Source: a virus
Lineage: Duplodnaviria > Caudoviricetes
Reading direction: 5' to 3' (one strand)
Virus record (IMG/VR): IMGVR_UViG_2974690805_000001
Location: 5,472-69,471 of that record
DNA length: 64,000 nucleotides
The first letter of the stretch is position 1, and each line of letters starts with the position of its first letter. Shown here piece after piece: positions 1 through 64,000 of the stretch. The notes under the pieces are model-generated. The model ran no database searches, was not told where the DNA came from, and saw only the letters and a list, made by a program, of their open reading frames with translations. The position numbers and the translations under genes were made by a program.

Positions 1-147
1 CCGCGGCTCATCGCCGGATACGACGCCGCCCTTGAAGACGAAGCGATCGCACTGCTCGGGATCGACACCGACGCGCTGCGCAGCCGTGCCCGGCAGATCA
101 TCAAGCGAGAATTGACAACGCAGGTTGTCGAAGCGGAGGTCGTCTGA
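1..147 (+). CDS. C-terminal fragment of upstream gene, probably portal protein (partial)
   Basis: Open frame from base 1 to TGA 145-147, overlapping the next ATG (TGATG); identity inferred only from position before the MuF/protease gene. Confidence 0.5.
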   Translation, partial: PRLIAGYDAALEDEAIALLGIDTDALRSRARQIIKRELTTQVVEAEVV

Positions 148-2582
148 TGTGGCCGCAGCGAGGCGAGGCGCTGAGCCGAACCATCGAGGCCGAGGCGGCG
201 CTGACCGATCTCTACGCCGAGGCGCTCAATGAGTGGATCACCGAGGTCGTGCCGTTCGTGTTGCCTGCGCTTACCGCTGCTGGCGAACTGCCGCCTGAGC
301 CTGATGCTGTCGTGGAACCGGCGGGCCGATGGGATCAGTTCGCCGACGCACTGATCCTATCGGGGCTGTCAACTCTGTGGGCGATCTCGGCGGTCGAGGC
401 AACCGAGGGCTTTGAGATCGACCTTCCCGAGATCGACCTTCCCGAGGGTCGACCGAAGATCGACCGGCGGGTGCTGCGGGCGCTGGCGGCGACGTCTGAT
501 CTGACCGAGGCGCAGGTGCGCGAAGCCGTCGAGCGAGTCGAGAGTGACCCCGAGCTTCGCCAGCAGCGCGACGACTTCATCGAGCAGGCACGCGAGGCGG
601 TGTCGGCGACCCCGGCGATCGTGCGCGACAAGCTGGCGGCGGCGGTGCGCGACATCGAGCAGGCCGCGGCTGCGCCGACCGCCGAGCCGAGTGTCGAGGT
701 CGACATCGTGGCGCTGCAACGGTCCACGATCGAGCCGATGCTGCGACCGGGCAGCGATCTGGTGCGCGACGTGTCCCGCGAGCAGGGCTATCAGGCCGCG
801 GGCGTGCAGAACGCCGCGGTCATCGCCGCGGCGATGCGCAACACCGAAGACGTGCTCGACAAGGTGTGGATCGCCACGATCGACGGCAAGACCCGGCACA
901 CTCACTTCGCCGCCGACGGTCAGCGAACACCATTGGCCGGTACCTTCACGGTAGGCGGCGAGGCGTTGCGCTTCCCCGGCGACCCACTCGGCCCCGCCCG
1001 CGAGGTGCGGAACTGCCGGTGTCGGGTCGGCGTGCTGGCCGACGACGAGCCGCTGCCCGACGAGGTCGACCGGCACACCGAGCGGCTCAACGGTCGCGAC
1101 AGTGTGCAGATCAACCGAGTCGGCACGCAGCGCGACGAGATCGACCGCCGCAAGCGTGCGGGCACCGTGCGGGCGCGAGACGACGAAGACGGCATCGGCA
1201 GGACGGCAGCAGGCGGCTGGTCTGCACCGAGCGAAGGGATCGACAATATGACCGAGGCACTCGCCACCGACACCGAGCAGGGCGGCGATCTGTTCCGCAC
1301 CTTCACCGATCAGCCGATCGCTTTCATCGGCATCGAGACGAGCGACGGTCGGATGCTCGCCGCCGACATCGACTTGACCTTCCGCAGCTTCCCGCTGCCG
1401 CTGATGTGGTGCGAGCAGAGCGCGGGCGGTCACCTCAACAGCTACGTCGTCGGGGCGCTGGAAGATGCCCGCATCGACGGCGACCGGGTGCTCGGGTCGG
1501 GCTACCTGCTCAACAGCGAGGAATCCGACAAGGCTGCCGATCTGCTCGGGCACGGCGTCATCGGCCCGAGCGTCGACCTCGCAGCTACCAAGTGGAAGCT
1601 GACCGACGAGAAGGGCAACGAGATCAGCGAGGAAGACCTCTGGGACTTGACCGCTGACGACAAGATCGTGCAGACGATCACCGCGGGCGAGTTGATCGGC
1701 ACGACGCTCGTCGCGACCCCGGCCTTCGGCGACACGAAGCTCGCCCTCAACAGCGACCGCGAGTCGCGAGACATCGCGGTCGTGGCGAGCGCCGCCGAGG
1801 AATACCGGCCTCGGGTCTATGCCGCCGAACTGTTCGCCGCGCCGAACCTGACCGAGCCGACGCTGCCGACGATGGACCCCGAGACGGGCCGCATCTTCGG
1901 CCACCTCGCCTGCTTCGGCCAGTGCCACCGCTCGATTCAAAGCCAGTGCGTCATGGCCCCGCGGTCGCGCACGAACTACTCGCACTTCCACACCTCGCCC
2001 GCGGTGCGCCTCGATGACGGCACCAGCCTGCCGGTCGGTCGGCTGACCGTCGGCACCGGGCACGCGCCTGACTCGCTGCGGCCCGGCCCGGCGCTGGCGC
2101 ACTACGACAACACCGGCACCTGCTTCGCGCTGGTGCGGGTCTACGAGACAGAAGTCGGGATCGAGTTCTCGGGCGTCGCGGCACCGTGGGCGACCGCCGA
2201 GCAGGTCGAAATGGGTCTGTCGGCACCGCTGTCGGGCGACTGGCGCGACTTCGGTCAGGGTCTGGAACTGATCGCCGCGCTCGCGGTGAACACGCCCGGC
2301 TTCGCCGCCCGCGGTCGCGAAGACGAGAACGGTCGCCCGGTCGCGCTCGTCGCCTCGCTCGGCCCGGCCCCGAGCACGCAGCGCGGCGGCATCGAAGGCA
2401 TGACCGTCGATGACATCGCCGCCGCGGTCGTGCGGGCGATCGAAGATCAGCGCCGTGCCGCCGAGCTTGCCGCCGAGCGCGAGGCTGCCCTCGCCGAGGC
2501 CGCGGCGAAGGTCGGCCCGCCGCCCGAGCCGAAGACGCCCGCCGACGAGATCGGTGAGCTTCTCGCCGAGGCGGGCGTGTAG
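147..2582 (+). CDS. MuF-like minor head protein / capsid maturation protease fusion
   Basis: MuF motif WIATIDGKTRHTHFAADGQ...RNCRC followed by a prohead-protease-like region; position before major capsid. Confidence 0.85.
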   Translation: MWPQRGEALSRTIEAEAALTDLYAEALNEWITEVVPFVLPALTAAGELPPEPDAVVEPAGRWDQFADALILSGLSTLWAISAVEATEGFEIDLPEIDLPEGRPKIDRRVLRALAATSDLTEAQVREAVERVESDPELRQQRDDFIEQAREAVSATPAIVRDKLAAAVRDIEQAAAAPTAEPSVEVDIVALQRSTIEPMLRPGSDLVRDVSREQGYQAAGVQNAAVIAAAMRNTEDVLDKVWIATIDGKTRHTHFAADGQRTPLAGTFTVGGEALRFPGDPLGPAREVRNCRCRVGVLADDEPLPDEVDRHTERLNGRDSVQINRVGTQRDEIDRRKRAGTVRARDDEDGIGRTAAGGWSAPSEGIDNMTEALATDTEQGGDLFRTFTDQPIAFIGIETSDGRMLAADIDLTFRSFPLPLMWCEQSAGGHLNSYVVGALEDARIDGDRVLGSGYLLNSEESDKAADLLGHGVIGPSVDLAATKWKLTDEKGNEISEEDLWDLTADDKIVQTITAGELIGTTLVATPAFGDTKLALNSDRESRDIAVVASAAEEYRPRVYAAELFAAPNLTEPTLPTMDPETGRIFGHLACFGQCHRSIQSQCVMAPRSRTNYSHFHTSPAVRLDDGTSLPVGRLTVGTGHAPDSLRPGPALAHYDNTGTCFALVRVYETEVGIEFSGVAAPWATAEQVEMGLSAPLSGDWRDFGQGLELIAALAVNTPGFAARGREDENGRPVALVASLGPAPSTQRGGIEGMTVDDIAAAVVRAIEDQRRAAELAAEREAALAEAAAKVGPPPEPKTPADEIGELLAEAGV

Positions 2583-2815
2583 TGGCCGGGCGTCGCCCCT
2601 GCAACTGCGGCGGTCGCAGCAAGCAGGTCGTGATCGGCGGTGAACTGCTCGGCTACTACGTCGACCTGCCCGACGGCAGCCGCGTGCCCGCGGTGAACAT
2701 CGAGTCACCCGACGACGGCGAAGCGCCCTTCATGAACGCGCTTCAAGCTCGCGTCGTGGTGACCAACAACGGCGGCGGCACTATTCGCGCCCTCAAGCGA
2801 CCGGCCCCGGCGTAG
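2582..2815 (+). CDS. hypothetical protein
   Basis: GTG overlaps upstream stop; N-terminal CNCGG. Confidence 0.7.
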   Translation: MAGRRPCNCGGRSKQVVIGGELLGYYVDLPDGSRVPAVNIESPDDGEAPFMNALQARVVVTNNGGGTIRALKRPAPA

Positions 2816-2824
2816 GCTGCGAGC

Positions 2825-3013
2825 ATGATCTACATCCTGCTCGGCATCGTCGCGATCGTGCTGGCGAACGTGCTGCTGGTGCCGCACTGGCTGTATCTGC
2901 TGCTCGTCATCGGCGGCGCGGTGCTCATCCTGTACGGTCTCTATCTGCTGTTCACCGGCTATCGCCCCGGCCCGCCCGGCGCACCGCCCCGAGCGCGTCG
3001 CGTCTGGTATTAG
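2825..3013 (+). CDS. small membrane protein
   Basis: Two hydrophobic segments and a basic tail; TAGGCT 6 nt before ATG. Confidence 0.75.
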   Translation: MIYILLGIVAIVLANVLLVPHWLYLLLVIGGAVLILYGLYLLFTGYRPGPPGAPPRARRVWY

Positions 3014-3027
3014 ACCGCTACCTCACG

Positions 3028-3070
3028 GCAGAAGCCCCGCCCGTATCTCACGACGGGCGGGGCTTTCTGC
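3028..3070. terminator. bidirectional intrinsic terminator
   Basis: gcagaagccccgcccgt / acgggcggggctttctgc inverted repeat between convergent genes. Confidence 0.85.
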
Positions 3071-3076
3071 GTTGGC

Positions 3077-3316
3077 TCAGATCGAGCGGTAGACCCGAGC
3101 GATCGAGTAGGTCGTGTCGCCGACCTCGACCGCTGCGCGGGTGTAGGTCATGCCCTCGACCGGCGACAGCGAGACAACCGGGCTGTCGAGGTCGATCTCG
3201 CGGGCGGCGTCGCCGATCACGGTCGCAAGCTCGGCGACGGCGGCGTCGAAGGACTCGCCCGCGTAATGGGTGACGGCGATGTCGGCGCTCAGGGCGGTTG
3301 CGATGTACTCGATCAT
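3077..3316 (-). CDS. hypothetical protein (cassette gene 1)
   Basis: 79 aa ORF with GAGGAAGG RBS, downstream of repeat promoter. Confidence 0.8.
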   Translation of the reverse strand: MIEYIATALSADIAVTHYAGESFDAAVAELATVIGDAAREIDLDSPVVSLSPVEGMTYTRAAVEVGDTTYSIARVYRSI

Positions 3317-3386
3317 TTCTGCCTTCCTCGGCGGGTCTATCCCGCCTCACACAGACGAAGTTACCCGACGGCGTCGCACTTGTCAA
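3317..3386 (-). promoter_or_regulatory. repeat promoter-hairpin-RBS element, copy 1
   Basis: TTGACA-17-TAACTT, CGACGCCGTCG in spacer, GGCGGG-ATAGA-CCCGCC hairpin, GAGGAAGG. Confidence 0.92.
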
Positions 3387-3410
3387 CACCGCCGGGCAAT
3401 CCGCGTCAGA

Positions 3411-3740
3411 TCAGCACCAGACGACCTCGGCGCTGTGGGCGACGGCCCACTCGGCGAGTTCGTGCAACTCGCGCAGCCGTTCCTGCAAGTAGCCGGGGCG
3501 ACGAGCGCCCTCGACCATACGAGCGCCGGGGCCGACGTGCTCGTAAGACGGCATACCTTCGTCGCTCGGCGCGAGGGCGAGCGCCATGACGACGCGGCCC
3601 ATGAAGTCATCGGCGGTCGCCGAGCCGCACCAGCCGTCGGCGTCGAGGTCGATGCCGAGCGCATCGGCGACGAGCGCGGCGTTGCGGTTGCTCATGTTGA
3701 CGTCGAGGTCGGTGCCGTCGGCGTAGAAGGTGACGCTCAT
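3411..3740 (-). CDS. hypothetical protein (cassette gene 2)
   Basis: 109 aa ORF downstream of repeat promoter. Confidence 0.8.
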   Translation of the reverse strand: MSVTFYADGTDLDVNMSNRNAALVADALGIDLDADGWCGSATADDFMGRVVMALALAPSDEGMPSYEHVGPGARMVEGARRPGYLQERLRELHELAEWAVAHSAEVVWC

Positions 3741-3814
3741 GATGTGGCTCGCTTTCCGGCGGGTCCATCCCGCCTCACACGAACGAAGTTACCCGACGCT
3801 GTCGCAGTTGTCAA
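3741..3814 (-). promoter_or_regulatory. repeat promoter element, copy 2
   Basis: -35 at 3809-3814, -10 at 3786-3791, hairpin 3758-3774. Confidence 0.92.
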
Positions 3815-3941
3815 CACGTCGGCGCAAACTGCTTTGCACGGTGCTCGCCTACTGTTCGACAGCAGATAGCGACCGACTGGCTGCGGGCCGGGTAGCGATC
3901 GACCGAACTGACAACCGTTCGACCGAGACAAGGAGTCCGAA

Positions 3942-5699
3942 GTGGACCCGTTCCAGATGCCGGAAACGCTTCCAGCGACCGCCGCGGAACTGAGCGCACT
4001 GCTCGACGCGGCCCGCGCCAACATCGCCGAGTACCAGCGCCGCCACGGCGCGGGCGAGGAACTGACGGGCGACGACGTCGCTGCGCTGCGTTCCCTGCTC
4101 GGCGACGTCGACACGCTCAACTCGGCTCTGGCCGAGGCCGTGACCGCCGAGCAGAGCCACACCGACGAGATCGGTGATCTGCTGAGCCGTGCCGCTGCCG
4201 CGACCGACACCACGCCCGGCGAGGGCGACGGTGACGGCGACGGCGGTGACGAAGGCGACGGCGACGGCGGCGACGAGGGCCAGCCGGAAGGCCAGCCCGA
4301 GGGCCAGCCGTCCGAGCAGGCTCGCCAGACCGTGACCGCGGGTGCGCCGAGTAACGGCACCCGTCGCCCGGTGACCTTCGCCGGGGCCGGGGCCGACAGC
4401 CCGCCGCCGCCTGCCGAGCAGGGGCCGGGCTGGCAGATGCACCCGACCGCGCCCGGCTACCGCGAGGACATGGGCCGGGTCGGCTTCCGCGAGATCGCGC
4501 TGAGCCTCGACTCGGTGCGGCCCGGCTCGCGCTCGATGCGTCGGCCCAACCGCGCCCCGCGCAAGCTCGGCGGTGTCGAGTACGCCCGGCAGGTCGTGTC
4601 GACCCTCGACCGCGGTGTTGAGGAAGTCGAGGACGCGCACGCGCTCGTCGCGGCGATCACCGAGCAGACTCGGCCCGATCGTCTGACCGAGCCGACCTTC
4701 AACGACCGCGGGTCGCTGACGGCGGCTGGCGGCTGGTGCGCACCGTCCGAGCAGCTTTACGACTTCTGCGACGTGCCGGATGCGACCGATCTGATCTCGC
4801 TGCCCGAGATCACGATCAACCGCGGCGGCGTGCGGTGGCCGGTCGAGCCTGATCTGTCGGGCATCTACGAGGACTTTGAGTGGTTCTTCACCGAGCCGGA
4901 ACTTGAAGCCGTCGACCCGGTGACCGGCGAGCCGACCGCGGTGAAGACCTGCGTCGAGGTTCCGTGCCCTGACGAGTTTGAGGAAATTCGCCTCAACGCC
5001 GTCGGCTGGTGCGTCGAGGCGGGCATCCTGCAAGAGCAGGGCTGGCCCGAACTGATCGAGTGGTTCATGCGGTCGCTGACGCAGGAACACCTGCGGGCGC
5101 TGAGCCGCCGCACGATCCTCGACATGGAAGCGGGCAGCGGCACGCCGATCGTCATCCCGCCGCAGTCGGTGCTCGGCTCGGTGCCGAGCGTGCTCAACTC
5201 GCTGGCGCTCATGGCGACGAACCTGCGGCTCAACCGCGGTCTGTCGCGCACGGCGACCATCGAGGGCGTCGCGCCGTCGTGGTTCCATGAGGTGCTGCGG
5301 GCCGACATCGCGATGCGCGAAGGCACCGATGTCTTCGCCGTCACCGACGCGCAGATCAACGGCTGGCTCGCGGCCCGCAACATCGCGTTGCAGTTCGTGG
5401 GCGACTGGCAGACCCGCGGTGCCGGTCTGCCGGGCAACCTCGCCACGGTGCGGTGGCCCGAGACGGTGCGCGTGCTGCTCTACCCGGCGGGCACTTGGTT
5501 CCGCTCGATGAGCAACGTCATCGAACTCGGCGTCATGTACCCGAAGGAACAGTTGCAGGTGAACCGCTTCACCCGCATGTTCACCGAGGACGCGATCGCG
5601 GTCGGCAAGCGGTGCGGCAACAGCATCGCCGTCGACATCCCGCTCAACGTCTCGGGTGCCGTGGGCGAGCGGGTCGCTGCTACAAATCAGGTTGCGTAA
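3942..5699 (+). CDS. major capsid (hexamer) protein
   Basis: 585 aa, AGGAG RBS; N-terminal scaffold-like low-complexity region then LTAAGGWCAPSE..YDFC motif typical of this actinophage capsid family. Confidence 0.85.
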   Translation: MDPFQMPETLPATAAELSALLDAARANIAEYQRRHGAGEELTGDDVAALRSLLGDVDTLNSALAEAVTAEQSHTDEIGDLLSRAAAATDTTPGEGDGDGDGGDEGDGDGGDEGQPEGQPEGQPSEQARQTVTAGAPSNGTRRPVTFAGAGADSPPPPAEQGPGWQMHPTAPGYREDMGRVGFREIALSLDSVRPGSRSMRRPNRAPRKLGGVEYARQVVSTLDRGVEEVEDAHALVAAITEQTRPDRLTEPTFNDRGSLTAAGGWCAPSEQLYDFCDVPDATDLISLPEITINRGGVRWPVEPDLSGIYEDFEWFFTEPELEAVDPVTGEPTAVKTCVEVPCPDEFEEIRLNAVGWCVEAGILQEQGWPELIEWFMRSLTQEHLRALSRRTILDMEAGSGTPIVIPPQSVLGSVPSVLNSLALMATNLRLNRGLSRTATIEGVAPSWFHEVLRADIAMREGTDVFAVTDAQINGWLAARNIALQFVGDWQTRGAGLPGNLATVRWPETVRVLLYPAGTWFRSMSNVIELGVMYPKEQLQVNRFTRMFTEDAIAVGKRCGNSIAVDIPLNVSGAVGERVAATNQVA

Positions 5700-5789
5700 C
5701 CCGCAGCAGGCAGACTGATAGGCGGGCGTCGTGGGCAGGCCAACACAGCCCGCGCCGCCCGCCTTATCAGTTCGATCGGAAGGGACACG

Positions 5790-6572
5790 ATGACCGCACC
5801 AGTGCTCGCGGCGGTGAACTTCACCGCACCGCGGCAAAACCCGGCGATCCCCGGCCTGTTCGCAGTCACCAACTGGCAGCCCGTCGGCGAAGCCGCTCGT
5901 CACCTCAACGGCGTCGAGATCAGGGGTGAGAACTACGGCGGCGAGGGCGCTGCGGGCGTCTGGGAAGCCGACTGGTGCGCCCCGCCTGATCCGGCGACGG
6001 TCACCGAGCGCAAGGAAGGCGAGCGGCCCGACATCGCCGACGTCTTCGACCCGATCGTCGTCTGGGCGTTCGATCAGTGCGATCTGACCCGCCCCTCGCA
6101 GGCCGAGGTGCGGGCGCGGGCCGCGCAGATTCTGCGCCTTGAGGAACAGTCGCTGATCGAGCGCGAGTTCGCCGAGCGGCTCAAGGCCGACGTGACCGAG
6201 GTCTTCGGCACCGCCGAGACGGCGGCGAACCTCAAGCTCGCGATCGGCTACATCGAGGGCGTGCTCGCGCAGACCAACACGCTCGGCTATATCCACATCG
6301 GCGCTCAGTGGGTCAGCCAAGAGTCGGGGCTGTTCACGAAGTCGGGCGCGAAGTACGTCAGCCCGCTCGGGCACACCTACGTCATCGGCGGCGGCTACAC
6401 CGACGGCCTCGATGACCTGATCGTCGCGACGTCGCCGACGTTCGGCTGGCGCAGCGAGCCTGCTGTTCGCGAGGCGCTCGATGAGCGTCACAATCAGTTC
6501 GTTGCCGTCGCTGAGCGTAGCGTCGTCATCGGTTACGAGGCGATCGTCGCCGCTGTCCAGATCACCGCATAA
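5790..6572 (+). CDS. major capsid pentamer protein
   Basis: 260 aa directly after the hexamer gene, GAAGGGA RBS; family resemblance. Confidence 0.7.
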   Translation: MTAPVLAAVNFTAPRQNPAIPGLFAVTNWQPVGEAARHLNGVEIRGENYGGEGAAGVWEADWCAPPDPATVTERKEGERPDIADVFDPIVVWAFDQCDLTRPSQAEVRARAAQILRLEEQSLIEREFAERLKADVTEVFGTAETAANLKLAIGYIEGVLAQTNTLGYIHIGAQWVSQESGLFTKSGAKYVSPLGHTYVIGGGYTDGLDDLIVATSPTFGWRSEPAVREALDERHNQFVAVAERSVVIGYEAIVAAVQITA

Positions 6573-6585
6573 GGGAGACACGAAG

Positions 6586-7392
6586 ATGCCCGAAGGAATC
6601 ATCGCTACCGTCGAGGGCGGCTTCGCGACCGTCGACATCATCGACCCGCAGACGCGGCATGAGAAGCTCGCCGAACTCATCGAGATCGGCGGGCCGGGCA
6701 GCGTCGAGACGATCACCCGCGTCGGCCCGCGCCGTCAGTATCGGGTGCCGGTCGGCAACGCGCAGGCCGCGGGGCTGCTCGACGGCGACGAGGTCGCCGC
6801 GGTGCGCACCGCCGGTCATGACAGCGGTGCCGCCGACGCGCTGGTCGCCGCCGACCCGAACGTCAACGCAGGCACCGACGCCGCCGAGTGGCACACGCCG
6901 ACCGCCGAGCACACCTCGCGCAACGCCTACGTCGGCCAGACCAGCGCCGCCGATGAGCGGGCAATGGCCCCGTCGCCGTTCACCGGCAAGGGCACCAGCT
7001 ACGGCGGCGGCAACGCTTCCGAGGTGCCGACGCACCGCGACGTCATCGAGCACGTCAAGCAGGCTCGGGTCGACAACCCGGTGCCCGTCGGCACCGCCGG
7101 GCCAGCCGAGCGCGGCGCGGTCAAGGCGAACCTCGGCCTCGCCGAGCAGACCTCGGCGATCGGTACCGACCCGCAGGCTCGCGTCGTGGATACGACCGAG
7201 GCCGAGCCGGTGTCGGCGACCCCGCGTGGCTTCACGGCCAGCGAGGACGGCGCTCAGGGCGAGGAAGCGCCTACCGAGAAGTGGACCCGCAAGGACATCG
7301 ACCAGTGGGCCGCGAAGCGCGGGATCGACACGACCGACGCTGGCACGAAGGCCGAGGCGCTCGACATCATCGCGAAGGCACAGAAGGGCTGA
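6586..7392 (+). CDS. virion-associated hypothetical protein with C-terminal HeH/LEM-like motif
   Basis: AAGGGAG RBS before ATG 6586; C-terminal WTRKDIDQWAAKRGIDTTDAGTKAEALDII. Confidence 0.7.
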   Translation: MPEGIIATVEGGFATVDIIDPQTRHEKLAELIEIGGPGSVETITRVGPRRQYRVPVGNAQAAGLLDGDEVAAVRTAGHDSGAADALVAADPNVNAGTDAAEWHTPTAEHTSRNAYVGQTSAADERAMAPSPFTGKGTSYGGGNASEVPTHRDVIEHVKQARVDNPVPVGTAGPAERGAVKANLGLAEQTSAIGTDPQARVVDTTEAEPVSATPRGFTASEDGAQGEEAPTEKWTRKDIDQWAAKRGIDTTDAGTKAEALDIIAKAQKG

Positions 7393-7398
7393 TCTCTG

Positions 7399-7743
7399 AT
7401 GACTGCTGATAACCACGACCACGACGACGAGGTTGAGGTCGAGGTCGTCACCGAGACGACTACCGTCCGAGGCGGCTTCTCACTCGCCGAGGTGCGCAAG
7501 ACGGTGATCACCGGCATCGGCATGTTGATCGCTGTCGGTGCCTTCGTCCTCGACGCGGCGACGGCCTTCCTGCCGCCCGGTTGGGCCGAGGGCATCGCAA
7601 TCGGCGTCGGCGGGCTGACCGTCGTGCTCAACTACCTCGCACCCAACGAGACAACGAACGTCGAGCGGGCGGTCGGGCGGTCGGTGCGGCTCAAGGGCCA
7701 AAAGCCCGTCAAGGCCGCACCGAAGCTCGCCGATGCGGCCTGA
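7399..7743 (+). CDS. holin-like membrane protein
   Basis: Two transmembrane segments and charged C-terminus. Confidence 0.55.
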   Translation: MTADNHDHDDEVEVEVVTETTTVRGGFSLAEVRKTVITGIGMLIAVGAFVLDAATAFLPPGWAEGIAIGVGGLTVVLNYLAPNETTNVERAVGRSVRLKGQKPVKAAPKLADAA

Positions 7744-8069
7744 TGACGGCACCGTGGAACGGGCCGCGACATCGGTCGTGGGCGTCGAACACGATGCTCG
7801 CGTTCTACGCGCTTATCGTGTGCCTGATCGCGACCGTGGCGACCGATCTGGTCGGCGAGCCGCCGACCTACCTCGTCGGCCTGCTGGGCACCGCAGCGGG
7901 CGCGTTCTTCGGTGCGATCGGCACCGACAAGCAGAAGCGCGAAGACGAGACTCGCGAGACAGCCGAGCGGGCCGAGCGCAAGGCCGACGCGCTCGGCGAC
8001 ATCGCCCGGCACGAACATCCCGACGACCCGCCGCCTTCGCCGCCCTTCGATACTGGCGGTGATAAGTGA
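7743..8069 (+). CDS. membrane protein
   Basis: TGATG overlap; two hydrophobic helices then charged tail. Confidence 0.7.
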   Translation: MTAPWNGPRHRSWASNTMLAFYALIVCLIATVATDLVGEPPTYLVGLLGTAAGAFFGAIGTDKQKREDETRETAERAERKADALGDIARHEHPDDPPPSPPFDTGGDK

Positions 8070-8641
8070 TGCAGAGCGTGCTGACCGTGATCTACTCGCT
8101 GCCCTTCCTGCTCGGCTTCGTGGCCGGGCTGATCGGTATGCGTGCCGCGCAGGAAACGCGGTGCCGCTGGCTTGAGCGGCATCAGCCGCTGCCCGACGGC
8201 AAGCGCCGCCGCGTCGGCGGGCTGATCGCCTTCGGCGTGCTCGGCTATGTACTGGTGCAGGTCGGCCAGACCGAGCAGCACTACCGCGATCTCGGCAATG
8301 AAATGCGGCGGTGTCAGATCGAGTTCAACACCTCGCTCAACAAGCGGGCCGAGATCACGCAGGAAAACGATCGGCTCAGCCGCGAGCAGCGCGACCTGTT
8401 CGCCGAGCTTGAGCGGTTGCAGGCGGTTTGGATCGGGCGGCTGATCAACCTGCCGCCCGAACTGATCGACCTGCCGCAGGCCGACGTGCGCGTGCAGGAC
8501 TACGGGCGCACCGTCACCCGCATCTATCAGGAACGCGCCGAGACGCTGCGCGGGAAGGTCGACGCGATCAGCAAGCGGCAGGCCGAGCTTGAACGTGAGC
8601 GGGCGGCTAACCCGCTGCCGCCGCCGTCGTGCGGGCAGTGA
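8069..8641 (+). CDS. membrane protein with coiled-coil C-terminus
   Basis: TGATG overlap; two TM segments then heptad-rich region. Confidence 0.7.
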   Translation: MQSVLTVIYSLPFLLGFVAGLIGMRAAQETRCRWLERHQPLPDGKRRRVGGLIAFGVLGYVLVQVGQTEQHYRDLGNEMRRCQIEFNTSLNKRAEITQENDRLSREQRDLFAELERLQAVWIGRLINLPPELIDLPQADVRVQDYGRTVTRIYQERAETLRGKVDAISKRQAELERERAANPLPPPSCGQ

Positions 8642-8707
8642 TCTGCACGGTCACCTTCTAGTGTCGAGGTCAGTCTCGATCAGACCACCGACTACGGAGG
8701 AACCGAC

Positions 8708-9511
8708 ATGCCGGGTGCATTTCCACTCGTCAAGGGCACCGCGCTGCGGGCGACGAAGATCAACTCTTGCGGTATGCCGGTCGCTGGACCGCGCAACCGA
8801 CTGGTGACGAAGGGCTTCGTCACTGCCACGCTGACCCCGGTCATGCGCGACGCCGAAGACCTTGAGCAGGTCAACGCCGAGGGCCGAGTGTGCGTGTCCG
8901 ACCGCACGCCGCCCGAGCGCCGCTGGTACACCGCGGCGATCGAACTCTGCAACGTCAACCCCGGCCTGATCACGATGTTCACCGGCTGGGAATCGGTGCT
9001 CGACGCCGCCGACCTGCCGGTCGGCTTCCGCGACAGCGACGTGATCGAGTCCGACTACGGCATCGCGCTGGAAATCTGGACTTCGGGCAAGAGCGAGGAC
9101 GACTGCGGCGACGCGCCGACTCGCGACTCGGTGTTCACCGCGCCGGGCAGTGGCCGCAAGTATGGCTACTTCCTGTTCGGCGGTACCGAGTGGACCCTCG
9201 GCGACATCGCGATCGGCTCGACCGTCGCGACGCTGACGCTCACCGGGCGCACGATCGCGATGCCGTGGTGGGGCCGTGGCCCGTACAACGTCGCCGCAGC
9301 CGAGGACGGCACCGCCGCCCGCCTGCTGGTGCCGACGAGCGCGAAGGAACACCTGACGGTGTTCCGCACGCCGATCGCGCCGCCCGAGCCGACCGAGGGC
9401 AACGAGCCGGTCGCGCTCGCGACGAGCACGATCTTCACCGCGCCCGACTTCTACTACGGCGGTCCCGCCGACGAGCCGGAAGCCGACGTCGCACCGCCGC
9501 AGGCTGCGTAG
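8708..9511 (+). CDS. major tail (tube) protein
   Basis: GGAGG RBS, 267 aa, followed by strong terminator; typical position and composition. Confidence 0.8.
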   Translation: MPGAFPLVKGTALRATKINSCGMPVAGPRNRLVTKGFVTATLTPVMRDAEDLEQVNAEGRVCVSDRTPPERRWYTAAIELCNVNPGLITMFTGWESVLDAADLPVGFRDSDVIESDYGIALEIWTSGKSEDDCGDAPTRDSVFTAPGSGRKYGYFLFGGTEWTLGDIAIGSTVATLTLTGRTIAMPWWGRGPYNVAAAEDGTAARLLVPTSAKEHLTVFRTPIAPPEPTEGNEPVALATSTIFTAPDFYYGGPADEPEADVAPPQAA

Positions 9512-9522
9512 GCGCACAGCCA

Positions 9523-9563
9523 ACGAGAACGGCCCCGAGGATTGACCTCGGGGCCGTTGTCGT
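9523..9563. terminator. bidirectional intrinsic terminator
   Basis: acgagaacggccccgagg-attga-cctcggggccgttgtcgt between convergent genes. Confidence 0.85.
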
Positions 9564-9573
9564 GTCTGGCAGG

Positions 9574-9924
9574 TCAGACCGAGCGGGCGAACTTCACGCC
9601 CTTGACGAACGCCATGAGTTCGCGCCGGGCGGCGACGACGCCCTCAAGCGAGCCGGTCGCCCAATAGCCGATGCAGTCGTCGGAAGTGCCGACGCGACCG
9701 GGATGAGGCAGGTACACCGACCAACGGCAATCGCTCAAATCCCAACCGTTTGCGCCGAGCTTGCCGTTGCCGATGTAGCCGACGGTGACCTTGCGGCTGT
9801 GGTCGGCGTCGGTCAGGCCGAGCAGTGCGTTGAGTTCGGCGACCTCGGCCTTGAGCAGTTCTTCCTGACGGGCGAAGGCGGCGGCGATGTCGGCGTCGGT
9901 GCGGGTGCGGGTCGTGGCGGTCAT
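9574..9924 (-). CDS. hypothetical protein (cassette gene 3)
   Basis: 116 aa ORF downstream of repeat promoter. Confidence 0.8.
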   Translation of the reverse strand: MTATTRTRTDADIAAAFARQEELLKAEVAELNALLGLTDADHSRKVTVGYIGNGKLGANGWDLSDCRWSVYLPHPGRVGTSDDCIGYWATGSLEGVVAARRELMAFVKGVKFARSV

Positions 9925-9994
9925 GTCTTCCTTCCTCGGCGGGTCGATCCCGCCTCACACGAATGAAGTTACCCGACGCTGTCGCACTTGTCAA
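9925..9994 (-). promoter_or_regulatory. repeat promoter element, copy 3
   Basis: -35 at 9989-9994, hairpin 9938-9954, GAGGAAGG. Confidence 0.92.
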
Positions 9995-10035
9995 CACATC
10001 GCCGAGATTGCCGACTCGCGGGCTAGTCTGGTCGC

Positions 10036-10776
10036 ATGTCCTTCGACTGGCCGATCGACCGCGACTGCCTGCCGCCGCTGCCTGCGCCCGACGCCGACGA
10101 CTACGACGACAAGCTCGCCGAGCGCAGCGCCGCCGAGGATATGGCGGTGTCGGTGCTGTGGGCGCTGTCAGGGCGTCAGTTCGGCATCCGCGACGTCACC
10201 GTGCGCCCCTGCATCGAGACATCACCGATCAATCACCACGGCAGCGGCCCGCTGACAAGCTACGTCCTGTCGTGGGAAGGCGACCGTTGGGTCAACTGGT
10301 GGTGCGGCTGCATCGGCGGCTGCCGCCGGTCGAACGGGCGAGCGGTGCATCTGCCCGGCCCGGTTGTCGAGGTGACCCGCGTCGAGGTCAACGGCGTCGA
10401 TCTGCCGTCGAACGTGTGGGTCGAGCAAGACGGCGTGCTCTACCGGCGCGAGACGACCTGGCCGCGGCAAGACCTCGGTCGCCCGCTCGGCGAGGTCAAC
10501 ACTTGGGCCGTCCACTACCGGCGAGGGCAGGCCGTGCCGCCGAACGTCGAGAAGCTGACCGGCGTGCTGGCGCGTGAGTTCATCCGCGCCTGCGACGACA
10601 ACAGCAAGTGCCGTCTTCCCCGCACCGTGACCACGGCCAGCCGTCAGGGCGTCACCTACCGGGTCTACGACCCGGCGAAAATCTACGCCGACGGCAAGAC
10701 CAACATCCCCGAGATCGACCAGTGGCTCGCCGCGGTCAACCCGCATCACCTGATGCAGACGGCGACGGTGCTCTGA
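10036..10776 (+). CDS. head-to-tail adaptor
   Basis: CRLPRTVTTASRQGVTY...TNIPEIDQWLAAVNP motif typical of actinophage adaptors. Confidence 0.75.
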   Translation: MSFDWPIDRDCLPPLPAPDADDYDDKLAERSAAEDMAVSVLWALSGRQFGIRDVTVRPCIETSPINHHGSGPLTSYVLSWEGDRWVNWWCGCIGGCRRSNGRAVHLPGPVVEVTRVEVNGVDLPSNVWVEQDGVLYRRETTWPRQDLGRPLGEVNTWAVHYRRGQAVPPNVEKLTGVLAREFIRACDDNSKCRLPRTVTTASRQGVTYRVYDPAKIYADGKTNIPEIDQWLAAVNPHHLMQTATVL

Positions 10777-11321
10777 TGACCTCGCCCGAGGTGTGCGTCG
10801 ATCCGGTCGCCGAGATCGTCAACACCTTCGTCGGCGTGCTCAAAGACGTCTTCGACCCCGACCCCGAGGGGCCGTGCCCGCCGCTGGTCGGCACCACGGC
10901 GAACGTGCGTTTCTTCGCAGGCGAGGGCGCACCGCTGGCGGCGTGGAACGCGCACGCCGAGGGCGAGGGCTGCGACGACCCGTTCCTGTGGGTGCGCGTG
11001 ATGCGCCGCTACCGATCGCGCACCTTCCCCGCGCCGGTCGCCGCGAGCGAGTCCGACATCATCTGCGACATGCCGAAGGTCGTCGCCGTCGAGATCGGCG
11101 TCGGGCGCTGCGCCGTGGTCGATCAGGAACCGTCGTGGGACGACTACGCTCGCGAGGCTCAGATCAGCCTCGATGACTCATGGCGCATCGAGTCGGCGGT
11201 GTGCGCGGTCACGAAGCGCCTCGCCGCGAAGTCGTACCGCGTCGGCGCTGACACGATCGCGCCGGTCGGCCCCGAGGGCGGCGTCATCGCATGGACGGCG
11301 GTCGTCTATGTCGGCTACTGA
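10776..11321 (+). CDS. tail completion/terminator-like protein
   Basis: TGATG overlap; position in neck module. Confidence 0.55.
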   Translation: MTSPEVCVDPVAEIVNTFVGVLKDVFDPDPEGPCPPLVGTTANVRFFAGEGAPLAAWNAHAEGEGCDDPFLWVRVMRRYRSRTFPAPVAASESDIICDMPKVVAVEIGVGRCAVVDQEPSWDDYAREAQISLDDSWRIESAVCAVTKRLAAKSYRVGADTIAPVGPEGGVIAWTAVVYVGY

Positions 11322-11339
11322 GCACGGTGATCTGGAAGG

Positions 11340-11681
11340 ATGCAGACCATGACCGAGATTCTGATCGAGGGCAGTTTGTCGCCGAGTGCCTACCTCGCCC
11401 GCGGCGAGCGCAAGCGCGTGCAGGACGACGAGCATGTGCAGCGGCTGATCAAAGGCGGCTTCGTCAACGTCGTGGACGAAGGCAGCGGTGCGGTCGAACC
11501 GGCCCCGCTGCCCGAGCCGGTGTCGCCGCCCGCCCGCAATGCGAGCCGCGACGATTGGGCCGAGTTCCTCGCCGAGCACACCGACATCGTGACCGAGGGC
11601 AAAGACCGCGGCGACCTGATCGCGGCCTACGACGAGTACCTCGCGACCCACGACGCGCCCGCTGCCGACGACGACGAGTAG
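11340..11681 (+). CDS. hypothetical virion protein
   Basis: GGAAGG RBS; C-terminal HeH-like motif ASRDDWAEFLAEH. Confidence 0.65.
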   Translation: MQTMTEILIEGSLSPSAYLARGERKRVQDDEHVQRLIKGGFVNVVDEGSGAVEPAPLPEPVSPPARNASRDDWAEFLAEHTDIVTEGKDRGDLIAAYDEYLATHDAPAADDDE

Positions 11682-11689
11682 GCGACGCG

Positions 11690-12103
11690 GTGGCCGTCAC
11701 CGCCCGCATCACGATCAACGAGCCAGCCCTTGAGCGTGAGTCGGGCACGATCATCCGGCGCAAGCACCGCTCGCTGACGCGGCGCATCGCGACGCAGGCG
11801 CGGGCCGACGTGCCGGTGCGCACCGGCAACCTCGGTCGCATGATGGAAGAATCGCCGCAGGTCTATCGACCGTTTCACGTCAGCGGCGGCGTCGAGAACA
11901 AAGCCGACTACGCCGCCCCGGTGCATGAAGGCAGCCGCCCGCACGTCATCCGCGCCCGTAACGCGCAGTTCCTGCACTTCTGGTCGGGCGGCGTCGAATA
12001 CTTCCGGCGCTCGGTGTTCCATCCCGGCACCCGAGCGCGACCGTTCCTACGCAACGCCGCCGAGCGCATCGTCGCCCTCGACCCCGACATCTATCGCGAG
12101 TAG
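11690..12103 (+). CDS. HK97 gp10-like neck/tail completion protein
   Basis: VPVRTGNL...YAAPVHEG...HPGTRARPFLRNAA motif; GTG start inferred. Confidence 0.7.
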   Translation: MAVTARITINEPALERESGTIIRRKHRSLTRRIATQARADVPVRTGNLGRMMEESPQVYRPFHVSGGVENKADYAAPVHEGSRPHVIRARNAQFLHFWSGGVEYFRRSVFHPGTRARPFLRNAAERIVALDPDIYRE

Positions 12104-12131
12104 TTCGCCGACACTGGTACGCTCGGCGTCG

Positions 12132-12857
12132 ATGACCACTTTCAACGCCGAGGGCAAGATCAAGGGCGACGATCAACTGACGCCGCCGCCGTTGCCTGAC
12201 GATCACGCGCAGAACGCACCGCAGACCGAGGCCGAGCGCGAGGCTGAGCGCAAGGCCGCACAGGAAGCCCTCGCCCCGCACCGGCAGGCCGAGACGACCT
12301 CGGCGGGCGTCGAGGGCGGGCCAGACGGCCAACTCGCCGCCGCCCGCGCCGAGACGACCGAGCGTGAGGCCGACTATCAGGCCGCGCAGTCTCGGGTCGA
12401 CGCCGGAATCGAGCCGAAGCCCGGCGACGACGAGAAGATCGCGAACCGGCCCGGCGAGGCCGAGGTGCCGAAGGTCAGCAACGAACTCGCGACCGCGGTG
12501 CAGAACGAAGTCGCCCTCGCCGCCGAGGCGTGGCCGCACGACTTCATCGACTTCAAGGGCGACCACCTCGGCGTGCGCCTGCCGAAGCCGCAGGCGCTCG
12601 CGGCGTTCACGCTGTCGAGCGGCAAGTACATCCCCAACGAGACGAAGAACGATCTGACCTCGTTGTTCATGGCGAAGCATCTGTCGCCCGAGTCCTACGG
12701 GCGCGTGATGTTCCGCATGATGGACCCCGACGATCCCGACTACGACGTCGACACCGTCGGCGAGTTGTTCGGCGCGATCGTCACCGCCTCGGTCGAGGCC
12801 GATAAGGCACGCGACGAGGCTGCGAAGTCGAAGGGCACCAGCGCCGACGCTGACTAG
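12132..12857 (+). CDS. tail assembly chaperone
   Basis: Immediately upstream of tape measure gene; start inferred at ATG 12132. Confidence 0.65.
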   Translation: MTTFNAEGKIKGDDQLTPPPLPDDHAQNAPQTEAEREAERKAAQEALAPHRQAETTSAGVEGGPDGQLAAARAETTEREADYQAAQSRVDAGIEPKPGDDEKIANRPGEAEVPKVSNELATAVQNEVALAAEAWPHDFIDFKGDHLGVRLPKPQALAAFTLSSGKYIPNETKNDLTSLFMAKHLSPESYGRVMFRMMDPDDPDYDVDTVGELFGAIVTASVEADKARDEAAKSKGTSADAD

Positions 12858-12885
12858 TCGCAGGTAGCTGCGATAGCCTGGTCGC

Positions 12886-15800
12886 GTGACAGACGTCGGC
12901 CATATCAAGCTCGGCGTCGAGATTGATGCCAGCGATCTGTCGGCCAAACTCGGCGAAGCCGTGCGCCGTTCCGTTGGTCAGGCGCTGGCCGGGATCAACC
13001 GCGACTTGCAGCAGGTGCAGCGCGAATACAACGCGACCGGGCGCGAGGCGCAGAAGTCGGCCACGACGCAGGCGACCGCGCAGACCGTAGTCGACCGCGC
13101 CCTCGACACCGTGCAGCGCAACCTCAACGAGGTGCAGCGCGAGTGGAAGGCCACCGAGCGAGCCGCCGACCACTCGGCGCGGTCGTCTGAGCAGTCGGCG
13201 GCGAAGACCGCGACCGCCGCGAAGGGCGCAGCCACGGCGGTCCACGAAGTCACGACCGAGCACACGAAGGCCGCAGCCGCGGCGCAGGGCGGGGCGACCG
13301 TCTCGACCCGAGCGATCAACGCCGTCACCCGAGCGATCGAGCGGCAGACCGCCGCGCTCGCGGCCAACACCGCGGCCCGTACCGCGAACGCAGCCGCGCC
13401 GACTGGTGGCCCGCCCTCGGGCGGCGGCGGCGGTGGCGGCGGCGGTGGCTCGCCCGGCGGTATGCACGCTGGCGGCTTCATGCGCGGCGGCAAAGGCACC
13501 TTCGGCTTCCTGACCTCGCCGGTCGGCATCAACCTCATGGCGCTCGGCCTCGGCAGCTTCCCCGCGGCGGCGACCGTGGTCACCGAACTGACCGGCTCGA
13601 TTCAAGCACTCGGGCAGGCTGGCCTCGCGCTGCCCGGTATCTACGGCGGGCTGGCCGCGTCGATCGGCACCGCCGTCGTCGGCTTCAAGGGCATGGGCGA
13701 GGCGGTCGAGGCGCTCAACGAGGCCGCGAAGTCGGGCGATCCGAAGGACTTGGAGAAGGCGAAGGAAGCCCTCAAGGATATGGCCCCGGCTGCGGTCGAC
13801 ACCGCGGTCGCGGTGTCGAAGCTGACGCAGGGTCCACTCAAGGAACTGCAAAAAGCGACCGCTCAGCGGATGTTCACCGGCATCGACCGCGAGCTTGAGA
13901 CATTCGCCGGGCGAGCCGTGCCGCGGGCAACCGAGGGTATGGGCAAGGTCGCCGATGCGTGGAACGGCACGCTCAAGACGCTGCTGAGCAGCGCGGGCAG
14001 CGACCGCAACCTCGGCCTGATGGATCGCATCTTCGGCAACACCGCCGAGGGTCAGAAGCGGATGAACGCCGCGATCGACCCGCTAGTTCACGCCGTCGGC
14101 ACGCTCGTCGCCGCGGGCACCGACGTCCTGCCGCGTCTCGGCGACGGGCTGGCCGGTGTCGCTCGCCGCTTCGATGAGTGGATCACGAAGGTCGACGGCG
14201 ACGGTCGACTCAATAAGTGGATCAACGACGGCCTGACCGCGGTGCGCAACCTCGGCGAGACGTTCCTCAACATCGGCAAGATCATCACCGGCCTGACTCG
14301 CGCCGCCGGGTCAGATCAAGGCGGCTTCCTCGGCACGCTGGAACGCATCACCGGCAAGTGGTCCGATTGGGTCAACAGCGCCGAGGGTCAAGACAAACTG
14401 TCGCAGTTCTTCCGCGAGGGCCGCGAACAACTCGATCAGTGGCGACCGATCCTGAGCAACCTCGGCGACATCTTGCGGCAGGTCTACGAGGCGTCGCGGG
14501 CGTGGTCGGACATCCTGCTGCCGTTCCTGCGCGTGGCGACCGACCTGCTGACCGCGATGCCCGGCGGCATCGAGGCCGTCGTCTTCGCCTTCCTCGCGTG
14601 GCGCTCGATCAGCGGCGTGCAGTCGCTGGCCGGGTCGCTCGGCGGCATCGGTCGCACGCTCGATGATCTGCCCAACCGCACCGGGCGCAGCGTCGGCGGT
14701 ATCAACGCCGCGCTGAGCCGGATCGTCATCCCCGCGGCGCTGGCGAGCCTGCTCGGTATGCAGACGCAGGGAATGATGGGACCGGACCAGAGCGCCGGGT
14801 CGAACCTCGCCGGGGCCGGGATCAACATCGGCGGCGGCGCGATCGCTGGCGGCATGGTGGCCGGTGTGCCCGGCGCGATCGCAGGCGCGATCGCTGGCCT
14901 CGGATGGTCGATCTACAACCGCGTCAAGGGCGACATCGACAAGGGCCGCGCCGAGTGGGAAGCCAAGTGGCAGGCCGACCATGAAGCCGGGCCGGATCGC
15001 CCCGGCTCGCCAGAGCGGCAGATGGACGCCGTTCCCGCGATCCGCGGCACGATGCTGCCGTCGCAGTATTTCCCCGACGGCACGCCGCGCCCGAGCGGTC
15101 AGCAGCAGATCGCCGACATGATCGCGAAGGGCCAACTCAAGGGCTACACCCGCGGCCCGAACGGCGAGATCATCGGCCCCGACGGCAAGCCGCTCAACCT
15201 GCCGCCGCTGCCGCCGCCGACGGCACCGAAGCCGCCGCCTGCGCCGCCGGTACAGGGACCGCCGCTGCCCGAGCCGTCGAAGGATCGCCCGCTGCCGGTG
15301 ACGATCGTCAACCCGATGCCCGGCGCAGCGGTGCCGCCCGCGGTGCCGCCGAAGCCCGGTGCGCCGCCCGCGCCGGTTGTCGCGCCGCAGGACACCCGCG
15401 GGCTGCTGGTCGACACCGCGCCCGCCGAGCAGGCGCTCGATAAGGTCGCGAAGAAAGTCGAGCAACTGCCCGAGGGCGAGGTCAAGATCAAAGACCCGTC
15501 GCCCGAGGTGATGGAGAACCTCAACAAGCTCGACGTCGAGATCAAGGAACTGCCCGACGGCGAGTTTGAGGTGAAGGCGAAGACCGACCTCGCCCGGCAG
15601 CAACTCGACAAGTTCATCCGCGACTATCAGGGCGCTCAGTTCACCGTCACGCTCAACCCGAGCGGGCCGGTGCCGCAGGTGCCGCTGCCGGGCCGCACGC
15701 CGGGCCGTGCGTGGGGCGGGCCGGTGATCGGCGGCATCCGAGGCAAAGACTCGGTGCCGATTCTCGCCCAACACGGCGAATGGGTGCTCAACCCTCGCGA

Positions 15801-18800
15801 CGTGCAGGCGCTCGGCGGCTTCGCAGGCGTGTCTCAGTTCGTCTCTGCGCTGCGTTCGGGCGTGCGCGGGTACCAGACCGGCGGGCCGGTGCCGCACCTC
15901 GGCACCGGGGCGCTGCCGGGGCCGCTCAACCCCGACGACGAGACGGGCAGCACGCTGATCAAGCTGCTCGATCAGATCAGGGCGCTGCTGGCCGGGCAGG
16001 GCGGCGCGATGTCGCCGCTCAACGTCACCGCGCAGAACGTGCAGAAGCTCGCCGACGAGGCGATCGGCAAAATGCCCGGCATGGAACCGGGGCGCACCGG
16101 CCCCTTCGGCACGCCGATCGCGCCGCGTAACCGCGGTTACGAAATGGCGGCGGCGGCGATCTCGGCGCTCGGCGGCGACCCCGAGAAGTTCATCGGGGCC
16201 GAGCCGGTCAACTACTGGCGCGAGCAGATCACGCAGGCGCTGGAACCGCTGACCTCGCAGCAGCCGGGCCAGCCGGGCGCACCGGGTCAGACAATGGTGC
16301 CCGTCGATATGGCGAAGTACACCGCGGCGCTGACGGCCTTCGCCCGCAGCGGCAACCTCGCCGATGTCGGGGCGCTCGGCCTCAACGCGAACGATCCGAT
16401 CATCACCGCGATCACCTCGGCGCGGAACAAAAAGACCGGCCTCGATGACGAGGCGATCGCGAAGCTCATCGAGCAGTCGCTGTCGCCGGGCGGCTATACC
16501 GGCGTGCTCGACACGCAGAACAGCAGCCTCGTCAAGAGCTTGCAGACGTTCCGCGAGAAGCTCGCCAAGCAGACGACCACGGTCGCGACGAACGCCGTCA
16601 ACGGTGCCGTGACGCAGGCCGGGGCCGATTGGGACGCGATCGCGCAGAAGGAATCGGGCGGGCGATGGAACCTGCCCTATGGCGACCGCGACAGCACTGG
16701 CGGCTTGCAGATCAGGCAGGGCACTTGGGAACAGTTCGGCGGCACGCAGTACGCCCCGCAGCCGTGGCAGGCGACCAAGGAACAGCAGATCGCGATCGCC
16801 GAGAAGATTCTCGCCGAGCAGGGGCCGCAGGCGTGGGCGGGCGGCGCGAACTTCGTGCCCGCGAAGCCGGGCCAGCCGGTGCCGGTCAACGTCGTGCAGA
16901 GCAACGCGCCGGGCACCACGACCGGATGGTTCCCCGGCGGGACTGGTGGCCGGTCGAACGCACCCGACAAGGGGCTGGTGCCCGCCGCCGCGGCGCTCAA
17001 CGACCTGATCATGCAGAACTTCCCGCAGATCACCGACATCGGCGGCTACCGGCAAGACGCACATCCCGATCACCCGAGCGGTCGTGCGCTCGACATCATG
17101 ATCCCCGGCGGCGACACCTCGGGCGGGCGCAACCCCGCGGGTAAGGCGCTCGGCGATCAAATCTGGAATTGGCTGATGTCGACCGGCATCATCGACCCGC
17201 AAGGGTCGCTGTGGCAGACCAACACTGGCGGCAACCACTACGACCACATCCACGCCCGCATTGCCGAGGGCATGGAAAACGCCGCGGTGCAGGCCGGGCT
17301 GATCCCGCAGGCCGGTCAGTACGGCCCCGGCGGCACGATGGGCGCGAACGGCGGCGTCGTCAACGTCTTCGTGACCAACTGGCCGGGCCAGCAGCAGGGT
17401 CAGTTGCCGCCGGGCGCTCAGCAGGTCATCGACGGCGCGACGCAGGGCATCGGCGAGGCCGCGAACAACGTGATCGGCGACGTCATGGGCGCGGTGCCCG
17501 GTGCGCTGATGACGCCCGAGGGCGAGCGGATGCCCGACGCCGAACTCGGTCGGCTCATCCGCGAGCGCAACCCTATGGCGATCGCCGCCGCGCTCGGCTT
17601 CAACGTGCAGGACTTCACCCGGCAGGGCGGGCAGTTCGGCGAGGAAGGGCCGCAGCGGCGCGAAGGGCCAGCGGGCGACGCCTCGGGGCGCATCTTCTCA
17701 GACACCGCCGGGCTGGCCGACCGCACGACGACCGACCTCACCGCGCAGTTGCAGGCGATGCGCGAGCAGTTGGTCGACGTCATCGAGCAGGTCAGCCAGA
17801 AGCTCAACGATCAGGCGCTTGAGCCGGTCGTCAAGGCGGGCGTGCAATCTGCCCTTGAGTCGCTCAAAGACAGCGTGAGCAGCGCGATCGGTACCGCGCT
17901 CGGTAACGCCGCCGCCCCGCCGATCGCTGACGCGGTGCGCAGCGCCGTGCCGCAGCAGTCGCCCGGTGCCGGTGTCGGCGGGCAGGCTGCGGCACCGTTC
18001 CAGGCAGCCGCCGGGGCGCTGTTCGCCAGCGGTGGCCCGGTCTTCGGCGGCACGCCGGGCAAGGATTCCGTGCCCGCGCTGCTGATGCCGGGCGAGTACG
18101 TCTTCGACCGCGACGCGGTGCGCCGTATGGGCGGCGTCGCGGGCGTCGATCAGTTCCGGCAGGCGCTCAAGACCGGCACGGTGCGCCGCTTCGCTACCGG
18201 CGGCGGTGTGATCGGCAACGATGTCGTCGGTGCCGAGTTCTTCGGCGTGTCCGAGGTGCCGATCATCGGCGCGATCGTCAACCTGCTGGTGCGCGTGCTG
18301 CTCAAGGTCATCGGCGTCGAGATCGAGGTGCGCGACACGCTTGAGGAACTGAGCGGCGACTTCCGGCAGTTCCGCGGCGACGCTTTCAAGGCGTTCGACG
18401 CGCAGGGCCGACTGCTCAACGATACGAGCGGGCTGATCGACCGCTCGATGTCGAGCGAGCAGGCCGTCGCCGACGAGCGCATCCGCATCCTCAAGATCGT
18501 GATCGAAGCGATGGTGCGCTACATCATCGAGAAGGTCATCGTGCCGATCGCGAAGGCCGTGGCGAACGCCGCAATCCAAGCGGGCGCGAGCGCCGCCGGG
18601 GCCGCGGTCAACACGCAGGCACCTGGCGCGGGCGGCATCGTGTCGGCGTTGATCTCGTCGGCGGGTCAGGCGGGCGTCGAGATCGCCGCCGAGGTCGGCA
18701 CCGACTTCGCACTCGCGGTCAGCGAGACGCTGATCGACATGACCGCCGAGGGCTTGCAGACGCTGGTGCCCGACCTGATGACACAAATCTTCGGCGGGCA

Positions 18801-19173
18801 GATGCTGGCCGCGCTGTTCAACCCGCTCGGCGGGCTGCTCGGTGGTCTGCTCGGCGGGCTGTTCGGCGGCATCAGCGGCCTCGCCGGGTCGCTGCTCGGC
18901 GGTGCCGCACTCGGCCCGCTGACCGGCGGCTCGCTGTTCGACAGCGGCGGCGTGGCGAGCGGTGTCGGTCTGCTGGCGAAGGGCACCGTGCAGCCCGAGC
19001 GCGTGCTGTCGCCGAGCAACACCCGCAGCTTCGATCAGTTGGTCGACGCGATCGCAGGCGGCAATGTGAAGTTCGGCGGCGACCGCACGGTCAACGCGAC
19101 CGTTACAGTTGTGGGCAACGGTCGGGAAACACCAGAGCAGGCCGCGAACCGCCTGATCTCGCTGCTGGACTAG
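12886..19173 (+). CDS. tape measure protein with Rpf-like transglycosylase and peptidase-like domains
   Basis: 2095 aa Ala/Gly-rich; DWDAIAQKESGG..GGLQI..TW..FGG motif near 16620-16850; HPSGRALD..HYDHIH motif near 17020-17260. Confidence 0.95.
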   Translation: MTDVGHIKLGVEIDASDLSAKLGEAVRRSVGQALAGINRDLQQVQREYNATGREAQKSATTQATAQTVVDRALDTVQRNLNEVQREWKATERAADHSARSSEQSAAKTATAAKGAATAVHEVTTEHTKAAAAAQGGATVSTRAINAVTRAIERQTAALAANTAARTANAAAPTGGPPSGGGGGGGGGGSPGGMHAGGFMRGGKGTFGFLTSPVGINLMALGLGSFPAAATVVTELTGSIQALGQAGLALPGIYGGLAASIGTAVVGFKGMGEAVEALNEAAKSGDPKDLEKAKEALKDMAPAAVDTAVAVSKLTQGPLKELQKATAQRMFTGIDRELETFAGRAVPRATEGMGKVADAWNGTLKTLLSSAGSDRNLGLMDRIFGNTAEGQKRMNAAIDPLVHAVGTLVAAGTDVLPRLGDGLAGVARRFDEWITKVDGDGRLNKWINDGLTAVRNLGETFLNIGKIITGLTRAAGSDQGGFLGTLERITGKWSDWVNSAEGQDKLSQFFREGREQLDQWRPILSNLGDILRQVYEASRAWSDILLPFLRVATDLLTAMPGGIEAVVFAFLAWRSISGVQSLAGSLGGIGRTLDDLPNRTGRSVGGINAALSRIVIPAALASLLGMQTQGMMGPDQSAGSNLAGAGINIGGGAIAGGMVAGVPGAIAGAIAGLGWSIYNRVKGDIDKGRAEWEAKWQADHEAGPDRPGSPERQMDAVPAIRGTMLPSQYFPDGTPRPSGQQQIADMIAKGQLKGYTRGPNGEIIGPDGKPLNLPPLPPPTAPKPPPAPPVQGPPLPEPSKDRPLPVTIVNPMPGAAVPPAVPPKPGAPPAPVVAPQDTRGLLVDTAPAEQALDKVAKKVEQLPEGEVKIKDPSPEVMENLNKLDVEIKELPDGEFEVKAKTDLARQQLDKFIRDYQGAQFTVTLNPSGPVPQVPLPGRTPGRAWGGPVIGGIRGKDSVPILAQHGEWVLNPRDVQALGGFAGVSQFVSALRSGVRGYQTGGPVPHLGTGALPGPLNPDDETGSTLIKLLDQIRALLAGQGGAMSPLNVTAQNVQKLADEAIGKMPGMEPGRTGPFGTPIAPRNRGYEMAAAAISALGGDPEKFIGAEPVNYWREQITQALEPLTSQQPGQPGAPGQTMVPVDMAKYTAALTAFARSGNLADVGALGLNANDPIITAITSARNKKTGLDDEAIAKLIEQSLSPGGYTGVLDTQNSSLVKSLQTFREKLAKQTTTVATNAVNGAVTQAGADWDAIAQKESGGRWNLPYGDRDSTGGLQIRQGTWEQFGGTQYAPQPWQATKEQQIAIAEKILAEQGPQAWAGGANFVPAKPGQPVPVNVVQSNAPGTTTGWFPGGTGGRSNAPDKGLVPAAAALNDLIMQNFPQITDIGGYRQDAHPDHPSGRALDIMIPGGDTSGGRNPAGKALGDQIWNWLMSTGIIDPQGSLWQTNTGGNHYDHIHARIAEGMENAAVQAGLIPQAGQYGPGGTMGANGGVVNVFVTNWPGQQQGQLPPGAQQVIDGATQGIGEAANNVIGDVMGAVPGALMTPEGERMPDAELGRLIRERNPMAIAAALGFNVQDFTRQGGQFGEEGPQRREGPAGDASGRIFSDTAGLADRTTTDLTAQLQAMREQLVDVIEQVSQKLNDQALEPVVKAGVQSALESLKDSVSSAIGTALGNAAAPPIADAVRSAVPQQSPGAGVGGQAAAPFQAAAGALFASGGPVFGGTPGKDSVPALLMPGEYVFDRDAVRRMGGVAGVDQFRQALKTGTVRRFATGGGVIGNDVVGAEFFGVSEVPIIGAIVNLLVRVLLKVIGVEIEVRDTLEELSGDFRQFRGDAFKAFDAQGRLLNDTSGLIDRSMSSEQAVADERIRILKIVIEAMVRYIIEKVIVPIAKAVANAAIQAGASAAGAAVNTQAPGAGGIVSALISSAGQAGVEIAAEVGTDFALAVSETLIDMTAEGLQTLVPDLMTQIFGGQMLAALFNPLGGLLGGLLGGLFGGISGLAGSLLGGAALGPLTGGSLFDSGGVASGVGLLAKGTVQPERVLSPSNTRSFDQLVDAIAGGNVKFGGDRTVNATVTVVGNGRETPEQAANRLISLLD

Positions 19174-19183
19174 GGGCTACCGC

Positions 19184-20626
19184 ATGACGTTCCGAGGCTA
19201 CTTCGCACTCGACGGTGTCGAGCTTGCGAACTCGTCTCGCACGGTCGCGCACCTCGGTCGCACCGCGCCGATCAACGATCTGGTACTCGGCGGCGTCGCG
19301 CCGCCCGGCACCGACTGCGCCCCGGTGCCGATCGCCGAGGGGCGGCTGCTGTTTGAGACACCGCCGAGCAGTGTGCCGATCGAGCCGGGTCGGCTGCTGT
19401 TCACACCCGCCGACGGGTCGAAGCTCTACGGCCCGGCGATGCTCATCCGCGACGAGTGCTGGCGGGCGTCGGCGCTCTGCGGCAGTTGTCACTCGGTCAT
19501 CGAGTACGACGACAGTTGGCCCGGCCTGCGCGAGTTCCTCGATGACAGCCTCTACCGGCCCGAGCTTGCGCCGTGGTACTCGACGCGCTCGCCCGAGTCG
19601 GCAGAGTTCGGCGGCGTGTGGGTCATGGACGTTACCGGCCTTGAGGCCGCGCCGGTCGAGCGCCCGATCACCGAGGCCGCGGGTAACGGCGGCGTGGCCG
19701 GGCCGCACCGCGACGGCACGCGCAAAGTCACCTTCGACGCCGTCCTCGTCGCCTGCACAAACGCCGGGCTGACCTACGGGCTGCGGTGGCTGACGTGCCA
19801 GCTTCGGGCCACGAACGGGCGCACCGACGCCGTGCTGCGCTTCCTCGCCGCTCATCCCGGCCATAGCGCCGTCGACCCCGAGGGGCTGCTGCGCGAGGCG
19901 CACGGCGTCGTGCTGACGAAGGCACCCGAGATCGTTGAGGCGCAGGTCGGCCAGCGCAAGCAGCATCAGCAGGCGACGACCTATCGCGTGCAGTGGGAAA
20001 TGACGGTGCTGCACCCGTACAACTACCTGCCCGCCGTCGACATCCCGGTCGTCTGGGACACGATCACCGTCGAGCCGATCTCATGGGTCCACGCGGGCGA
20101 CTGCCGCGAGCCTGCGTCGTGTGACGACATGCCGGTGCTGTTCTCGGAAACGTGCGAGCCTGAGCGCATCGAGATCGTCAACACGCCGCCGCCGACGTGC
20201 GGCGGCTGTATGCCGGTCTGCGCGGTCGAGCAGGCGGTGTTCAACGTGCCGACCCGCGACTACGCGCTGCGATGCAACGAGACGGCGGTGACGACGATCG
20301 TGCGCAACCTCGGGGCGCACCCGCTGACGGCGCAGTTCTTCTGGCGAGGCTGCAACCCTGACCCGTCCTGCGACGACACCCGCTGGCCGTTGCAGGTGAC
20401 CGGCCTGCCCGCCGGGGCCGAGTTGGTTCTCGACGGCATCACCGGGCGCTATTGGGCCAACTACGGCGGTCGCCGACGCCGCCCGGCCAACATCGTCAAC
20501 ACGCCCAACGGCGCACCGTGGCGACCGCCGGTCATCGACCGCGCCGACTGCCTTGAGTTCGTCGCGATCGCGCCGGGCAACGCCGACTTCGACGTCACGC
20601 TGCGGCTCGCCGATCGGGAGGGCTGA
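19184..20626 (+). CDS. minor tail protein (distal-tail-like)
   Basis: First gene after tape measure. Confidence 0.8.
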   Translation: MTFRGYFALDGVELANSSRTVAHLGRTAPINDLVLGGVAPPGTDCAPVPIAEGRLLFETPPSSVPIEPGRLLFTPADGSKLYGPAMLIRDECWRASALCGSCHSVIEYDDSWPGLREFLDDSLYRPELAPWYSTRSPESAEFGGVWVMDVTGLEAAPVERPITEAAGNGGVAGPHRDGTRKVTFDAVLVACTNAGLTYGLRWLTCQLRATNGRTDAVLRFLAAHPGHSAVDPEGLLREAHGVVLTKAPEIVEAQVGQRKQHQQATTYRVQWEMTVLHPYNYLPAVDIPVVWDTITVEPISWVHAGDCREPASCDDMPVLFSETCEPERIEIVNTPPPTCGGCMPVCAVEQAVFNVPTRDYALRCNETAVTTIVRNLGAHPLTAQFFWRGCNPDPSCDDTRWPLQVTGLPAGAELVLDGITGRYWANYGGRRRRPANIVNTPNGAPWRPPVIDRADCLEFVAIAPGNADFDVTLRLADREG

Positions 20627-20628
20627 CA

Positions 20629-21696
20629 ATGCCGGTTGTCACCGACGACCAGATCATCAGCCTGCACAGCGTCAGCGGCTCGACGGTCGCCGAGTACACA
20701 CCCGACAAGCAGGTCACCTCGATGTGGACCCGCGACCTGAGCGAGGTCAGCCGGGCCGAGTTGACGCTGCCGCCGGTCATCGACCTCGACGCGCTGCCCG
20801 AGATCGTGCCGTGGCTGCATTGGGTCAGCGTCTGGGACGGCGAGCGCAACATCAAGCTCTGGTCGGGGCCGGTGCAGCGGCGGGCGATCAACCGCCGCGG
20901 GCTGACCGTCAGCGCCCGCGACGGCGGCGCTCTGCTGCAACGCACCCGCAACCCGATCACGAAGCGGTGGGATGCCGCCGACCCGGCGTGGATCGCGGGC
21001 GAGTTGTGGCGCTCGATGATCGAGCAGAACGGGCTGCGCGAGCCGCCGATCATCCGCGAAGACCCCGACGGCGAACGCTTCGACTACCGCGTCGTCAAAG
21101 ACGACCAGATGCTCGACGCGACGATCAGCGATCTGGTCAACCTCGGGCTTCGCTGGTCGATCGTGTCGGGCGTGCCGATCCTCGGGCCGCTACCGCACGA
21201 TCCGGTCGCGACGCTGACCGAGGCCGACTTCATCGGCGACGGCATCGAGTTGCTGCGCGACGGCTCGACCACCTTCAACGACATTCTGGTGCGCGGCCCC
21301 GACAACCTCGCCCGCTCGCACGTCGACCTTCACGGCTTGCAGCTTGAGGCGATCGTCAACGTCGACAGCATGTTCGGGCTGAGCAACGTCGAGCGTGCCG
21401 CCTACGAGAAGGCGCGGCACAACGCGAGCATCCGCGACGTGATCTCGCTGCCGCAGGGCACGCAGTTGTCGCCTGACGCGCCCGTCTCGATTGACGAACT
21501 GATGCCCTCGGCCCGCTTCGTGATCGAGGCTTACGGGCTGCGGCAGTTGGTCGAACTGATCGGCGTCGAGGTCACCCGCGATCAGACCGGCGGCGTGGCG
21601 ACGGCTGTCAAGATGGAAGCCGTGCCGCCGAAGATCGAACTCGATGACGTCAAGCCCGGCGGGTCGACCTCGCCGCTGACCGGGGCGGCGCTGTGA
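20629..21696 (+). CDS. minor tail protein (hub-like)
   Basis: Position and size in tail module. Confidence 0.75.
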   Translation: MPVVTDDQIISLHSVSGSTVAEYTPDKQVTSMWTRDLSEVSRAELTLPPVIDLDALPEIVPWLHWVSVWDGERNIKLWSGPVQRRAINRRGLTVSARDGGALLQRTRNPITKRWDAADPAWIAGELWRSMIEQNGLREPPIIREDPDGERFDYRVVKDDQMLDATISDLVNLGLRWSIVSGVPILGPLPHDPVATLTEADFIGDGIELLRDGSTTFNDILVRGPDNLARSHVDLHGLQLEAIVNVDSMFGLSNVERAAYEKARHNASIRDVISLPQGTQLSPDAPVSIDELMPSARFVIEAYGLRQLVELIGVEVTRDQTGGVATAVKMEAVPPKIELDDVKPGGSTSPLTGAAL

Positions 21697-24143
21697 CCGC
21701 GCCGACGACCCGTCGGATCGACACCGACGAGGAATGGGTCAGGGACATCAACCGGCGCGTGCGTCGGCTGGAAAATCCCGGCTCGGTGCGCGTCGGGCCG
21801 TGGGTCTTGCAGAACAACCCGCTCACCGGGTCGCTCATCGCGAGCCGCCCCGGCCAGTCGGTCGACCTCGGCACCAGCGAGCCGGTCGAGATCGACATCT
21901 GGGCACTGGCGCAGCGGGCCAAGGGCGCAGCCGACACGCCGCCGGTCCAGGGCGGCGACGGCGGCGGCGAGCTTCCTGATCTGACCGAGATCGCCGAGTC
22001 GATCTTCTCGGCGCTCTACGAGCAACTGACCGGCATCGGCATCGACCCGATCGGGGCGTTGCAGAAGCTCGGCGACTTCCTCAAGATCGAACTCGGCGGG
22101 CCGGTCGACATCACACGGCTGCCGCTGCTGCCGCTGTCGCATATCCGCGACGTCGTGACCGAGTTGCTCGATGACCCGTTCTTCGACAACCCGGCGACGC
22201 TGCTCAACTTCGCCGACTGGCTGTGGGATGACAGCGACGGCGTGCAGACGCCCGGCGTGGCGAAGACGACCGCCGACGGCCTGACGCACACGATCTTCTC
22301 TAACCCGATCCCGGTGCGCCCCGGCGACACGCTCAACCTGATGAGCAAGGTCAAGAGCGAGGGGCTGGTCAGCACCGGCAGCCCGTTGCAGATGCTCGTC
22401 AGCTTCTACACCGCGGCGAACGCGATGATCGGTGCGCCCGTCCTGCTGGCCTCACGCGGCTCGACCGGCGGCGCGTGGGCGACCATGACCGCGACCGATG
22501 TCGACGTGCCCGAGGGCGCGACCTACGCCGTGCAGGAACTGACCGTCACGCCGAGCGCGACCGCGGGCAGCGTCAAGTACGGGCAGGCCAGCGTGAGCAA
22601 GGTTGGCCTGCTGCCGACGAGCTACATCAACGGGCTGGTCGACGCGCTGGAAGGGCTGTGGGCTGGCCTCGCGGCGCGGTTGCAGGACTTCCAAGACCTG
22701 CTCGACGTGTTCTTCGACGCGCCGATCGGCAGCGGCCTCGGCCAACTCACCGACGTCGCGAACCGGATCAAGTTCCTGTCGCCGCTGACGGGATTCTTCG
22801 ACGCATCGAAGCTCGGCAATATGGCGCAGCTTCCCTCGATCCCCGACGGCCTCAACAAGGTCGGCGACCTCGGCGCTCTGGTCGACAAGGCGACCGCGGC
22901 GCTGTCGGGGCTGACGCAGGTCGGGCAGACCGTCGTCGGCGCGGCGCTGGAAGACGCCGAGTCGACCATGACCAACCTGTTCGACATGCTCATCACGAAC
23001 ACCCGCAAGATTCAAGACCTTGAGGCCGAGGCGACCTCGGCGTCGGTCGGCGGGCGGCGGTTTGCCTACAACTTCGCCGACTACCCTGACGGCCCGTTCC
23101 CGCCGGGTCTGTTCAATCTCACCTACTCGGGGCCGGGCACCTCGACGCTGCGCATCAGCGGCGGCTCGGTGCAGTGGCAGATGGTCAATAACGGTTGGCG
23201 ACAGGTCGTCGCGACCTCGCTGACGCCGACGCTGACCGACTTCCAGTCGGTGCGCGGCACGATGTCGTCGCCGCCCGAGCAGGGCGCAAACACCTTCATC
23301 GGCGCTATGGGCCGAGCAAACTCGGCAGGCACCGACTTCGTCTTCGCCCGCGGCTACTGCACCGGCTTCCTGCAATACAAAGGCGACATCGGCTGCGTCA
23401 AGGGCGGCATCGAATACACTTGGGCGACAGGCGTTTCGCTGACTTGGTCGCTCGACATCCGCGTCGTGATGGGCGTCGGCACGAACGCCCGCCGCCACAT
23501 GGTTCTCAGCGGCAGCACGGTCGTATGGGACGGCACCGAGACGCCCGGCAAAGAGTCGAACATCAGCGAGAACCATCGCTATTGGGGCTGCTACGCCCGC
23601 ACGAACGGGTCGAACTCGCCCGGCGGTCTGGCCGGTGCCTCGATCGTGGACAACGCCCCGCCCGCGGTGGTCGGAACGTCCTTCAAGGCGTCGAAGCGAA
23701 CCGGCGGCGATATGACGCTGCCCGCGGGCAATAACCCGGTGCCGAACAACTTCTACGAGACGATCGACCACATCAGCCCCGACCTGATCTACCGGCGGGC
23801 CAACAACTGCGAGGTCGAGGCGACCAAGCAGGGCACCTACATCGTCGCGTGGCGGGCGTTTCACGGCGTCTACGCGACCAATACCGGCGGTCATGGTGTG
23901 CTGTTCAAAAACGGTGTGCCCTATGAGAAATGGGCGTGGGGCGACACACCGTTCGTCGCCGGTTGGGGCATCATGACCTCGCGCATCAACGCGACGACGG
24001 GCTTCGCGATCGTGCCGCTCAACCCCGGTGACAAGATCACCGTCGGCTTCTACATGACGAACAATATGTCGAACACTGGCGACGATGTGCTGCTCGCCGA
24101 CGGTGCCGAGTCGTGGGTGTCGGTGACGAGGGTCGGCATCTGA
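21693..24143 (+). CDS. minor tail protein (large; receptor-binding candidate)
   Basis: 816 aa, beta-rich carbohydrate-binding-like segments; GTGA overlap. Confidence 0.8.
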   Translation: MTAPTTRRIDTDEEWVRDINRRVRRLENPGSVRVGPWVLQNNPLTGSLIASRPGQSVDLGTSEPVEIDIWALAQRAKGAADTPPVQGGDGGGELPDLTEIAESIFSALYEQLTGIGIDPIGALQKLGDFLKIELGGPVDITRLPLLPLSHIRDVVTELLDDPFFDNPATLLNFADWLWDDSDGVQTPGVAKTTADGLTHTIFSNPIPVRPGDTLNLMSKVKSEGLVSTGSPLQMLVSFYTAANAMIGAPVLLASRGSTGGAWATMTATDVDVPEGATYAVQELTVTPSATAGSVKYGQASVSKVGLLPTSYINGLVDALEGLWAGLAARLQDFQDLLDVFFDAPIGSGLGQLTDVANRIKFLSPLTGFFDASKLGNMAQLPSIPDGLNKVGDLGALVDKATAALSGLTQVGQTVVGAALEDAESTMTNLFDMLITNTRKIQDLEAEATSASVGGRRFAYNFADYPDGPFPPGLFNLTYSGPGTSTLRISGGSVQWQMVNNGWRQVVATSLTPTLTDFQSVRGTMSSPPEQGANTFIGAMGRANSAGTDFVFARGYCTGFLQYKGDIGCVKGGIEYTWATGVSLTWSLDIRVVMGVGTNARRHMVLSGSTVVWDGTETPGKESNISENHRYWGCYARTNGSNSPGGLAGASIVDNAPPAVVGTSFKASKRTGGDMTLPAGNNPVPNNFYETIDHISPDLIYRRANNCEVEATKQGTYIVAWRAFHGVYATNTGGHGVLFKNGVPYEKWAWGDTPFVAGWGIMTSRINATTGFAIVPLNPGDKITVGFYMTNNMSNTGDDVLLADGAESWVSVTRVGI

Positions 24144-25300
24144 TGGGTTGGTCGCCTGAGCGGCCAGTTCCGGTCGAGACGATCCTGCCGCCGCCGGGCT
24201 GGTATCCCGGCAGCCCCGAGCCGACCGAGACGATCACCCGCGTCGGCTGGTGGGCCGTGCTCGCGCTCGACACGACCGCGGTCACCGTCCATTGGATCGC
24301 CGAGGTCGAGCTTGAGTTCATCACCGGCCTCGGCCTTGAGATCGTCTCGCTGCATACGACGCGGGCGCTGGCGTTGCAGAAACTCGGCATGGTCGCGATG
24401 CAGCGCAACATCGAGGTGACCTCGCCGCTGGCGTTGCAGGGCATCTACCTGACGTCGCTGTCGCTCAACGCCGAACTCGACCGGGCGTTGCTGCTGGAAC
24501 GCATCGGCATCGCGCACCTCGGGCAGGCACTGACGCTCGACCGCACGCTCGGGCTGGTCAGCGTCAAGCCGATCGACGTGCCCGCGGCGCTGGCGGTGTC
24601 GAGCGCCTTCGCCATGACGCCGGTCAAGCCGATCGACCTCGCGCAGACGATCACCACGACGCGCACGCTCGGCCTCGGCATCACGCTGCCGATCGCCTTC
24701 GACCGCACGATCAACGTCAGCGGTGCGGTCGGCTTCGGCTTCCCGCCGACCGCCGAGGTCACCGACACCTACGGCACCGCGGTCGAGGGCAATAGCTCGA
24801 CGTCAAACGAGGCGTTTACGCACAACATCCGGCGCTGGTGCAACTTCATGGATGAAGTGCTGCTCGGCGGCGGCGGCTCGGGTCAGGCGTCGGCGGCGTT
24901 GTTCAACGTCGGCAAGGGCGGCGGGCCGGGCGAATGGTCGACGCGCACCTTCCAGCGCGGCGTTGACATCAGCTACCAGGAAACGCAGGTGACCGGCACG
25001 ATGGGCGGCGGTGCGCCGTCCTCGCCCGGCCCGTCGATCCTCGGCGGCTCACCGGGCAAAGACACCACGTCGAGCCTCGGGTCGACCGCGGGCGGCGGCT
25101 ACGCCGGGCTGCTGTGGGGCAGCGCGACCGGCATCGGCCCCGGCACGATCAACTACAACGGCAAGCCCTACGTCGGCGGCGCGAACGCGACCGGATCACA
25201 GAACGGCAAGTATCCCGGCGGCGGCGGCACCGGGTCGTCGGGATTCTCATCGAGCCGCCCCGGTGCCCGAGGGCGTGCTTGGTACCGCAGCTATCAGTAG
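24143..25300 (+). CDS. minor tail protein, Gly-rich C-terminus
   Basis: TGATG overlap; LGGGGSG..GGGPG..GGGG motifs. Confidence 0.8.
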   Translation: MGWSPERPVPVETILPPPGWYPGSPEPTETITRVGWWAVLALDTTAVTVHWIAEVELEFITGLGLEIVSLHTTRALALQKLGMVAMQRNIEVTSPLALQGIYLTSLSLNAELDRALLLERIGIAHLGQALTLDRTLGLVSVKPIDVPAALAVSSAFAMTPVKPIDLAQTITTTRTLGLGITLPIAFDRTINVSGAVGFGFPPTAEVTDTYGTAVEGNSSTSNEAFTHNIRRWCNFMDEVLLGGGGSGQASAALFNVGKGGGPGEWSTRTFQRGVDISYQETQVTGTMGGGAPSSPGPSILGGSPGKDTTSSLGSTAGGGYAGLLWGSATGIGPGTINYNGKPYVGGANATGSQNGKYPGGGGTGSSGFSSSRPGARGRAWYRSYQ

Positions 25301-25310
25301 TCTCGGCACC

Positions 25311-25619
25311 ATGACGCAGCCTGACCCGACGATCAACCCCGGCGACTACCAGTGGGCGATCGGTTACGAGTTCACACAAGACCCGCTCGGCCTCGACCCC
25401 GACTGGCAGTTCATCAGCCAAGGGCTGCCGAGCCGCGAGGACGCGATCGAGCAGTATCGAGCGACGATCGACGGACTCGCCGCGAGCGGTCAGACGCTGG
25501 AAGACATGCCCAACATGCGCAACTTCGGCGTCTACTTCACCGAGCCGCAGCAGTGGCAGCGATACGAGGTGCCGCCCGCCGAGCCGCAGCCCGAGAACAC
25601 CGACACGCCGACCGGCTAG
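25311..25619 (+). CDS. small tail-associated protein
   Basis: ATG 25311; resembles 26031-26399. Confidence 0.7.
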   Translation: MTQPDPTINPGDYQWAIGYEFTQDPLGLDPDWQFISQGLPSREDAIEQYRATIDGLAASGQTLEDMPNMRNFGVYFTEPQQWQRYEVPPAEPQPENTDTPTG

Positions 25620-25629
25620 GCTGGTCTTC

Positions 25630-26019
25630 GTGGCAACGGGCATCAGCGCATACCTCGCGAACAAACTGCTCGATGAGGTCTGCCGCAACGTCAACTATGT
25701 GCCGCCCGCCGTCGTCTACTTTCAGGCGCACACCGGCGACCCCGGCGCGGCGATGACGGCCAACGTCGCGGCCAACACGACCCGCGTGGCGGTCACCTTC
25801 GCACAGGCTGCGAGTGGTCAGATCGCGATCAACAATGCGCCCGAGCACGTCCTCGGCGCGGCGCAGAACATCACGCACGGCAGCTTCTGGGATGCGCAGG
25901 CACCCGGCACCGGCAACCCGCTGTGGTCGGCGCAGGCGTCGGTCGCCAAGGGCGGCACCGCGGGCGACATCATCCGCGTGTCGACCGGCTCGCTGGCGCT
26001 CGGCCCGCTGGCCGCGTAG
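25630..26019 (+). CDS. minor tail protein
   Basis: YLANKLLD...YFQAHTGDPG..NVAA motif common in phage tail genes. Confidence 0.75.
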   Translation: MATGISAYLANKLLDEVCRNVNYVPPAVVYFQAHTGDPGAAMTANVAANTTRVAVTFAQAASGQIAINNAPEHVLGAAQNITHGSFWDAQAPGTGNPLWSAQASVAKGGTAGDIIRVSTGSLALGPLAA

Positions 26020-26030
26020 GAAGGGACATT

Positions 26031-26399
26031 ATGCCGACCGAGTCTGATAGCGACTTCGATTGGGGCGTCGGCTTCGACGTCGCCACGATCCCCGCCGACA
26101 TGCTGCCGGTGCGCCCGACCGAGCCGGTGCCGCCGCTGCCCGGTGCGCCGAACAACGAGCAGACCGCCTACGCTGCGCAACTGGCCGAGTATCAGCGCCT
26201 GCTGCGCGAATACGAAGGGCAGGTCGCCGCGCTGCTGAGCGACGACACGCACTGGACTTTCACCGTGCGCCCCTGCGACAGCCGCGAAGACGCCGACCTC
26301 GCCTACGTCGAAATGCTCAGCGCCCACGCGACTAACCCGCTGGTGCGCAACGTCTCGCTCTGCCGCACACCGACGATCGTGTGGGAACGGGTCAGCTAG
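26031..26399 (+). CDS. small tail-associated protein
   Basis: GGAAGGGA RBS before ATG 26031. Confidence 0.7.
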   Translation: MPTESDSDFDWGVGFDVATIPADMLPVRPTEPVPPLPGAPNNEQTAYAAQLAEYQRLLREYEGQVAALLSDDTHWTFTVRPCDSREDADLAYVEMLSAHATNPLVRNVSLCRTPTIVWERVS

Positions 26400-26719
26400 C
26401 GCCCGCCGAAGTTGGGCAGGAAGCCGCCGACGAACTCGTTGAGGTCGCCGATCACCGGCAGGTTGATCCCCGGCGGCAGCAGCTTGTCGATGCCGTCTCG
26501 GGCCGCGTCGACTACCTCACCGATGTCGGGCTTGCCGTCCTGATCGAGGTCGGTCAGCCGGTCGGCGGCGCGGTCGACGGCAGCGCCGACGGCGACCGGG
26601 ATGATCGGCAACACGACCCTCGCCACGATCCCGCGCAGCGCCGTCTCGGTGCGCGGGTCTTCGATGATCGAGATCGCCGTTTCCTTGATGAACGCCTTCG
26701 CCTTCTCGCGCAAGCTCAT
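26396..26719 (-). CDS. hypothetical protein with hydrophobic segment, antisense within tail operon
   Basis: Protein-like composition; fills the gap between plus-strand genes, 4-bp convergent overlap. Confidence 0.65.
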   Translation of the reverse strand: MSLREKAKAFIKETAISIIEDPRTETALRGIVARVVLPIIPVAVGAAVDRAADRLTDLDQDGKPDIGEVVDAARDGIDKLLPPGINLPVIGDLNEFVGGFLPNFGGR

Positions 26720-26750
26720 GGCCGCAGCCTACGCCGCTACGATCGAGGCT

Positions 26751-27377
26751 GTGAGCCGCGATACCCGAGTCTGCCTCGGCGAGAACCTGACCGTCGGCGA
26801 CGACGGCGTGCTACGCCTCGCGCCGTGGTCGGTGCCGCGCAATGTGGTCGACGTCATCGCGAAGTCGGGTGCCGACGGCAAGCTACTCGCGACGACCTCG
26901 CTGCCGGGCAAGCTGCTGATCGACAAGCGCATCGAGTGGCGCAATGACACGCCGGTCGATCACCGCGTCATCATCCGCGTCACGCGGCGGTGGAAGCGGT
27001 GGATCACCAGCAACCCGAACGCCGTGCAGTTCCGCGACCGCTGGTCGAGCGCGATCGACGCCGTGCCCGACGTGCCGGTCGTCAGCGGCATCTTCAACAG
27101 CCAGACCGGCAGCGCGGGCGACATCGGGACGAACTCGGTCGCCGAGCCGCAGCCGGGCCGCTTCTGGCACTGGTGGGGCACGAACACATCCGACGAGTGG
27201 GTCGGGCCGGTCGAGCCGGGCCAGACGCTGCGGGTCCACTACCGCGCCTATGTCTGGACCCCGCCGCCGTGGTCGGACAACGCGAACAAAAACGCCCCGC
27301 TGCACGAAGCCGAGGCAGGCTTCACGCGGCTGCAACTGATCGCACATCCCGAGCAGGGGAAGTTGGTCACCGGATGA
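26751..27377 (+). CDS. minor tail protein
   Basis: GTG start MSRDTRVCLGENL; one of three related genes. Confidence 0.7.
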   Translation: MSRDTRVCLGENLTVGDDGVLRLAPWSVPRNVVDVIAKSGADGKLLATTSLPGKLLIDKRIEWRNDTPVDHRVIIRVTRRWKRWITSNPNAVQFRDRWSSAIDAVPDVPVVSGIFNSQTGSAGDIGTNSVAEPQPGRFWHWWGTNTSDEWVGPVEPGQTLRVHYRAYVWTPPPWSDNANKNAPLHEAEAGFTRLQLIAHPEQGKLVTG

Positions 27378-27979
27378 GCCTCAAGCTCTGCACCAGCGAA
27401 TATCTGATCAGCGACGTCAACGGCCTCGGCGTCGCCCGGTCGTGGCTGCCGCGGCTGGTCGCCGAGGCGTTCCTTGAGTCGACCAAAGACGGCGAGATCA
27501 AGCTCAGCCCCGACCCGGTCACGATGATCGACGGCGACCTGACTTGGTACAACAACACCCGCGACCCGCAGCACGTCAGCGTCTGCGTCAAGCGAGCGCC
27601 GCGCACGATCGTCGCGCAGTCGCCCTCGACCGTGGTCATCCACGACGCGATGAGCTACCGCGTCGGCGAGGCACCGAGCGCCGAGTATCCGAGCGTCATC
27701 GCCGACACCTTCGGCGGTCGGTTGCAGATCGACCGGGCCAGCGTCGCCCGCGATCAGTTGCAGTTCGGGCGGTGGTTCCTCGACGGCGACGACTCGCAGG
27801 TATGGGTCGACCTCGGCGTCGTGCCGCCCCGGCACAGCTTCCACTTCCGCTATCTGGCCGCGGTGCAGACGCCGAACATCTGGACAAACCCGAGCGAGTT
27901 TGAACCGCGGTGGGAAGCGGCGGCGCGGTGGGCGCGGCTGCTGGCCTTCGCCTCGCCGACCGATACGAGGGCAACATGA
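27374..27979 (+). CDS. minor tail protein
   Basis: ATGA overlap; MSLKLCTSEYL; WYNNT motif shared with neighbours. Confidence 0.7.
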   Translation: MSLKLCTSEYLISDVNGLGVARSWLPRLVAEAFLESTKDGEIKLSPDPVTMIDGDLTWYNNTRDPQHVSVCVKRAPRTIVAQSPSTVVIHDAMSYRVGEAPSAEYPSVIADTFGGRLQIDRASVARDQLQFGRWFLDGDDSQVWVDLGVVPPRHSFHFRYLAAVQTPNIWTNPSEFEPRWEAAARWARLLAFASPTDTRAT

Positions 27980-28743
27980 CCGAGCCGTTCCCCTGCGTCG
28001 ACCCCGATCACTTCCTCGTCAACGATGACGGGTCGATCACGCCGCAGCCGTGGATGCAGTGGCGCAGCGTCGGCAGCGTCGAGGCACCGAGCAAGTCGGG
28101 CAGCTACGGCGTCACGATCAGCAGCGGCGGCCTCGGCGGCGACGGCATCTTCTCGGTCATCAGCAATCTGTTCGGCGGGCTGTTCGACTTCCTGCCGACG
28201 ATCTTCGGCGGGCGCAGCCCGTTCGCGATCCCGCTCGCGGTCGCGCAGACGACCTCGGCGGGCGGCAACAAAAACGACCTGCTGCACGCCCTGCAACTCG
28301 GTTGGACGAACAACACGCCGGTCGCTCAGTGGGTCTACGGCACGATCACCCGAGGCGGCGCTCGGGTGACGTTGCAGGCACGCAGCCGCGGCGGGCTGGT
28401 CGTGATGAGCGGCTACAACCTCGCCCTCGGCGATCCCGGCAAGCTCGCCCCGGCCTCGATGTTCGGCGTCGGTGCTGATCTCGCCCGCTCGGGCACGCTG
28501 GCGATCGGCACCAGCTTCTGCGTCGCCGAGCAGCGGATGAACAGCGTCACGATCCCGCTCGCGCCCGAGCGTGCGGGCTGGCAGCGCGTCGAGCCGGGCC
28601 AGACGATCACCGCTCGGGTCGAGTTGCGCTTCGTGTCCGAGTTCTGGGAAAACACCTCGATCGACGGCGGCGACAGCGGCAGCGAGTCGAGCTACGAGAC
28701 AGGGGCGACGCGGCTCGATCTGTTCGCCGTGCCGGTAATCTGA
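27976..28743 (+). CDS. minor tail protein
   Basis: ATGA overlap; PCVDPDHF; WTNNTP motif. Confidence 0.7.
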   Translation: MTEPFPCVDPDHFLVNDDGSITPQPWMQWRSVGSVEAPSKSGSYGVTISSGGLGGDGIFSVISNLFGGLFDFLPTIFGGRSPFAIPLAVAQTTSAGGNKNDLLHALQLGWTNNTPVAQWVYGTITRGGARVTLQARSRGGLVVMSGYNLALGDPGKLAPASMFGVGADLARSGTLAIGTSFCVAEQRMNSVTIPLAPERAGWQRVEPGQTITARVELRFVSEFWENTSIDGGDSGSESSYETGATRLDLFAVPVI

Positions 28744-28782
28744 GCAGTAACCCGACACCGCCTGCGAAGGGACTGCCCGAGG

Positions 28783-29157
28783 ATGTACGACCCGCCGCCC
28801 GGCTATGACGACTGCGAGGACGACGCCGAGCGATATGCCAGCGTCACGCCGATCACCGCGGCCTACCGCGAGATCGACGTGCCCGGCGTCGGCACCTTCC
28901 ACGCCCGCCGACCGATGCCGAACTCGATCCCGGCGCTGGCGAAGGCTGCGTCGGCGAAGATTCCCGAGCGCACCCGCATCGACCAACTCGACCTGTTCGT
29001 GCAGAACCACCTCGCGCCGGGCGAGTTTGAAACACTGCTCGCCCGCATGATGGACCCCGACGAGACGGTGCCCGCCGACTCGGTTCTTCGGGTGAGTCGG
29101 GCGATTGCGACGGCTGGCACTGCCCGCCCTACACGGCGGTCATTAGCCTCGCGCTAA
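28783..29157 (+). CDS. tail assembly chaperone paralog (G-like)
   Basis: LFVQNHLAPGEFETLLARMMDPDE aligns with LFMAKHLSPESYGRVMFRMMDPDD of 12132-12857. Confidence 0.7.
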   Translation: MYDPPPGYDDCEDDAERYASVTPITAAYREIDVPGVGTFHARRPMPNSIPALAKAASAKIPERTRIDQLDLFVQNHLAPGEFETLLARMMDPDETVPADSVLRVSRAIATAGTARPTRRSLASR

Positions 29158-29468
29158 TGGCCGCGCACAACTGGCGACTGGTGCGATCGAAGGTGCGCGA
29201 CAAAGGGATCGCGGTGCCGATGAGCTTGCCGTCGATGCACGACATCCTCGACGTCGCCGAGGAAATCGCGATCGAGGGCGAGGCGCAGAGCGCCCGCAAA
29301 CCCGAGGAAGCGAAGCGGGCCGTCGAGCGGTACTTCGACCGGCTCTACGCGCCCGACAGCGCCGACGCGATCCTCGTCAACGGCGACGGGTACCGACCGC
29401 CGCCGCCGGGCTTCGATGAGGAATCGCAAGAGGCGAGCTTCGACGCCTTCCTCGCGGCCACACGCTGA
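29130..29468 (+). CDS. chaperone extension (T-like), probably reached by -1 frameshift; annotated ATG at 29157
   Basis: The -1 frame is open upstream of ATG 29157 with GC3-rich codons YTAVISLAL. Confidence 0.55.
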   Translation, partial: YTAVISLALMAAHNWRLVRSKVRDKGIAVPMSLPSMHDILDVAEEIAIEGEAQSARKPEEAKRAVERYFDRLYAPDSADAILVNGDGYRPPPPGFDEESQEASFDAFLAATR

Positions 29469-29485
29469 GCCGTTACGCTGGCATC

Positions 29486-29896
29486 ATGGCGATCACACAG
29501 GTCGGCTTTGACACGTCGAAGCCAATCGGGCAGCGCCTCGATCCCGACATGCAGGCCGAGGTCAAGGCGCTGTCGCCGACCGAGGTCGATGACGGCGACA
29601 TCACCGAGCCGAAGATCGCGCCTGACGCGGTCACCCGAGACAAGATCGCGCCCGGCGCAGTCGGCAAGACCGAACTCGGGCAGGACGCCGTCGAGGCACC
29701 GCACCTCGCCGACGGCGCAGTCGGCACGCCCGCGCTGGCCGCGAACTCGGTGACCGCCGAGAAGGCGGGCGTCGGCGTCGTGACGATCACCGACGCGAAC
29801 GGCAACCCGGTCGAGTTGACCCTGACGATGATGACGCAGGCGGCGTATGACGCCCTCGATGAGCCTGACCCGAACTTCGGCTACCTGCTGTACTGA
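29486..29896 (+). CDS. tail-fibre-like protein
   Basis: Repeated IAxxAVxxxK units; C-terminal MTQAAYDAL..DPNFGYLLY. Confidence 0.65.
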   Translation: MAITQVGFDTSKPIGQRLDPDMQAEVKALSPTEVDDGDITEPKIAPDAVTRDKIAPGAVGKTELGQDAVEAPHLADGAVGTPALAANSVTAEKAGVGVVTITDANGNPVELTLTMMTQAAYDALDEPDPNFGYLLY

Positions 29897-31077
29897 TGAC
29901 GATCCGACTTCCCCTGCCCGGTCAGCCTCCGGTCGTCGCGATCAAAGTCGGCACGACCGACGTCAAGCAGTTCCGCATCGGCCAGACTCTCTACTGGTCG
30001 AAGTCGAGCGTGCGCGACCCCTTCGACCTCGACGGCTGGCTGCAAGGATGGATCAACGAGCTACAGAAGCTCGGCGGGCTGTTCGTCAACCCGTTCGGCG
30101 AACTGTTCGGCTCGATGGGCGACGAGTCGCCGCTCGGCTGGCTGGTCAACTTCACGCCCGGCAACTCGATCCTCGGCAGCCCCGGCACGCTCATCAGCGG
30201 CGTCGGCAACCTTGAAGACGCCTACTGCGCCGCGGTCGGCACCGTCGCCGACATCACTCGGGGCGACATCCCCGAGGGGCTGATCGGTCTGATCAACGGC
30301 CTGCCGATCATCGGCGAGGGCGGGCGCGAGTTGATCGAGGAACTGCTCGACTTCATCTTCGGCGGCGGCGACCCGGTGACGAACATCCTGTCGATCGTCG
30401 GGCAGGTGCCGATCGTGGGCGAACTCGGCGTCATGCTCGGCCTGCTGCCGAAGGCCGACGGCACCTTCAACGACCCGGTGAACTTCATCGTTGACGCCGC
30501 GGGCGAGGTCATCGGCAAGATCACCTGCGGCGAGTGGCAGCCCAACGAGGGCACTGGCGGCGAGATGAACTTCGTGATCGGCGTGCAAGACGCCGCCGCT
30601 CGGATGTTCATCCCCGACGGGCTGGTCGGCATCGGCAAGCAGACCTCGCGATTCCGGCACCCGGCGCAGACCGTCGGCGACGACGGCTGGCTTGAGGTGC
30701 AGATCGACCAGATCGGCAGCCCCGGCTACGCGACGCAGGTCTTCCGGCGGTGGGCCAACGCTGGCGGCGCGAGCGGCGTCGGGATGGACTTCCGCGACGG
30801 CGTGGCCTCGATCGTGCGCCGCGTCGGCGGCACCGACACGATCATCCGGCCCGGCCTCGCCGCGATCGCCTCGGGCGACGTCTTCCGGCTGCACCAGGAA
30901 GGCAACTTGCACACGCTCATCAGGAACGGCAAGCCGGTCGGCGAGTGGCCCGACGACGCGGCGACGGCGGCGAAGGGCGCAGCGAACCGCTCGGTTGCGA
31001 TGGTCATGCAGGGCGCTCGCGAGCTTATGGGCGTGCGCCGGTACTCGCCGAGCCTCAACTACCTCGACGCGGCCTGA
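29896..31077 (+). CDS. minor tail protein
   Basis: TGATG overlap; last gene of virion operon. Confidence 0.7.
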   Translation: MTIRLPLPGQPPVVAIKVGTTDVKQFRIGQTLYWSKSSVRDPFDLDGWLQGWINELQKLGGLFVNPFGELFGSMGDESPLGWLVNFTPGNSILGSPGTLISGVGNLEDAYCAAVGTVADITRGDIPEGLIGLINGLPIIGEGGRELIEELLDFIFGGGDPVTNILSIVGQVPIVGELGVMLGLLPKADGTFNDPVNFIVDAAGEVIGKITCGEWQPNEGTGGEMNFVIGVQDAAARMFIPDGLVGIGKQTSRFRHPAQTVGDDGWLEVQIDQIGSPGYATQVFRRWANAGGASGVGMDFRDGVASIVRRVGGTDTIIRPGLAAIASGDVFRLHQEGNLHTLIRNGKPVGEWPDDAATAAKGAANRSVAMVMQGARELMGVRRYSPSLNYLDAA

Positions 31078-31280
31078 GCGCGGCGCTGCGGGCGCTGTAC
31101 GGCCCGCTGCCGCTCGATCTCGGCCTGCTTGCGCATCAGGGCCAGACCGAGGAACACGCCGCCGAGAAGGGCGCAGGCGAAGCCGTCGGTCATCTTGGTC
31201 GCACCGACGAGCATCAGCACGCCGACCGTGGCGAGGAACCACGGCGCGGCGGTGCTGAGCGTCGGCTGCCAGCGGTACAT
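31059..31280 (-). CDS. small membrane protein
   Basis: Two TM segments, basic tail. Confidence 0.7.
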   Translation of the reverse strand: MYRWQPTLSTAAPWFLATVGVLMLVGATKMTDGFACALLGGVFLGLALMRKQAEIERQRAVQRPQRRAQAASR

Positions 31281-31490
31281 CTACTGCGCCCGCGGGCCGT
31301 GCCAGCCGCGACCGGGGCGCGAAGCAATCCACGCCTCGACCGTCTCGGGCAGCCAGCCGCGCTTACCGCCGACCTCGGCGTCGTGGGGCGGCAACTGGCT
31401 GTGATCGAGCGAGCGGCGCGACTTGAGGCCGAGGCGCTCGGCGATCTGGCTCGCGCTCATGTAGATCGCGACCTGTCGTGGCTGCGTCAT
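31281..31490 (-). CDS. excisionase/AlpA-like HTH DNA-binding protein
   Basis: YMSASQIAERLGL...LPPHDAEVGGKRGWLPETVEAW; GAAAGG RBS. Confidence 0.75.
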   Translation of the reverse strand: MTQPRQVAIYMSASQIAERLGLKSRRSLDHSQLPPHDAEVGGKRGWLPETVEAWIASRPGRGWHGPRAQ

Positions 31491-31867
31491 GCTGACCTTT
31501 CGTTCGGCTGTTCCCCGACAAGGGTAAGTGATGCGGGTGCGTTCGCGATGACGACGGCGCGGCGGGCGATCGAGCGTTCCCACTCGCGACGCGGGTCGGT
31601 GTCGACGGTGATCGTCGGGCCGTCGCCGCCGGGCCAAGTCTCGATCGTCTCGATCAGGTGGTCGACCTTGTCATCGAACTCGGCGACGACCTTCTCGATC
31701 GAGTCGATCAGGCCGGGCGGGCACTGGTCGACGCTGTTCTCGACGCGCTGGTAGCTGCGGCGGTCCATCCCGAGGCGCTTCGCCATACCGCGCTGCGACA
31801 GACCGAGGTAGGCGCGGTGCGCCGCGATCAGTTCGCCGTAGCCGTCGGCGTAGGTTGCGGGCTTCAT
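31487..31867 (-). CDS. XRE-family HTH DNA-binding protein
   Basis: HRAYLGLSQRGMAKRLGMDRRSYQRVE. Confidence 0.8.
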   Translation of the reverse strand: MKPATYADGYGELIAAHRAYLGLSQRGMAKRLGMDRRSYQRVENSVDQCPPGLIDSIEKVVAEFDDKVDHLIETIETWPGGDGPTITVDTDPRREWERSIARRAVVIANAPASLTLVGEQPNERSA

Positions 31868-31943
31868 GGTCTGTGGTTCCTGTCTGTGATGTTGGCCCCG
31901 GCCCGCTGTGGTGCGGGCCGGGGCGGTGGTCAAGGGCGGTCGG

Positions 31944-32756
31944 TCACCAGCCGACCTTGCGGGCGCAGACCGGGCCGATGCCGCGCTCGCGGCTGTCATC
32001 GTTGGTCAACTGCCGACCGCAGATGCCGCACTCGCCGATCTCGTGACCGTAGCGGGCGCTCGCGGCCTCGGCACCGACCTCGGCGATCCGGTCGATGATC
32101 TTGTGACCCTGCGCCTTGCCGAGGCGCTGCTCGTCGTCGCCGACGATGTGCTTGACGAAGACGAAGCCTGCCCACTTGCCCGACTCGGGGCGGTCGACCC
32201 GGTAGAAGGCGACCTCGTTGATCGCGCCCTCGGCGGTGTCGATCGCGTAGCGACCGGCGGGCACCTCGTCGCTGCGGTAGCTGGTGACCTCGGGCGCAGC
32301 CGCGGCGGCGATCTTGTCGATCGCCTCGCTGCGATCGAACGCCGCCTCGACCTCGCGAGCCTGCGACTTGAAGGGCTGCGCGGCCAGCCACTCGATCAGC
32401 TTCGACGCGCCCTGCTTGGTCAGCACCGCGTAGGCGAACTCGTAGCCGGGGCGGGCATCGGCGACGAGCAGGGCGAGCACCCGGTTGACCCGAACGCCGA
32501 GGTCGGCGTCGTCGGCGACGGCGGCACGAAGCGCGGCGTTGTCGGCGGGCACCGGAATCTCGCCGGTCACGAAGGCGAAGACGACGTGCAGCGCGGCGAC
32601 GCGGCTGACGTACTTCGGCTGATCGGCGACGTTCGCGTCGCTGTTCCAAGCGCGGTCGCGGATCATCGGCACGATCGCCCGCTCGATCTGAGCGGCGGTC
32701 GCGGGCGTGACGAACTGGTCAGCGGCCTCGGGCTGGTGCATGAACGGAGTTCCCAT
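31944..32756 (-). CDS. hypothetical protein with C-terminal DUF6011-like zinc motif (cassette gene 4)
   Basis: CGICGRQLTNDDSRERGIGPVC; ATG 32756 follows GAGGAAGG of repeat element. Confidence 0.75.
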   Translation of the reverse strand: MGTPFMHQPEAADQFVTPATAAQIERAIVPMIRDRAWNSDANVADQPKYVSRVAALHVVFAFVTGEIPVPADNAALRAAVADDADLGVRVNRVLALLVADARPGYEFAYAVLTKQGASKLIEWLAAQPFKSQAREVEAAFDRSEAIDKIAAAAAPEVTSYRSDEVPAGRYAIDTAEGAINEVAFYRVDRPESGKWAGFVFVKHIVGDDEQRLGKAQGHKIIDRIAEVGAEAASARYGHEIGECGICGRQLTNDDSRERGIGPVCARKVGW

Positions 32757-32826
32757 TTCTACCTTCCTCGGCGGGTCCATCCCGCCTCACACGAACGAAG
32801 TTACCCGACGCCGTCGGTAATGTCAA
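32757..32826 (-). promoter_or_regulatory. repeat promoter element, copy 4
   Basis: -35 at 32821-32826, CGACGGCGTCG, hairpin 32770-32786. Confidence 0.92.
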
Positions 32827-32862
32827 ACCCTAATCCGACCGAGTTCACCGACACCGCGTAGC

Positions 32863-34428
32863 GTGGCCTTCGTGGGATGGGTTTGGAAGGCTGACCAGCC
32901 GCTGCGCACGCCCGAGGAAATCGCTCGCGAGGTCTACGCCGTCGCGGTGCAGCGCAAGCTGCCCGACCCGAAGCTCGCCGCGGTGCTCGACCTGATGTGT
33001 ATCCGGCAAGAGTCGGACTACTGGTGCCCTTGGAACCGTCGCGACCCGTCGAGCCAGAAGTACGAACACGACAGCGAGTCAGACGACGGGCGCAGCGTCG
33101 GCTATCACCAGTCGCAGAACGGTCGGCCCGGCGAGGTGCTGCCGCCCGGCGATCCCGACAACTGGTGGGGTCCGATGTCGTGCCGCATGGACTTGCGATG
33201 CTCGGCCAACAGCTTCCTTGAGCGGCTCAGCGACGACTACACGCAGGCCGCGGGCGACCCGTACCGGGCCGCGCAGTTCATCCAAAACGTGCAGCGGTCG
33301 TACTGGAACGGTGACCCCGGTCATCCCGGCTACTACGGCAAGCACTGGCATTTCGCGTGGTCGCTGCTCGACCGGGCGCTCGCCGAGGGCGTCGTGCCGA
33401 TCATCGACACCGAGGGCGGCGCGACACCGCCGCCTGCGCCGAGCCTGCTGCGGCCCGACCCGCGGTGGCGCGGCGACCCGGTGTGGCTGCCCGAGGTGCT
33501 GCGGGCGTTCGGGGTCGACGTCTACGAGGCCGAGGGCGCTCGGGTGCGCGGGCACGGCGACTTCGGCGCGATCCCCTATGTGGTCTGGCACCACACCGGC
33601 AACCGCAACGAGACAGAGCGCGGCATCACGCATCACCCGGCGCTCGGGCTGTGTGCGAACCTGCTCGTCTTCCCCGACGGGCGAACCTGCTTCACCGGGG
33701 CGGGCGTCGCGTGGCACGGCGGGCCGGGCATCTATCCCGGCGTGCCCGAGGATGCGATCAATCAGATCAGCATCGGGATCGAGTGCGCTCACAGCGGCGC
33801 ATCGGGCGACCCCTGGCCCGCGGCGCAGATGCAGGCGATGATCAACATCGGCGGCGCTATTTCGTGGTTCCTCGGCAATCAGTGCCCGCCCGATCACCAG
33901 ATCGCACACAAGGAATGGGCCGGTCGCGAAAATCCCCTCGGGATCAACAAGCAGGGCAAGCCTGATCCGGTCGACATCGACATGCGGTGGTTCCGCGGAG
34001 AAATTGCCCGCCGAGCAGCGGCGGGTCCGAACGAAGGAAGTGACCCCTTGAGCAATCCCGATGTGGTCAAGATGATCGCCGAGATTCACCGCGAGACGGT
34101 GACGCAGAAGTCGCCGAGCCGGGCCGGGCTGGCGACCGACGGCGCGAAGGTCGACACGCCGCTCGGCATCGAGTGGAACACCGACGGCAACGTCTGGGAT
34201 ATGAAGCTGACGCTCGCCTATCTGTTCGACGTGCCCTACGCCGTCGAGGTGGTCGAGCACGTCGCCGAGCACGGTGTCTATCCCGACACCTACGCGGCCA
34301 ACCGCGACGACGGCGGCTGGCTGGCCGGTCTGACGCAGGACTACGCCGCCGGGCTGGTCAGCTTCAAGCAGCGCGTGCAGGCCGTCCTCGCGGCGCTGAG
34401 CGCCCCGCAGCAGGGCGGCGACGAGTAA
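32863..34428 (+). CDS. lysA: lysin A (endolysin) with central amidase-2 domain
   Basis: VVWHHTG..AWHGG..SIGIE..AHKEWA..KPDP amidase motifs; N-terminal CIRQES...YHQS domain. Confidence 0.9.
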   Translation: MAFVGWVWKADQPLRTPEEIAREVYAVAVQRKLPDPKLAAVLDLMCIRQESDYWCPWNRRDPSSQKYEHDSESDDGRSVGYHQSQNGRPGEVLPPGDPDNWWGPMSCRMDLRCSANSFLERLSDDYTQAAGDPYRAAQFIQNVQRSYWNGDPGHPGYYGKHWHFAWSLLDRALAEGVVPIIDTEGGATPPPAPSLLRPDPRWRGDPVWLPEVLRAFGVDVYEAEGARVRGHGDFGAIPYVVWHHTGNRNETERGITHHPALGLCANLLVFPDGRTCFTGAGVAWHGGPGIYPGVPEDAINQISIGIECAHSGASGDPWPAAQMQAMINIGGAISWFLGNQCPPDHQIAHKEWAGRENPLGINKQGKPDPVDIDMRWFRGEIARRAAAGPNEGSDPLSNPDVVKMIAEIHRETVTQKSPSRAGLATDGAKVDTPLGIEWNTDGNVWDMKLTLAYLFDVPYAVEVVEHVAEHGVYPDTYAANRDDGGWLAGLTQDYAAGLVSFKQRVQAVLAALSAPQQGGDE

Positions 34429-35627
34429 TGGCGCATGACGAGGCCGGGCGGTGGATCGGGTACGGCCCCGGCGACATCAGCCCCGAGTGCGAGAAGATCG
34501 ACCGCCGCCTCGCGCTGGCATACCCGCAGCGGTCACACGCCCGCGAGCACGGCGTCGTGGTCGATCAGGTCTTCGATCAGCGCACCGCCGACGCGCTGGT
34601 CGATCTGGTCGAGTTCATGAACAGCGACCAGCGCGAGCGCGAGCGCCTGCTCAAGCTCGGCGTGAAGCTGCCGATGCGTACCGACGGCATCGCCGACCTC
34701 AACGTGCGCCGCGGCATCGGTGCCTATGTCGACCCGCCGAAGGTCGCGCCCCGGCAGAAGTATCCATGTCAGGGCGTCTGGGCCGACTCGCGGGCGTTCC
34801 TCAACCCGCCTGACGCGCACAGCTTTGAGAAGGCGACCGACGACTTCGCCCGCGAGGGGCTGCGGCTGTACGGCATGACCGTCGGTCAGCCGATATGGGT
34901 GCTCGGCTACTCGATGGGCGGCACCTCGACGCAGAAGTTCCTGTCGCGGCTTCATCCCGACTGGCGGCAGTTCGTCGTCGGCGTGACGACCTTCGGCGAC
35001 CCGGCGATGCCCGCCGAGGGCAGCCTGCTCGGCAACGATCCCGGCGAGGGCATCAGCAAGCAGCCACAGCCGGAATGGGTGCGCGACCGCTACTGGTCGT
35101 ACTCGATCGACGGCGACTGGTACCCGCGGGCGCGAGGGCTGCTGTTCCTGCTCTACAAGATTCTGACGAGGGCCGAGTTGAGCCTCGACTTCGCGATGTA
35201 TCTGTTCACCGAGTTCCCGACGCAGGCGATGCAGGAACTCATGGGCATCGAGCCGCCGAGCAGCGACGACCCGATCGACCGGGCGCTCAACGGCGTGCTG
35301 CGCCCGCTGGCCGGGCTGCTGACCTCGGGGCCGCTCGGCGCGATCGGCAGCCTGCTCAATCCGCTGGCGATGCTGAGCGTGCTGCCCGATCTGGTGAGCC
35401 TGCTGTTCGACGCGATCAAGTTCATCGCGACGAACGCGCACGGCAAGTATGCCGACCCCGCGGTGCGGCTGTGGGACGGCATGACGGCGGTCGATCACGC
35501 CGCGACGACAATCCGGCGCGTGGCCCCGCAGGGCTGCACGCTATACCTGTTCCCCGGCACTTGGTCGAACTGGAATCAGCTTTTCCAGTTCGACGTTTGG
35601 GTGCGGCTGAGCGGTGATGTGATCTAG
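34428..35627 (+). CDS. lysB: lysin B (cutinase-like mycolylarabinogalactan esterase)
   Basis: TAATG overlap; GYSMG nucleophile motif, TFGDP, DWYP. Confidence 0.85.
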   Translation: MAHDEAGRWIGYGPGDISPECEKIDRRLALAYPQRSHAREHGVVVDQVFDQRTADALVDLVEFMNSDQRERERLLKLGVKLPMRTDGIADLNVRRGIGAYVDPPKVAPRQKYPCQGVWADSRAFLNPPDAHSFEKATDDFAREGLRLYGMTVGQPIWVLGYSMGGTSTQKFLSRLHPDWRQFVVGVTTFGDPAMPAEGSLLGNDPGEGISKQPQPEWVRDRYWSYSIDGDWYPRARGLLFLLYKILTRAELSLDFAMYLFTEFPTQAMQELMGIEPPSSDDPIDRALNGVLRPLAGLLTSGPLGAIGSLLNPLAMLSVLPDLVSLLFDAIKFIATNAHGKYADPAVRLWDGMTAVDHAATTIRRVAPQGCTLYLFPGTWSNWNQLFQFDVWVRLSGDVI

Positions 35628-35708
35628 TCGCCGACGGCGGTCAGTGTTCTACTCGCTTGACGAGGCCGTACCCTTGAGGTCGGCCTTCGTGGTTGTGGGC
35701 CAGCGCAG

Positions 35709-35744
35709 CGAAGCCCCGGTGTTGTCGGGAACACCGGGGCTTCG
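35709..35744. terminator. bidirectional terminator between genome arms
   Basis: cgaagccccggtgtt-gtcggg-aacaccggggcttcg. Confidence 0.85.
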
Positions 35745-35756
35745 TCGTGCGAGGGG

Positions 35757-36398
35757 CTACTTCGCCGCGAGCGCCTTGCGCACCTCGGCGTAGATCGCCT
35801 TATCCTCGTCGGTCGCCTGCACCAGGATCACAGGCGGCGACTGGCCGACCTTCTTCTGGCCCAACTCGATGCGACCGATCAGCCACGGAATGTCGCGATC
35901 GAGGGCACGCTTGCCCTCGCGCACCAGCGGCTTGTTGAAGACGAGCACGTCCTCGATGCGCTCGCCGATCTGGTACGGCTCGCACGTCTCGACCTCGCCG
36001 TCCTTGTTGAGCACGGCGTACTCGTCGCCCTGCACGACGACCGGCGAGCGGGTGACGCTGCCTTCCTCGGGCACGGTCAGCGGGATGATGTCGAACCGGA
36101 CATACTCGCTCTGCGGGTTTTCCGGCGTGTTGCTCGACGTCTTCATGAAGCCCGTCTCGGTCGGGTGCATCAGCACCAACTGACCCATGAAGTAGATCGG
36201 CTTCATGCCGCTGACGCCGCTCGGGTCGGCGATCCCGGCGTTGTCGGCGAACGGGTCGCCCTTGCGCGGCGCGGGCACCTTCGTCGGCTCATCCTCGCCG
36301 ATGTTGGTCACCTCGTCGGGCATGTCGCTGCCCTTCGACGCGGTCTTGCTGGCGGTGGCGGTGCCGCCGCCCTTCTTATTGAACGGGCTATCAGCCAC
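35757..36398 (-). CDS. hypothetical protein (possible ssDNA-binding/recombination)
   Basis: GGAAGG RBS, GTG start; lies after exonuclease; function from context only. Confidence 0.6.
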   Translation of the reverse strand: MADSPFNKKGGGTATASKTASKGSDMPDEVTNIGEDEPTKVPAPRKGDPFADNAGIADPSGVSGMKPIYFMGQLVLMHPTETGFMKTSSNTPENPQSEYVRFDIIPLTVPEEGSVTRSPVVVQGDEYAVLNKDGEVETCEPYQIGERIEDVLVFNKPLVREGKRALDRDIPWLIGRIELGQKKVGQSPPVILVQATDEDKAIYAEVRKALAAK

Positions 36399-36466
36399 GA
36401 TCGTTACCTTCCGGTTGTGCGGTGCGCGTGCGGGTTTGCGTGCGCGTTTTCTGGTGTCTGCTGTGG

Positions 36467-37810
36467 TTACAGCAGCCCCGCGACCGAGGTCGCGAAGTCG
36501 GTGAGGTCGTCATCCCAGACGTCCTGATATTCCTCGTAGACGGCCTGCCCGTCGGCGTCGCTGGTGATCGCCGACAGCGCCAGCCGGGCGGCGGCGTAGC
36601 GCAGCGCCGGGTCGGTGGGCGAGGGGATCGCGAACTTCGGAACCTCGACCTTCGCCTCGCGGCGGCGCTGCCGGGCCGCGATCGACTCGACCAGCACCTC
36701 GCCGCCCCACCACAGATTGATCGTGATCGCCTGCGCCCGCTCGGGCTGGTCGCTCGGGATGTGCATCAGGATCGCGAAGTCGCGCCTGATCTCGGGCATC
36801 GGTTCCCACGTCTTGCCGTCGAGGCCGAGCATCTTGGTCGCCCAACCGTAGACGCCGCCGACCTGCACGCCGAACGGCAGCCATGAGTAGTCGAGGCTGG
36901 TCGAGGTCTTCACGTCACCGAGCACCAGTTCGCCGGTCGCCACGACGCGGAAGATGCGGTCGATCTGACCGGCGACCGATTCCTCGCCCTGATCGTTGAG
37001 CACGACGCGCTCGACGTACTCGGGCACCGCGACCAGCCCGAAGCGGGCCAAGACGGCGCGGTAGGCGTCGATGTGGGGCCGCACGACCTCGGGCACGTCG
37101 CGCAGCAAGACGAGGCCGCAGTCGAGCGCCTCGGCCCACGCATGGACGCAGGTGCCAAGCTCGCGGGCGTCGGCCCCGCCCATCGAGTTGTCGATGTAGT
37201 CGAGCGCCTCGTCAATCGGCGTCACCTTCGTCGCGGTGCGATAGGTGTCGCGCAGGCCGTTGAGCAGCTTGCGAGCCTGCTCGTCGCCGTCCTCGGCGCG
37301 GTCGAACAGGTCGAGCACGCGGGCGACGATCATGCGCCTGCGCCACTTCTCAAGGCCGCTCTGATCATCGAGGGTCTTCGCGACCGTCGTCGCCCGCGAG
37401 AAGGCTGTCGGCCTGCCGGTCGTGGGCGAGGGCAGCCGGTACTGCTGGCGACCGTTGAACTCGACGCCGGGCCGGTGCGGGGCGGGCGGCAGCGGGTACC
37501 CGGCGAACTCGGTGCGGCGGGTCGTGTCGACGTCAGGCAGAGCGGTCATGTGTCCCTCGGTGTTCGTGTTTGGTGCGCTGGTGTTGGTGAGTGTCCCGAC
37601 TGCGTCGGTGTCTTCGACAGTACACGACTTCACCGACACCGCAACCGTTTCCAGCGGTTCGGGCGCGTCGGGCGCGAAGTAGTCGGGATGAGCGTGCTCG
37701 GTGCTGTCGGTCCAGCCGTCGCCGAGCTTGCCGTCGTGGTCGACCGGGCGGCGGTAGACCCGCCCGTCGGGCTGACGGCGGGCCGGAAACAGGTGCGCGA
37801 CGCTGGTCAT
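36467..37810 (-). CDS. PD-(D/E)XK (Cas4/RecB-like) exonuclease
   Basis: AGQIDRIF...LVLGDVKTS motif; start ATG 37810 (ATGA overlap) or ATG 37549 (GAGGGA RBS). Confidence 0.75.
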   Translation of the reverse strand: MTSVAHLFPARRQPDGRVYRRPVDHDGKLGDGWTDSTEHAHPDYFAPDAPEPLETVAVSVKSCTVEDTDAVGTLTNTSAPNTNTEGHMTALPDVDTTRRTEFAGYPLPPAPHRPGVEFNGRQQYRLPSPTTGRPTAFSRATTVAKTLDDQSGLEKWRRRMIVARVLDLFDRAEDGDEQARKLLNGLRDTYRTATKVTPIDEALDYIDNSMGGADARELGTCVHAWAEALDCGLVLLRDVPEVVRPHIDAYRAVLARFGLVAVPEYVERVVLNDQGEESVAGQIDRIFRVVATGELVLGDVKTSTSLDYSWLPFGVQVGGVYGWATKMLGLDGKTWEPMPEIRRDFAILMHIPSDQPERAQAITINLWWGGEVLVESIAARQRRREAKVEVPKFAIPSPTDPALRYAAARLALSAITSDADGQAVYEEYQDVWDDDLTDFATSVAGLL

Positions 37811-38379
37811 GGCAGCCTGCCCTGCTTCATGTCGAGGAAGGCCGCGACCCCGGCGTCGGTGATGCGGTAGACCCCGCGGTAGCGGTTCGGATACTGGCCG
37901 GGCCGGGTCACCGGCAGGCCGTCGCGCAGCAGCGGCTCGATGAGCGGCGGGTCGTAGTCGGTGCGCAACTCGCTGATGCGCTTCCAGTTCGCGTCGCGGC
38001 GCAGCCCGCCGTCGAGCAGGCGCTCGGCGATCTGGCTGACCTCCCAATCGTTGAGGCCGAGCAGCCGCCCGAACTCGTCGCGGGCGTCGCGGTGCTCGTA
38101 GTGGATACGCAGCGCGACGCCGCGCAGCGAGTCCCAGCCGATCCCGCGCCTGACGGCATCGTGCGAGGGCTGTGGGTCACGCTGACGGGCTGCGGCGTGC
38201 TGGCCGGTGTGACGCCCGCCGAACGGCTGAGCGGGCGGTGTGAGGCCGGTGTAGGCCGCATCGAGCACGCGCCAGAGTTCGGCGGTGACGGTGCCCTCGG
38301 GCATCGCGTCGAGGGCGTCGGCGATCGCGTGGCCGAGCGCATCGCGCCCGGCTTCCCAACCGCGGCGGTAGGTGGTCAT
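37807..38379 (-). CDS. hypothetical protein
   Basis: ATG 38379 overlapping upstream stop. Confidence 0.65.
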   Translation of the reverse strand: MTTYRRGWEAGRDALGHAIADALDAMPEGTVTAELWRVLDAAYTGLTPPAQPFGGRHTGQHAAARQRDPQPSHDAVRRGIGWDSLRGVALRIHYEHRDARDEFGRLLGLNDWEVSQIAERLLDGGLRRDANWKRISELRTDYDPPLIEPLLRDGLPVTRPGQYPNRYRGVYRITDAGVAAFLDMKQGRLP

Positions 38380-38663
38380 CGCGACACCGCCTGCGTCTGG
38401 CAGCGGTCGTGAGCGTAGATGACCCACTCGCGGCGCACGCTGTCGAACCATGCCGGGCGGCGGGTGCCGCACTGGCCGCAGTCGGCGAAGCCCTGCCGGG
38501 CGCTGCTCAGGTGCCAGTGCGGGCCGCTCGGGCAGCGGTACGGGTAGAGCGTGTTGAACACCTCGCCTCGGGCTTCGACCACGGCGCGGATGTTGGCCGC
38601 GCCCTCGCGGGCCAGCGCCCGCGTGTCGAAGCGGCGTTTGGTCGGGTAGCGGCACTCGGTCAT
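38376..38663 (-). CDS. hypothetical Cys/His protein
   Basis: C..TKRRF..YRC...HWHL and CGQC motifs. Confidence 0.7.
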   Translation of the reverse strand: MTECRYPTKRRFDTRALAREGAANIRAVVEARGEVFNTLYPYRCPSGPHWHLSSARQGFADCGQCGTRRPAWFDSVRREWVIYAHDRCQTQAVSR

Positions 38664-38899
38664 GACGCGGTCACTTCCTCGGGGTCATCGGTCGGGGGAT
38701 TGAGTTCGACGCCGTTCCAGACGAACGAACGGCAGGTGCAGCGCAGCGGTGTGCCGTGGCTGTTGCGGCACGCGCCCTTGCGCGGGTGATCCCCGCGGAA
38801 GTGCTTGCACCGCTCGCAGACGCTGTTCGACGTCGGCGCGGTCACCTTCTGCTTGCGGGCGGGGCCGGTGAACGCTCGCGCCCGGCTCGGGCCGCGCAT
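38660..38899 (-). CDS. hypothetical Cys/His protein
   Basis: CERCKH..DH..C..CTC motif. Confidence 0.6.
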   Translation of the reverse strand: MRGPSRARAFTGPARKQKVTAPTSNSVCERCKHFRGDHPRKGACRNSHGTPLRCTCRSFVWNGVELNPPTDDPEEVTAS

Positions 38900-39261
38900 C
38901 ACTGGTCGCCCGCGTACACGACGCCGCTGTCTTCGTAGCTGCACTCGGGCCACAACTCGCGCAGGTTGCACCGCTCGTAGACGTCCTCGTCAACCTCGAC
39001 GGTGCCGACCCACTCGGGATTGCTCAGGTCGGTGACTTCCAGCCGCCATTCCTCGGGCCAGAAGATCGGGTAGCCGGGCGTGCTGATGCACGACGGCGGG
39101 TTACCCGAGCACGACGTCGTGCCGGGCATCCACTGCATCCACGCGGGCGTGTAGCGGGCGTCGGTGACGGTGCCGCGCTCGGGCACCGGCTGGTCGCCGC
39201 CGCACGCCGCGAGCAGGCTCACGGCGGCGGCAGCGGCGGCGAGGACGGGTGCGCGGCGCAT
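38899..39261 (-). CDS. lipoprotein
   Basis: MRRAPVLAAAAAAVSLLAAC lipobox. Confidence 0.7.
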   Translation of the reverse strand: MRRAPVLAAAAAAVSLLAACGGDQPVPERGTVTDARYTPAWMQWMPGTTSCSGNPPSCISTPGYPIFWPEEWRLEVTDLSNPEWVGTVEVDEDVYERCNLRELWPECSYEDSGVVYAGDQ

Positions 39262-40949
39262 CAGTTCTCGATCCCGCGGTCGAGCACCTTGCTCGCGAAC
39301 TTGATGCTGATCTCGTCGCTCAGCCGAGCCTTCGTCATATCGGCGTAGCCGACGATGCGCATCGAGCGGGCGAGGTTCAACTGCGCCTGCGACGGCGGCT
39401 GATTGCGACGCCACGACGAGCCGCGGTCAGGCAACTGCTGGCCCGATTCCACGATCCACACCTCGGCGGCTTCCAGCGCCTCGGGCAGGTCGACGTACTC
39501 GGGCGAGTCGACTTTGTAGCGGCCCGAGCCGGTGACCCAACCGCCGCGCCCGGTGCGCGTGTTGATCTGGCCGACCGCCCATGTGGTGCGCTCGTCGCCG
39601 CGGGGCCGAACGCCGTCCTTCGGCCAGACGAAGACGATCTCGCCGGGGTTGGCCTTGTCGATCAGATTGATGAACGGCACGCCCTTCGGCGTTTCCAGCC
39701 ACAACGTCGTGTCATTGGCGAGCAGGTCGATCGTCACCATATCGACCGGCCCCTGACGCACGACCTTCGGCTCAGGCTCAACGATCGGCTCGACGTCCTG
39801 CGGCTCGATCTCGTTGCCCTGCTCATCGACCTCGGTGACCTCGGCCCCGGTGTCGAGTTGGGTCAGGTTGACGAGCTTCATGTGCCGCGCCGACCCGGCC
39901 AGATCGAGCACCAGCGCGTCGGTCTTGCCGGGATGCAGGCGCAGCGCCCGCCCGATCATCTGCGAGTAGAGGTTCTTCGACCGCGTGGGGCGGGCGAGCA
40001 CCACGGCGTCGCACATCGGGAAGTCAGCGCCCTCGGTGAGCACCTGCACCGTGACGAGCGCCTTCGCCTCGCCGTCGCGGAAGGCGGCATAGATCGGCTT
40101 GCGCGACTCGTAGCTCATCGCGCCGGTCACCGCGATCGCCGGGAAGTCGGCCTCGGTCAGCGCCTCGGCGATGTGGTGCGCGGCGTCGACCGAGGCGGCG
40201 AAGATGATCGGCGTGCGGTCGGTCGCGTGCAGCTTGATCGCGTCGACAACGTAGTCGGTCGCGGCTTCCATGACCTCGGCGAGTTCCTTCTGATGGAAGT
40301 CACCGGCGACGTTGCGCACATCGTTGAGGGCGTTGAGTCCCTTGATGCGCACGGTCAGGCCGCGGGGCTGCACCAGGAAGCCTTTGCGGATCGCCCACTT
40401 GATGTCCTTCTCGTAGGCGATCGACTCGATGACGTCGCCGAGGCCGATGACGCCGCGCTCGTTGCGGTACATCGTGGCGGTGAAGCCAGCCATGAGCGCG
40501 TCGTCGTAGCCGCCCAACTCGCGAAACGTCGTGTGGAAGCCCTCGGCCCCGGCGTGATGCACCTCATCCCAATAGATGCGGGTGCGCTGGCCGAGCGCCC
40601 GACGGCGGTGCGCGGTGGCGAGGGTCTGCAACGTCGCGAAGACGATCGGCGCGTCGTGGTCGTCTTCCTCGGCCCGCACGATGCCGGTCTTGTCGGCGAG
40701 TTCGGGTGCGACGGCGATGAAGTCGCGGCGCATCTGGTCGCAGAGTTCGCCGCGGTGCGCCATAGCGAGCACCGGCTCGCCTGCGTAGAAGTCGCGTCGG
40801 ATGCGCTCGCCGATGACGGTCGACTTACCCGAGCCGGTCGGAAGGACGACGCCGGTACGGCGCTTGCCCTTCGCCCACTCGCGTTCGACGGCGTCAGCGG
40901 CCTCGATCTGGTAGTCGCGTAGCTGTCGCGGCTCAACGGTCAAGGTCAT
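39261..40949 (-). CDS. SF2 DNA helicase
   Basis: LPTGSGKS, DEVHH, GFTAT, QMIGRALR motifs. Confidence 0.92.
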   Translation of the reverse strand: MTLTVEPRQLRDYQIEAADAVEREWAKGKRRTGVVLPTGSGKSTVIGERIRRDFYAGEPVLAMAHRGELCDQMRRDFIAVAPELADKTGIVRAEEDDHDAPIVFATLQTLATAHRRRALGQRTRIYWDEVHHAGAEGFHTTFRELGGYDDALMAGFTATMYRNERGVIGLGDVIESIAYEKDIKWAIRKGFLVQPRGLTVRIKGLNALNDVRNVAGDFHQKELAEVMEAATDYVVDAIKLHATDRTPIIFAASVDAAHHIAEALTEADFPAIAVTGAMSYESRKPIYAAFRDGEAKALVTVQVLTEGADFPMCDAVVLARPTRSKNLYSQMIGRALRLHPGKTDALVLDLAGSARHMKLVNLTQLDTGAEVTEVDEQGNEIEPQDVEPIVEPEPKVVRQGPVDMVTIDLLANDTTLWLETPKGVPFINLIDKANPGEIVFVWPKDGVRPRGDERTTWAVGQINTRTGRGGWVTGSGRYKVDSPEYVDLPEALEAAEVWIVESGQQLPDRGSSWRRNQPPSQAQLNLARSMRIVGYADMTKARLSDEISIKFASKVLDRGIEN

Positions 40950-41062
40950 GGCCCTGTCTCTCGGTGGTCGTGGTGCGTGTGAGTGTGAGTGTTGGTGTGC
41001 CAGTCGCTCGGGGTCGCCGAGCGACCGGCAGCACCTACGTTAGCCGACGGTGTCGGACTTGT

Positions 41063-41518
41063 CTACTGCGACTTCTGCGGTGCCTTCGACTGGTCGAGCT
41101 TGACGACGCCGAGCATGTCGCGGTGGCCCTCGATGAAGCCCGTCTCGGCCAGCACGCGCCGGATGTCGGGCGGCTTCCAGCCCTCGGGCTTGAGAATCTT
41201 GCCGTCGTCGCGGCGGGCCACGGTGCCGTCCTCGCCGATCTTGGCGAGGTTCGACCGGAACACCTCGCGGCACACCTCGCGGGCGGCGTCCTCGCCGAAG
41301 TAGGCGAGCAGCGTGCCGTAGGCGATCACGATCATGTCGGCCAGCCCGTCGGCGATCTCGACCGGGTCGTCGCGATCTTCGCCGTCGAAGTATTCCTCGA
41401 CTTCCTCGGCGAGCAGGTTGCGACGCAGCTTGCGCAGGTCGAGATCGCTCAGCCCGTTCGCGAACGTCTGCCCGCTGGCGGTCATGAAGTCGGCGGTTGC
41501 GTCGAGGATGTTGGTCAT
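41063..41518 (-). CDS. MazG-like nucleotide pyrophosphohydrolase
   Basis: EEVEE..EIADGLAD..SNLAK..GKILKP. Confidence 0.8.
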   Translation of the reverse strand: MTNILDATADFMTASGQTFANGLSDLDLRKLRRNLLAEEVEEYFDGEDRDDPVEIADGLADMIVIAYGTLLAYFGEDAAREVCREVFRSNLAKIGEDGTVARRDDGKILKPEGWKPPDIRRVLAETGFIEGHRDMLGVVKLDQSKAPQKSQ

Positions 41519-41994
41519 TTTGCGCCCTTCCCGCTCGCCGCCTGCGCCGCCGCGGTGAACACCGGGGCGAGATTCTTGAGGCCAAGCAGCTTCAACTCGT
41601 TGGCCGACACGGTGTCGCCGGTCGCCGACTTGAGCACCTGCAACAGCGCCCTCGTCTCGGTGACCTCGGCGGGCGACAGCAGCTTCGGCGGTGCCTCGAC
41701 GTTGCGCTTGACGACGTAGTCATCGACCGGCTGGTAGAAGATGTTCTCGACGTCGGACACGCCGAGCGCCGATCGCACCTCGGCCCGCGAGACGGGCGCG
41801 GCCCCGGCCTTGCGCAGCCGCTTCGACAGATAGTCGCGCAGCTTGGCGACCTCGCTGTGATTGAAGTGCTCGACGGCGTGATCGGCCCGGTAAGCCTCGC
41901 ACGCCTCGGCGTACTTGGCCTGCGCGGTGTCGTGCGCCGACAGCGCCGCCTCGGCGACCTTGATCAACTGAGCACGGTTGAACGTGACAGACAT
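41515..41994 (-). CDS. hypothetical protein
   Basis: ATG 41994 after CACAACCACGAAGG motif. Confidence 0.7.
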   Translation of the reverse strand: MSVTFNRAQLIKVAEAALSAHDTAQAKYAEACEAYRADHAVEHFNHSEVAKLRDYLSKRLRKAGAAPVSRAEVRSALGVSDVENIFYQPVDDYVVKRNVEAPPKLLSPAEVTETRALLQVLKSATGDTVSANELKLLGLKNLAPVFTAAAQAASGKGAK

Positions 41995-42031
41995 AGCGGT
42001 GTGATTCCCTTCGTGGTTGTGATCGCCGAGA

Positions 42032-44722
42032 TCAGTCGACGTCGCTGTCGTCCATGATCTCGGCAGCGTGTGCCTGACGCGCTTGCTCAGGCGTGCCGGT
42101 GCTCGGGATGTACCGAGCACCAGAGTCGGTCCCGCTCAGCGTCGCGAGCAGGTTGTATCGCAGCGCCCGGTCGATGCCCTCGGCGACCTTGAGCTTCCAC
42201 GCCCGGTCGGCGTCGGCACGCTGCGCGGTGTAGGCGTCGGGCTTGACGCCGTGGAAGGCGTCGGTGCGGGTGATGCCCTGCTGCGTGAAGTTGTCGGCGA
42301 AGGCGCGGATGCGGATCGCCGTCTCAACGATCGGCTCGGGAACCGGGCGAGCGAACACGATGTCGCCTTCCATCGGGTCGATCGTCCCGCTCGGGCCGGT
42401 GATCACCGGGGCGTTGATGTCGGTCACGTCCTCGATGACCGAGGCGCTGTTCATCATCAGCAGCGGCAGCGGAGTGTCGAGTTGCTCGATGTTCTTCTGC
42501 TTGGTCACCTTCAACTCGATCGGCTTGCCGGGCAGCCGACCCTCGGCGTTGAGCAGCGCCTCGTAGTCCCACGTCGCATGACCGATCAGCAGTTCGCTGT
42601 CGAGCGCACCGTTGAGCGCCGAGCTACCGCGCCCGCTGTCGCCGACCTTGCCGGTGTGATGCACCACGGCCACGCCCGCGCCGGTCAGTTCCTTGAGCCG
42701 GTCGAAGCGGCGCACGGCCTTGCCGACGTCGGTCGCGCTGTTTTCCTCAAGCCCGGTCGACATACGGGCGAAGGTGTCGAACACGACCAGCCCGATGCCC
42801 TGACGGGCGATGTAGGCGGCGATGTCGGCCCACGCATCGTTGTCGGCCTTCGCGAGGATGATCGAGTCGCCGAGCAGCATGTCGGCACCGAGGTCGATCT
42901 TGTGCGCGGCTTCCCACGCCCGCAGGCGTTGCACGGCCCCGGCCAGCCCCTCGCCGGGCAGGTAGAGCACCTTCGTCTTGAGCACCCGGCGACCCTGCCA
43001 CGACTTGCCGGTCGCGATGTGGCAGAGCATGTCGAGCACGACGCTGGACTTGCCGACGCCGGGCGGGCCGATGATGCTCGACAGCCCGCGGTGCTCGATC
43101 AGCCCCTCGATGATGTACTCGGGCGGCGGCAGGTCGCGCCAGTGCGAGAAGGGCGCGATGCGCGGCACGCCGTTGTGCGGCGAGTCGAAGACGTCGGGGT
43201 CGTGCTCGGTCACCTCGTCGGCGTAGGGCGAGTCGGCGGCGACCGCGGTCTTGCCGGTGCCCGGCTTGCCGAAGTCGGCGGGCAGGTCGCTCAGATCGTC
43301 GGCGTCGTAGACCGGCTCGGCCTTCGGCTGCGCGATCGTCACCTCGCCCTCGTCGGCGCGGTGCCCGCCCGTCTCGGCGGCGTCATCCTCGTCGGCGGCG
43401 TGCCAGAGATTGCCGTCGTCGTCGGTGACGAACAGCCCGGCCTCGGTCTGGCAGGCGAGACAGAACTGCGTCGGCCCGTCGGTGACGGTCACCTCGACCT
43501 CGGTCGGCAGGTTGAAGTCGCCGTCGCCCATATCGCCGACGCCCTCGGCGGCGAGCGGGTCGCCGTGCAGCCCGTCCTCGACCGCGGTGTCGGGCATCAG
43601 GTCGAGCGCGTCGAGCGCCTTGCCGACGTTGCCGTCGAAGCTCGCCGCGGCGACGGCCTGCAACTTGCTCAGCGTCCGAACGCCGTGGTCGAAGTCGAGC
43701 ACCTTGTCGAACGGCTCGACGTCGTGGTCGGTCCAGACGTGAAGCGGCGCGTTGACCTCGGTGTAGCGGCCCGCGGTGCAGCCGGTGTCGTGCGCGGTGG
43801 CCGACTTCGGCGAGGCGTGCTCGCCGGGCGCGGTCCAGACCGGGCAGCCGCAACTGTCGGCACGCGGCGCAGGCGACCAGCCGAGCGGCGCGAGGATGTC
43901 GGCCCACGACACCGCCTCGGCCCACTTGTCGATCTCACCGGCCAGCCCCTCGTTGCGCTCGCCGTCCTCGGGGCGACGCGCTCGCTCGGCCCGCAGGTGA
44001 CCGGCCTTGTTGAGTTCCTCGGCCAGCCACGCGGGCAGCGGGTAGACGTGACCGACGAGTTCGTATGCGCCCTCGGGCCGGGTCGACGGCGGGATGAGCA
44101 CATAGCGGTTGCGCCAGAGCACCGCGAAGCCGTCCTCGCCGCCCCACGTCATCGCGCCGAGGTTCTCGGGAAGCTCGACGCCCTCGGGCACCGTGAAGTA
44201 GTAATGACCGCCGTCGCTGTGGATCATCGTGCCTTCGGCGTCGCGCTGGCCGGGCGTGATGACCGTCGGCGGGATGTCCTCGATCTCGGCGACTTCCTGC
44301 CAGCGCCGCATCTGGCCCGCGGTGTCGCAGTCGACCACGACGAGGCGGCTGCGACCGACCTCGACGGCGAGGTTGATCGGCACGCCGTCGGGGTAGCGGC
44401 GGCTCAGTTGGTCGACGTAGCGGTCGATGTAGCGGCAGATCGTGGTCTTGTCGGCGGTCGCCAGCGCCAGCCCGGCGGGTGCCTTGACCATCTGCCAGTC
44501 GCGCCGACCGGCCTCGCGGGCGGCTTCCTGCGCGGCCTTGTTGTGCCGCGACTTCATCTGCGGCGTGCGCATGTCGGCGGGCACCTTCGACTCGGGCCAG
44601 ATGAGCAGCAGGTGCAGACCGGCGTCGCACGCCTGCCGGGCGAACGCCTTGACGGCCTCGGGATCGCGGTTGTTCACGCCCGAGCCGAGGATCGCCTCGA
44701 TCGGGTTATCAGAGCCGAGCAT
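42032..44722 (-). CDS. primase-polymerase / AAA (RepA-like) helicase
   Basis: VVVDCD..H..Y primpol motifs; GPPGVGKS, VFDT, VHHTGK..RGSSAL. Confidence 0.9.
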   Translation of the reverse strand: MLGSDNPIEAILGSGVNNRDPEAVKAFARQACDAGLHLLLIWPESKVPADMRTPQMKSRHNKAAQEAAREAGRRDWQMVKAPAGLALATADKTTICRYIDRYVDQLSRRYPDGVPINLAVEVGRSRLVVVDCDTAGQMRRWQEVAEIEDIPPTVITPGQRDAEGTMIHSDGGHYYFTVPEGVELPENLGAMTWGGEDGFAVLWRNRYVLIPPSTRPEGAYELVGHVYPLPAWLAEELNKAGHLRAERARRPEDGERNEGLAGEIDKWAEAVSWADILAPLGWSPAPRADSCGCPVWTAPGEHASPKSATAHDTGCTAGRYTEVNAPLHVWTDHDVEPFDKVLDFDHGVRTLSKLQAVAAASFDGNVGKALDALDLMPDTAVEDGLHGDPLAAEGVGDMGDGDFNLPTEVEVTVTDGPTQFCLACQTEAGLFVTDDDGNLWHAADEDDAAETGGHRADEGEVTIAQPKAEPVYDADDLSDLPADFGKPGTGKTAVAADSPYADEVTEHDPDVFDSPHNGVPRIAPFSHWRDLPPPEYIIEGLIEHRGLSSIIGPPGVGKSSVVLDMLCHIATGKSWQGRRVLKTKVLYLPGEGLAGAVQRLRAWEAAHKIDLGADMLLGDSIILAKADNDAWADIAAYIARQGIGLVVFDTFARMSTGLEENSATDVGKAVRRFDRLKELTGAGVAVVHHTGKVGDSGRGSSALNGALDSELLIGHATWDYEALLNAEGRLPGKPIELKVTKQKNIEQLDTPLPLLMMNSASVIEDVTDINAPVITGPSGTIDPMEGDIVFARPVPEPIVETAIRIRAFADNFTQQGITRTDAFHGVKPDAYTAQRADADRAWKLKVAEGIDRALRYNLLATLSGTDSGARYIPSTGTPEQARQAHAAEIMDDSDVD

Positions 44723-44771
44723 GATCAGTCAGTGCCTTCCGTTGTGGTTGTGTTAGCGCAGGTCATCGACA

Positions 44772-44972
44772 CTATGCCGACTGCCGGTCGTCGTGCAACT
44801 GGCCCCTAGATGTTGTGGTGTGCAGCGCGTCGAGACACTGCATCTGGGACTTGCGCCGGTTGGCGAGCCGCACGCCGCGACCGATCAGCATCTTGTGCAT
44901 CGGGTCGAGCGTGCGCTCGCGGTGCAGCCCGCAGGTGCAGCCGGGCGGGCAGCGGTGGCCCTTGGCAGGCAT
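44772..44972 (-). CDS. hypothetical protein
   Basis: TGATG overlap; HRCPPGCTCGLH. Confidence 0.6.
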   Translation of the reverse strand: MPAKGHRCPPGCTCGLHRERTLDPMHKMLIGRGVRLANRRKSQMQCLDALHTTTSRGQLHDDRQSA

Positions 44973-45835
44973 CAGCGATCACCTCGCTGCGCGATCTCGC
45001 CACCGAGGGCGGCGTAGCCGCAGATGTCGACCCATGAGTCAGCGTGATCGGGCGAGGCGACGAGGCGGCTGACCTTGAGCAGCGTCAGGCACAGCGCGAC
45101 CTGCTCGGGCATGATGTCGACGCCGATCACCTCGGACCAGAGCCGGGCCAGCCGCGAGAAGGACTCGGTCGCGTCGCCGTAGCTCGCCTGCCGGTCGCCG
45201 CAGATCAGCGACTTTGCGGTGTCGAGCACGACCTCGCGGGGCTGCGGGACGGCGGCACCGAGGCCGCAGTCGACCGCCTCGGCCCACTTCATGTCCGAGG
45301 CGAAGGTGCCGTCGTCGGGCACCTCGATCCCGATGTTGCCGGTGCCCTCGCCCGAGTAGGTGGTCGACCACTCGGCGGTCATCGGGTTAGTGCGCGGGTC
45401 GCAGGGCTTGTCGTCGCACTCGGGGCTGCCGTGGTGCTCATGCGGCTCGCGGATGTCACAGAAGGCGACGTGACAGACCGGGCCGGGCAGCGTGCCGGTG
45501 AACTTCTCACCCGGCGCAGGCCGCGGCATCGAGGTCGTCGGCCCGCCCGGCTGCTCGGCCTGCGACAGCGGGTCGCGATGCGCCCTCGACTCGGCGGTGA
45601 ACGGGTGCGTGTCGGCCTTGCAGCCCGGCCTGATCAGCGGCGAGTGCGGCAGACAGATGCACGGCTCGGACTCGTTGCCGGTGCGCACCTTCTCGGTCTT
45701 GCGGGCGGCGACGTCGCGGTAGTGCGGGTGCCGGTTGGCATCGCTGCCGTGCAGGCGGCACTCGCTGTTCGGCTTGCCGACGTCGAGCAGTTCGGGGTCG
45801 CAGGTGCAGCGCGGCGGCTGATTGTGATCGGTCAT
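44972..45835 (-). CDS. DUF6378-like domain protein with Cys/His-rich N-terminus
   Basis: DRQASYGD..F..A.LW..LKVSRL..DSWVDICGYAA. Confidence 0.7.
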   Translation of the reverse strand: MTDHNQPPRCTCDPELLDVGKPNSECRLHGSDANRHPHYRDVAARKTEKVRTGNESEPCICLPHSPLIRPGCKADTHPFTAESRAHRDPLSQAEQPGGPTTSMPRPAPGEKFTGTLPGPVCHVAFCDIREPHEHHGSPECDDKPCDPRTNPMTAEWSTTYSGEGTGNIGIEVPDDGTFASDMKWAEAVDCGLGAAVPQPREVVLDTAKSLICGDRQASYGDATESFSRLARLWSEVIGVDIMPEQVALCLTLLKVSRLVASPDHADSWVDICGYAALGGEIAQRGDR

Positions 45836-45864
45836 TGTGGTTGTGTCCCTTCGCATTTCGGTCG

Positions 45865-47682
45865 TCAGACCTTTTTCCAGTTACTGCCCATGTCGGCGCG
45901 GTCGGTGCGCAGAACCGGCGTGCGCTGCGCCCACCGACACAGGAACTCGGGCGGCGTGCTCATGATGCGCTGCGCCTCGTCGGCGACCGGGGTCGCGACG
46001 ACGAGTTCGTCATGCATCGCGAGGTAGATGTCGTCGGCGATGCCCGCGGCTTCCATCGCCTCGATCGTGTGGGCCAGCACGTCATAGGCCGACCCTTGGA
46101 TCGCGTAGTTCACCGCTTTGTATTCAAAACCGGGGTCGACCGGCAGGATGCGCCCGCCCGCGGTAATCACGACGCCGTGCGTCTCGGCGACGGTCATCGC
46201 CTTCGACATCCACGCCTCGCAGCGCGGCATCGCCGAGAACATCTGCCGCCTGATCTGCGCGGCACTCTCGTCGGTGTGCCCGATCTGCGCGGCGAGCTTG
46301 GCGATCCCGAGGCCGTACATCGTGCCCAACAGCACCCGCTTCGCGATGTCGCGGTCGACGCCCGCGGCCCGCATGATCGGCTCGTAGAGATCGTCGCCGC
46401 GCTCATACCCGGCGACGAACTCGGCGTCGCGGGCCATTGCCGCCATAGTCACCGGCTCGATCTGCGACCAGTCGATCGACGTCAGCCCGACGCCGTCGTC
46501 GGCGATGATCGCTCGGGCTTCCTTCGGGAACTGCTGCAACTCGGGCGACGAGTAGCTCATGCGCCCGGTCGCCGACGCCCCGAGCACGCCGACCTGCGGG
46601 TGACAGCGCCCGGTGACGCTGGCCTGCCGCACGACCTTCTCAAGGTAGCCGAGCACCTTGTCGGTCGAGGCGAGGTGACGCTGAGCGGCGGCGAGCGGGT
46701 GATCGAGGCCGTCGAGGTCGGCCTTCGTCGCCTTGAGCTTGCCGGTCGGCGTGCGCGGCCACGGCTGCGGCAACTCGCCGATCGAGTCGAGGTAGTTGAC
46801 CAGCCCCGCGCCCTTGCCGCTGCCGCCTTCCAGCCCGGCGATCGCGAGCGCGGCGTGCGACTCGTTGCGTTCCTGCTCGACCTGCTCGCGGTAGGTGTCG
46901 AGGTAGGCGAGGTCGACGTTGAGGCCGATCGCCGAGCGCCGCAGCATCACCCGATGCACGACTTCCTGCGTGTGCAGGATCGCCTCGGCCTCGGCGTCGG
47001 TGGTCGCGCCGTACTGCACGAACGGATGGTCGAGGGTCCAGTTGACGCACATCGCCCGCAGCAGCGGCTCAAGTCGCAGCGTCGCCACGGTGTCGGCCAT
47101 AGCGCCGTAGCGGTAGACCGGGCTGTCGATGTCCATGCCTTCGTAACCGGCCTCGATCGTGCGATACCCGGCAGCCTTGAAGGCGCGTTCCATGCCGCCC
47201 TTGAACTCGGTCAGCCCGAGATACTTCGTCGCCAGCGCCCCGAGCGACTTGCCGACTTTGACGTCGGGCAGCGCGAAGCGGGCCAGCAGCAGCGTGTCGA
47301 CCAGCCGGTCGATCGTGCCCTTGCCGACGAGGCCAGCGTGCCAGAGCGGCGGCGTGTCGAAGGGCGCGTTGTGGAAGGCGATCGTGCGGGCGTGACCGAA
47401 CAGGTCTTCGACGGCCTGATGATCGGTGCCGTTGCGTCGCGGGTCGAGCAGCACGGCCTGCGTGCCGCCGCCCGGCCATTCCCACGCCGCGGTGACGCAG
47501 TTGATCGTGAAGGTGTTCACCAGCCCCGGCGTCTCGATGTCGGCGGCGATGTCGACGTTGCGGTACGGCAGCCGCGTGACGAACTGCTCGACGCAGCGCA
47601 GAGCTTCCTCGCCGGTCGCGAGGTGCGCGTTGAGCACCGGGTCTTTGATCGTGCGGGACGGCACCCGCGGGTCGAGACTCAT
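45865..47682 (-). CDS. DNA polymerase, family A, with 3'-5' exonuclease
   Basis: DIET, FHNAPFD, YGAMAD exo motifs; TGRMS..PELQQ, DWSQIE, K...LG.MYG, HDELV. Confidence 0.93.
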   Translation of the reverse strand: MSLDPRVPSRTIKDPVLNAHLATGEEALRCVEQFVTRLPYRNVDIAADIETPGLVNTFTINCVTAAWEWPGGGTQAVLLDPRRNGTDHQAVEDLFGHARTIAFHNAPFDTPPLWHAGLVGKGTIDRLVDTLLLARFALPDVKVGKSLGALATKYLGLTEFKGGMERAFKAAGYRTIEAGYEGMDIDSPVYRYGAMADTVATLRLEPLLRAMCVNWTLDHPFVQYGATTDAEAEAILHTQEVVHRVMLRRSAIGLNVDLAYLDTYREQVEQERNESHAALAIAGLEGGSGKGAGLVNYLDSIGELPQPWPRTPTGKLKATKADLDGLDHPLAAAQRHLASTDKVLGYLEKVVRQASVTGRCHPQVGVLGASATGRMSYSSPELQQFPKEARAIIADDGVGLTSIDWSQIEPVTMAAMARDAEFVAGYERGDDLYEPIMRAAGVDRDIAKRVLLGTMYGLGIAKLAAQIGHTDESAAQIRRQMFSAMPRCEAWMSKAMTVAETHGVVITAGGRILPVDPGFEYKAVNYAIQGSAYDVLAHTIEAMEAAGIADDIYLAMHDELVVATPVADEAQRIMSTPPEFLCRWAQRTPVLRTDRADMGSNWKKV

Positions 47683-47707
47683 GTCAGCCCTTCGGTCGTG
47701 GTTGTGG

Positions 47708-47938
47708 TCATTCGATGCTCAGCGCCCCGAGCCTGATCTGATCGCGCAGCGTCGAGGCGACCGTCACGATGATCTCATGCTCGGCCCCGTCGATGACCTG
47801 CTGACAGATCACCGCGGCGAGTTCCATGCCGTCTCGGGCACCTCGGGCGTGTGCCCGGCGCACAAGCTCGGTCATCTGGTCGGCGACTGCGCTCGCCTGC
47901 TCGCGAAGCTCGTCGGGTACCTCGTCAGGTGTCGGCAT
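47708..47938 (-). CDS. hypothetical protein
   Basis: 76 aa ORF in operon. Confidence 0.65.
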   Translation of the reverse strand: MPTPDEVPDELREQASAVADQMTELVRRAHARGARDGMELAAVICQQVIDGAEHEIIVTVASTLRDQIRLGALSIE

Positions 47939-48131
47939 CGCGGGTCAGCCACGCCTCAAACTCGGTCGCCATATCGAGCACCGGCTTCGCGTCGGTGAAC
48001 GTGCGCGAGTTGACGGCGTCGCCCGCTGCGACGATCGCCGCGGCCTTGAGCGCCGCCTCGCGTGCCCACGTCCCGCCGGAAGCCTCAAGTCCCTCGATGA
48101 ACGACTCGGCGTCGAAGCCGTCGTCGCTCAC
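47925..48131 (-). CDS. hypothetical protein
   Basis: 68 aa ORF, GTGA overlap. Confidence 0.65.
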   Translation of the reverse strand: MSDDGFDAESFIEGLEASGGTWAREAALKAAAIVAAGDAVNSRTFTDAKPVLDMATEFEAWLTRDADT

Positions 48132-48694
48132 TGACGGCCCTCGATCGCGGTCTTCGTCTCGTCGCTGACCCGAGCGATCGCGATCTTGCGCTCGTAGGTG
48201 GTCAGCGCCGCGGCCAGCGCCTCGGGCATTTCCTCGCGGTCGGCCCCGAAGGTGCGGTGCCTCGACTGCACATCGGACACCTCGCCCGACTTGAGCCGCT
48301 GCGGGCCGGTGAGCCGGGTGCGGAACAGCTTGCCGTTACGCCAGTCGGCGGTCAGGAACCGCGGCGAGAAAGCGACGGTCTTGCTGTAGTCGGCCAGCAT
48401 GTCGACCAGAGCGTCGGGATTGACCGCGAACCGGGCGGTGTGCTCGACGTCGACCGAGGTGCCGGTCTTGGTCGTGTAGGTGGTCATCTTGGTCGTCGCG
48501 CTCAGCCAGTCGATGACCTTCGTGCCGGTCAGCGGATCGTCGGCGCTGCGCTGCTCGTTGAGCAGGTCGAGCACCTCGACGGCCTGCGGGATACGGTGCG
48601 TGTCATTGCCGGTCGCGATCGACTCGGCCTCGCGGCGAAGCCGGTCGCCGATCTGGTCAGGGTTGTCGATGCGGGGCTTGTTCGGTTCGGTCAT
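48128..48694 (-). CDS. hypothetical protein
   Basis: AGGAAG RBS, 188 aa. Confidence 0.7.
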   Translation of the reverse strand: MTEPNKPRIDNPDQIGDRLRREAESIATGNDTHRIPQAVEVLDLLNEQRSADDPLTGTKVIDWLSATTKMTTYTTKTGTSVDVEHTARFAVNPDALVDMLADYSKTVAFSPRFLTADWRNGKLFRTRLTGPQRLKSGEVSDVQSRHRTFGADREEMPEALAAALTTYERKIAIARVSDETKTAIEGRQ

Positions 48695-48733
48695 GGTGTC
48701 GCTTCCTGTCGGGTCGGGCGTTGTCGAGTTCGG

Positions 48734-49156
48734 TCAGCGCGGCAGCCGGATGATCACGCCCTGCGGGCCGGTGATCGTGCCGTCGGCGTTGAGCGTGTAG
48801 TCGGGCGATCCGCCCGCGGCGACCCACGACCGAAGCTCATCGAAGACGTCGGTCGGCAGTTCGGGGCCGCAGTTGCGGTCGCCCATCGTGGCGCAGTTCC
48901 AGCCCGGCTCGTCTTCCTCGATGCGCGGCGGCGGGCCGAGCATCAGGTCGTAGACGCTGGCCGGTTGCCACTCGGCGCGGTCGGTGCCGGTGATCGCCTC
49001 GGCGTACTCGGCGAAGTCGAACGGCTCGCCCGACGCGGCGGGCATCGGCACGGCGATGTCGTCGGGTGCCGCGGCGTCGCATCCGACGATCGCATAGCCG
49101 ATGCCGCAGCCGAGCACGACCGCCCCTGCGAGGACGGCAAGCGGTGTTCTGGTCAT
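48734..49156 (-). CDS. exported/membrane-anchored hypothetical protein
   Basis: N-terminal hydrophobic segment; IEEDEPGWNCATMGDRNCG motif. Confidence 0.7.
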   Translation of the reverse strand: MTRTPLAVLAGAVVLGCGIGYAIVGCDAAAPDDIAVPMPAASGEPFDFAEYAEAITGTDRAEWQPASVYDLMLGPPPRIEEDEPGWNCATMGDRNCGPELPTDVFDELRSWVAAGGSPDYTLNADGTITGPQGVIIRLPR

Positions 49157-49235
49157 GATTCCCCTTCGTGGTTGTGCGGCGGGTCGATCCCGCCTACGGG
49201 TAACCAAAGTAACCGACGCTGTCGGGTCAGCGCAA
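49157..49235 (-). promoter_or_regulatory. degenerate repeat promoter element (hybrid copy)
   Basis: Keeps CGACAGCGTCG and GGCGGG-ATCGA-CCCGCC; altered -35/-10; gains GGTTACC and CACAACCACGAAGG. Confidence 0.7.
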
Positions 49236-49520
49236 CTGCCGCTGCTCGGGCGAGTTATCCGACGAGGGTCGGCGAACACCCGAACGTGCCCACACCTGCC
49301 CTCGCGACATCTGCGCGAGCAGCGTCAGGCGGCGGGCCAGACCGTAGTCGAGGTCGGCCAGCAGCGAGTCCCACTCGCCCCGGCGTTGCAGTTCCTCGAC
49401 CATGAGCACGATGCGGGCGACGTCGATGTTCGCAGCGCCGGGCACCGCGGCGCAGAAGCCGAGCACCAGTGCGATCGAGGCGGTCGACTGCGCGGTCAGG
49501 TCGGGGCTGTCGGTGGTCAT
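49227..49520 (-). CDS. hypothetical protein
   Basis: ATG 49520 with TAGGGT 7 nt upstream. Confidence 0.55.
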   Translation of the reverse strand: MTTDSPDLTAQSTASIALVLGFCAAVPGAANIDVARIVLMVEELQRRGEWDSLLADLDYGLARRLTLLAQMSRGQVWARSGVRRPSSDNSPEQRQLR

Positions 49521-49612
49521 GCGGGTAACCCTACACCGGGTATCCCGGCTCGGTCGGCCTCGCGTGCGCGGGCGCGGGATTATTCCCCTCGGATGCCGTG
49601 ACATTCTAGGGA

Positions 49613-49630
49613 ATGTGATACAGATCACAT
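49613..49630. promoter_or_regulatory. CRP/GlxR-type palindromic site
   Basis: ATGTGA-TACAGA-TCACAT; matches TGTGA-N6-TCACA exactly. Confidence 0.6.
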
Positions 49631-49646
49631 CAGGTTGTGAACTACC

Positions 49647-49676
49647 TTGTCGTGGTCTTGACAGGGTCGATAAGAT
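49647..49676 (+). promoter_or_regulatory. putative rightward promoter
   Basis: TTGTCG-N18-TAAGAT in divergent intergenic region. Confidence 0.4.
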
Positions 49677-49858
49677 CGGCTCGCGACCGAAGCCGATCAT
49701 TATCGCGACCCCTGATCAATCCCCCGACGGCCTCGCTGATGCTCGGCGAGTGAGAGTGTGGGCGAGGCTAATCTGATTGCGGTCGTGGGCCGCATCAACG
49801 CGCTGCTGGCACCCGCCCTACGGGGCGGGCACCCGGCGCACCGATAGCGCCGGTGACG

Positions 49859-49895
49859 GGTAACCCGTAGCGAGGTGACCTACGACGAGGTAACC
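49859..49895. repeat. GGT(A/G)ACC heptads at 15-bp spacing
   Basis: Copies at 49859, 49874, 49889. Confidence 0.75.
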
Positions 49896-49902
49896 TGTTC
49901 TC

Positions 49903-50661
49903 ATGTCCCACGGTATGAAGTCCCGACGCTCACGGCCTCGCACGCCCGAGGTGCCGCCCGATGTCGAGCACATCGACACGACACTGGCCGACTACGCCGT
50001 GCGCATCCGCAAGCAGACCGACGGCCTGATGATGTTCGATGATGTTGTGCTCGCGCTGGCCGTGGCCCGCGAGAAGCAGCGGCAGATCAAGGAACTGCGT
50101 GCAGCCGCTCACGCCCGCTGCAAGGCGCTGGCCGAGCGCGGGGCTGCGGGTGCCGGGCCGTATCGCTTCGTGACGACGGTGCGCACGACGACCAAGACGG
50201 CGGTGCCGAGCGAGAAGCTCAAGGCCGCGCACCCGAAGCTGTGGGCTGCGGCTCGGGTCCGTGTCCCGTATGTGGCGGTGAAGCCGCCGAAGGACGTCGA
50301 CCTTCCGGTGACGCTGCCGCGGCTGCCGGTCTGTGGTCGGCTCGCGCCGCCCGAGCAGGCGGCGGCGATCTACCTCGACCCGGCCTATAAGAACTCGTTG
50401 GCGCTGGTCAAGGAAGACATCGAAGACGCGAAGGCGGTGCTCAACGAGATCGCCGACCGCATCGAGTGGGACGGTCACGCGCTGCATTTCGCCGACGGCT
50501 GGCGAGTTACGACCTCGACGCTGCGGTATGAGTCCGACATGCTCGCCGTCATCGCGCCTGATGTTTTCGACGCGCTCGCCGAGAAGCGCACGACCGAGTC
50601 GGAGACGCTGCGCATCGTGCTCGGCGAGTTCGACCCCGAGGGCGACATCGAGGCCGACTGA
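49903..50661 (+). CDS. hypothetical protein
   Basis: 252 aa; internally duplicated TT.RY/FES.KL/ML...P motif. Confidence 0.75.
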   Translation: MSHGMKSRRSRPRTPEVPPDVEHIDTTLADYAVRIRKQTDGLMMFDDVVLALAVAREKQRQIKELRAAAHARCKALAERGAAGAGPYRFVTTVRTTTKTAVPSEKLKAAHPKLWAAARVRVPYVAVKPPKDVDLPVTLPRLPVCGRLAPPEQAAAIYLDPAYKNSLALVKEDIEDAKAVLNEIADRIEWDGHALHFADGWRVTTSTLRYESDMLAVIAPDVFDALAEKRTTESETLRIVLGEFDPEGDIEAD

Positions 50662-50662
50662 T

Positions 50663-50725
50663 GGTTACCTGCGAGGTAACCCGGCGATGGTAATACAGGT
50701 AACCCATAGGGTAACCTCGGTGACT
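50663..50725. repeat. GGT(A/T)ACC heptad array
   Basis: Copies at 50663, 50675, 50698, 50710; partial at 50689, 50719. Confidence 0.8.
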
Positions 50726-50995
50726 ATGGCGACCCATACCAGCGCGGGCGACCGCGCAGTGCTCACGAAGCCCGAGCCGACCCCTCGGATGCGCGGGCCG
50801 GTCAAGGGGCTGATCCCGGTCAAAGGCACCGCTGAGCAGCACCGACGGCTCAAGGTGGCGGCTGCCGAGGAAGGCATGACCTACATCGAGTTGATCGAGG
50901 CGCTGCTCGACATCCGCGAGGAACGCATCGAGCGGCGGCGGCGACAACAGCCCTCGCCGCTGCACCGACCAGCAGACGAGGCGGCGAACGCGTGA
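50726..50995 (+). CDS. ribbon-helix-helix-like DNA-binding protein
   Basis: GLIPVKGTAEQHRRLKVAAAEEGMTYIELIEALL: beta strand, helix, G-x-T/S turn, helix. Confidence 0.7.
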   Translation: MATHTSAGDRAVLTKPEPTPRMRGPVKGLIPVKGTAEQHRRLKVAAAEEGMTYIELIEALLDIREERIERRRRQQPSPLHRPADEAANA

Positions 50996-51246
50996 CCGAG
51001 CAGACTCTCGACCGCACCGACATTTCGCACGCCGTCAACCGCGTCAGCTTCCCGATGCGATACGAGACGGGCGCTCAAGCCGAGGCGGTGCAGCGTGCCG
51101 CACGCAAGGCCGTGGCCGCGCTCGACCGGCTCGCCCTTGAGTGCTCGATCGCCGAAGCCCGGCGCGTCGAGGCCGACGCCCGGCGCACCGCCGAGCGGCA
51201 GGCCAAGCTCGCGGCGTCGCTGGCGAAACAGCGAGGCAAGTCATGA
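50992..51246 (+). CDS. hypothetical protein
   Basis: GTGA overlap. Confidence 0.7.
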   Translation: MTEQTLDRTDISHAVNRVSFPMRYETGAQAEAVQRAARKAVAALDRLALECSIAEARRVEADARRTAERQAKLAASLAKQRGKS

Positions 51247-51440
51247 CCGACCTGATCACCGCCGCGGCGATCGAACTCGCCGAGCACGGCGACGGTTGGA
51301 TCGGCAACGGCACCGGCAAGGCGCGGTGTCGCTGCGGGCATCAGGCCAGCCTCGGCGAGTCGTGGCACCGGCACACCGCGGCGGCGATGCTGTCGGCGAC
51401 GGCGCAGGCCGCGATCGACGGTCTGGCCGGTGCCCGATGA
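51243..51440 (+). CDS. hypothetical protein
   Basis: ATGA overlap; CRCG..W..H. Confidence 0.65.
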   Translation: MTDLITAAAIELAEHGDGWIGNGTGKARCRCGHQASLGESWHRHTAAAMLSATAQAAIDGLAGAR

Positions 51441-51541
51441 TCTGGCGACTGCTGGCCGTGCTGCTCGACCGCGGGCCGCGCTACCGCATCTGCGAAGACC
51501 CTGACCAACTCGGCTATTGGGCCGAACCTATCGAGGACTGA
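51437..51541 (+). CDS. small hypothetical protein
   Basis: ATGA overlap, fills gap. Confidence 0.5.
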   Translation: MIWRLLAVLLDRGPRYRICEDPDQLGYWAEPIED

Positions 51542-51789
51542 TGACCATGACCGCAGTCGGGACTGTCGTGCCCGAACTGACCGACGAGCACCGCGACGGC
51601 ACGATCTGGGCCGACGCCGATCTCGCGCTGTGGTCGCCGGTTCCCGCGATGTTCGGTGGCGGCTGGTGCGTCACGACCCGCCTGCCGTTCGGCATCACGC
51701 AAGACCACCTCGCCGAGGGCACCCGCACCTACGGCCCCTACGTCGCGGTCATGCCGCCCGTCGAGGAAGGCGGCGACGATGCCCGCTGA
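51541..51789 (+). CDS. hypothetical protein
   Basis: TGATG overlap. Confidence 0.65.
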   Translation: MTMTAVGTVVPELTDEHRDGTIWADADLALWSPVPAMFGGGWCVTTRLPFGITQDHLAEGTRTYGPYVAVMPPVEEGGDDAR

Positions 51790-52054
51790 CGGCTTTACAC
51801 CGATGCTCGGCCCCGAGCCGCAGCAGATCATCGCCCTGCGTGACGCGCTGGCCGAGTGGACCGATACACCCGAGTCGGTCGGCCCGCTGACGGCGAGGCT
51901 GGTCGACGCTGCGGTCGATGTGCTCGCAGAATGGGATCGAGGCCGGGCAGCGACGGCGCTGGCGATGCGCGAGGCGATGCGCACCACGATCAGCGAGCAC
52001 GCGCTGCGCAACCTGCGCGAGTTCCCCGGCCTCGGGAAGGACGACCAGCCATGA
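51779..52054 (+). CDS. hypothetical protein
   Basis: GGAAGG RBS. Confidence 0.65.
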   Translation: MPADGFTPMLGPEPQQIIALRDALAEWTDTPESVGPLTARLVDAAVDVLAEWDRGRAATALAMREAMRTTISEHALRNLREFPGLGKDDQP

Positions 52055-52791
52055 GCACCGCAGCGGTCGACCCGTTCGATGACCACGGTCAAGGCGAGGA
52101 CGAAGACGACTACTTGGCGCAGCGCCGGGCGCAGGTGATGCTGCTCAAGCACTCGGGCGGCACCTACACCGAGATCGCCCGCGTGCTCGGCATCAGCACG
52201 ACCACGGTGCGGCGCGACTACTTCATCGCGCTGCGCGAGCAGCGGATGCTCAGCGCCGAAGACCGGGCAGCCCGGCAGGTCGCGATCCTCGGCGACATCT
52301 GCAAGGCGAACTACTCGGCGATGCTGACCGGCGACAAAGACGCCGCGATCACGATCATCAAGGCGCTAGAACGTGAGGCCAAGCTGTTCGGCCTCGACGC
52401 GCCGACGCGACTGATCGCAGGTGTGTCGAGCGAGCAGTTCGCCACCGAGGCGCACGACCTGATCAACAAGATCATCAAGCTCGACCCGACCGCGCTACAC
52501 GAGATTGAGGGGCCACGACATGCCGCACGACCCGACACCGATCATCATCGGATCGTTGACGCCGAGGTCGAAGACGACCTCGCTGCCGGGCACGCCCCGG
52601 CCATTCCCGAAGGTGCGGTCGATCCGTACTGGCGCGATCCTTGGGCCGTCGACCCCGCCGAGCCATACGGCTTCGATGGCACCGAGGCCGATCCGCAACT
52701 CTGGCAGCGTGCTCAGCGCGATCAGCGACCTGCTGCGCCGGTTGAGGAAGACGAAGCCGACGACCTCGACGGCTGGTCAAACATCGGCTGA
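52051..52791 (+). CDS. HTH protein, terminase small subunit-like
   Basis: GGTYTEIARVLGISTTTV; GDKDAA..LEREAKLFGLDAP. Confidence 0.65.
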   Translation: MSTAAVDPFDDHGQGEDEDDYLAQRRAQVMLLKHSGGTYTEIARVLGISTTTVRRDYFIALREQRMLSAEDRAARQVAILGDICKANYSAMLTGDKDAAITIIKALEREAKLFGLDAPTRLIAGVSSEQFATEAHDLINKIIKLDPTALHEIEGPRHAARPDTDHHRIVDAEVEDDLAAGHAPAIPEGAVDPYWRDPWAVDPAEPYGFDGTEADPQLWQRAQRDQRPAAPVEEDEADDLDGWSNIG

Positions 52792-52798
52792 CCTGCCG

Positions 52799-53224
52799 AT
52801 GCTGACGCATCGCAGCGAGTTGGTCGAGCGGCACACGATCACCGCTGCCGTCCCGCCGTGGGCGCGGTACGACTTCGGCGGCACGATCGAGACGATGCAC
52901 CGTGACGCGGTGATGCGGGCACGCATCTACGCCGAGTCGCAGGGGCTGGAACTGCTCGGCGTGCATCGCATCGAGAAGGGCGGGGCCGACGGCACGACCG
53001 AGGTCGGGTGCGCGTTCAACGTCACCGTCGCCCGCGGCTTCTACGACGACGATCACCGGGCGACGTCGTGGGTCTACTCGGCCCGCTGGCGGCGCTGGTG
53101 GCGCACCTTCGCCGGGCTGGACATCGACAGCCGCCGCACCCGGCGCAAGGCGATCCGCGACGTGCTGCGGGCCGACACCGACGCCCGCGTGATCAAGTTC
53201 CCCGAGGACGGCCCGCAGCGATGA
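52799..53224 (+). CDS. hypothetical protein
   Basis: Start uncertain. Confidence 0.55.
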   Translation: MLTHRSELVERHTITAAVPPWARYDFGGTIETMHRDAVMRARIYAESQGLELLGVHRIEKGGADGTTEVGCAFNVTVARGFYDDDHRATSWVYSARWRRWWRTFAGLDIDSRRTRRKAIRDVLRADTDARVIKFPEDGPQR

Positions 53225-53874
53225 CCGATCACACCTACACCGAGGAAGGCAACACGATGAGCACCGACGAGCGCAAACCCGAGCCGACGTGCGAGGACAT
53301 GATCGCCCCGCCCGATCCGACGCCCGCCGAGATCGCGGCCAACCACAACGCCGCGCTCGCTCAGATGCGCGAGTCCGACAACGTGCGGATGCGGGCGATC
53401 GGCGTCATCGGCGGCTGGCTGCTCGACACCTTCGACCTCGACCCCGAGTTCGACGCGGTCGACGCAGGCATCGACCTGATCAAGACGCTGACCGCCGCCG
53501 ACTTGCAGACCTTCATCGGCGACGACCTGCGAGCGCACATCGAGGCGATCGTCAAGCGCGAGCGGGCACGCGCCCACTACGCCGCACCGCCGGTCGCCAA
53601 GCAGCCCGACCCGACGCCCGGCGTCGAGCGGGCCGCAGCACGGCGCGAGGTCGTCAGCCGCACCGACGGCGGGGCCGAGGTGATCGAGAAGCGCAGCGTG
53701 TTCCTCAACCGCGACGAGTTCGCGAAGGTCGCCGACGGCACCTACCAGCCGGGCACCGTGCCCGAGGCGCACCGCGGCGTGCCGGTCTGGGAGGGCGGCA
53801 CCGAGGGCAGTCACACCGAAGCCTGCGACGGCGAGCCGCATGTCGGCAAGCCGTGCCCGATCGACTACCCGTAG
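53221..53874 (+). CDS. hypothetical protein
   Basis: ATGA overlap; alternative ATG 53257 after GAGGAAGG. Confidence 0.7.
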   Translation: MTDHTYTEEGNTMSTDERKPEPTCEDMIAPPDPTPAEIAANHNAALAQMRESDNVRMRAIGVIGGWLLDTFDLDPEFDAVDAGIDLIKTLTAADLQTFIGDDLRAHIEAIVKRERARAHYAAPPVAKQPDPTPGVERAAARREVVSRTDGGAEVIEKRSVFLNRDEFAKVADGTYQPGTVPEAHRGVPVWEGGTEGSHTEACDGEPHVGKPCPIDYP

Positions 53875-53878
53875 TGCT

Positions 53879-54160
53879 GTGGGCAAGCACCGCGGCGTCA
53901 CCCGCACCCGGTTCCCCGGCGGCGAGCGGCGTCGGCCTCGACGCGACAACGAGGTCGTCGCCCGCGAGCGCAAGGCCGCGAAGGTCGAGCGCAACTGGCG
54001 CGTGAAGCGCATCGAGACGGGCGAGGTGCTCGCCTTTGAGCCGGGCGGCGAGTATGAGCAGGTCTTCGACAGCGGGGCCGACCCGTTCTGGCAGGCCGTC
54101 GAGTTCGCTGCTGCGTGCCTGCGCGGCGAACGCTCGCCCGACGACCCGCCCGACGAGTAG
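53879..54160 (+). CDS. hypothetical protein
   Basis: GTG start inferred. Confidence 0.55.
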   Translation: MGKHRGVTRTRFPGGERRRPRRDNEVVARERKAAKVERNWRVKRIETGEVLAFEPGGEYEQVFDSGADPFWQAVEFAAACLRGERSPDDPPDE

Positions 54161-54171
54161 GCTCGATCCCG

Positions 54172-54894
54172 ATGAGCGCCCTTCCCGACTATGGCAAAGG
54201 CCGTCTGCTGCACCACGACCCGGCGAGCCGGGCATACGGTGCGCCGACGGCGAAGCCGGTGCCGCGCAGCGTGAGTCACCGCATCAACGCCGAGGCGCTC
54301 AATCAGGACGGCATGAACGCCTGCGTCGGCTTCACCTTCGCGCAGTTGCTCAACTGCGCCGCGGCGATGCCGGTGCGGCAGCGGTTCAACCGGGCGCTCG
54401 GTCGACCGTCGCGCTGGCTGCTTGAGGAAGCGCACGCGCTGCGGCTGTACGAACTCGCCACCGAGCACGACCCCTTCGATTGGGTCTACCCGCCGGTCGA
54501 CAACGGCTCAAGCGGCCTCGGCGGCGCGAAGGCGCTGCACAAGCTCGGCATGATCGGCTCGTATGCGTGGACGTTCGACTTCGCGACCGCGATCGGGCAC
54601 GCGCAGCTACAGCCGGTCGCTGTCGGCACGATCTGGACCGCGGCGATGGATGACCCCGACAGCCGCGGGATCATCCGCATCGGCAGCGCCGCGCAGGTCA
54701 ACGAGGCGCTCGACCGCGGCATCGGGCACGAATATCTGTGGCGCGGCGTCAACTGGCCGCGCAAGCTCGCCCGCATCCGCAACAGTTGGGGCGAACAGTG
54801 GGGCGACGACGGCGAGGCGTGGATTCCCCTCGATGACCTTGAGATGTTGATCATGAAGTATCAGGGCGACGTCTGCGTGCCGAGGCTGGTCTGA
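54172..54894 (+). CDS. papain-like (C1) cysteine protease
   Basis: LNQDGMNACVGF, GHEYLWRG, IRNSWGEQWGDDG. Confidence 0.85.
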   Translation: MSALPDYGKGRLLHHDPASRAYGAPTAKPVPRSVSHRINAEALNQDGMNACVGFTFAQLLNCAAAMPVRQRFNRALGRPSRWLLEEAHALRLYELATEHDPFDWVYPPVDNGSSGLGGAKALHKLGMIGSYAWTFDFATAIGHAQLQPVAVGTIWTAAMDDPDSRGIIRIGSAAQVNEALDRGIGHEYLWRGVNWPRKLARIRNSWGEQWGDDGEAWIPLDDLEMLIMKYQGDVCVPRLV

Positions 54895-55100
54895 TGTGGT
54901 CTGACCCCGATCACGACATCGCCGCCGATCTGGCGGCGGCGTGGGACAGCGCCAACGTCCAAGCACAGCACCTCGCCGTCGTGGCCGAAGGGCACCGGCT
55001 CAACGCCGCGGTCGACGCGCTGCTGACCTCGGTCGGCGGGCAGACGCTGACCGTGGCCGAGGCACGCGAGCGCCTGCACGCGCTGATGGGCATCGGGTGA
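54894..55100 (+). CDS. hypothetical protein
   Basis: TGATG overlap. Confidence 0.6.
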   Translation: MWSDPDHDIAADLAAAWDSANVQAQHLAVVAEGHRLNAAVDALLTSVGGQTLTVAEARERLHALMGIG

Positions 55101-55246
55101 TCGACGTGCGCCTTCCCGACTTCGACCCGCGACCGCATATCATCGCCGCTGTGATCCTGTCGTGTCTGGCCTTCGGCCTCGCGCTGGCGGCGCTGGCCGT
55201 CGCGATTGTGGTCGACCTCGACGGCCTCGGGATCGGTGCGCCATGA
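55097..55246 (+). CDS. small membrane protein
   Basis: GTGA overlap; one long hydrophobic segment. Confidence 0.6.
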   Translation: MIDVRLPDFDPRPHIIAAVILSCLAFGLALAALAVAIVVDLDGLGIGAP

Positions 55247-55788
55247 GCGACGCTGACGATCTGCCGCGCTGGTCACCGGATGAGCTTCTGGTGCCCGCGA
55301 TCCTCGCCGGGTCGCCGACGGTCATGAGCGACCTGTCGCTCGCCGACCGGGCGTGGGCGGTGCTGCAACTCAAAGACCTCGGCTATACCGCCGAGTTCAC
55401 CGCCGAGCGCCTCGACTGCTCGGTGCGGCTGGTGCGCTCGATCATCGCCGACGACCTCGGGCAGGTGATGCGGCGCTACATCGACCAGAGCGAGACGAAT
55501 ACCCGCGAGTCGGTGATGACCGCCGCCGAGGTCAAGCGCCTCGCCGCCGAGCTTGCCGCCGCCGAGGCCGCTCGCGATCGCTATCACGGTCAGTTGACCC
55601 GACTGCTCGATGACCGCCGCGAGGGCCGCGACCCGGTGTTCCGCAAGTGCGGCTGCCCGAAGACCCGCTACAACACCTACATTCACCCGAAGACCGGCAA
55701 AGCGTCGTGCCGATACCACCGACGCCTAGCTCAGCGCCGCTACGAACAACGGCGGCGTGAGACAGGGACTGCGCCCCTGTCGGCGTAG
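55243..55788 (+). CDS. HTH DNA-binding protein with C-terminal Cys motif
   Basis: GYTAEFTAERLDCSVRLVR; KCGC..NTY...CRYH. Confidence 0.7.
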   Translation: MSDADDLPRWSPDELLVPAILAGSPTVMSDLSLADRAWAVLQLKDLGYTAEFTAERLDCSVRLVRSIIADDLGQVMRRYIDQSETNTRESVMTAAEVKRLAAELAAAEAARDRYHGQLTRLLDDRREGRDPVFRKCGCPKTRYNTYIHPKTGKASCRYHRRLAQRRYEQRRRETGTAPLSA

Positions 55789-55831
55789 TTCTGGTAACAC
55801 TGATAACCCACAACCGAAGGAAGGCAGACCA

Positions 55832-56098
55832 TTGTCGTCTGATCAGCCAGCACCGGCACCCGTCATCGTGTACTCGACCGGCCCGGCCTGCTATAAGTGC
55901 AACCTCACGAAGCGCCAACTCGACAAGCGCGAGATCGCCTACGAGGAACGCCCCGCCGACAGCGCCGAGTGCAAGGCGCTCATCGACGCGCACGGCTTCA
56001 CGTCAGCGCCCGTCGTCGTGGCCCCGAGCGGCGATGTCTGGGACGATTACCGCCCCGACCGCATCGACGCCCTGCTCGCCCTCGCCCGCGTCGCATAG
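55832..56098 (+). CDS. nrdH: NrdH-like glutaredoxin
   Basis: VIVYSTGPACYKC..TKRQL..GFTSAPVV..W..YRPDRI. Confidence 0.85.
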   Translation: MSSDQPAPAPVIVYSTGPACYKCNLTKRQLDKREIAYEERPADSAECKALIDAHGFTSAPVVVAPSGDVWDDYRPDRIDALLALARVA

Positions 56099-56112
56099 CG
56101 CCGCTCAGACAC

Positions 56113-56142
56113 GAACGCCCCGACCTGCTGGCCGGGGCGTTC
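56113..56142. terminator. bidirectional terminator
   Basis: gaacgccccg...cggggcgttc between convergent genes. Confidence 0.75.
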
Positions 56143-56153
56143 GGTGTCGGTGC

Positions 56154-56366
56154 TCAGTTGACGGCGCGGCCCGTCTCGTCGCGGATGACGTAGGTGTAGC
56201 TCGCCTGCGCGACGCGCCCGCAGCGCACGGTCAGCGTGCGGTCGGTGATGCCGTAGGCGCGACCGAAGCGGGCATCGAGGTCGGCGCGGGCCGCGGCCTC
56301 GTCGGCGTGCTCGGTGACGACGGTGCCCGCGGGATTGCCGATCGGGCTGACGGTCAGAGTGTGCAT
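56154..56366 (-). CDS. hypothetical protein (cassette gene)
   Basis: 70 aa downstream of repeat element. Confidence 0.75.
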   Translation of the reverse strand: MHTLTVSPIGNPAGTVVTEHADEAAARADLDARFGRAYGITDRTLTVRCGRVAQASYTYVIRDETGRAVN

Positions 56367-56437
56367 GATTCTCGCTTTCCGGCGGGTCGATCCCGCCTCA
56401 CACGAACGAAGTTACCCGACTGCGCCGCATTAGTCAA
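56367..56437 (-). promoter_or_regulatory. repeat promoter element, copy 5
   Basis: TTGACT -35 at 56432-56437; hairpin 56381-56397. Confidence 0.9.
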
Positions 56438-56449
56438 GCCGGGCCAGAA

Positions 56450-56490
56450 ACGAGAAACGCCCCGCTGGCGGCGGGGCGGGGCGTTCTCGT
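56450..56490. terminator. intrinsic terminator
   Basis: acgagaaacgcccc...ggggcgttctcgt. Confidence 0.7.
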
Positions 56491-56495
56491 CTCGA

Positions 56496-56696
56496 TCAGA
56501 TGATCGCTCGACCGTTGTGCTCGATGTTCCACTCGATCGTGGCGGTGAGATCGGCGCGGGCGGCGTCCTCGGTGGGGCCGTATCCGAGCGTCGCAGCACC
56601 TCCGCGGCCTCGCAGGGTCGCACGGTAGCGGCTGTTCGCCGGGCAGAAGTGATCGAAGTCGATCTCAGCGGTCGCGGCAAGCTCGATAGCAGTCAT
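56496..56696 (-). CDS. hypothetical protein (cassette gene)
   Basis: ATG 56696 after GAGAAGG. Confidence 0.75.
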   Translation of the reverse strand: MTAIELAATAEIDFDHFCPANSRYRATLRGRGGAATLGYGPTEDAARADLTATIEWNIEHNGRAII

Positions 56697-56784
56697 GGTG
56701 ACCTTCTCTCTGTAGTTTTCAACTTCGGCGGGTTGCTTCCCGCCTGACACAGATAAAGTTACCCGACAGCGTCGTAGTTGTCAA
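56697..56784 (-). promoter_or_regulatory. repeat promoter element, copy 6
   Basis: -35 at 56779-56784; 6-nt hairpin loop; longer leader. Confidence 0.88.
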
Positions 56785-56815
56785 CACGACAGCAGAAATT
56801 GGCCGAACGCGCTGG

Positions 56816-56905
56816 TCAGCGCCCCGGCGGCTCGATGACGAGCAGCAACTCGGCGAGCAGAATGAGCGCGACGATCAGAGCACCGAGGGCGATCGCCGCG
56901 ATCAC
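56816..56905 (-). CDS. very small membrane peptide
   Basis: IAAIALGALIVALILLAELLLV; start uncertain. Confidence 0.45.
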   Translation of the reverse strand: MIAAIALGALIVALILLAELLLVIEPPGR

Positions 56906-56907
56906 GG

Positions 56908-57240
56908 CTAGCTCGGTGTCCTGCGGCCCTTGCGACCGCTGTGTTTGGAAGCGGGCAGCCGTCGGTATCGCACCTTCGGCCCGCCCTTGGTCTTGTGCGC
57001 CTTCTCGCGTGCCCACGGCTGGCCGCTGGCGAACGCCCATTTCCACTGCTTTTTGCTCTTGAAGCCCCGGTAGCCGCCCCGGCGACCGAACGCCCCGACG
57101 CCGGTATGCCGCCCGACGCCGCCGGTCGAGGCGCTCAGCGCGACGGCGCTGCCGCGGCGCTGCGCGATCCTCGGTGACGACTTCGCCAGACCTCGGCGGG
57201 TGCCTCGGCGGGTCGATCCCCGCCCGCGTGATCGTGCCAT
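56908..57240 (-). CDS. very basic hypothetical protein
   Basis: GFKSKKQWKWAFASGQPWAREKAH core; Arg/Lys/Gly-rich. Confidence 0.6.
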   Translation of the reverse strand: MARSRGRGSTRRGTRRGLAKSSPRIAQRRGSAVALSASTGGVGRHTGVGAFGRRGGYRGFKSKKQWKWAFASGQPWAREKAHKTKGGPKVRYRRLPASKHSGRKGRRTPS

Positions 57241-57270
57241 GACACTAGGTCTACCCGCCCGGTGTGCGTG

Positions 57271-57684
57271 CTACCCGACAGGCGGTCGAAGCTCGCGCTC
57301 AAGGCGGCTCATCGCCCGCCCGAGGGCTGCCCGGCGGGCCGTCTCGGCTTTGTCGCACATCGGGTAGCCGGGCATGTTCCTGACCACGGTGTAGAAGTCG
57401 CGCCCGATCGTGCGGGCGACCTCAAAGTAGCTCGCGCCGTCATCGAGCAGCGGCTTCGCGATCGCGGTGTCGGCCTCGGTCCACGGTCGGGCGACATGCC
57501 GCCTCGGCGGCTCGATGCCCTCGCGTCGTAGACCGCGGCGCACCGTCTCGACGGCGACGTCGAGCTTGAGCGCGATCGCGTCGATCGAGTGGCCGTGCCC
57601 GAACAACTCGACCATCTGCTCGCGGCGCTCGGCGGCGCGGCGCATCTGCTCGACGTTGGCCTTCCTGATCGTCTCGACGGTCAT
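57271..57684 (-). CDS. double-HTH DNA-binding protein
   Basis: GHSIDAIALKLDVAVETVRR and GASYFEVARTIGR. Confidence 0.75.
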   Translation of the reverse strand: MTVETIRKANVEQMRRAAERREQMVELFGHGHSIDAIALKLDVAVETVRRGLRREGIEPPRRHVARPWTEADTAIAKPLLDDGASYFEVARTIGRDFYTVVRNMPGYPMCDKAETARRAALGRAMSRLERELRPPVG

Positions 57685-57989
57685 GCTGCTGCCTTCTCTC
57701 GATTGAGGCGCACGACCTCGACCGTGCGCCGCTGGCCTTGCCGACAACTGCACAACAGGCAGTGCGGCGCGATGTTGTCGCGGCAGTAGGTGCCGCCGCG
57801 CTCGCCGGGGATGATCCGGTCGGCGACGAGGTCTTCGTACTCGCAGAGCACGCCGCAGTCCCAGCACGGCACCGTCTCGCCGTCGCCGCCCCAACCGGCC
57901 CGAACGCTCAACAGCCAGAGCTTGCGCGAGCGCCGGTCGTAGCTCGACCCGCGCTCGGCGCTGTTGCACCGGCCCGAGGTGCTGCTCAC
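57681..57989 (-). CDS. HNH endonuclease
   Basis: CWDCG..ADRIIPG..GGTY..DNIAPHCLLC. Confidence 0.75.
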   Translation of the reverse strand: MSSTSGRCNSAERGSSYDRRSRKLWLLSVRAGWGGDGETVPCWDCGVLCEYEDLVADRIIPGERGGTYCRDNIAPHCLLCSCRQGQRRTVEVVRLNREKAAA

Positions 57990-58435
57990 GGTTCGACCCC
58001 GGTGAGCATCCGGTAGACCTCGGGGTTGACGTTGTGCAGAACGAACTCGATCGTCGTCGTGCGCTGGAATCGGGTCGCGATCGGGTCGCGCAGATCGAGG
58101 GACACGCCCCAACCGGCTGCATTGAGTTCGCACCAGCCGACGACGTTCGCGTAGTAGACCGTGCCGGGCTTCATCGTGTGGACCCGCTCGGCCCGCCGAT
58201 GCCGCCCTGCGCGGGCCAGCGTGTCGGAAACGGCCTTGAGCGCCCGAAGCTCGGCCTCGATCGCCAGCGACCAACACAGATCGCCGACGAGCACCTGCGA
58301 GAAGCGGTGCCGACGGTGCTCGCCGCGGTGCCACCAGTGCGCCGGGCTGCCCGCGGGCAGGTACCCGGCCCCGAACCACCAACAGCCGGTGTCGTAGGTC
58401 GCCCGACGCCCGCGCCGGTACGCCCGCCGCGTCAT
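57986..58435 (-). CDS. hypothetical protein
   Basis: Start uncertain (58435 or 58174). Confidence 0.5.
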   Translation of the reverse strand: MTRRAYRRGRRATYDTGCWWFGAGYLPAGSPAHWWHRGEHRRHRFSQVLVGDLCWSLAIEAELRALKAVSDTLARAGRHRRAERVHTMKPGTVYYANVVGWCELNAAGWGVSLDLRDPIATRFQRTTTIEFVLHNVNPEVYRMLTGVEP

Positions 58436-58587
58436 CGCAGCGCCTCGCTGCCGCGGCACGGCTTGCCGCCGACGTAGTGAACCGGGAAGCGCCAGCCGGG
58501 CATCGAGACGGGCTGCCAGCGGCGTCGGCAGTAGCGGCAGATGATCGCGTCGCGGTGCCGCAGGCGGGCGATCAGGTAGGCGATCAC
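58432..58587 (-). CDS. small Cys/His protein
   Basis: CRYC...H....C.GS. Confidence 0.55.
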   Translation of the reverse strand: MIAYLIARLRHRDAIICRYCRRRWQPVSMPGWRFPVHYVGGKPCRGSEALR

Positions 58588-58802
58588 AGCCACCACCGCC
58601 GGGTGCGCGGCGTGCGGCGCAGCATGTCCCAACCGCGCCCGGTCGCCGAGCCGCCGAGGAAGGCGACGACGGCCTGCCCGAGGTCGGTGCCGGGCACGAC
58701 GAGCGCCAGCCCGAGCACGATCAGCCCGATGCACAGCAGCACCGCGCCGACCTCGCTGCGCAGGCGCAACTGCTCGGGCGTGAAGGTCGCCGCGGTGCTC
58801 AT
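58584..58802 (-). CDS. small membrane protein
   Basis: Two hydrophobic segments. Confidence 0.65.
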   Translation of the reverse strand: MSTAATFTPEQLRLRSEVGAVLLCIGLIVLGLALVVPGTDLGQAVVAFLGGSATGRGWDMLRRTPRTRRWWL

Positions 58803-58930
58803 GCCGCCTCGCGATCGGCGTCGCTCTGCAACTCGATCAGTCGATCGAGCTTGTTGTCGATCGAGCGCAGCAGCGCGAGGAACTCGGCGACGGTCTTGCC
58901 GATGTCGAGGTTCTTCGGAAGTCCCATCAT
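58799..58930 (-). CDS. small hypothetical protein (not in ORF track)
   Basis: MMGLPKNLDIGKTVAEFLALLRSIDNKLDRLIELQSDADREAA; follows CACAACCACGAAGG. Confidence 0.7.
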   Translation of the reverse strand: MMGLPKNLDIGKTVAEFLALLRSIDNKLDRLIELQSDADREAA

Positions 58931-58959
58931 GGGTCGGGTGTTCCCTTCGTGGTTGTGGG

Positions 58960-59169
58960 TTATAGCGCGAGGCCGTTGCGCCGCAGTCGAGATACCTGAT
59001 TGAGCACTGTTCGGTGATCGCTTGGCGAGCTTGCGATCTGGCCGACGAAGCGCCCGTCGAGGTAGACGGCGATATGACCGCTGCGCTTGTGTTCGACCGT
59101 ACCGCCTGCCGCGACGATCCGGCTGACGAGTTCGCGGGTGTCCTTCGACCCGCAGCGGAAGCGGGCCAT
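58960..59169 (-). CDS. HicA-like protein
   Basis: RSGHIAVY..IASSPSD.R...N..SRLRRNG. Confidence 0.6.
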   Translation of the reverse strand: MARFRCGSKDTRELVSRIVAAGGTVEHKRSGHIAVYLDGRFVGQIASSPSDHRTVLNQVSRLRRNGLAL

Positions 59170-59381
59170 TACCGCGCCCTCGCAGCCAGCCAGCCGGTCA
59201 ACTGCGCGACGATCTGGCCGACCTGCTCGGCGTCGAGCGCGGCCTCAAAGTCGGGCTGATCGAAGGCGGCGAAGGTCGACACGCTGACTTCGGGCAGCGT
59301 CGGGTCGGCCTCGATGATCACCGCCTCGCTGCCGGTCGGGTCTTTGGTCGTGTATGTGGTCGTGAAGACGTGCCGGGTCAT
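59169..59381 (-). CDS. hypothetical protein
   Basis: Follows CACAACCACGAAGG. Confidence 0.7.
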   Translation of the reverse strand: MTRHVFTTTYTTKDPTGSEAVIIEADPTLPEVSVSTFAAFDQPDFEAALDAEQVGQIVAQLTGWLAARAR

Positions 59382-59413
59382 GGGTCGGGTGTCCTTCGTG
59401 GTTGTGGTTGCGG

Positions 59414-59938
59414 TTAGGTGGTCAGCATGTCGTAGATCGCCTGCTCAGCAGGCGTCGGAACGTCGCACTCGACGGCGACGAATGACTCGGCGATCGCCTC
59501 GGGCACCGAGGTCACCGCGTAGCCGCTGACCGTGCCGGTCATCCCGGCGGCGAGCGCGTTGACCAACTCGGCGCGGGCCGAGTGGCCGGTCACGTTGTCG
59601 AGGACGTGCGCGTATTCATGCGCGGCGATGCCCTGCACCGCCGAGCAGTAGCGCCCGCGTGAGTAGCCGGTCGCGATCTCGGATGCGATCGCGGCGTCAA
59701 GCTCGGCGGGATAGGCGACGAAGTAGCTGTTGAGCACGATCGTCGCGCCTCGCGCCTGCGCGTAGGTGCCGGGATCGAGTGGCGCGGTGCCGACGTAGAC
59801 ATCGACGCCGTACTTGCCCGCGAGCCAGTCGGCGGCGGCGTAGAACTCGTCGTAGGCGTCGGCCTGCGCGGGCGGCGCTGTCGCCAGCCCTACAGCGACG
59901 CCGACCGCGCCGAGCGCGGCGGTGAGTGTGCGTTTCAT
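59414..59938 (-). CDS. secreted HEXXH zinc metallopeptidase-like protein
   Basis: Signal peptide ending APPAQA; IAAHEYAHVLD; EAIAESF. Confidence 0.75.
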   Translation of the reverse strand: MKRTLTAALGAVGVAVGLATAPPAQADAYDEFYAAADWLAGKYGVDVYVGTAPLDPGTYAQARGATIVLNSYFVAYPAELDAAIASEIATGYSRGRYCSAVQGIAAHEYAHVLDNVTGHSARAELVNALAAGMTGTVSGYAVTSVPEAIAESFVAVECDVPTPAEQAIYDMLTT

Positions 59939-59982
59939 GGTTCCTCGTTTCGTGGTTGTCGTGGTGGCCCGAGGCGGGCGGG

Positions 59983-60132
59983 TCACAGTTCGCGTTTCCA
60001 CGCGCTGCGCCCGCCCTTGCCTCGACCCCGGCGGGCTTCGGCCCGGCGGTCGCGGTGCCGACGGGCGGCTGCGGCCTGAGCGGTGCGCCGCTCGGCGTGT
60101 GCTCGCCCGCCCTCGGCGGTCTTCGTGATCAT
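59983..60132 (-). CDS. small Arg-rich protein (not in ORF track)
   Basis: 49 aa, GAGAGGGG RBS. Confidence 0.5.
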   Translation of the reverse strand: MITKTAEGGRAHAERRTAQAAAARRHRDRRAEARRGRGKGGRSAWKREL

Positions 60133-60143
60133 GTCGACCCCTC

Positions 60144-60386
60144 TCAGATCGTCTTGTGCGGGAAGGTGAACAGGCAGGTTCCGGTGTAGTCGGGGCCGGT
60201 GTAGCGGCTGGTGACGCCGCGGCGCTCGATCTCGTCGGTGACCTTGAAGTAGGACGTGACCCCGGTGCGCTTGCGCTCGGTCGCGTAGACGAGGCTGATC
60301 TGCGCGAGCACCTCGTCGTGCGTGACGGTCTGGCCCGCGAAGACGGCCATGACGTTGTCGGCGGCGACGGCGGTGATCTGGCTCAT
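60144..60386 (-). CDS. hypothetical protein (cassette gene)
   Basis: Downstream of repeat element. Confidence 0.75.
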   Translation of the reverse strand: MSQITAVAADNVMAVFAGQTVTHDEVLAQISLVYATERKRTGVTSYFKVTDEIERRGVTSRYTGPDYTGTCLFTFPHKTI

Positions 60387-60457
60387 GATTCTCGCTTCCC
60401 GGCGGGTCTTTCCCGCCTCACATGAATTAAGTTACCCGACCGAGTCGCACTTGTCAA
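60387..60457 (-). promoter_or_regulatory. repeat promoter element, copy 7
   Basis: -35 at 60452-60457. Confidence 0.92.
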
Positions 60458-60475
60458 CTCGGTCGGGCAATCCGG

Positions 60476-60727
60476 TCAGATGTCGAAGGCCAGCGCCCCG
60501 GCGAGGTGGTCGAAGAAATGCAGGACGTCGCCGTTGCGGAAGTCGATCCTGACGAGGGTCGACTTGATCGCGGCCTGCTCGGTCTTCGGCGCGGTCTTGA
60601 TCGCGTCGAGCACGTTGCCGAGCGCGATGCTGTTCTCGGTGCCCTGCGGGCCGAACTTCGTGAAGCGCACCTCGCGGTCGAGTCCCTTCTCATCGACCAG
60701 CGTGTCGAGCCACTTTGCGAACGTCAT
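60476..60727 (-). CDS. hypothetical protein (cassette gene)
   Basis: MTFAKWLDTLVDEKGLD. Confidence 0.8.
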   Translation of the reverse strand: MTFAKWLDTLVDEKGLDREVRFTKFGPQGTENSIALGNVLDAIKTAPKTEQAAIKSTLVRIDFRNGDVLHFFDHLAGALAFDI

Positions 60728-60797
60728 TTCTGCCTTCCCCGGCGGGTCGATCCCGCCTCACACGAACGAAGTTACCCGACTGCGTCGGGCTTGTCAA
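60728..60797 (-). promoter_or_regulatory. repeat promoter element, copy 8
   Basis: -35 at 60792-60797. Confidence 0.92.
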
Positions 60798-61036
60798 GCC
60801 GCCCCGATGTACTCATCGGCGCGGCGCTGCGCAAGCTCGCGGGTCGGCTCGGACACGATCAGCACGCCGAGGGCATCGGTGCCCAGACCGCGGATGCGAA
60901 GCTGCCAGCGGTAGTCGTGCGGCTCGCTCGGGCGGTAGGTCAGCACTAGCTGATTCTCGTCATCGAGCGCGGCGGTGAAGTGCGTCAGCGACCCCTCGGG
61001 CTTCCAGCGCAGCACCGGGATACGGGCGACGGTCAT
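60794..61036 (-). CDS. hypothetical protein
   Basis: ATG 61036 after GAAGCGAGG. Confidence 0.65.
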   Translation of the reverse strand: MTVARIPVLRWKPEGSLTHFTAALDDENQLVLTYRPSEPHDYRWQLRIRGLGTDALGVLIVSEPTRELAQRRADEYIGAA

Positions 61037-61254
61037 GATCCCTCGCTTCTGTGTTGGCGACGCTTGATCGCGTCGAGGCTCTGGCATGTGGGCGTGTGGT
61101 CTTCGGTGTCGAGCGTGTTGCAGCAGCGCCGCAGCGAGCGCCGGGCGACCTCGGTCGGGACGGGTGCGCCGCAGATGACGCACGACGGCCAGCCGAAGCC
61201 GCCCGACGGGTCGGCGTAGTAGCAGCGGTGCTCGCCGACCCGCTCGGCGCTCAC
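61033..61254 (-). CDS. Cys-rich hypothetical protein
   Basis: HRC..CVICG..CC..H..C. Confidence 0.55.
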   Translation of the reverse strand: MSAERVGEHRCYYADPSGGFGWPSCVICGAPVPTEVARRSLRRCCNTLDTEDHTPTCQSLDAIKRRQHRSEGS

Positions 61255-61568
61255 CGAGCCGCCGCCTCGACCGGGATCAGGCGCGGGTCGTAGCCCCACT
61301 GATCGTCGGTGATGCGGTACTGCACGCCGTCGACCTCGATGACGTCGCCCTCGGCGACGTTGTGGTCGGCGGCGGGCTTGCCGAGGTCGCCGTACTCGCG
61401 GGCTTGGATCACCGTCGGCACCGCCGACAGCATCGCGCCCTCGTTGGGGAACACCCGCACGACGTAGGGCTGATGCGGGCTGTACTGCTGGTGCCGGAAC
61501 GCGCCGCGCAGCGTGACATCCTCGGCCCCGCGGTAGTAGCCCTTGTCGGTAGTGGTGATGCTGATCAT
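61251..61568 (-). CDS. hypothetical protein (cassette gene)
   Basis: ATG 61568 after repeat element. Confidence 0.75.
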   Translation of the reverse strand: MISITTTDKGYYRGAEDVTLRGAFRHQQYSPHQPYVVRVFPNEGAMLSAVPTVIQAREYGDLGKPAADHNVAEGDVIEVDGVQYRITDDQWGYDPRLIPVEAAAR

Positions 61569-61643
61569 GGCCTTCGGCCCCTTCCCGGCGGGTATTTCCC
61601 GCCTCACACGAATGAAGTTACCCGACTGCGTCGGCTTTGTCAA
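61569..61643 (-). promoter_or_regulatory. repeat promoter element, copy 9
   Basis: -35 at 61638-61643. Confidence 0.92.
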
Positions 61644-61644
61644 C

Positions 61645-61677
61645 ACGAACGCCCCGGCAGTTTCGCCGGGGCGTCGT
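61645..61677. terminator. intrinsic terminator
   Basis: acgaacgccccggc...gccggggcgtcgt. Confidence 0.75.
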
Positions 61678-61689
61678 GGCCGAACGCGA

Positions 61690-62061
61690 TCAGTAGTTGC
61701 GCTTCGGCTCGTTGAACGCTTCCTCGACCTTCATCAGGGCGTCGAGGTGCGGCTGCGTGTCGCGCAGGTGGTTCCAGTGCGCCTCGGACTCGCGCACCTG
61801 CCGCTTGAAGCTGCGCTCGATCGGGCCGTCGAGCCGGTCGAGGATCGCGGGCACCGTCTCGCCGGTCGTCTCGGCGATCGCGGCGAGGCACTTCTCGATG
61901 CCCTTGACCCACTCGCCCGCGCTCGGGTGCTCGGGGCCGTACCAGCGCAGCGACACCGACTCGCGCATGATGACCCGCTCGGCACTCTTGACGGTACGAA
62001 CGTCGCCGTAGTCGACGCGGATAGGACTGACCAGCTTGACGGTTCCGGTGCTCTTGCTCAT
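61690..62061 (-). CDS. hypothetical protein (cassette gene)
   Basis: ATG 62061 after GAGGAAGG. Confidence 0.8.
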   Translation of the reverse strand: MSKSTGTVKLVSPIRVDYGDVRTVKSAERVIMRESVSLRWYGPEHPSAGEWVKGIEKCLAAIAETTGETVPAILDRLDGPIERSFKRQVRESEAHWNHLRDTQPHLDALMKVEEAFNEPKRNY

Positions 62062-62132
62062 TTCTGCCTTCCTCGGCGGGTCCATCCCGCCTCAACACAG
62101 ACGAAGTTACCCGACTGCGTCGCACTTGTCAA
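62062..62132 (-). promoter_or_regulatory. repeat promoter element, copy 10
   Basis: -35 at 62127-62132. Confidence 0.92.
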
Positions 62133-62302
62133 GCGATCGGCCCGAAGACGATCGCGACCGCCGCGATCAGGCCGAAGCTGCTCAGCAGCACCGTGCCCGA
62201 GACGAACTCGACGCGGCTGCCGGGCCGGGCCGCGGCGAGCACCAGCGTCGCCGCGAGGGCGACGACGCCGATGATCAGCACGGCCCACATCGGGCGGGTC
62301 AT
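62129..62302 (-). CDS. small membrane protein (not in ORF track)
   Basis: MTRPMWAVLIIGVVALAA...; two TM segments; ATGA overlap. Confidence 0.65.
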   Translation of the reverse strand: MTRPMWAVLIIGVVALAATLVLAAARPGSRVEFVSGTVLLSSFGLIAAVAIVFGPIA

Positions 62303-62508
62303 GACCGCTCGGGCGAGCGGCCATAGGTGCCGCCGCTCTGGTAGTAGCGGTCGATCGCGACGCTGAGCTTGTTGATCGTGCCCTGCATCAGCCGAGCGGC
62401 CTCAAGGGCGTCGTCGCTGCCGTCGGCCCGCAGCACGACCTGCGCCTGCGCGAGGCGCTGCCGGTTGCGCGTGGCCCGCTGCACGGCGGTCTTCGTTGCG
62501 ATGATCAC
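62299..62508 (-). CDS. hypothetical protein
   Basis: GTGA overlap. Confidence 0.65.
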   Translation of the reverse strand: MIIATKTAVQRATRNRQRLAQAQVVLRADGSDDALEAARLMQGTINKLSVAIDRYYQSGGTYGRSPERS

Positions 62509-62870
62509 GGCTCGATCACCTCAAACTCGCGCCGGAACAGGCACAGCCGCTTGCCGTAGGCGAACAGGATGCAGTAGGTGCCCGAGGTCGGCGTCAGGCC
62601 GGGCAGAACGGCGGTGATCTGGCCGCGCCGCCCGTCAGCAACCACGACGTCGCCGCGGAACGCCTCGCAGGTCTTGCCGCCGCCGTCGGCGAGGCGGGCG
62701 TCGATCGCCGCCTGCGCGGCCTGCTGGCCGTCCCACTTCGCGTCGCGGTGACTCGGCCCCTCGACGCCGGGGCCGCTGACGGTCCAGAACTTGCCGGATA
62801 GCTCGCTGCGCTTCACGGTGTACGGCCCGGCCAGATATGCACCCGTCTGCGGGTGCCGCTTCCACTTCAT
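62505..62870 (-). CDS. hypothetical protein
   Basis: ATGA overlap. Confidence 0.7.
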   Translation of the reverse strand: MKWKRHPQTGAYLAGPYTVKRSELSGKFWTVSGPGVEGPSHRDAKWDGQQAAQAAIDARLADGGGKTCEAFRGDVVVADGRRGQITAVLPGLTPTSGTYCILFAYGKRLCLFRREFEVIEP

Positions 62871-63037
62871 CGAACAACCTCAATCTCGGCCTCGGGCCGG
62901 TAGTGGGACATGCCGCCTTCGGTGAAGACGGTCGTGTAGTGCGTGCGACCGCCGGGGATGACGATCGTCACGACCTTCCCGGCGAGCACGTCGCCGGGCA
63001 GGACATCATCGGCTCGCACGATGACCGGGGCGCTCAT
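62867..63037 (-). CDS. hypothetical protein
   Basis: ADDVLPGDVL, SH3-like start. Confidence 0.65.
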   Translation of the reverse strand: MSAPVIVRADDVLPGDVLAGKVVTIVIPGGRTHYTTVFTEGGMSHYRPEAEIEVVR

Positions 63038-63264
63038 CGCGCACCGGCCTTCGCATGAGCCTCGGCGAGGGCGGCGTCGACCCACAGCGACGCATCGGCC
63101 CACCGCTGAGCCTCGGCGTCGAGGGCCGTCTCGCCGCAGCGCAGCGCCTCGGCCTCGGCGATCGCCTCGCGCTCAAGGCGGCAGTAGTAGCCATTGCAGT
63201 GCGGCTGCAACTCGCCGAGTTCGGCGCAGATGTGGTAGTCGTCGGCGGCGGGGTCGTAGGCCAT
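63034..63264 (-). CDS. hypothetical Cys/His protein (cassette gene)
   Basis: Downstream of repeat element. Confidence 0.75.
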   Translation of the reverse strand: MAYDPAADDYHICAELGELQPHCNGYYCRLEREAIAEAEALRCGETALDAEAQRWADASLWVDAALAEAHAKAGAR

Positions 63265-63338
63265 GATCTCGATCCTTCCTCGGCGGGTCCATCCCGCCTC
63301 ACACGAACTAATTTACCCGACTGCGTCGCACTTGTCAA
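63265..63338 (-). promoter_or_regulatory. repeat promoter element, copy 11
   Basis: -35 at 63333-63338; -10 TAAATT. Confidence 0.92.
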
Positions 63339-63347
63339 GCGGGCCGG

Positions 63348-63551
63348 TCAGCACCGCTCGGCCTGCGCGATCGCGTCGCGAGCGGCGGCGAGCAGTTCGT
63401 CGCACACCTCGGGCGTGTCGGTGAACAACTCGGCGCGGTCGAGCATGTCGCTCGCGTAGGCGAGCAGGCGCTCGCGCCGATCGGCCAACTGCACGCGAGC
63501 CTCGGCGGCGTTGCGGGCGGTCAGGCGGGGGAGGGCGAGCGTGGCGGTCAT
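63348..63551 (-). CDS. hypothetical protein (cassette gene)
   Basis: Downstream of repeat element. Confidence 0.75.
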   Translation of the reverse strand: MTATLALPRLTARNAAEARVQLADRRERLLAYASDMLDRAELFTDTPEVCDELLAAARDAIAQAERC

Positions 63552-63622
63552 GGTGACCCCTTTCCGGCGGGTATTTCCCGCCTCACATGAATTAAGTTAC
63601 CCGACGGCGTCGTAGTTGTCAA
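63552..63622 (-). promoter_or_regulatory. repeat promoter element, copy 12
   Basis: -35 at 63617-63622. Confidence 0.92.
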
Positions 63623-63643
63623 GCGACGCCGCCGGGCCGGTCG

Positions 63644-63901
63644 TCAGGCGCTCAGAAGCTGCTCGGCCTCGTAGATCGTCAGCAGCGCCTGCGCCTCGAT
63701 CTTGCCCTCGCGCAGCGTGTGCGCGTAGGTCTGGCCGATGACCCGGCGGTCGCCGATGATCTGGCCGTCGAGCTTGTGCGACACGAAGATGTGCCAGTCG
63801 AGATAGCCCGAGGCTTCCTCGATCTTGTCGATCTCGATGTGGTAGTCGGTGGTGTCGCCGACGTAGCTGCCCTTGCTGACCTTGCGGTAGGTGACCTTCA
63901 T
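63644..63901 (-). CDS. hypothetical protein (cassette gene)
   Basis: Downstream of repeat element. Confidence 0.75.
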   Translation of the reverse strand: MKVTYRKVSKGSYVGDTTDYHIEIDKIEEASGYLDWHIFVSHKLDGQIIGDRRVIGQTYAHTLREGKIEAQALLTIYEAEQLLSA

Positions 63902-63972
63902 GATTCTCGCTTCCCGGCGGGTACTTCCCGCCTCACACAGACGAAGTTACCCGACGCTGTCGTAGTTGTCAA
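63902..63972 (-). promoter_or_regulatory. repeat promoter element, copy 13
   Basis: -35 at 63967-63972. Confidence 0.92.
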
Positions 63973-64000
63973 GTCATCGCGTCGGGTTACTCTGGCGAGC

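Follow-up and report, generated by a model that had tools for sequence, protein, structure and literature searches.

A Repeated Promoter and Leader-Hairpin Module as the Probable Standard Early Start Signal of Cluster B Mycobacteriophages

Introduction

Repeated units that combine a promoter with a conserved leader are known from T4-type phages and from Cluster K mycobacteriophages. The promoter-early stem-loop (PeSL) cassettes of T4-type phages are repeated units in which an early promoter of the host sigma-70 type is joined to a G/C stem-loop lying within or beside it, a Shine-Dalgarno sequence, and a start codon (Arbiol et al. 2010, PMC2839356; Comeau et al. 2014, PMC4122927). They stand mostly before small genes of unknown function or ORFans, a few copies lying within conserved modules, and indel and replacement junctions between close relatives are located in the motif. 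Their stem-loops vary in sequence and position and have been shown to terminate transcription. In Cluster K, the repeated ESAS combines a SigA-like promoter and an inverted repeat, and it is accompanied by a start-associated sequence, or SAS (Pope et al. 2011, PMC3203893; Freeman et al. 2024, PMC11373665). This SAS motif, 13 bp of the form GGG...CCC, contains the RBS; many internal gene starts that lack a promoter have it as well, and little support for an SAS RNA hairpin was reported by the same authors (PMC3203893, PMC11373665). Other mycobacteriophage repeats include the 17-bp dyad repeats of Cluster O, a cluster that also has SigA-like promoters (Cresawn et al. 2015, PMC4351075), and the stoperators of Cluster A (PMC9262239). 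Morons, promoter-gene-terminator inserts, are a further relevant concept (cited in PMC3029335).

Cluster B is the second largest sequenced mycobacteriophage group, with more than 350 genomes (PMC9262239), and its transcription signals are apparently uncharted. The window analyzed here is a 64-kb stretch of DNA out of a 69.5-kb lytic Cluster B (Bclasvirinae) mycobacteriophage relative. A sequence-only reading of this window had proposed a genome-wide family of expression cassettes that lets the phage capture and exchange small genes.

Anatomy of the Module

A module of about 70 bases heads 13 leftward gene units, and one further copy is degenerate. All lie on the minus strand and end at a start codon, and the positions given by the sequence-only reading (3317, 3741, 9925, 32757, 56367, 56697, 60387, 60728, 61569, 62062, 63265, 63552, and 63902, with the degenerate copy at 49157) each fall one base upstream of an ATG. 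The copies and associated features are as follows.

3314-3386, minus strand: c01, with promoter, palindrome, leader hairpin (3330-3346), RBS, and ATG of a 79-aa ORF (3080-3316)
3738-3814, minus strand: c02, before a 109-aa ORF (3414-3740)
3028-3070, minus strand: GC-rich hairpin at the end of the c02-c01 unit, in the sequence past the stop codons
9922-9994, minus strand: c03, before a 116-aa ORF (9577-9924, phrog_1556), between the major tail and head-tail adaptor genes
32754-32826, minus strand: c04, before a conserved operon for a DUF6011 protein, an XRE HTH protein, an Xis-like HTH protein, and a small membrane protein
31284-31867, minus strand: two DNA-binding genes under c04, XRE/434-Cro-like HTH (31490-31867) and a 69-aa Xis/HTH_17-like protein (31284-31490)
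41037-41065, minus strand: partial copy (TAGACA, palindrome, TAACGT) without the leader hairpin, upstream of a 562-aa helicase-like ORF
49154-49234, minus strand: c14d, the degenerate copy (28.3 bits), with palindrome and exact hairpin retained and -35/-10 weakened, before a long leftward replication operon
56364-56437, minus strand: c05 (TTGACT, one palindrome mismatch), 70-aa ORF, then a GC hairpin
56694-56784, minus strand: c06 (6-nt loop, longer leader), 66-aa ORF, then an intrinsic-terminator-like site (56458-56478)
60384-60457, minus strand: c07, before an 80-aa ORF (phrog_16846) and more small genes to about 57986
60725-60797, minus strand: c08, 83-aa ORF (phrog_6004), best match of the family model
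61566-61643, minus strand: c09, 105-aa ORF
62059-62132, minus strand: c10, 123-aa ORF, then a GC hairpin
63262-63338, minus strand: c11 (-10 TAAATT), before a four-gene unit (76, 121, 69, and 57 aa)
63549-63622, minus strand: c12, 67-aa ORF
63899-63972, minus strand: c13, 85-aa ORF, the final copy ahead of the window and record end

The proposed anatomy holds, with the parts in the order -35, 17-bp spacer with an inverted repeat, TANNNT-type -10, hairpin, purine-rich RBS, and ATG. Among the 13 full copies, the -35 is exactly TTGACA in 12 and TTGACT in one, the spacer is always 17 bp, and the -10 is TAACTT in 12 and TAAATT in one; GGG precedes TAACTT. The minus strand contains 11 exact matches to TTGACA-N15-19-TAACTT, compared with 0.00 expected from 100 shuffles, and when mismatches in the palindrome/-10 block are tolerated, two more copies (56409-56437 and 63310-63338) and the degenerate one (49206-49224) appear. 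A promoter-only copy lies beyond the window (genome positions 3233-3261). Module edges are sharp in the alignment, where conservation stops upstream of the -35 and beyond the ATG. Hexamers and 17-bp spacing agree with the mycobacterial SigA pattern in 13/13 copies. Because TAACTT agrees with the E. coli -10 consensus at just three of six positions and is missed by a generic promoter scanner, promoter strength rests on the mycobacterial TANNNT rule.

The spacer repeat had been read as a palindromic operator. It is a strict CGAC-N3-GTCG palindrome in this genome only, whereas the cluster keeps just CCCG-N7-CGGG. The absence of a true palindrome in B1 and in several Saguaro copies weakens the dimeric-operator reading. 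In addition, the right half of the repeat overlaps the extended -10, and its conservation may come from polymerase contact alone.

In terms of conservation, the leader hairpin stands out. The exact inverted repeat GGCGGG-N5(6)-CCCGCC is present in all 14 copies, 11 nt past the -10 (12 in c10; 10-12 in other copies and genomes), and it is the most conserved part of the module, with a stem that is invariant in 81 distinct copies while the loop, the spacer centre, and the initial transcribed bases vary. Its six pairs are 100% paired in those 81 copies with no two-sided changes; with zero covariation the RNA fold remains a prediction, and the invariance argues neither way. The predicted fold, at -11.1 kcal/mol, keeps the RBS free of pairing in almost every predicted leader. 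Conservation of the first loop base is not matched on the symmetric side, which favors reading as single-stranded RNA. In this genome the hairpin always follows a promoter copy and never precedes the internal genes of multi-gene units, and this confinement, together with the fixed distance, fits a role at the transcript 5′ end. Saguaro has hairpin-plus-RBS copies without a recognizable promoter. The 6-bp stem is followed by a purine-rich tract without a T-run, and Rfam gave no matches at gathering score over the entire window.

Genes and Units under the Module

The modules open ORFs of 66-270 aa, and the earlier claim that the downstream genes are mutually unrelated is borne out by the 14 first-gene proteins, which have no significant mutual similarity (blastp, best E 0.36). 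Some module-headed units run antisense within the late structural operon. The c02-c01 pair forms a leftward insert of two cassettes that separates the protease/MuF and capsid genes, where Saguaro and OSmaximus have other content, and it has the makeup of a moron in that a promoter-gene-terminator unit is inserted between genes adjacent in relatives. GC-rich hairpins resembling that at 3028-3070 also lie 3′ of the c03, c04, c05, c06, and c10 genes, so these units appear to be self-contained from promoter to terminator; a strict T-run terminator scan was passed by the c06 site only. At the c13-c12-c11, c08-c07, and c02-c01 successions, the module directly follows the preceding stop codon without a separate terminator. 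The c03 gene is homologous to OSmaximus gp27, which occupies a different slot, and a Cluster A phage has a further homologue in an operon that lacks the module, indicating that transfer between clusters does not keep gene and module together.

The HTH operon under c04 is kept in 8/8 Cluster B genomes. Its XRE protein matches Pfam HTH_31 (1.1e-6) and 434-type structures in the PDB, and together with the Xis/HTH_17-like protein it is a candidate trans-factor that might bind the module. A sigma-region-4-like protein is encoded at 52051-52788.

Distribution

By blastn, the module is found in 311 phage records, 310 of which are Mycobacterium phages and one of which is a Gordonia record. With a covariance model, each of eight Cluster B genomes yields about 6-13 full copies. 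Separate counts are 90 matches across nine genome types and 7-20 matches per genome. The module was absent from the Mycobacterium genomes searched, and no match in other bacterial genomes rose above chance level. All relatives examined have the module before different genes, which marks it as a lineage-wide standard unit, probably for early expression. Its downstream genes are mostly lineage-specific and mutually unrelated, and they differ in identity, number, and position among relatives. The sequence-only reading had named just this pairing of a conserved element with variable genes as support for its proposal.

Function of the Module

The repeat is probably the standard module for starting early transcription and translation in Cluster B (Bclasvirinae), in which a sigma-A promoter is joined to a uniform 5′ leader. 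SigA-containing host RNA polymerase would recognize TTGACA, the 17-bp spacer, and the GGG-preceded TAACTT and start about 7-8 nt further on. The transcript would then begin with 4-6 free bases, followed by a 6-bp G:C hairpin (GGCGGG, 5-nt loop, CCCGCC), the unpaired purine-rich RBS, and the ATG. The module stands before short, often terminator-closed leftward units of small nonstructural genes and also before the conserved two-HTH operon. At the mRNA 5′ end, the hairpin would most likely serve as a stabilizer and as an insulator that keeps the RBS free. Because its sequence is invariant, the stem is probably also read by a protein in a sequence-specific manner, and the inverted repeat in the spacer likely serves as an operator by which early units are shut off.

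It is possible, though not the favored view, that the repeat is mainly a regulon of protein-binding sites. The spacer CCCG-N7-CGGG and the GGCGGG-N5-CCCGCC at +5 to +21 would be DNA operators through which the XRE/Xis-like products of the c04 operon or the sigma-region-4-like protein switch off the early units, and the RNA fold would be incidental. A stem without compensatory change in 81 copies, a fixed distance to the promoter, and lineage-specific spacer variants are consistent with this idea, as is the autoregulatory layout in which two of the conserved HTH genes lie under the module itself. The asymmetry of the first loop base and of the B1 spacer sites argues against it. This reading is compatible with the early start module and does not exclude it.

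A more speculative combination, which we consider doubtful, treats the hairpin as a recognition tag. A conserved Cluster B HTH protein (XRE-type, Xis-type, or sigma-region-4-like) would read GGCGGG/CCCGCC both as DNA past the start site and as RNA by the RBS, switching off (or protecting) the dozen-unit early regulon at both levels, and the 57-bp core, TTGACA through CCCGCC, would also supply portable homology for exchanging cassettes. Aca2-type dual control offers a parallel: there an autoregulator of the HTH type recognizes both an inverted repeat in the promoter and an RNA stem-loop at the RBS; here an XRE HTH gene lies under one module. If true, the module would be a genome-wide version of the control of a single acr-aca2 operon and the first PeSL-type system in actinophages.

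Gene capture and exchange through the repeats had been the central proposal of the sequence-only reading. Its strongest form is unlikely; in that form the module is selected mainly for capturing and shuffling genes, its promoter-hairpin core supplies portable homology, and the small-gene regions owe their plasticity to exchange among copies. Three B1 or B-type loci do have gene swaps or deletions with junctions at the -35 hexamer, within the hairpin, or immediately past it, and the Carthage core differs from its neighbours exactly from TTGACA to CCCGCC. The same slot can hold different genes and the same gene can occupy different slots. Copies are also mosaic and evolve in concert. Distance is 0.217 within genomes versus 0.314 between genomes (permutation p < 0.0005), orthologous-slot copies are nearer their own paralogues in 5/5 lineages, and blocks are shared in violation of the tree, as with one 12-nt RBS-ATG block behind three different initial transcribed sequences. 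Recombination among copies is expected because about a dozen near-identical 60-bp copies share one genome. However, among close relatives just 6 of 39 replacement or indel events fall within 110 bp of a module versus 3.45 expected, which is not significant; the predicted synteny breaks occur exactly on the module in some cases but are not significantly enriched there. Many swaps fall at plain gene junctions, the c03 family does without the module in Cluster A, and selection on random recombinants would likewise leave junctions at functional borders. The lack of significant enrichment makes gene exchange between repeats an occasional event rather than the main route, and recombination between copies is real but secondary. 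For the early start module as well, copies are homogenized per lineage, and occasionally one of them becomes the junction for replacing or deleting a first gene.

Similarly improbable is a purely translational role, in which the hairpin is a start-associated signal like the SAS or an Aca2-like RNA target that tunes or represses translation instead of stabilizing mRNA. The hairpin adjoins the RBS in every copy, its sequence is invariant, and some Saguaro copies with hairpin and RBS lack a recognizable promoter, but it never precedes internal operon genes in this genome and the RBS is predicted to be free, not sequestered. Finally, a role in attenuating or terminating transcription that runs in from the preceding unit, one demonstrated for PeSL stem-loops, would suit the modules that abut a previous stop codon but is very unlikely given the short stem, the purine-rich tract in place of a T-run, and the separate, longer GC hairpins of units that need insulation.

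The early start module would mark the early transcription units of every Cluster B member and would correct several annotated start codons. Judged by its sequence, it offers mycobacterial genetics a compact, apparently strong promoter-plus-leader, and the invariant hairpin would be a clean handle on how phage early mRNAs are stabilized or controlled in mycobacteria. The junction cases and the hundreds of near-identical Cluster B genomes form a natural data set for asking whether regulatory repeats guide mosaic exchange outside T4-type phages.

Comparison with Known Systems

The kind of element described here is known from T4 PeSLs and Cluster K ESAS/SAS, so the suggestion that it was new to actinophages does not stand at that level; the Cluster B sequence family, which a full-text literature search did not find described, seems to be undescribed. 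With PeSLs the module shares its composite makeup, its placement mostly before small uncharacterized genes, a few copies lying within conserved modules, and junctions located in the motif. It differs in sequence, host, and phage lineage, in that significant breakpoint enrichment was not found, and in a hairpin that is invariant, always past the start site, and without a T-run. Matches confined to Mycobacterium phages and one Gordonia record make it an analogue of PeSLs, not a member.

With Cluster K, the likeness lies in SigA-like hexamers 17-18 bp apart, an imperfect inverted repeat, a conserved sequence ending a few bases before the ATG, and retention across subclusters before genes of different families. 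The resemblance to the roughly 47-bp ESAS (SigA-like hexamers plus imperfect inverted repeat) is one of architecture only, with unrelated sequences. SAS membership was rejected: the 13-bp consensus 3-9 bp before the start is absent, and the leader consists of the GGCGGG/CCCGCC hairpin and varied RBS blocks. Here the conserved leader is a perfect predicted hairpin tied to a promoter. Cluster K phages are temperate, whereas Cluster B phages are lytic.

The hairpin also recalls the 5′-terminal stem-loops that stabilize mRNA, such as the E. coli ompA leader and the 5′ stabilizers of B. subtilis and phage SP82, which act through structure and tolerate sequence change. Both have a stable hairpin a few bases from the (predicted) 5′ end followed by a free RBS, but the Cluster B stem sequence is frozen. 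Cluster O repeats and Cluster A stoperators are likewise many short regulatory repeats across a mycobacteriophage genome, and the Cluster O dyad has a free 3-bp centre. However, the Cluster O repeats lie outside promoters and often within genes, and stoperators belong to temperate phages, where they are asymmetric sites through which a repressor acts on elongation. Regarding morons, c01/c02 and c03 form leftward inserts complete in themselves, set between structural genes which in relatives either adjoin or enclose something else. A classical moron comes with signals of its own, unrelated to those of other morons, whereas the Cluster B units have one standard module in common.

The module in the window

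A search for the promoter core, TTGACA-N15-19-TAACTT, of the module (a −35, a spacer inverted repeat, a −10, a leader hairpin, a ribosome-binding site (RBS), and an ATG) gave 11 exact matches in the window and none in 100 shuffles, and permitting mismatches recovered 13 full copies (c01-c13) together with a degenerate copy, c14d (49154-49234, minus strand), that heads the leftward replication operon. The 13 plus one minus-strand copies described in the sequence-only reading are thereby borne out, as is its claim that each copy abuts the start codon of a different, unrelated gene: the ATG ending every copy (14/14) opens an ORF of 66-270 aa, and the 14 first-gene proteins are mutually unrelated. 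When the window copies are aligned, the conserved block begins at the −35 and ends at the ATG. All 14 copies contain an exact GGCGGG-N5(6)-CCCGCC repeat located 11 nt past the −10 (12 in c10), and the folded leader hairpin has a predicted energy of −11.1 kcal/mol with the RBS left unpaired. This hairpin was found in the window genome solely behind promoter copies, with none before internal operon genes. GC-rich hairpins also close six module-headed units, one of which passes a strict terminator scan. Two further copies are incomplete:

Outside the window, same record: promoter-only module copy
41037-41065: partial module copy without the hairpin

Pfam and PHROGs assigned no functions to the cassette genes except for DUF6011 at the C-terminus of the c04 protein. 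The degenerate copy adjoins a large divergent intergenic region with GGT(A/T)ACC heptads (49199-50995). A GGTTACC overlaps the predicted c14d start site, which suggests that a second control layer may act on the replication operon.

The phage and its relatives

The window covers bases 5472-69471 of a virus record 69,471 bp long. Its portal/MuF protein is 65% identical to the Saguaro protein (Mycobacterium phage) and 58-60% identical to the proteins of B1-type phages, and the closest nucleotide matches are the B5-type phages Acadian, Baee, and Rich, at about 77% over one fifth of the structural arm. No close relative was found in the phage collection searched. The gene order is the same as in Saguaro and the B1 phage OSmaximus:

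Part 1, rightward with a few leftward inserts: structural genes
Part 2, leftward, preceding the lysins: DUF6011/HTH operon
Part 3, leftward: long replication operon
Part 4, rightward: one block
Part 5, leftward: small genes of the right end

Because of these matches and this shared order, the phage is placed as a separate lineage within Cluster B (Bclasvirinae), a lytic group.

Distribution of the module

With an 81-bp module copy as the query, matches turned up at 1,694 places, spread over 311 phage records; Mycobacterium phages account for 310 of these records. A profile built from the 13 window copies, the scan of related phages that had been suggested as a check, found 13 full copies in OSmaximus (two on the opposite strand) and about six in Saguaro; the module is conserved in these relatives while the downstream genes differ. 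When 31 copies were used to build a covariance model, it gave 7-20 matches per genome in five additional IMG/VR genomes of Cluster B, and a scan of nine genome types gave 90 matches. Scans of IMG/VR and metagenomes restrict the module to Cluster B genomes and a small number of short contigs from the environment, and Rfam holds no family that matches it. Judged by these scans, the module belongs to the whole of Cluster B. An origin in the host or a prophage was rejected: prokaryote genomes amounting to 596 Gb yielded 11 scattered single matches (estimated to be about chance level) and none in Mycobacterium. Two of the environmental contigs, a metagenome virus contig of 8,045 bp (L017) and a contig of 2,051 bp (L069), hold 3-8 copies on both strands, a higher density than in any isolate genome.

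Conservation within the module

Comparison of copies across the cluster shows GAC conserved in the −35, CCCG-N7-CGGG in the spacer, GGGTAA(C/G)TT around the −10, and GT(C/G)AG preceding the hairpin. The strict CGAC-N3-GTCG spacer palindrome of the proposed consensus is peculiar to the window genome, and the B1 spacer sites are asymmetric. The loop, the spacer center, the initial transcribed bases, and the RBS blocks vary. No part of the module is more conserved than the hairpin stem: its five inner pairs are invariant, and 79 of 80 distinct copies have G:C as the outer pair. The first base of the loop is likewise conserved, without a symmetric partner. A covariation test returned zero covariation, the stem sequence not varying, so sequence alone cannot prove the RNA fold. 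Even so, 12 stem positions have stayed frozen in lineages that share only 40-60% identity in their core proteins, which argues for sequence-specific reading of the stem and not for stability alone.

Two other candidate features were rejected. The TGTGA upstream of the hairpin is only half of a CRP site and reads TGTCA in B1. The GGCGGGG...CCCGCC repeat at 57207-57224, considered as a hairpin-only relic of the module, lies inside a very Arg/Gly-rich ORF of 110 aa (56908-57240, minus strand), and about one such match is estimated to occur by chance at this G+C content. Few confident ORFs are found at 56785-57985; a protein with two HTH-like repeats (57271-57700) lies upstream of the Arg/Gly-rich ORF.

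Genes behind the module

Homologues in OSmaximus or Saguaro were found for just two of the 14 genes that directly follow a module copy. In each of the eight genomes compared, the DUF6011 operon occupies the same slot and is headed by a module; it also contains XRE/434-type and Xis-like HTH genes. In the window these two lie at 31490-31867 and 31284-31490, and their B1 homologues are gp46 and gp45. The c03 product is 60% identical to OSmaximus gp27, a gene that occupies a different slot and is also module-headed in about 296 B1 genomes, and Echild, a Cluster A phage, has a c03 homologue within an operon that carries no module. The slot that separates the major tail gene from the adaptor gene holds different module-headed genes in three lineages (the window phage, OSmaximus, and Saguaro), and c02 and c01 together form an insert when the window is compared with either Saguaro or OSmaximus. 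A module-headed B1 unit (L030:15568-17007, OSmaximus gp19-gp21) includes a queuine tRNA-ribosyltransferase (DpdA-like) gene; the deazaguanine genes of Saguaro are instead at the left end, another relocated function within Cluster B.

The annotated start codons of OSmaximus gp21, gp27, gp48, gp96, and gp102 (sequences L030 and L031) fall inside the promoter or hairpin. The conserved RBS-ATG past the hairpin is the likelier true start of each, and the module could therefore serve to correct start codons across Cluster B.

The family annotated as "RNase E" in Cluster B (window 52051-52788, plus strand; L031:23095-23802 in OSmaximus; Saguaro gp66) combines an HTH_23/sigma-70 region-4-like DNA-binding domain with an acidic tail of low complexity behind it, and a search of its domains detected no nuclease; the B1 homologue is gp70. 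The annotation looks spurious, and the family is probably a transcription factor. The idea that the hairpin shields phage mRNA against a phage-encoded RNase E was dropped on these grounds.

Recombination at the module

Comparison of seven B1 right arms shows different, unrelated first genes behind the last module, with identical flanks; divergence starts in the hairpin loop or just past the stem, and the distal junction lies directly after the stop codon. In the B1 phage Carthage, the first gene behind this module is absent, and a different core version, whose limits are exactly TTGACA and CCCGCC, is fused to the leader of the next gene. In three related 71-kb genomes an ORF is missing or has been replaced, and the change spans exactly the stretch from the upstream stop codon to the −35 hexamer. 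The window copies are themselves mosaic: one 12-nt RBS-ATG block follows three distinct initial transcribed sequences, and the converse also occurs. Copies are closer within genomes than between them (distance 0.217 vs 0.314, p < 0.0005), and copies in orthologous slots are closer to their own paralogues than to their orthologues in 5/5 lineages. Four pairs of close genomes yielded 39 replacement or indel events, of which six fell within 110 bp of a module versus 3.45 expected, a difference that is not significant. Other right-arm swaps occurred at plain gene junctions. Both results oppose a dominant role for recombination.

Proposed mechanism and known systems

We infer that the module is a SigA early promoter joined to a standard 5′ leader, its activity, timing, and start site being predictions. 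The spacer repeat would probably be bound as an operator, and the frozen hairpin would probably be read by a protein as a 5′ stabilizer or insulator. Recombination between copies does take place, as a by-product that now and then mediates the replacement of a gene.

Full-text literature searches turned up no account of the Cluster B element, although older reviews may mention it. The earlier statement that this element was not known to be described for actinophages needs correcting as to kind: the ESAS and SAS of Cluster K (PMC3203893, PMC11373665), which are unrelated in sequence, already represent it. The PeSLs of T4-type phages (PMC2839356, PMC4122927) are likewise the same kind of element without sequence membership. 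The repeats of Cluster O (PMC4351075) and the stoperators of Cluster A (PMC9262239) are conceptually more distant, also without sequence membership. What sets the Cluster B module apart from all four is its invariant leader hairpin tied to the promoter.

Follow-up and report, generated by a model that had tools for sequence, protein, structure and literature searches.

What is the function of a small inverted repeat that recurs inside each of the approximately 16 near-identical promoters of one phage genome, and is it read by one of the helix-turn-helix (HTH) proteins encoded behind one of these promoters? The DNA analysed here (64 kb; hereafter the window) is part of the 69.5-kb genome of a Cluster B (Bclasvirinae) mycobacteriophage. 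With more than 350 genomes, Cluster B ranks second in size among the groups of sequenced mycobacteriophages (PMC9262239). These phages grow lytically. The initial annotation had noted that no integrase was visible, and in the whole phage genome neither PF00589 nor PF00239 was matched. In the literature searched, no study on the ordering of gene expression in Cluster B phages was found. A preprint on B1 phages reports that strong SigA-like promoters are numerous in the right arm and refers to the XRE protein (gp47) as a putative repressor (10.1101/2023.05.30.542743). The dyad is mentioned neither there nor in PMC3029335 or PMC9262239, and it may have been described earlier elsewhere.

The palindrome CGACNNNGTCG was counted 24 times in the window compared to 9.0 ± 3.4 times in shuffled sequences, none of which reached 24. 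Half of these occurrences (12/24) sit in a single 29-nt element, TTGACA-N4-CGAC-N3-GTCGGG-TAANTT, in all cases on the minus strand, and the approximately 10 leftover matches correspond to the chance expectation. If up to three mismatches are allowed, the element is found 14 times in the window with 0 expected. The 12 full copies are predicted promoters of the host SigA (sigma-70 type), as judged from TTGACA, a spacer of 17 nt and TAACTT, which fits TANNNT. Each cassette is laid out as promoter, leader hairpin, ribosome-binding site and start codon. The spacers contain CGAC-GCC-GTCG at 3358–3386 and 63594–63622, CGAC-AGC-GTCG at 3786–3814, 9966–9994 and 63944–63972, CGAC-GCT-GTCG at 56756–56784, CGAC-TCG-GTCG at 60429–60457, CGAC-GCA-GTCG at 62104–62132 and 63310–63338 (the latter with TAAATT as -10 hexamer), CCGAC-GCA-GTCGG at 61615–61643, CCCGAC-GCA-GTCGGG with 6-bp arms at 60769–60797, and CCGAC-GGC-GTCGG at 32798–32826 (copy 4; TTGACA and TAACTT), which was recorded as having the longest symmetric arms. 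Beyond these full copies, one copy shows a mismatch in an arm, the palindrome is also present in two degenerate promoters, and one copy lies outside the window, in the remaining 5.4 kb of the genome. The mismatch copy at 56409–56437 (CGGC-GCA-GTCG; -35 hexamer TTGACT) had been reported at 56367; the mismatch is indeed present, but 56367 is a label of the whole cassette, and the palindrome itself, reading CGGC instead of CGAC on the minus strand, lies at 56417–56427.

Across 14 aligned promoter copies from the genome, the positions from -35 to -10 are invariant or nearly so, with the exception of spacer nucleotides 2–4 and the three nucleotides in the centre of the palindrome. The dyad occupies the spacer between the hexamers, its right arm extending into the first base of the -10 hexamer. 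The claim that the CGAC and GTCG arms are kept while the centre varies was borne out by both the counts and the alignment, and the plus strand centre triplets are exactly those previously listed (GGC, GCT, GCC, AGC, CGA, and TGC). Moreover, the palindrome is retained with 5-bp arms in two promoters with decayed hexamers, i.e., at 41037–41065 (minus strand; TAGACA, TAACGT, CCGAC-ACC-GTCGG), which has a different leader and precedes a 562-aa gene (39261–40949), and at 49207–49235 (minus strand; TTGCGC, TTACTT, CCGAC-AGC-GTCGG), which keeps the leader hairpin and heads the long leftward replication operon. Such invariant arms around a free centre and their persistence in decayed promoters argue for an operator. 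Alternatively, the palindrome might act as a hairpin or cruciform in read-through RNA or supercoiled DNA rather than as a protein site. The free centre of 3 nt equals the minimum loop length and the adjacent leader element is a genuine hairpin with a variable loop. However, the 29-nt promoter folds with only -3 to -6.5 kcal/mol, no better than shuffled sequence (z from +1.3 to -0.9), and most relatives carry a fixed internal mismatch in the arms, so that a hairpin is highly improbable and was ruled out as a candidate.

The conservation of arms and centre was followed in 15 related genomes, which together with this phage form a set of 16. The best-scoring dyad axis falls on spacer nucleotide 10 in 13 of 14 mycobacteriophage genomes, around a free centre, and in eight of the first 11 genomes the symmetry about this nucleotide far exceeds that about axes slid by 1–2 nt. 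The element shared by the family is a 7-3-7 quasi-dyad, ACCCGMC-N3-GKCGGGT, of which this phage retains the inner arms only; CGAC-N3-GTCG is thus an adequate description of the putative operator for this lineage, but not for the family. In several genomes the asymmetric core occurs in both orientations inside symmetric outer arms, which, together with the recurrence of the axis, supports the reading as an operator. The palindrome behaves as a selected, operator-like site, as supported by its fixed arms, free centre, survival in decayed promoters and recurrent axis.

Selection on these bases does not necessarily require a dedicated regulator. The bases may serve the promoter itself, for instance as a contact region immediately before the -10 hexamer for host RNA polymerase, SigA, RbpA or CarD, or the cassettes may have been homogenised by repeated copying and recombination, the symmetry being left from quasi-palindrome mutation. 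Conservation reaches furthest for the right arm together with the adjoining -10 hexamer (CGGGTAAsTT); this arm could be kept for promoter function alone, and in subclusters B3 and B2 and in the Knocker group the cassette is kept with the right arm replaced by a TGn-like GG or TGG in front of TATTGT. Cassette copies are also more alike within one genome than between genomes, which points to concerted evolution, and cores in both orientations are what template switching at a quasi-palindrome would give. On the other hand, contacts of RNA polymerase explain neither the dyad symmetry nor the free centre of 3 nt, CGAC, the left arm, shows no variation despite its distance from the -10 hexamer, the palindrome has outlasted the hexamers at 41037 and 49207, and variable and invariant positions alternate every 3–4 nt, which is too fine for gene-conversion tracts. 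We regard a dyad without a dedicated regulator as possible but rather unlikely.

If the dyad is an operator, candidates for its reader are encoded behind copy 4. As the initial annotation had stated, this promoter precedes genes, all on the minus strand, for a DUF6011-like protein, an XRE-type HTH protein and a second small HTH protein, and this operon of DUF6011, XRE and small, putatively winged-HTH genes follows one cassette in 16/16 genomes. The leader of copy 4 forms a hairpin, GGCGGG-N5-CCCGCC (32770–32786), which borders directly on the ribosome-binding site and the start codon at 32756; this ATG, not position 32780, is the true start of the DUF6011 gene (31944–32756; 270 aa), the product of which has a DUF6011 cysteine motif in its C-terminal part (E 1.6e-14). 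The XRE gene (31487–31867; 126 aa; HTH_31 with 30.0 bits at a cut-off of 27) encodes a candidate binder of the dyad; the stop of this gene is overlapped by 4 nt by the start of the gene of the second candidate, a 69-aa protein (31281–31490) that may be a winged HTH protein of the MerR type and has a basic RPGRG tail. The last gene of the operon (31059–31280) encodes a protein of 73 aa that is likely a membrane protein and is not conserved in the relatives examined. While the gene order placing both HTH genes under copy 4 stands, a strong stem-loop between the DUF6011 and XRE genes (31895–31924, minus strand; 12-bp G+C stem, -37.8 kcal/mol, z -3.95, no U tract following) may partly uncouple both from the cassette promoter. 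Attenuation, processing and stabilisation are all conceivable roles for this stem-loop.

The XRE protein resembles a known autorepressor in its predicted structure. Aca2 of Pectobacterium phage ZF40 is an anti-CRISPR-associated autorepressor that acts as a dimer on inverted repeats covering its own promoter, and no two-domain matches other than YdiL and SO3848 were reported for it (PMC8434428; PMC6765145 also for the autorepression). The model of the XRE protein (pLDDT 92.9) is predicted to combine an N-terminal HTH with a C-terminal alpha/beta domain as in these three proteins, which are also its only whole-length matches (101–119 residues aligned): VIA-align Z scores are 9.7–10.2 for Aca2 (rmsd 2.6–2.9 Å over 101–105 residues), 9.2 for YdiL and 10.4 for SO3848, and matches to the HTH domain alone reach Z scores of 6.6 or less. 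The idea of a dimeric HTH operator put forward for this locus is in agreement with this predicted fold. At the sequence level, HTH_31 is matched by all 46 XRE relatives, none of which (0/46) matches DUF1870, the Pfam family of Aca2, at E up to 1, and the XRE family profile reaches only E 0.13 against the Aca2 chain 7ezy. An exhaustive search recovered 92 homologues of the XRE protein compared to only three by a word-based search, and a related-locus search with the single XRE protein yielded no relative in viral contigs. Further likenesses to Aca2 are the position of the gene downstream of another gene in an operon, a strong promoter close to consensus whose -35/-10 region is overlapped by an inverted repeat, here that of copy 4, and a conserved 5' UTR hairpin adjoining the ribosome-binding site. 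The site differs in being carried by about 16 promoters, while control by Aca proteins is predicted to extend to three operons at most (PMC8434428, PMC6765145, PMC13551039), and in half-sites that differ in sequence and are closer together; the upstream gene is no known anti-CRISPR, and the sequence match to DUF1870 is lacking.

We tentatively propose, at somewhat below an even chance, that the spacer dyad is a putative operator of the XRE protein, which would repress every cassette including its own promoter. The protein would be made early from one of the cassette promoters, dimerise via its C-terminal domain and bind the spacer dyad with the right arm touching the -10 hexamer; bound in this way, it would block RNA polymerase at all cassettes, its own promoter among them, resulting in negative feedback on, or shut-off of, strong early promoters. 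The sequences directly show the sites with their selective conservation and place in the promoter, the constant gene order of the operon and the predicted fold. We infer the dimerisation, the identity of the binder, repression as the effect and its timing, and the 'timing switch' proposed earlier for this locus is an interpretation of the same kind. The XRE protein is a candidate binder because of the whole-length Aca2 fold and an operon located behind a cassette in 16/16 genomes, and the position of the site from the spacer to the -10 hexamer is where Aca1 and Aca2 repress (PMC8434428, PMC6765145). It is also favoured by Tsukamurella phage TPA2, in which altered promoter arms go together with an altered XRE recognition helix, while the leader hairpin is unchanged. 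Against this reading, Ares (subcluster B2) has no dyad and yet keeps a recognition helix, DRRSYQR, identical to that of this phage. Moreover, no more than the inner 4 bp of the left arm persist in this phage, and the centres of the half-sites are approximately 7 bp apart compared to approximately 10 bp in the Aca2 site TTCG-N6-CGAA (PMC6765145). In most relatives the bases of the third pair from the centre never complement each other, which is odd for the site of a simple homodimer. The missing sequence match to DUF1870 and the strong hairpin between the XRE gene and the cassette promoter also speak against the XRE protein. The type of dyad seemed to go with the residue (D or S/T) at position 4 of the XRE recognition helix, but phage Funsized breaks this link.

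Ares bears equally on the second candidate, and the evidence singles out neither of the two HTH proteins as the binder. We consider it unlikely that the 69-aa protein is the reader of the dyad, either with one monomer on each arm or in partnership with the XRE protein. The gene is conserved in 16/16 genomes, including dyad-less Ares, overlaps the XRE stop, and the pair of XRE and 69-aa genes is also found on unrelated metagenome contigs; close arms of 4 bp would suit small monomers better than an Aca2-like dimer. No Pfam match was obtained for the protein, which falls into PHROG 597 ('DNA binding protein', E 2.8e-22). Its nearest folds in Foldseek include RacA, whose small winged HTH acts on a G+C-rich inverted repeat, BldC and MtaN besides HiNmlR and the excisionase RdfS; however, the model is moderate (pLDDT 74) and these matches are weak (TM 0.47–0.55, E 0.04–0.6), and the label 'excisionase-like' given to the protein earlier goes back only to such matches to MerR-type winged HTH proteins. 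Furthermore, the protein is devoid of a dimerisation domain, and binding to direct repeats or a role as recombination directionality factor is common among small proteins of this fold. Both HTH genes of Gordonia phage NHagos carry the product name 'LamD-like', for which no source study could be traced.

It is quite unlikely, in our assessment, that the dyad is bound by a host regulator or by a phage protein not recognisable as DNA-binding, such as the zinc-ribbon-like DUF6011 protein. When the presence and absence of all phage ORFs were profiled against dyad-bearing and dyad-lacking genomes, no DNA-binding gene tracked the dyad, as would be expected for a binder of this kind, and the DUF6011 protein, with its cysteine motif, is the first product of the conserved operon. 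Nevertheless, the arms vary among phages infecting the same host, M. smegmatis, so that a phage-encoded, co-evolving binder fits better than a host protein. The same profile showed that a 121-aa protein (62505–62870) and a DUF6378 protein (44972–45856), which lack a DNA-binding signature, are absent from B2 and B3.

A wider role for the XRE protein can be envisaged. The stem hexamer of the leader is identical to one arm of the family promoter dyad (CCCGCC/GGCGGG), and this shared hexamer would fit one reader for both. An Aca2-fold XRE protein might govern the whole lytic genome by binding approximately 16 spacer dyads as DNA and perhaps also, as Aca2 does with 5' UTR hairpins, the invariant GGCGGG-N5-CCCGCC leader as RNA, which would cap both transcription and translation of many small early genes, a scheme we hold to be quite unlikely; TPA2, which alters the promoter arms and keeps the leader, argues against it. 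In such a scheme the DUF6011 gene would take the place of the anti-CRISPR gene, and the cassette-driven small early genes may be host-takeover or anti-defence genes. M. smegmatis, the usual host, is not known to have CRISPR-Cas. In Rfam the leader hairpin matched no family at threshold; the leader hairpin and ribosome-binding site of one copy resemble M23 RNA (RF03006; 23.8 bits compared to a gathering threshold of 41.2), which was not found at threshold in phages Orion or Phaedrus either.

Other phages carry repeats or operators that are similar in part. The 17-bp repeat TGTTCGG-N3-CCGAACA of Cluster O mycobacteriophages (PMC4351075) likewise consists of fixed 7-nt arms around a variable 3-nt centre (7-3-7) and occurs in dozens of copies per genome, but differs in sequence, is scattered between and inside genes outside of promoter spacers, and has mostly TTT or AAA in its centre. 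In Cluster A phages, too, a single phage repressor reads a short site that recurs many times across the genome, and one of these sites overlaps an early promoter (PMC9262239). These phages are temperate, however, their repressor maintains lysogeny, and their stoperators are asymmetric, 13–14 bp long, oriented with transcription and located inside transcribed regions (PMC9262239), whereas the sites described here are dyad-symmetric and lie in promoter spacers and are thus not stoperators of this type. Cro of phages 434 and lambda shares the XRE/Cro-type HTH, a dyad operator over early promoters and synthesis from a promoter that the protein would repress; it acts at two or three operator clusters, in contrast to a single site at each of approximately 16 dispersed promoters here, and this phage has neither a partner repressor nor a lysogeny module. 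If one regulator indeed acted on all early promoters, this would account for how at least 12 promoters of consensus strength are tamed without a repressor/integrase module, and the reach of Aca-type control, one to three operons, would be widened to a whole genome. It would also offer mycobacterial genetics a compact, strong and repressible unit of promoter, leader and ribosome-binding site. A simple promoter scanner overlooks the cassettes, since TAACTT matches TATAAT at only three of six positions.

The window covers bases 5472–69471 of a linear virus record of 69,471 bp, and the G+C content is 68.7%. In the phage collection searched, the nearest records belong to Cluster B mycobacteriophages (subfamily Bclasvirinae), with Saguaro as the closest one at approximately 75% identity across parts of the query, and short stretches are matched by several hundred B1 phages. 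The gene order parallels the Saguaro annotation, leading from rightward structural genes to a small leftward operon adjoining lysin A, and from there via the replication genes to the right end, where a long series of small genes runs leftward. Neither a tyrosine nor a serine integrase was found in the genome, in agreement with the initial annotation, which had seen none.

The motif CGACNNNGTCG occurs 24 times in the window compared to 9.0 ± 3.4 times in shuffled sequences, and 12 of the 24 sites reside in a single minus-strand element, TTGACA-N4-CGAC-N3-GTCGGG-TAANTT; the remaining approximately 10 matches correspond to the number expected by chance. At up to three mismatches this element is matched 14 times versus 0 expected. 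Downstream of each copy, after approximately 11 nt, come a GGCGGG-N5-CCCGCC hairpin, a ribosome-binding site rich in purines and a start codon, together forming a repeated cassette. Between −35 and −10, the 14 aligned copies vary only at spacer nucleotides 2–4 and at the three centre nucleotides of the dyad, i.e., the inverted repeat CGAC-N3-GTCG in the spacer. This bears out the conserved arms and free centre described in the initial annotation; the centre triplets are identical to those it listed, and the one imperfect copy it had noticed is located at 56409–56437. Two promoters with decayed hexamers (41037–41065 and 49207–49235) retain a palindrome with 5-bp arms, which argues that the palindrome is under selection in its own right. 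An inverted repeat might also act as a hairpin, which is very improbable here, as the 29-nt promoter taken as RNA reaches −3 to −6.5 kcal/mol, no better than shuffled sequence. One extra promoter copy beyond the window (genome 3233–3261) is identical to that at 63944–63972, and the leader hairpin downstream of it differs, being of the CTCGGG-N5-CCCGAG type. Three cassettes (window 3077–3740 and 9574–9924) drive small leftward genes that lie antisense within the rightward block of virion structural genes, and a comparable placement is seen in relatives, e.g., in Orion near 17.0 and 20.1 kb. The leader hairpin (e.g., 32770–32786) shares a hexamer with one arm of the promoter dyad of the family, the order of CCCGCC and GGCGGG being everted in the leader. 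One cassette (63559–63631, minus strand) aligns to the M23 RNA model (Rfam RF03006) with 23.8 bits, below the threshold of 41.2; the 3′ half of this model, a GGCGGG..CCCGCC hairpin and then GGAAAGG, closely resembles the cassette leader and ribosome-binding site.

Fifteen further genomes were compared: Orion (B1), Ares (B2), Phaedrus (B3), Cooper and Fortunato (B4), Acadian and EastView9101 (B5), BirdsNest, Zenteno07, LilMcDreamy, Saguaro, Knocker, Funsized, the Gordonia phage NHagos and the Tsukamurella phage TPA2. The cassette was found in all 15, with 2–13 copies each under a strict filter demanding the exact GGCGGG/CCCGCC leader, so that diverged copies are under-counted. In all 15, one copy precedes an operon for DUF6011, XRE and small HTH proteins, whereby the sixteen genomes share kinship and their agreement does not equal sixteen independent observations. 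In these relatives the CGAC-N3-GTCG spacer of the initial annotation gives way to the general form (T)ACCCGMC-N3-GKCGGGT(A); LilMcDreamy and Acadian retain the arms CCCGCC and GTCGGG around a free centre. When complementary pairs were counted for each possible symmetry axis, spacer nucleotide 10 came out as the best axis in 13 of 14 mycobacteriophage genomes. In most of the genomes with a dyad, shifting the axis by 1–2 nt lowered the score two- to five-fold. This phage uses pairs 2–5 out from the centre, most other genomes use pairs 2, 4, 5, 6, and 7, with pair 3 never complementary, and mainly outer pairs remain in B3 and the Knocker group, which have a TGn-like GG/TGG before TATTGT. Axis scoring revealed no dyad in the cassettes of Ares. 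TPA2 carries different arms, TACCACC-N3-GTAGGTA, with the axis at nucleotide 11, and keeps the GGCGGG-N5-CCCGCC leader hairpin nevertheless; both cassettes of NHagos hold a spacer direct repeat, ACACCGAC-N4-ACACCGAC, instead of a dyad. At separate promoters Cooper contains both CCCGAC-TAA-GGCGGG and CCCGCC-TTA-GTCGGG, each the exact reverse complement of the other, and three metagenome relatives (IMG/VR loci) contain TACCCGAC-TGA-CTCGGGTA plus its reverse complement. In these cases a single genome carries an asymmetric core in either orientation, flanked by symmetric outer arms, as though template switching or inter-arm recombination had inverted the centre.

Downstream of the promoter copy at 32798–32826 four genes encode a protein of 270 aa carrying a DUF6011 motif at its C-terminus, the 126-aa XRE protein (HTH_31; 31487–31867, minus strand), a 69-aa protein (31281–31490, minus strand) whose gene overlaps the XRE stop codon, and a 73-aa probable membrane protein; the first three had been placed in this order already. 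A 12-bp G+C stem-loop without a U tract (31895–31924, minus strand; −37.8 kcal/mol, z −3.95) lies between the DUF6011 and XRE genes and could serve as an attenuator or a processing site in the operon transcript, and due to this position expression of both HTH genes may be attenuated by comparison with the first gene. The HTH of the XRE protein resembles in sequence those of 434 repressor and Cro. The confident structure model of the protein (pLDDT 92.9, 46 relatives as input) is matched over the full length only by Aca2 (four entries, Z 9.7–10.2, rmsd 2.6–2.9 Å, 101–105 residues), YdiL (Z 9.2) and SO3848 (Z 10.4); structures that share just the HTH domain do not exceed Z 6.6, and by sequence the family shows no DUF1870 membership. 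According to Usher et al., no PDB entries other than YdiL and SO3848 match Aca2 in both of its domains, Aca2 is a dimer, and Aca1 and Aca2 bind inverted repeats over the −35/−10 region of their own strong promoters (PMC8434428; PMC6765145). Later work adds that Aca2 binds hairpins in its 5′ UTR and thereby blocks translation, and that control by Aca proteins can extend to as many as three neighbouring operons (PMC13551039). A preprint on B1 phages (10.1101/2023.05.30.542743) noted many strong promoters and named the XRE protein (gp47) a putative repressor, the dyad not being described.

We tentatively predict that the dyad is an operator for the XRE protein, bearing in mind that likeness of fold does not equal function. 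On the spacer dyad the protein would sit where a repressor blocks polymerase. This placement counts for the prediction, as do the symmetry with its free centre, the dyad outliving the hexamers in the two decayed promoters, the position, behind one cassette in each of the relatives, of the gene for the genome's only classical dimeric-repressor fold, and the joint change of arms and recognition helix in TPA2 with an unchanged leader. Against it count Ares, which lacks the dyad yet has the same recognition helix DRRSYQR as this phage, the half-site centres approximately 7 bp apart (4-bp arms) versus approximately 10 bp in the Aca2 site TTCG-N6-CGAA, the fixed pair-3 mismatch in most relatives, and the finding of no gene among the relatives compared whose presence tracks the dyad. 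A promoter-intrinsic or inherited element is a less likely explanation of the dyad; variable and fixed positions alternate every 3–4 nt, a pattern finer than gene-conversion tracts alone would leave. A tentative link of one helix residue to dyad type was broken once Funsized was added. In its predicted working, the arrangement comes closest to an acr-aca2 operon repeated throughout a genome, and it recalls Cro-type early shut-off as well. It has the 7-3-7 geometry in common with the Cluster O repeat (PMC4351075) and the logic of many sites and one repressor with the Cluster A stoperators (PMC9262239), although each of these four differs from this system in where the sites lie, in their symmetry or in the lifestyle of the phage. 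No prior description of the dyad was found in the literature searched, key subscription papers lying outside that search.

The 69-aa protein is an improbable candidate for binding the dyad, and that another binder reads it is slightly less probable still. The model of the 69-aa protein (pLDDT 74) ranks below that of the XRE protein, and of its excisionase-like character there remains a weak fold likeness to MerR-type winged HTH domains such as those of RacA, HiNmlR, MtaN, BldC, and the RdfS excisionase; its C-terminus forms a conserved basic RPGRG tail. A 121-aa early protein (62505–62870, minus strand; PHROG 1332) is present in the dyad-bearing relatives and Knocker; neither Ares (B2) nor Phaedrus (B3) yielded a detectable copy. 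The XRE and 69-aa homologues of NHagos, genes 38 and 39, are both annotated as "LamD-like protein," a name for which no source could be traced in the literature. The XRE and 69-aa genes are adjacent on two unrelated metagenome contigs as well.
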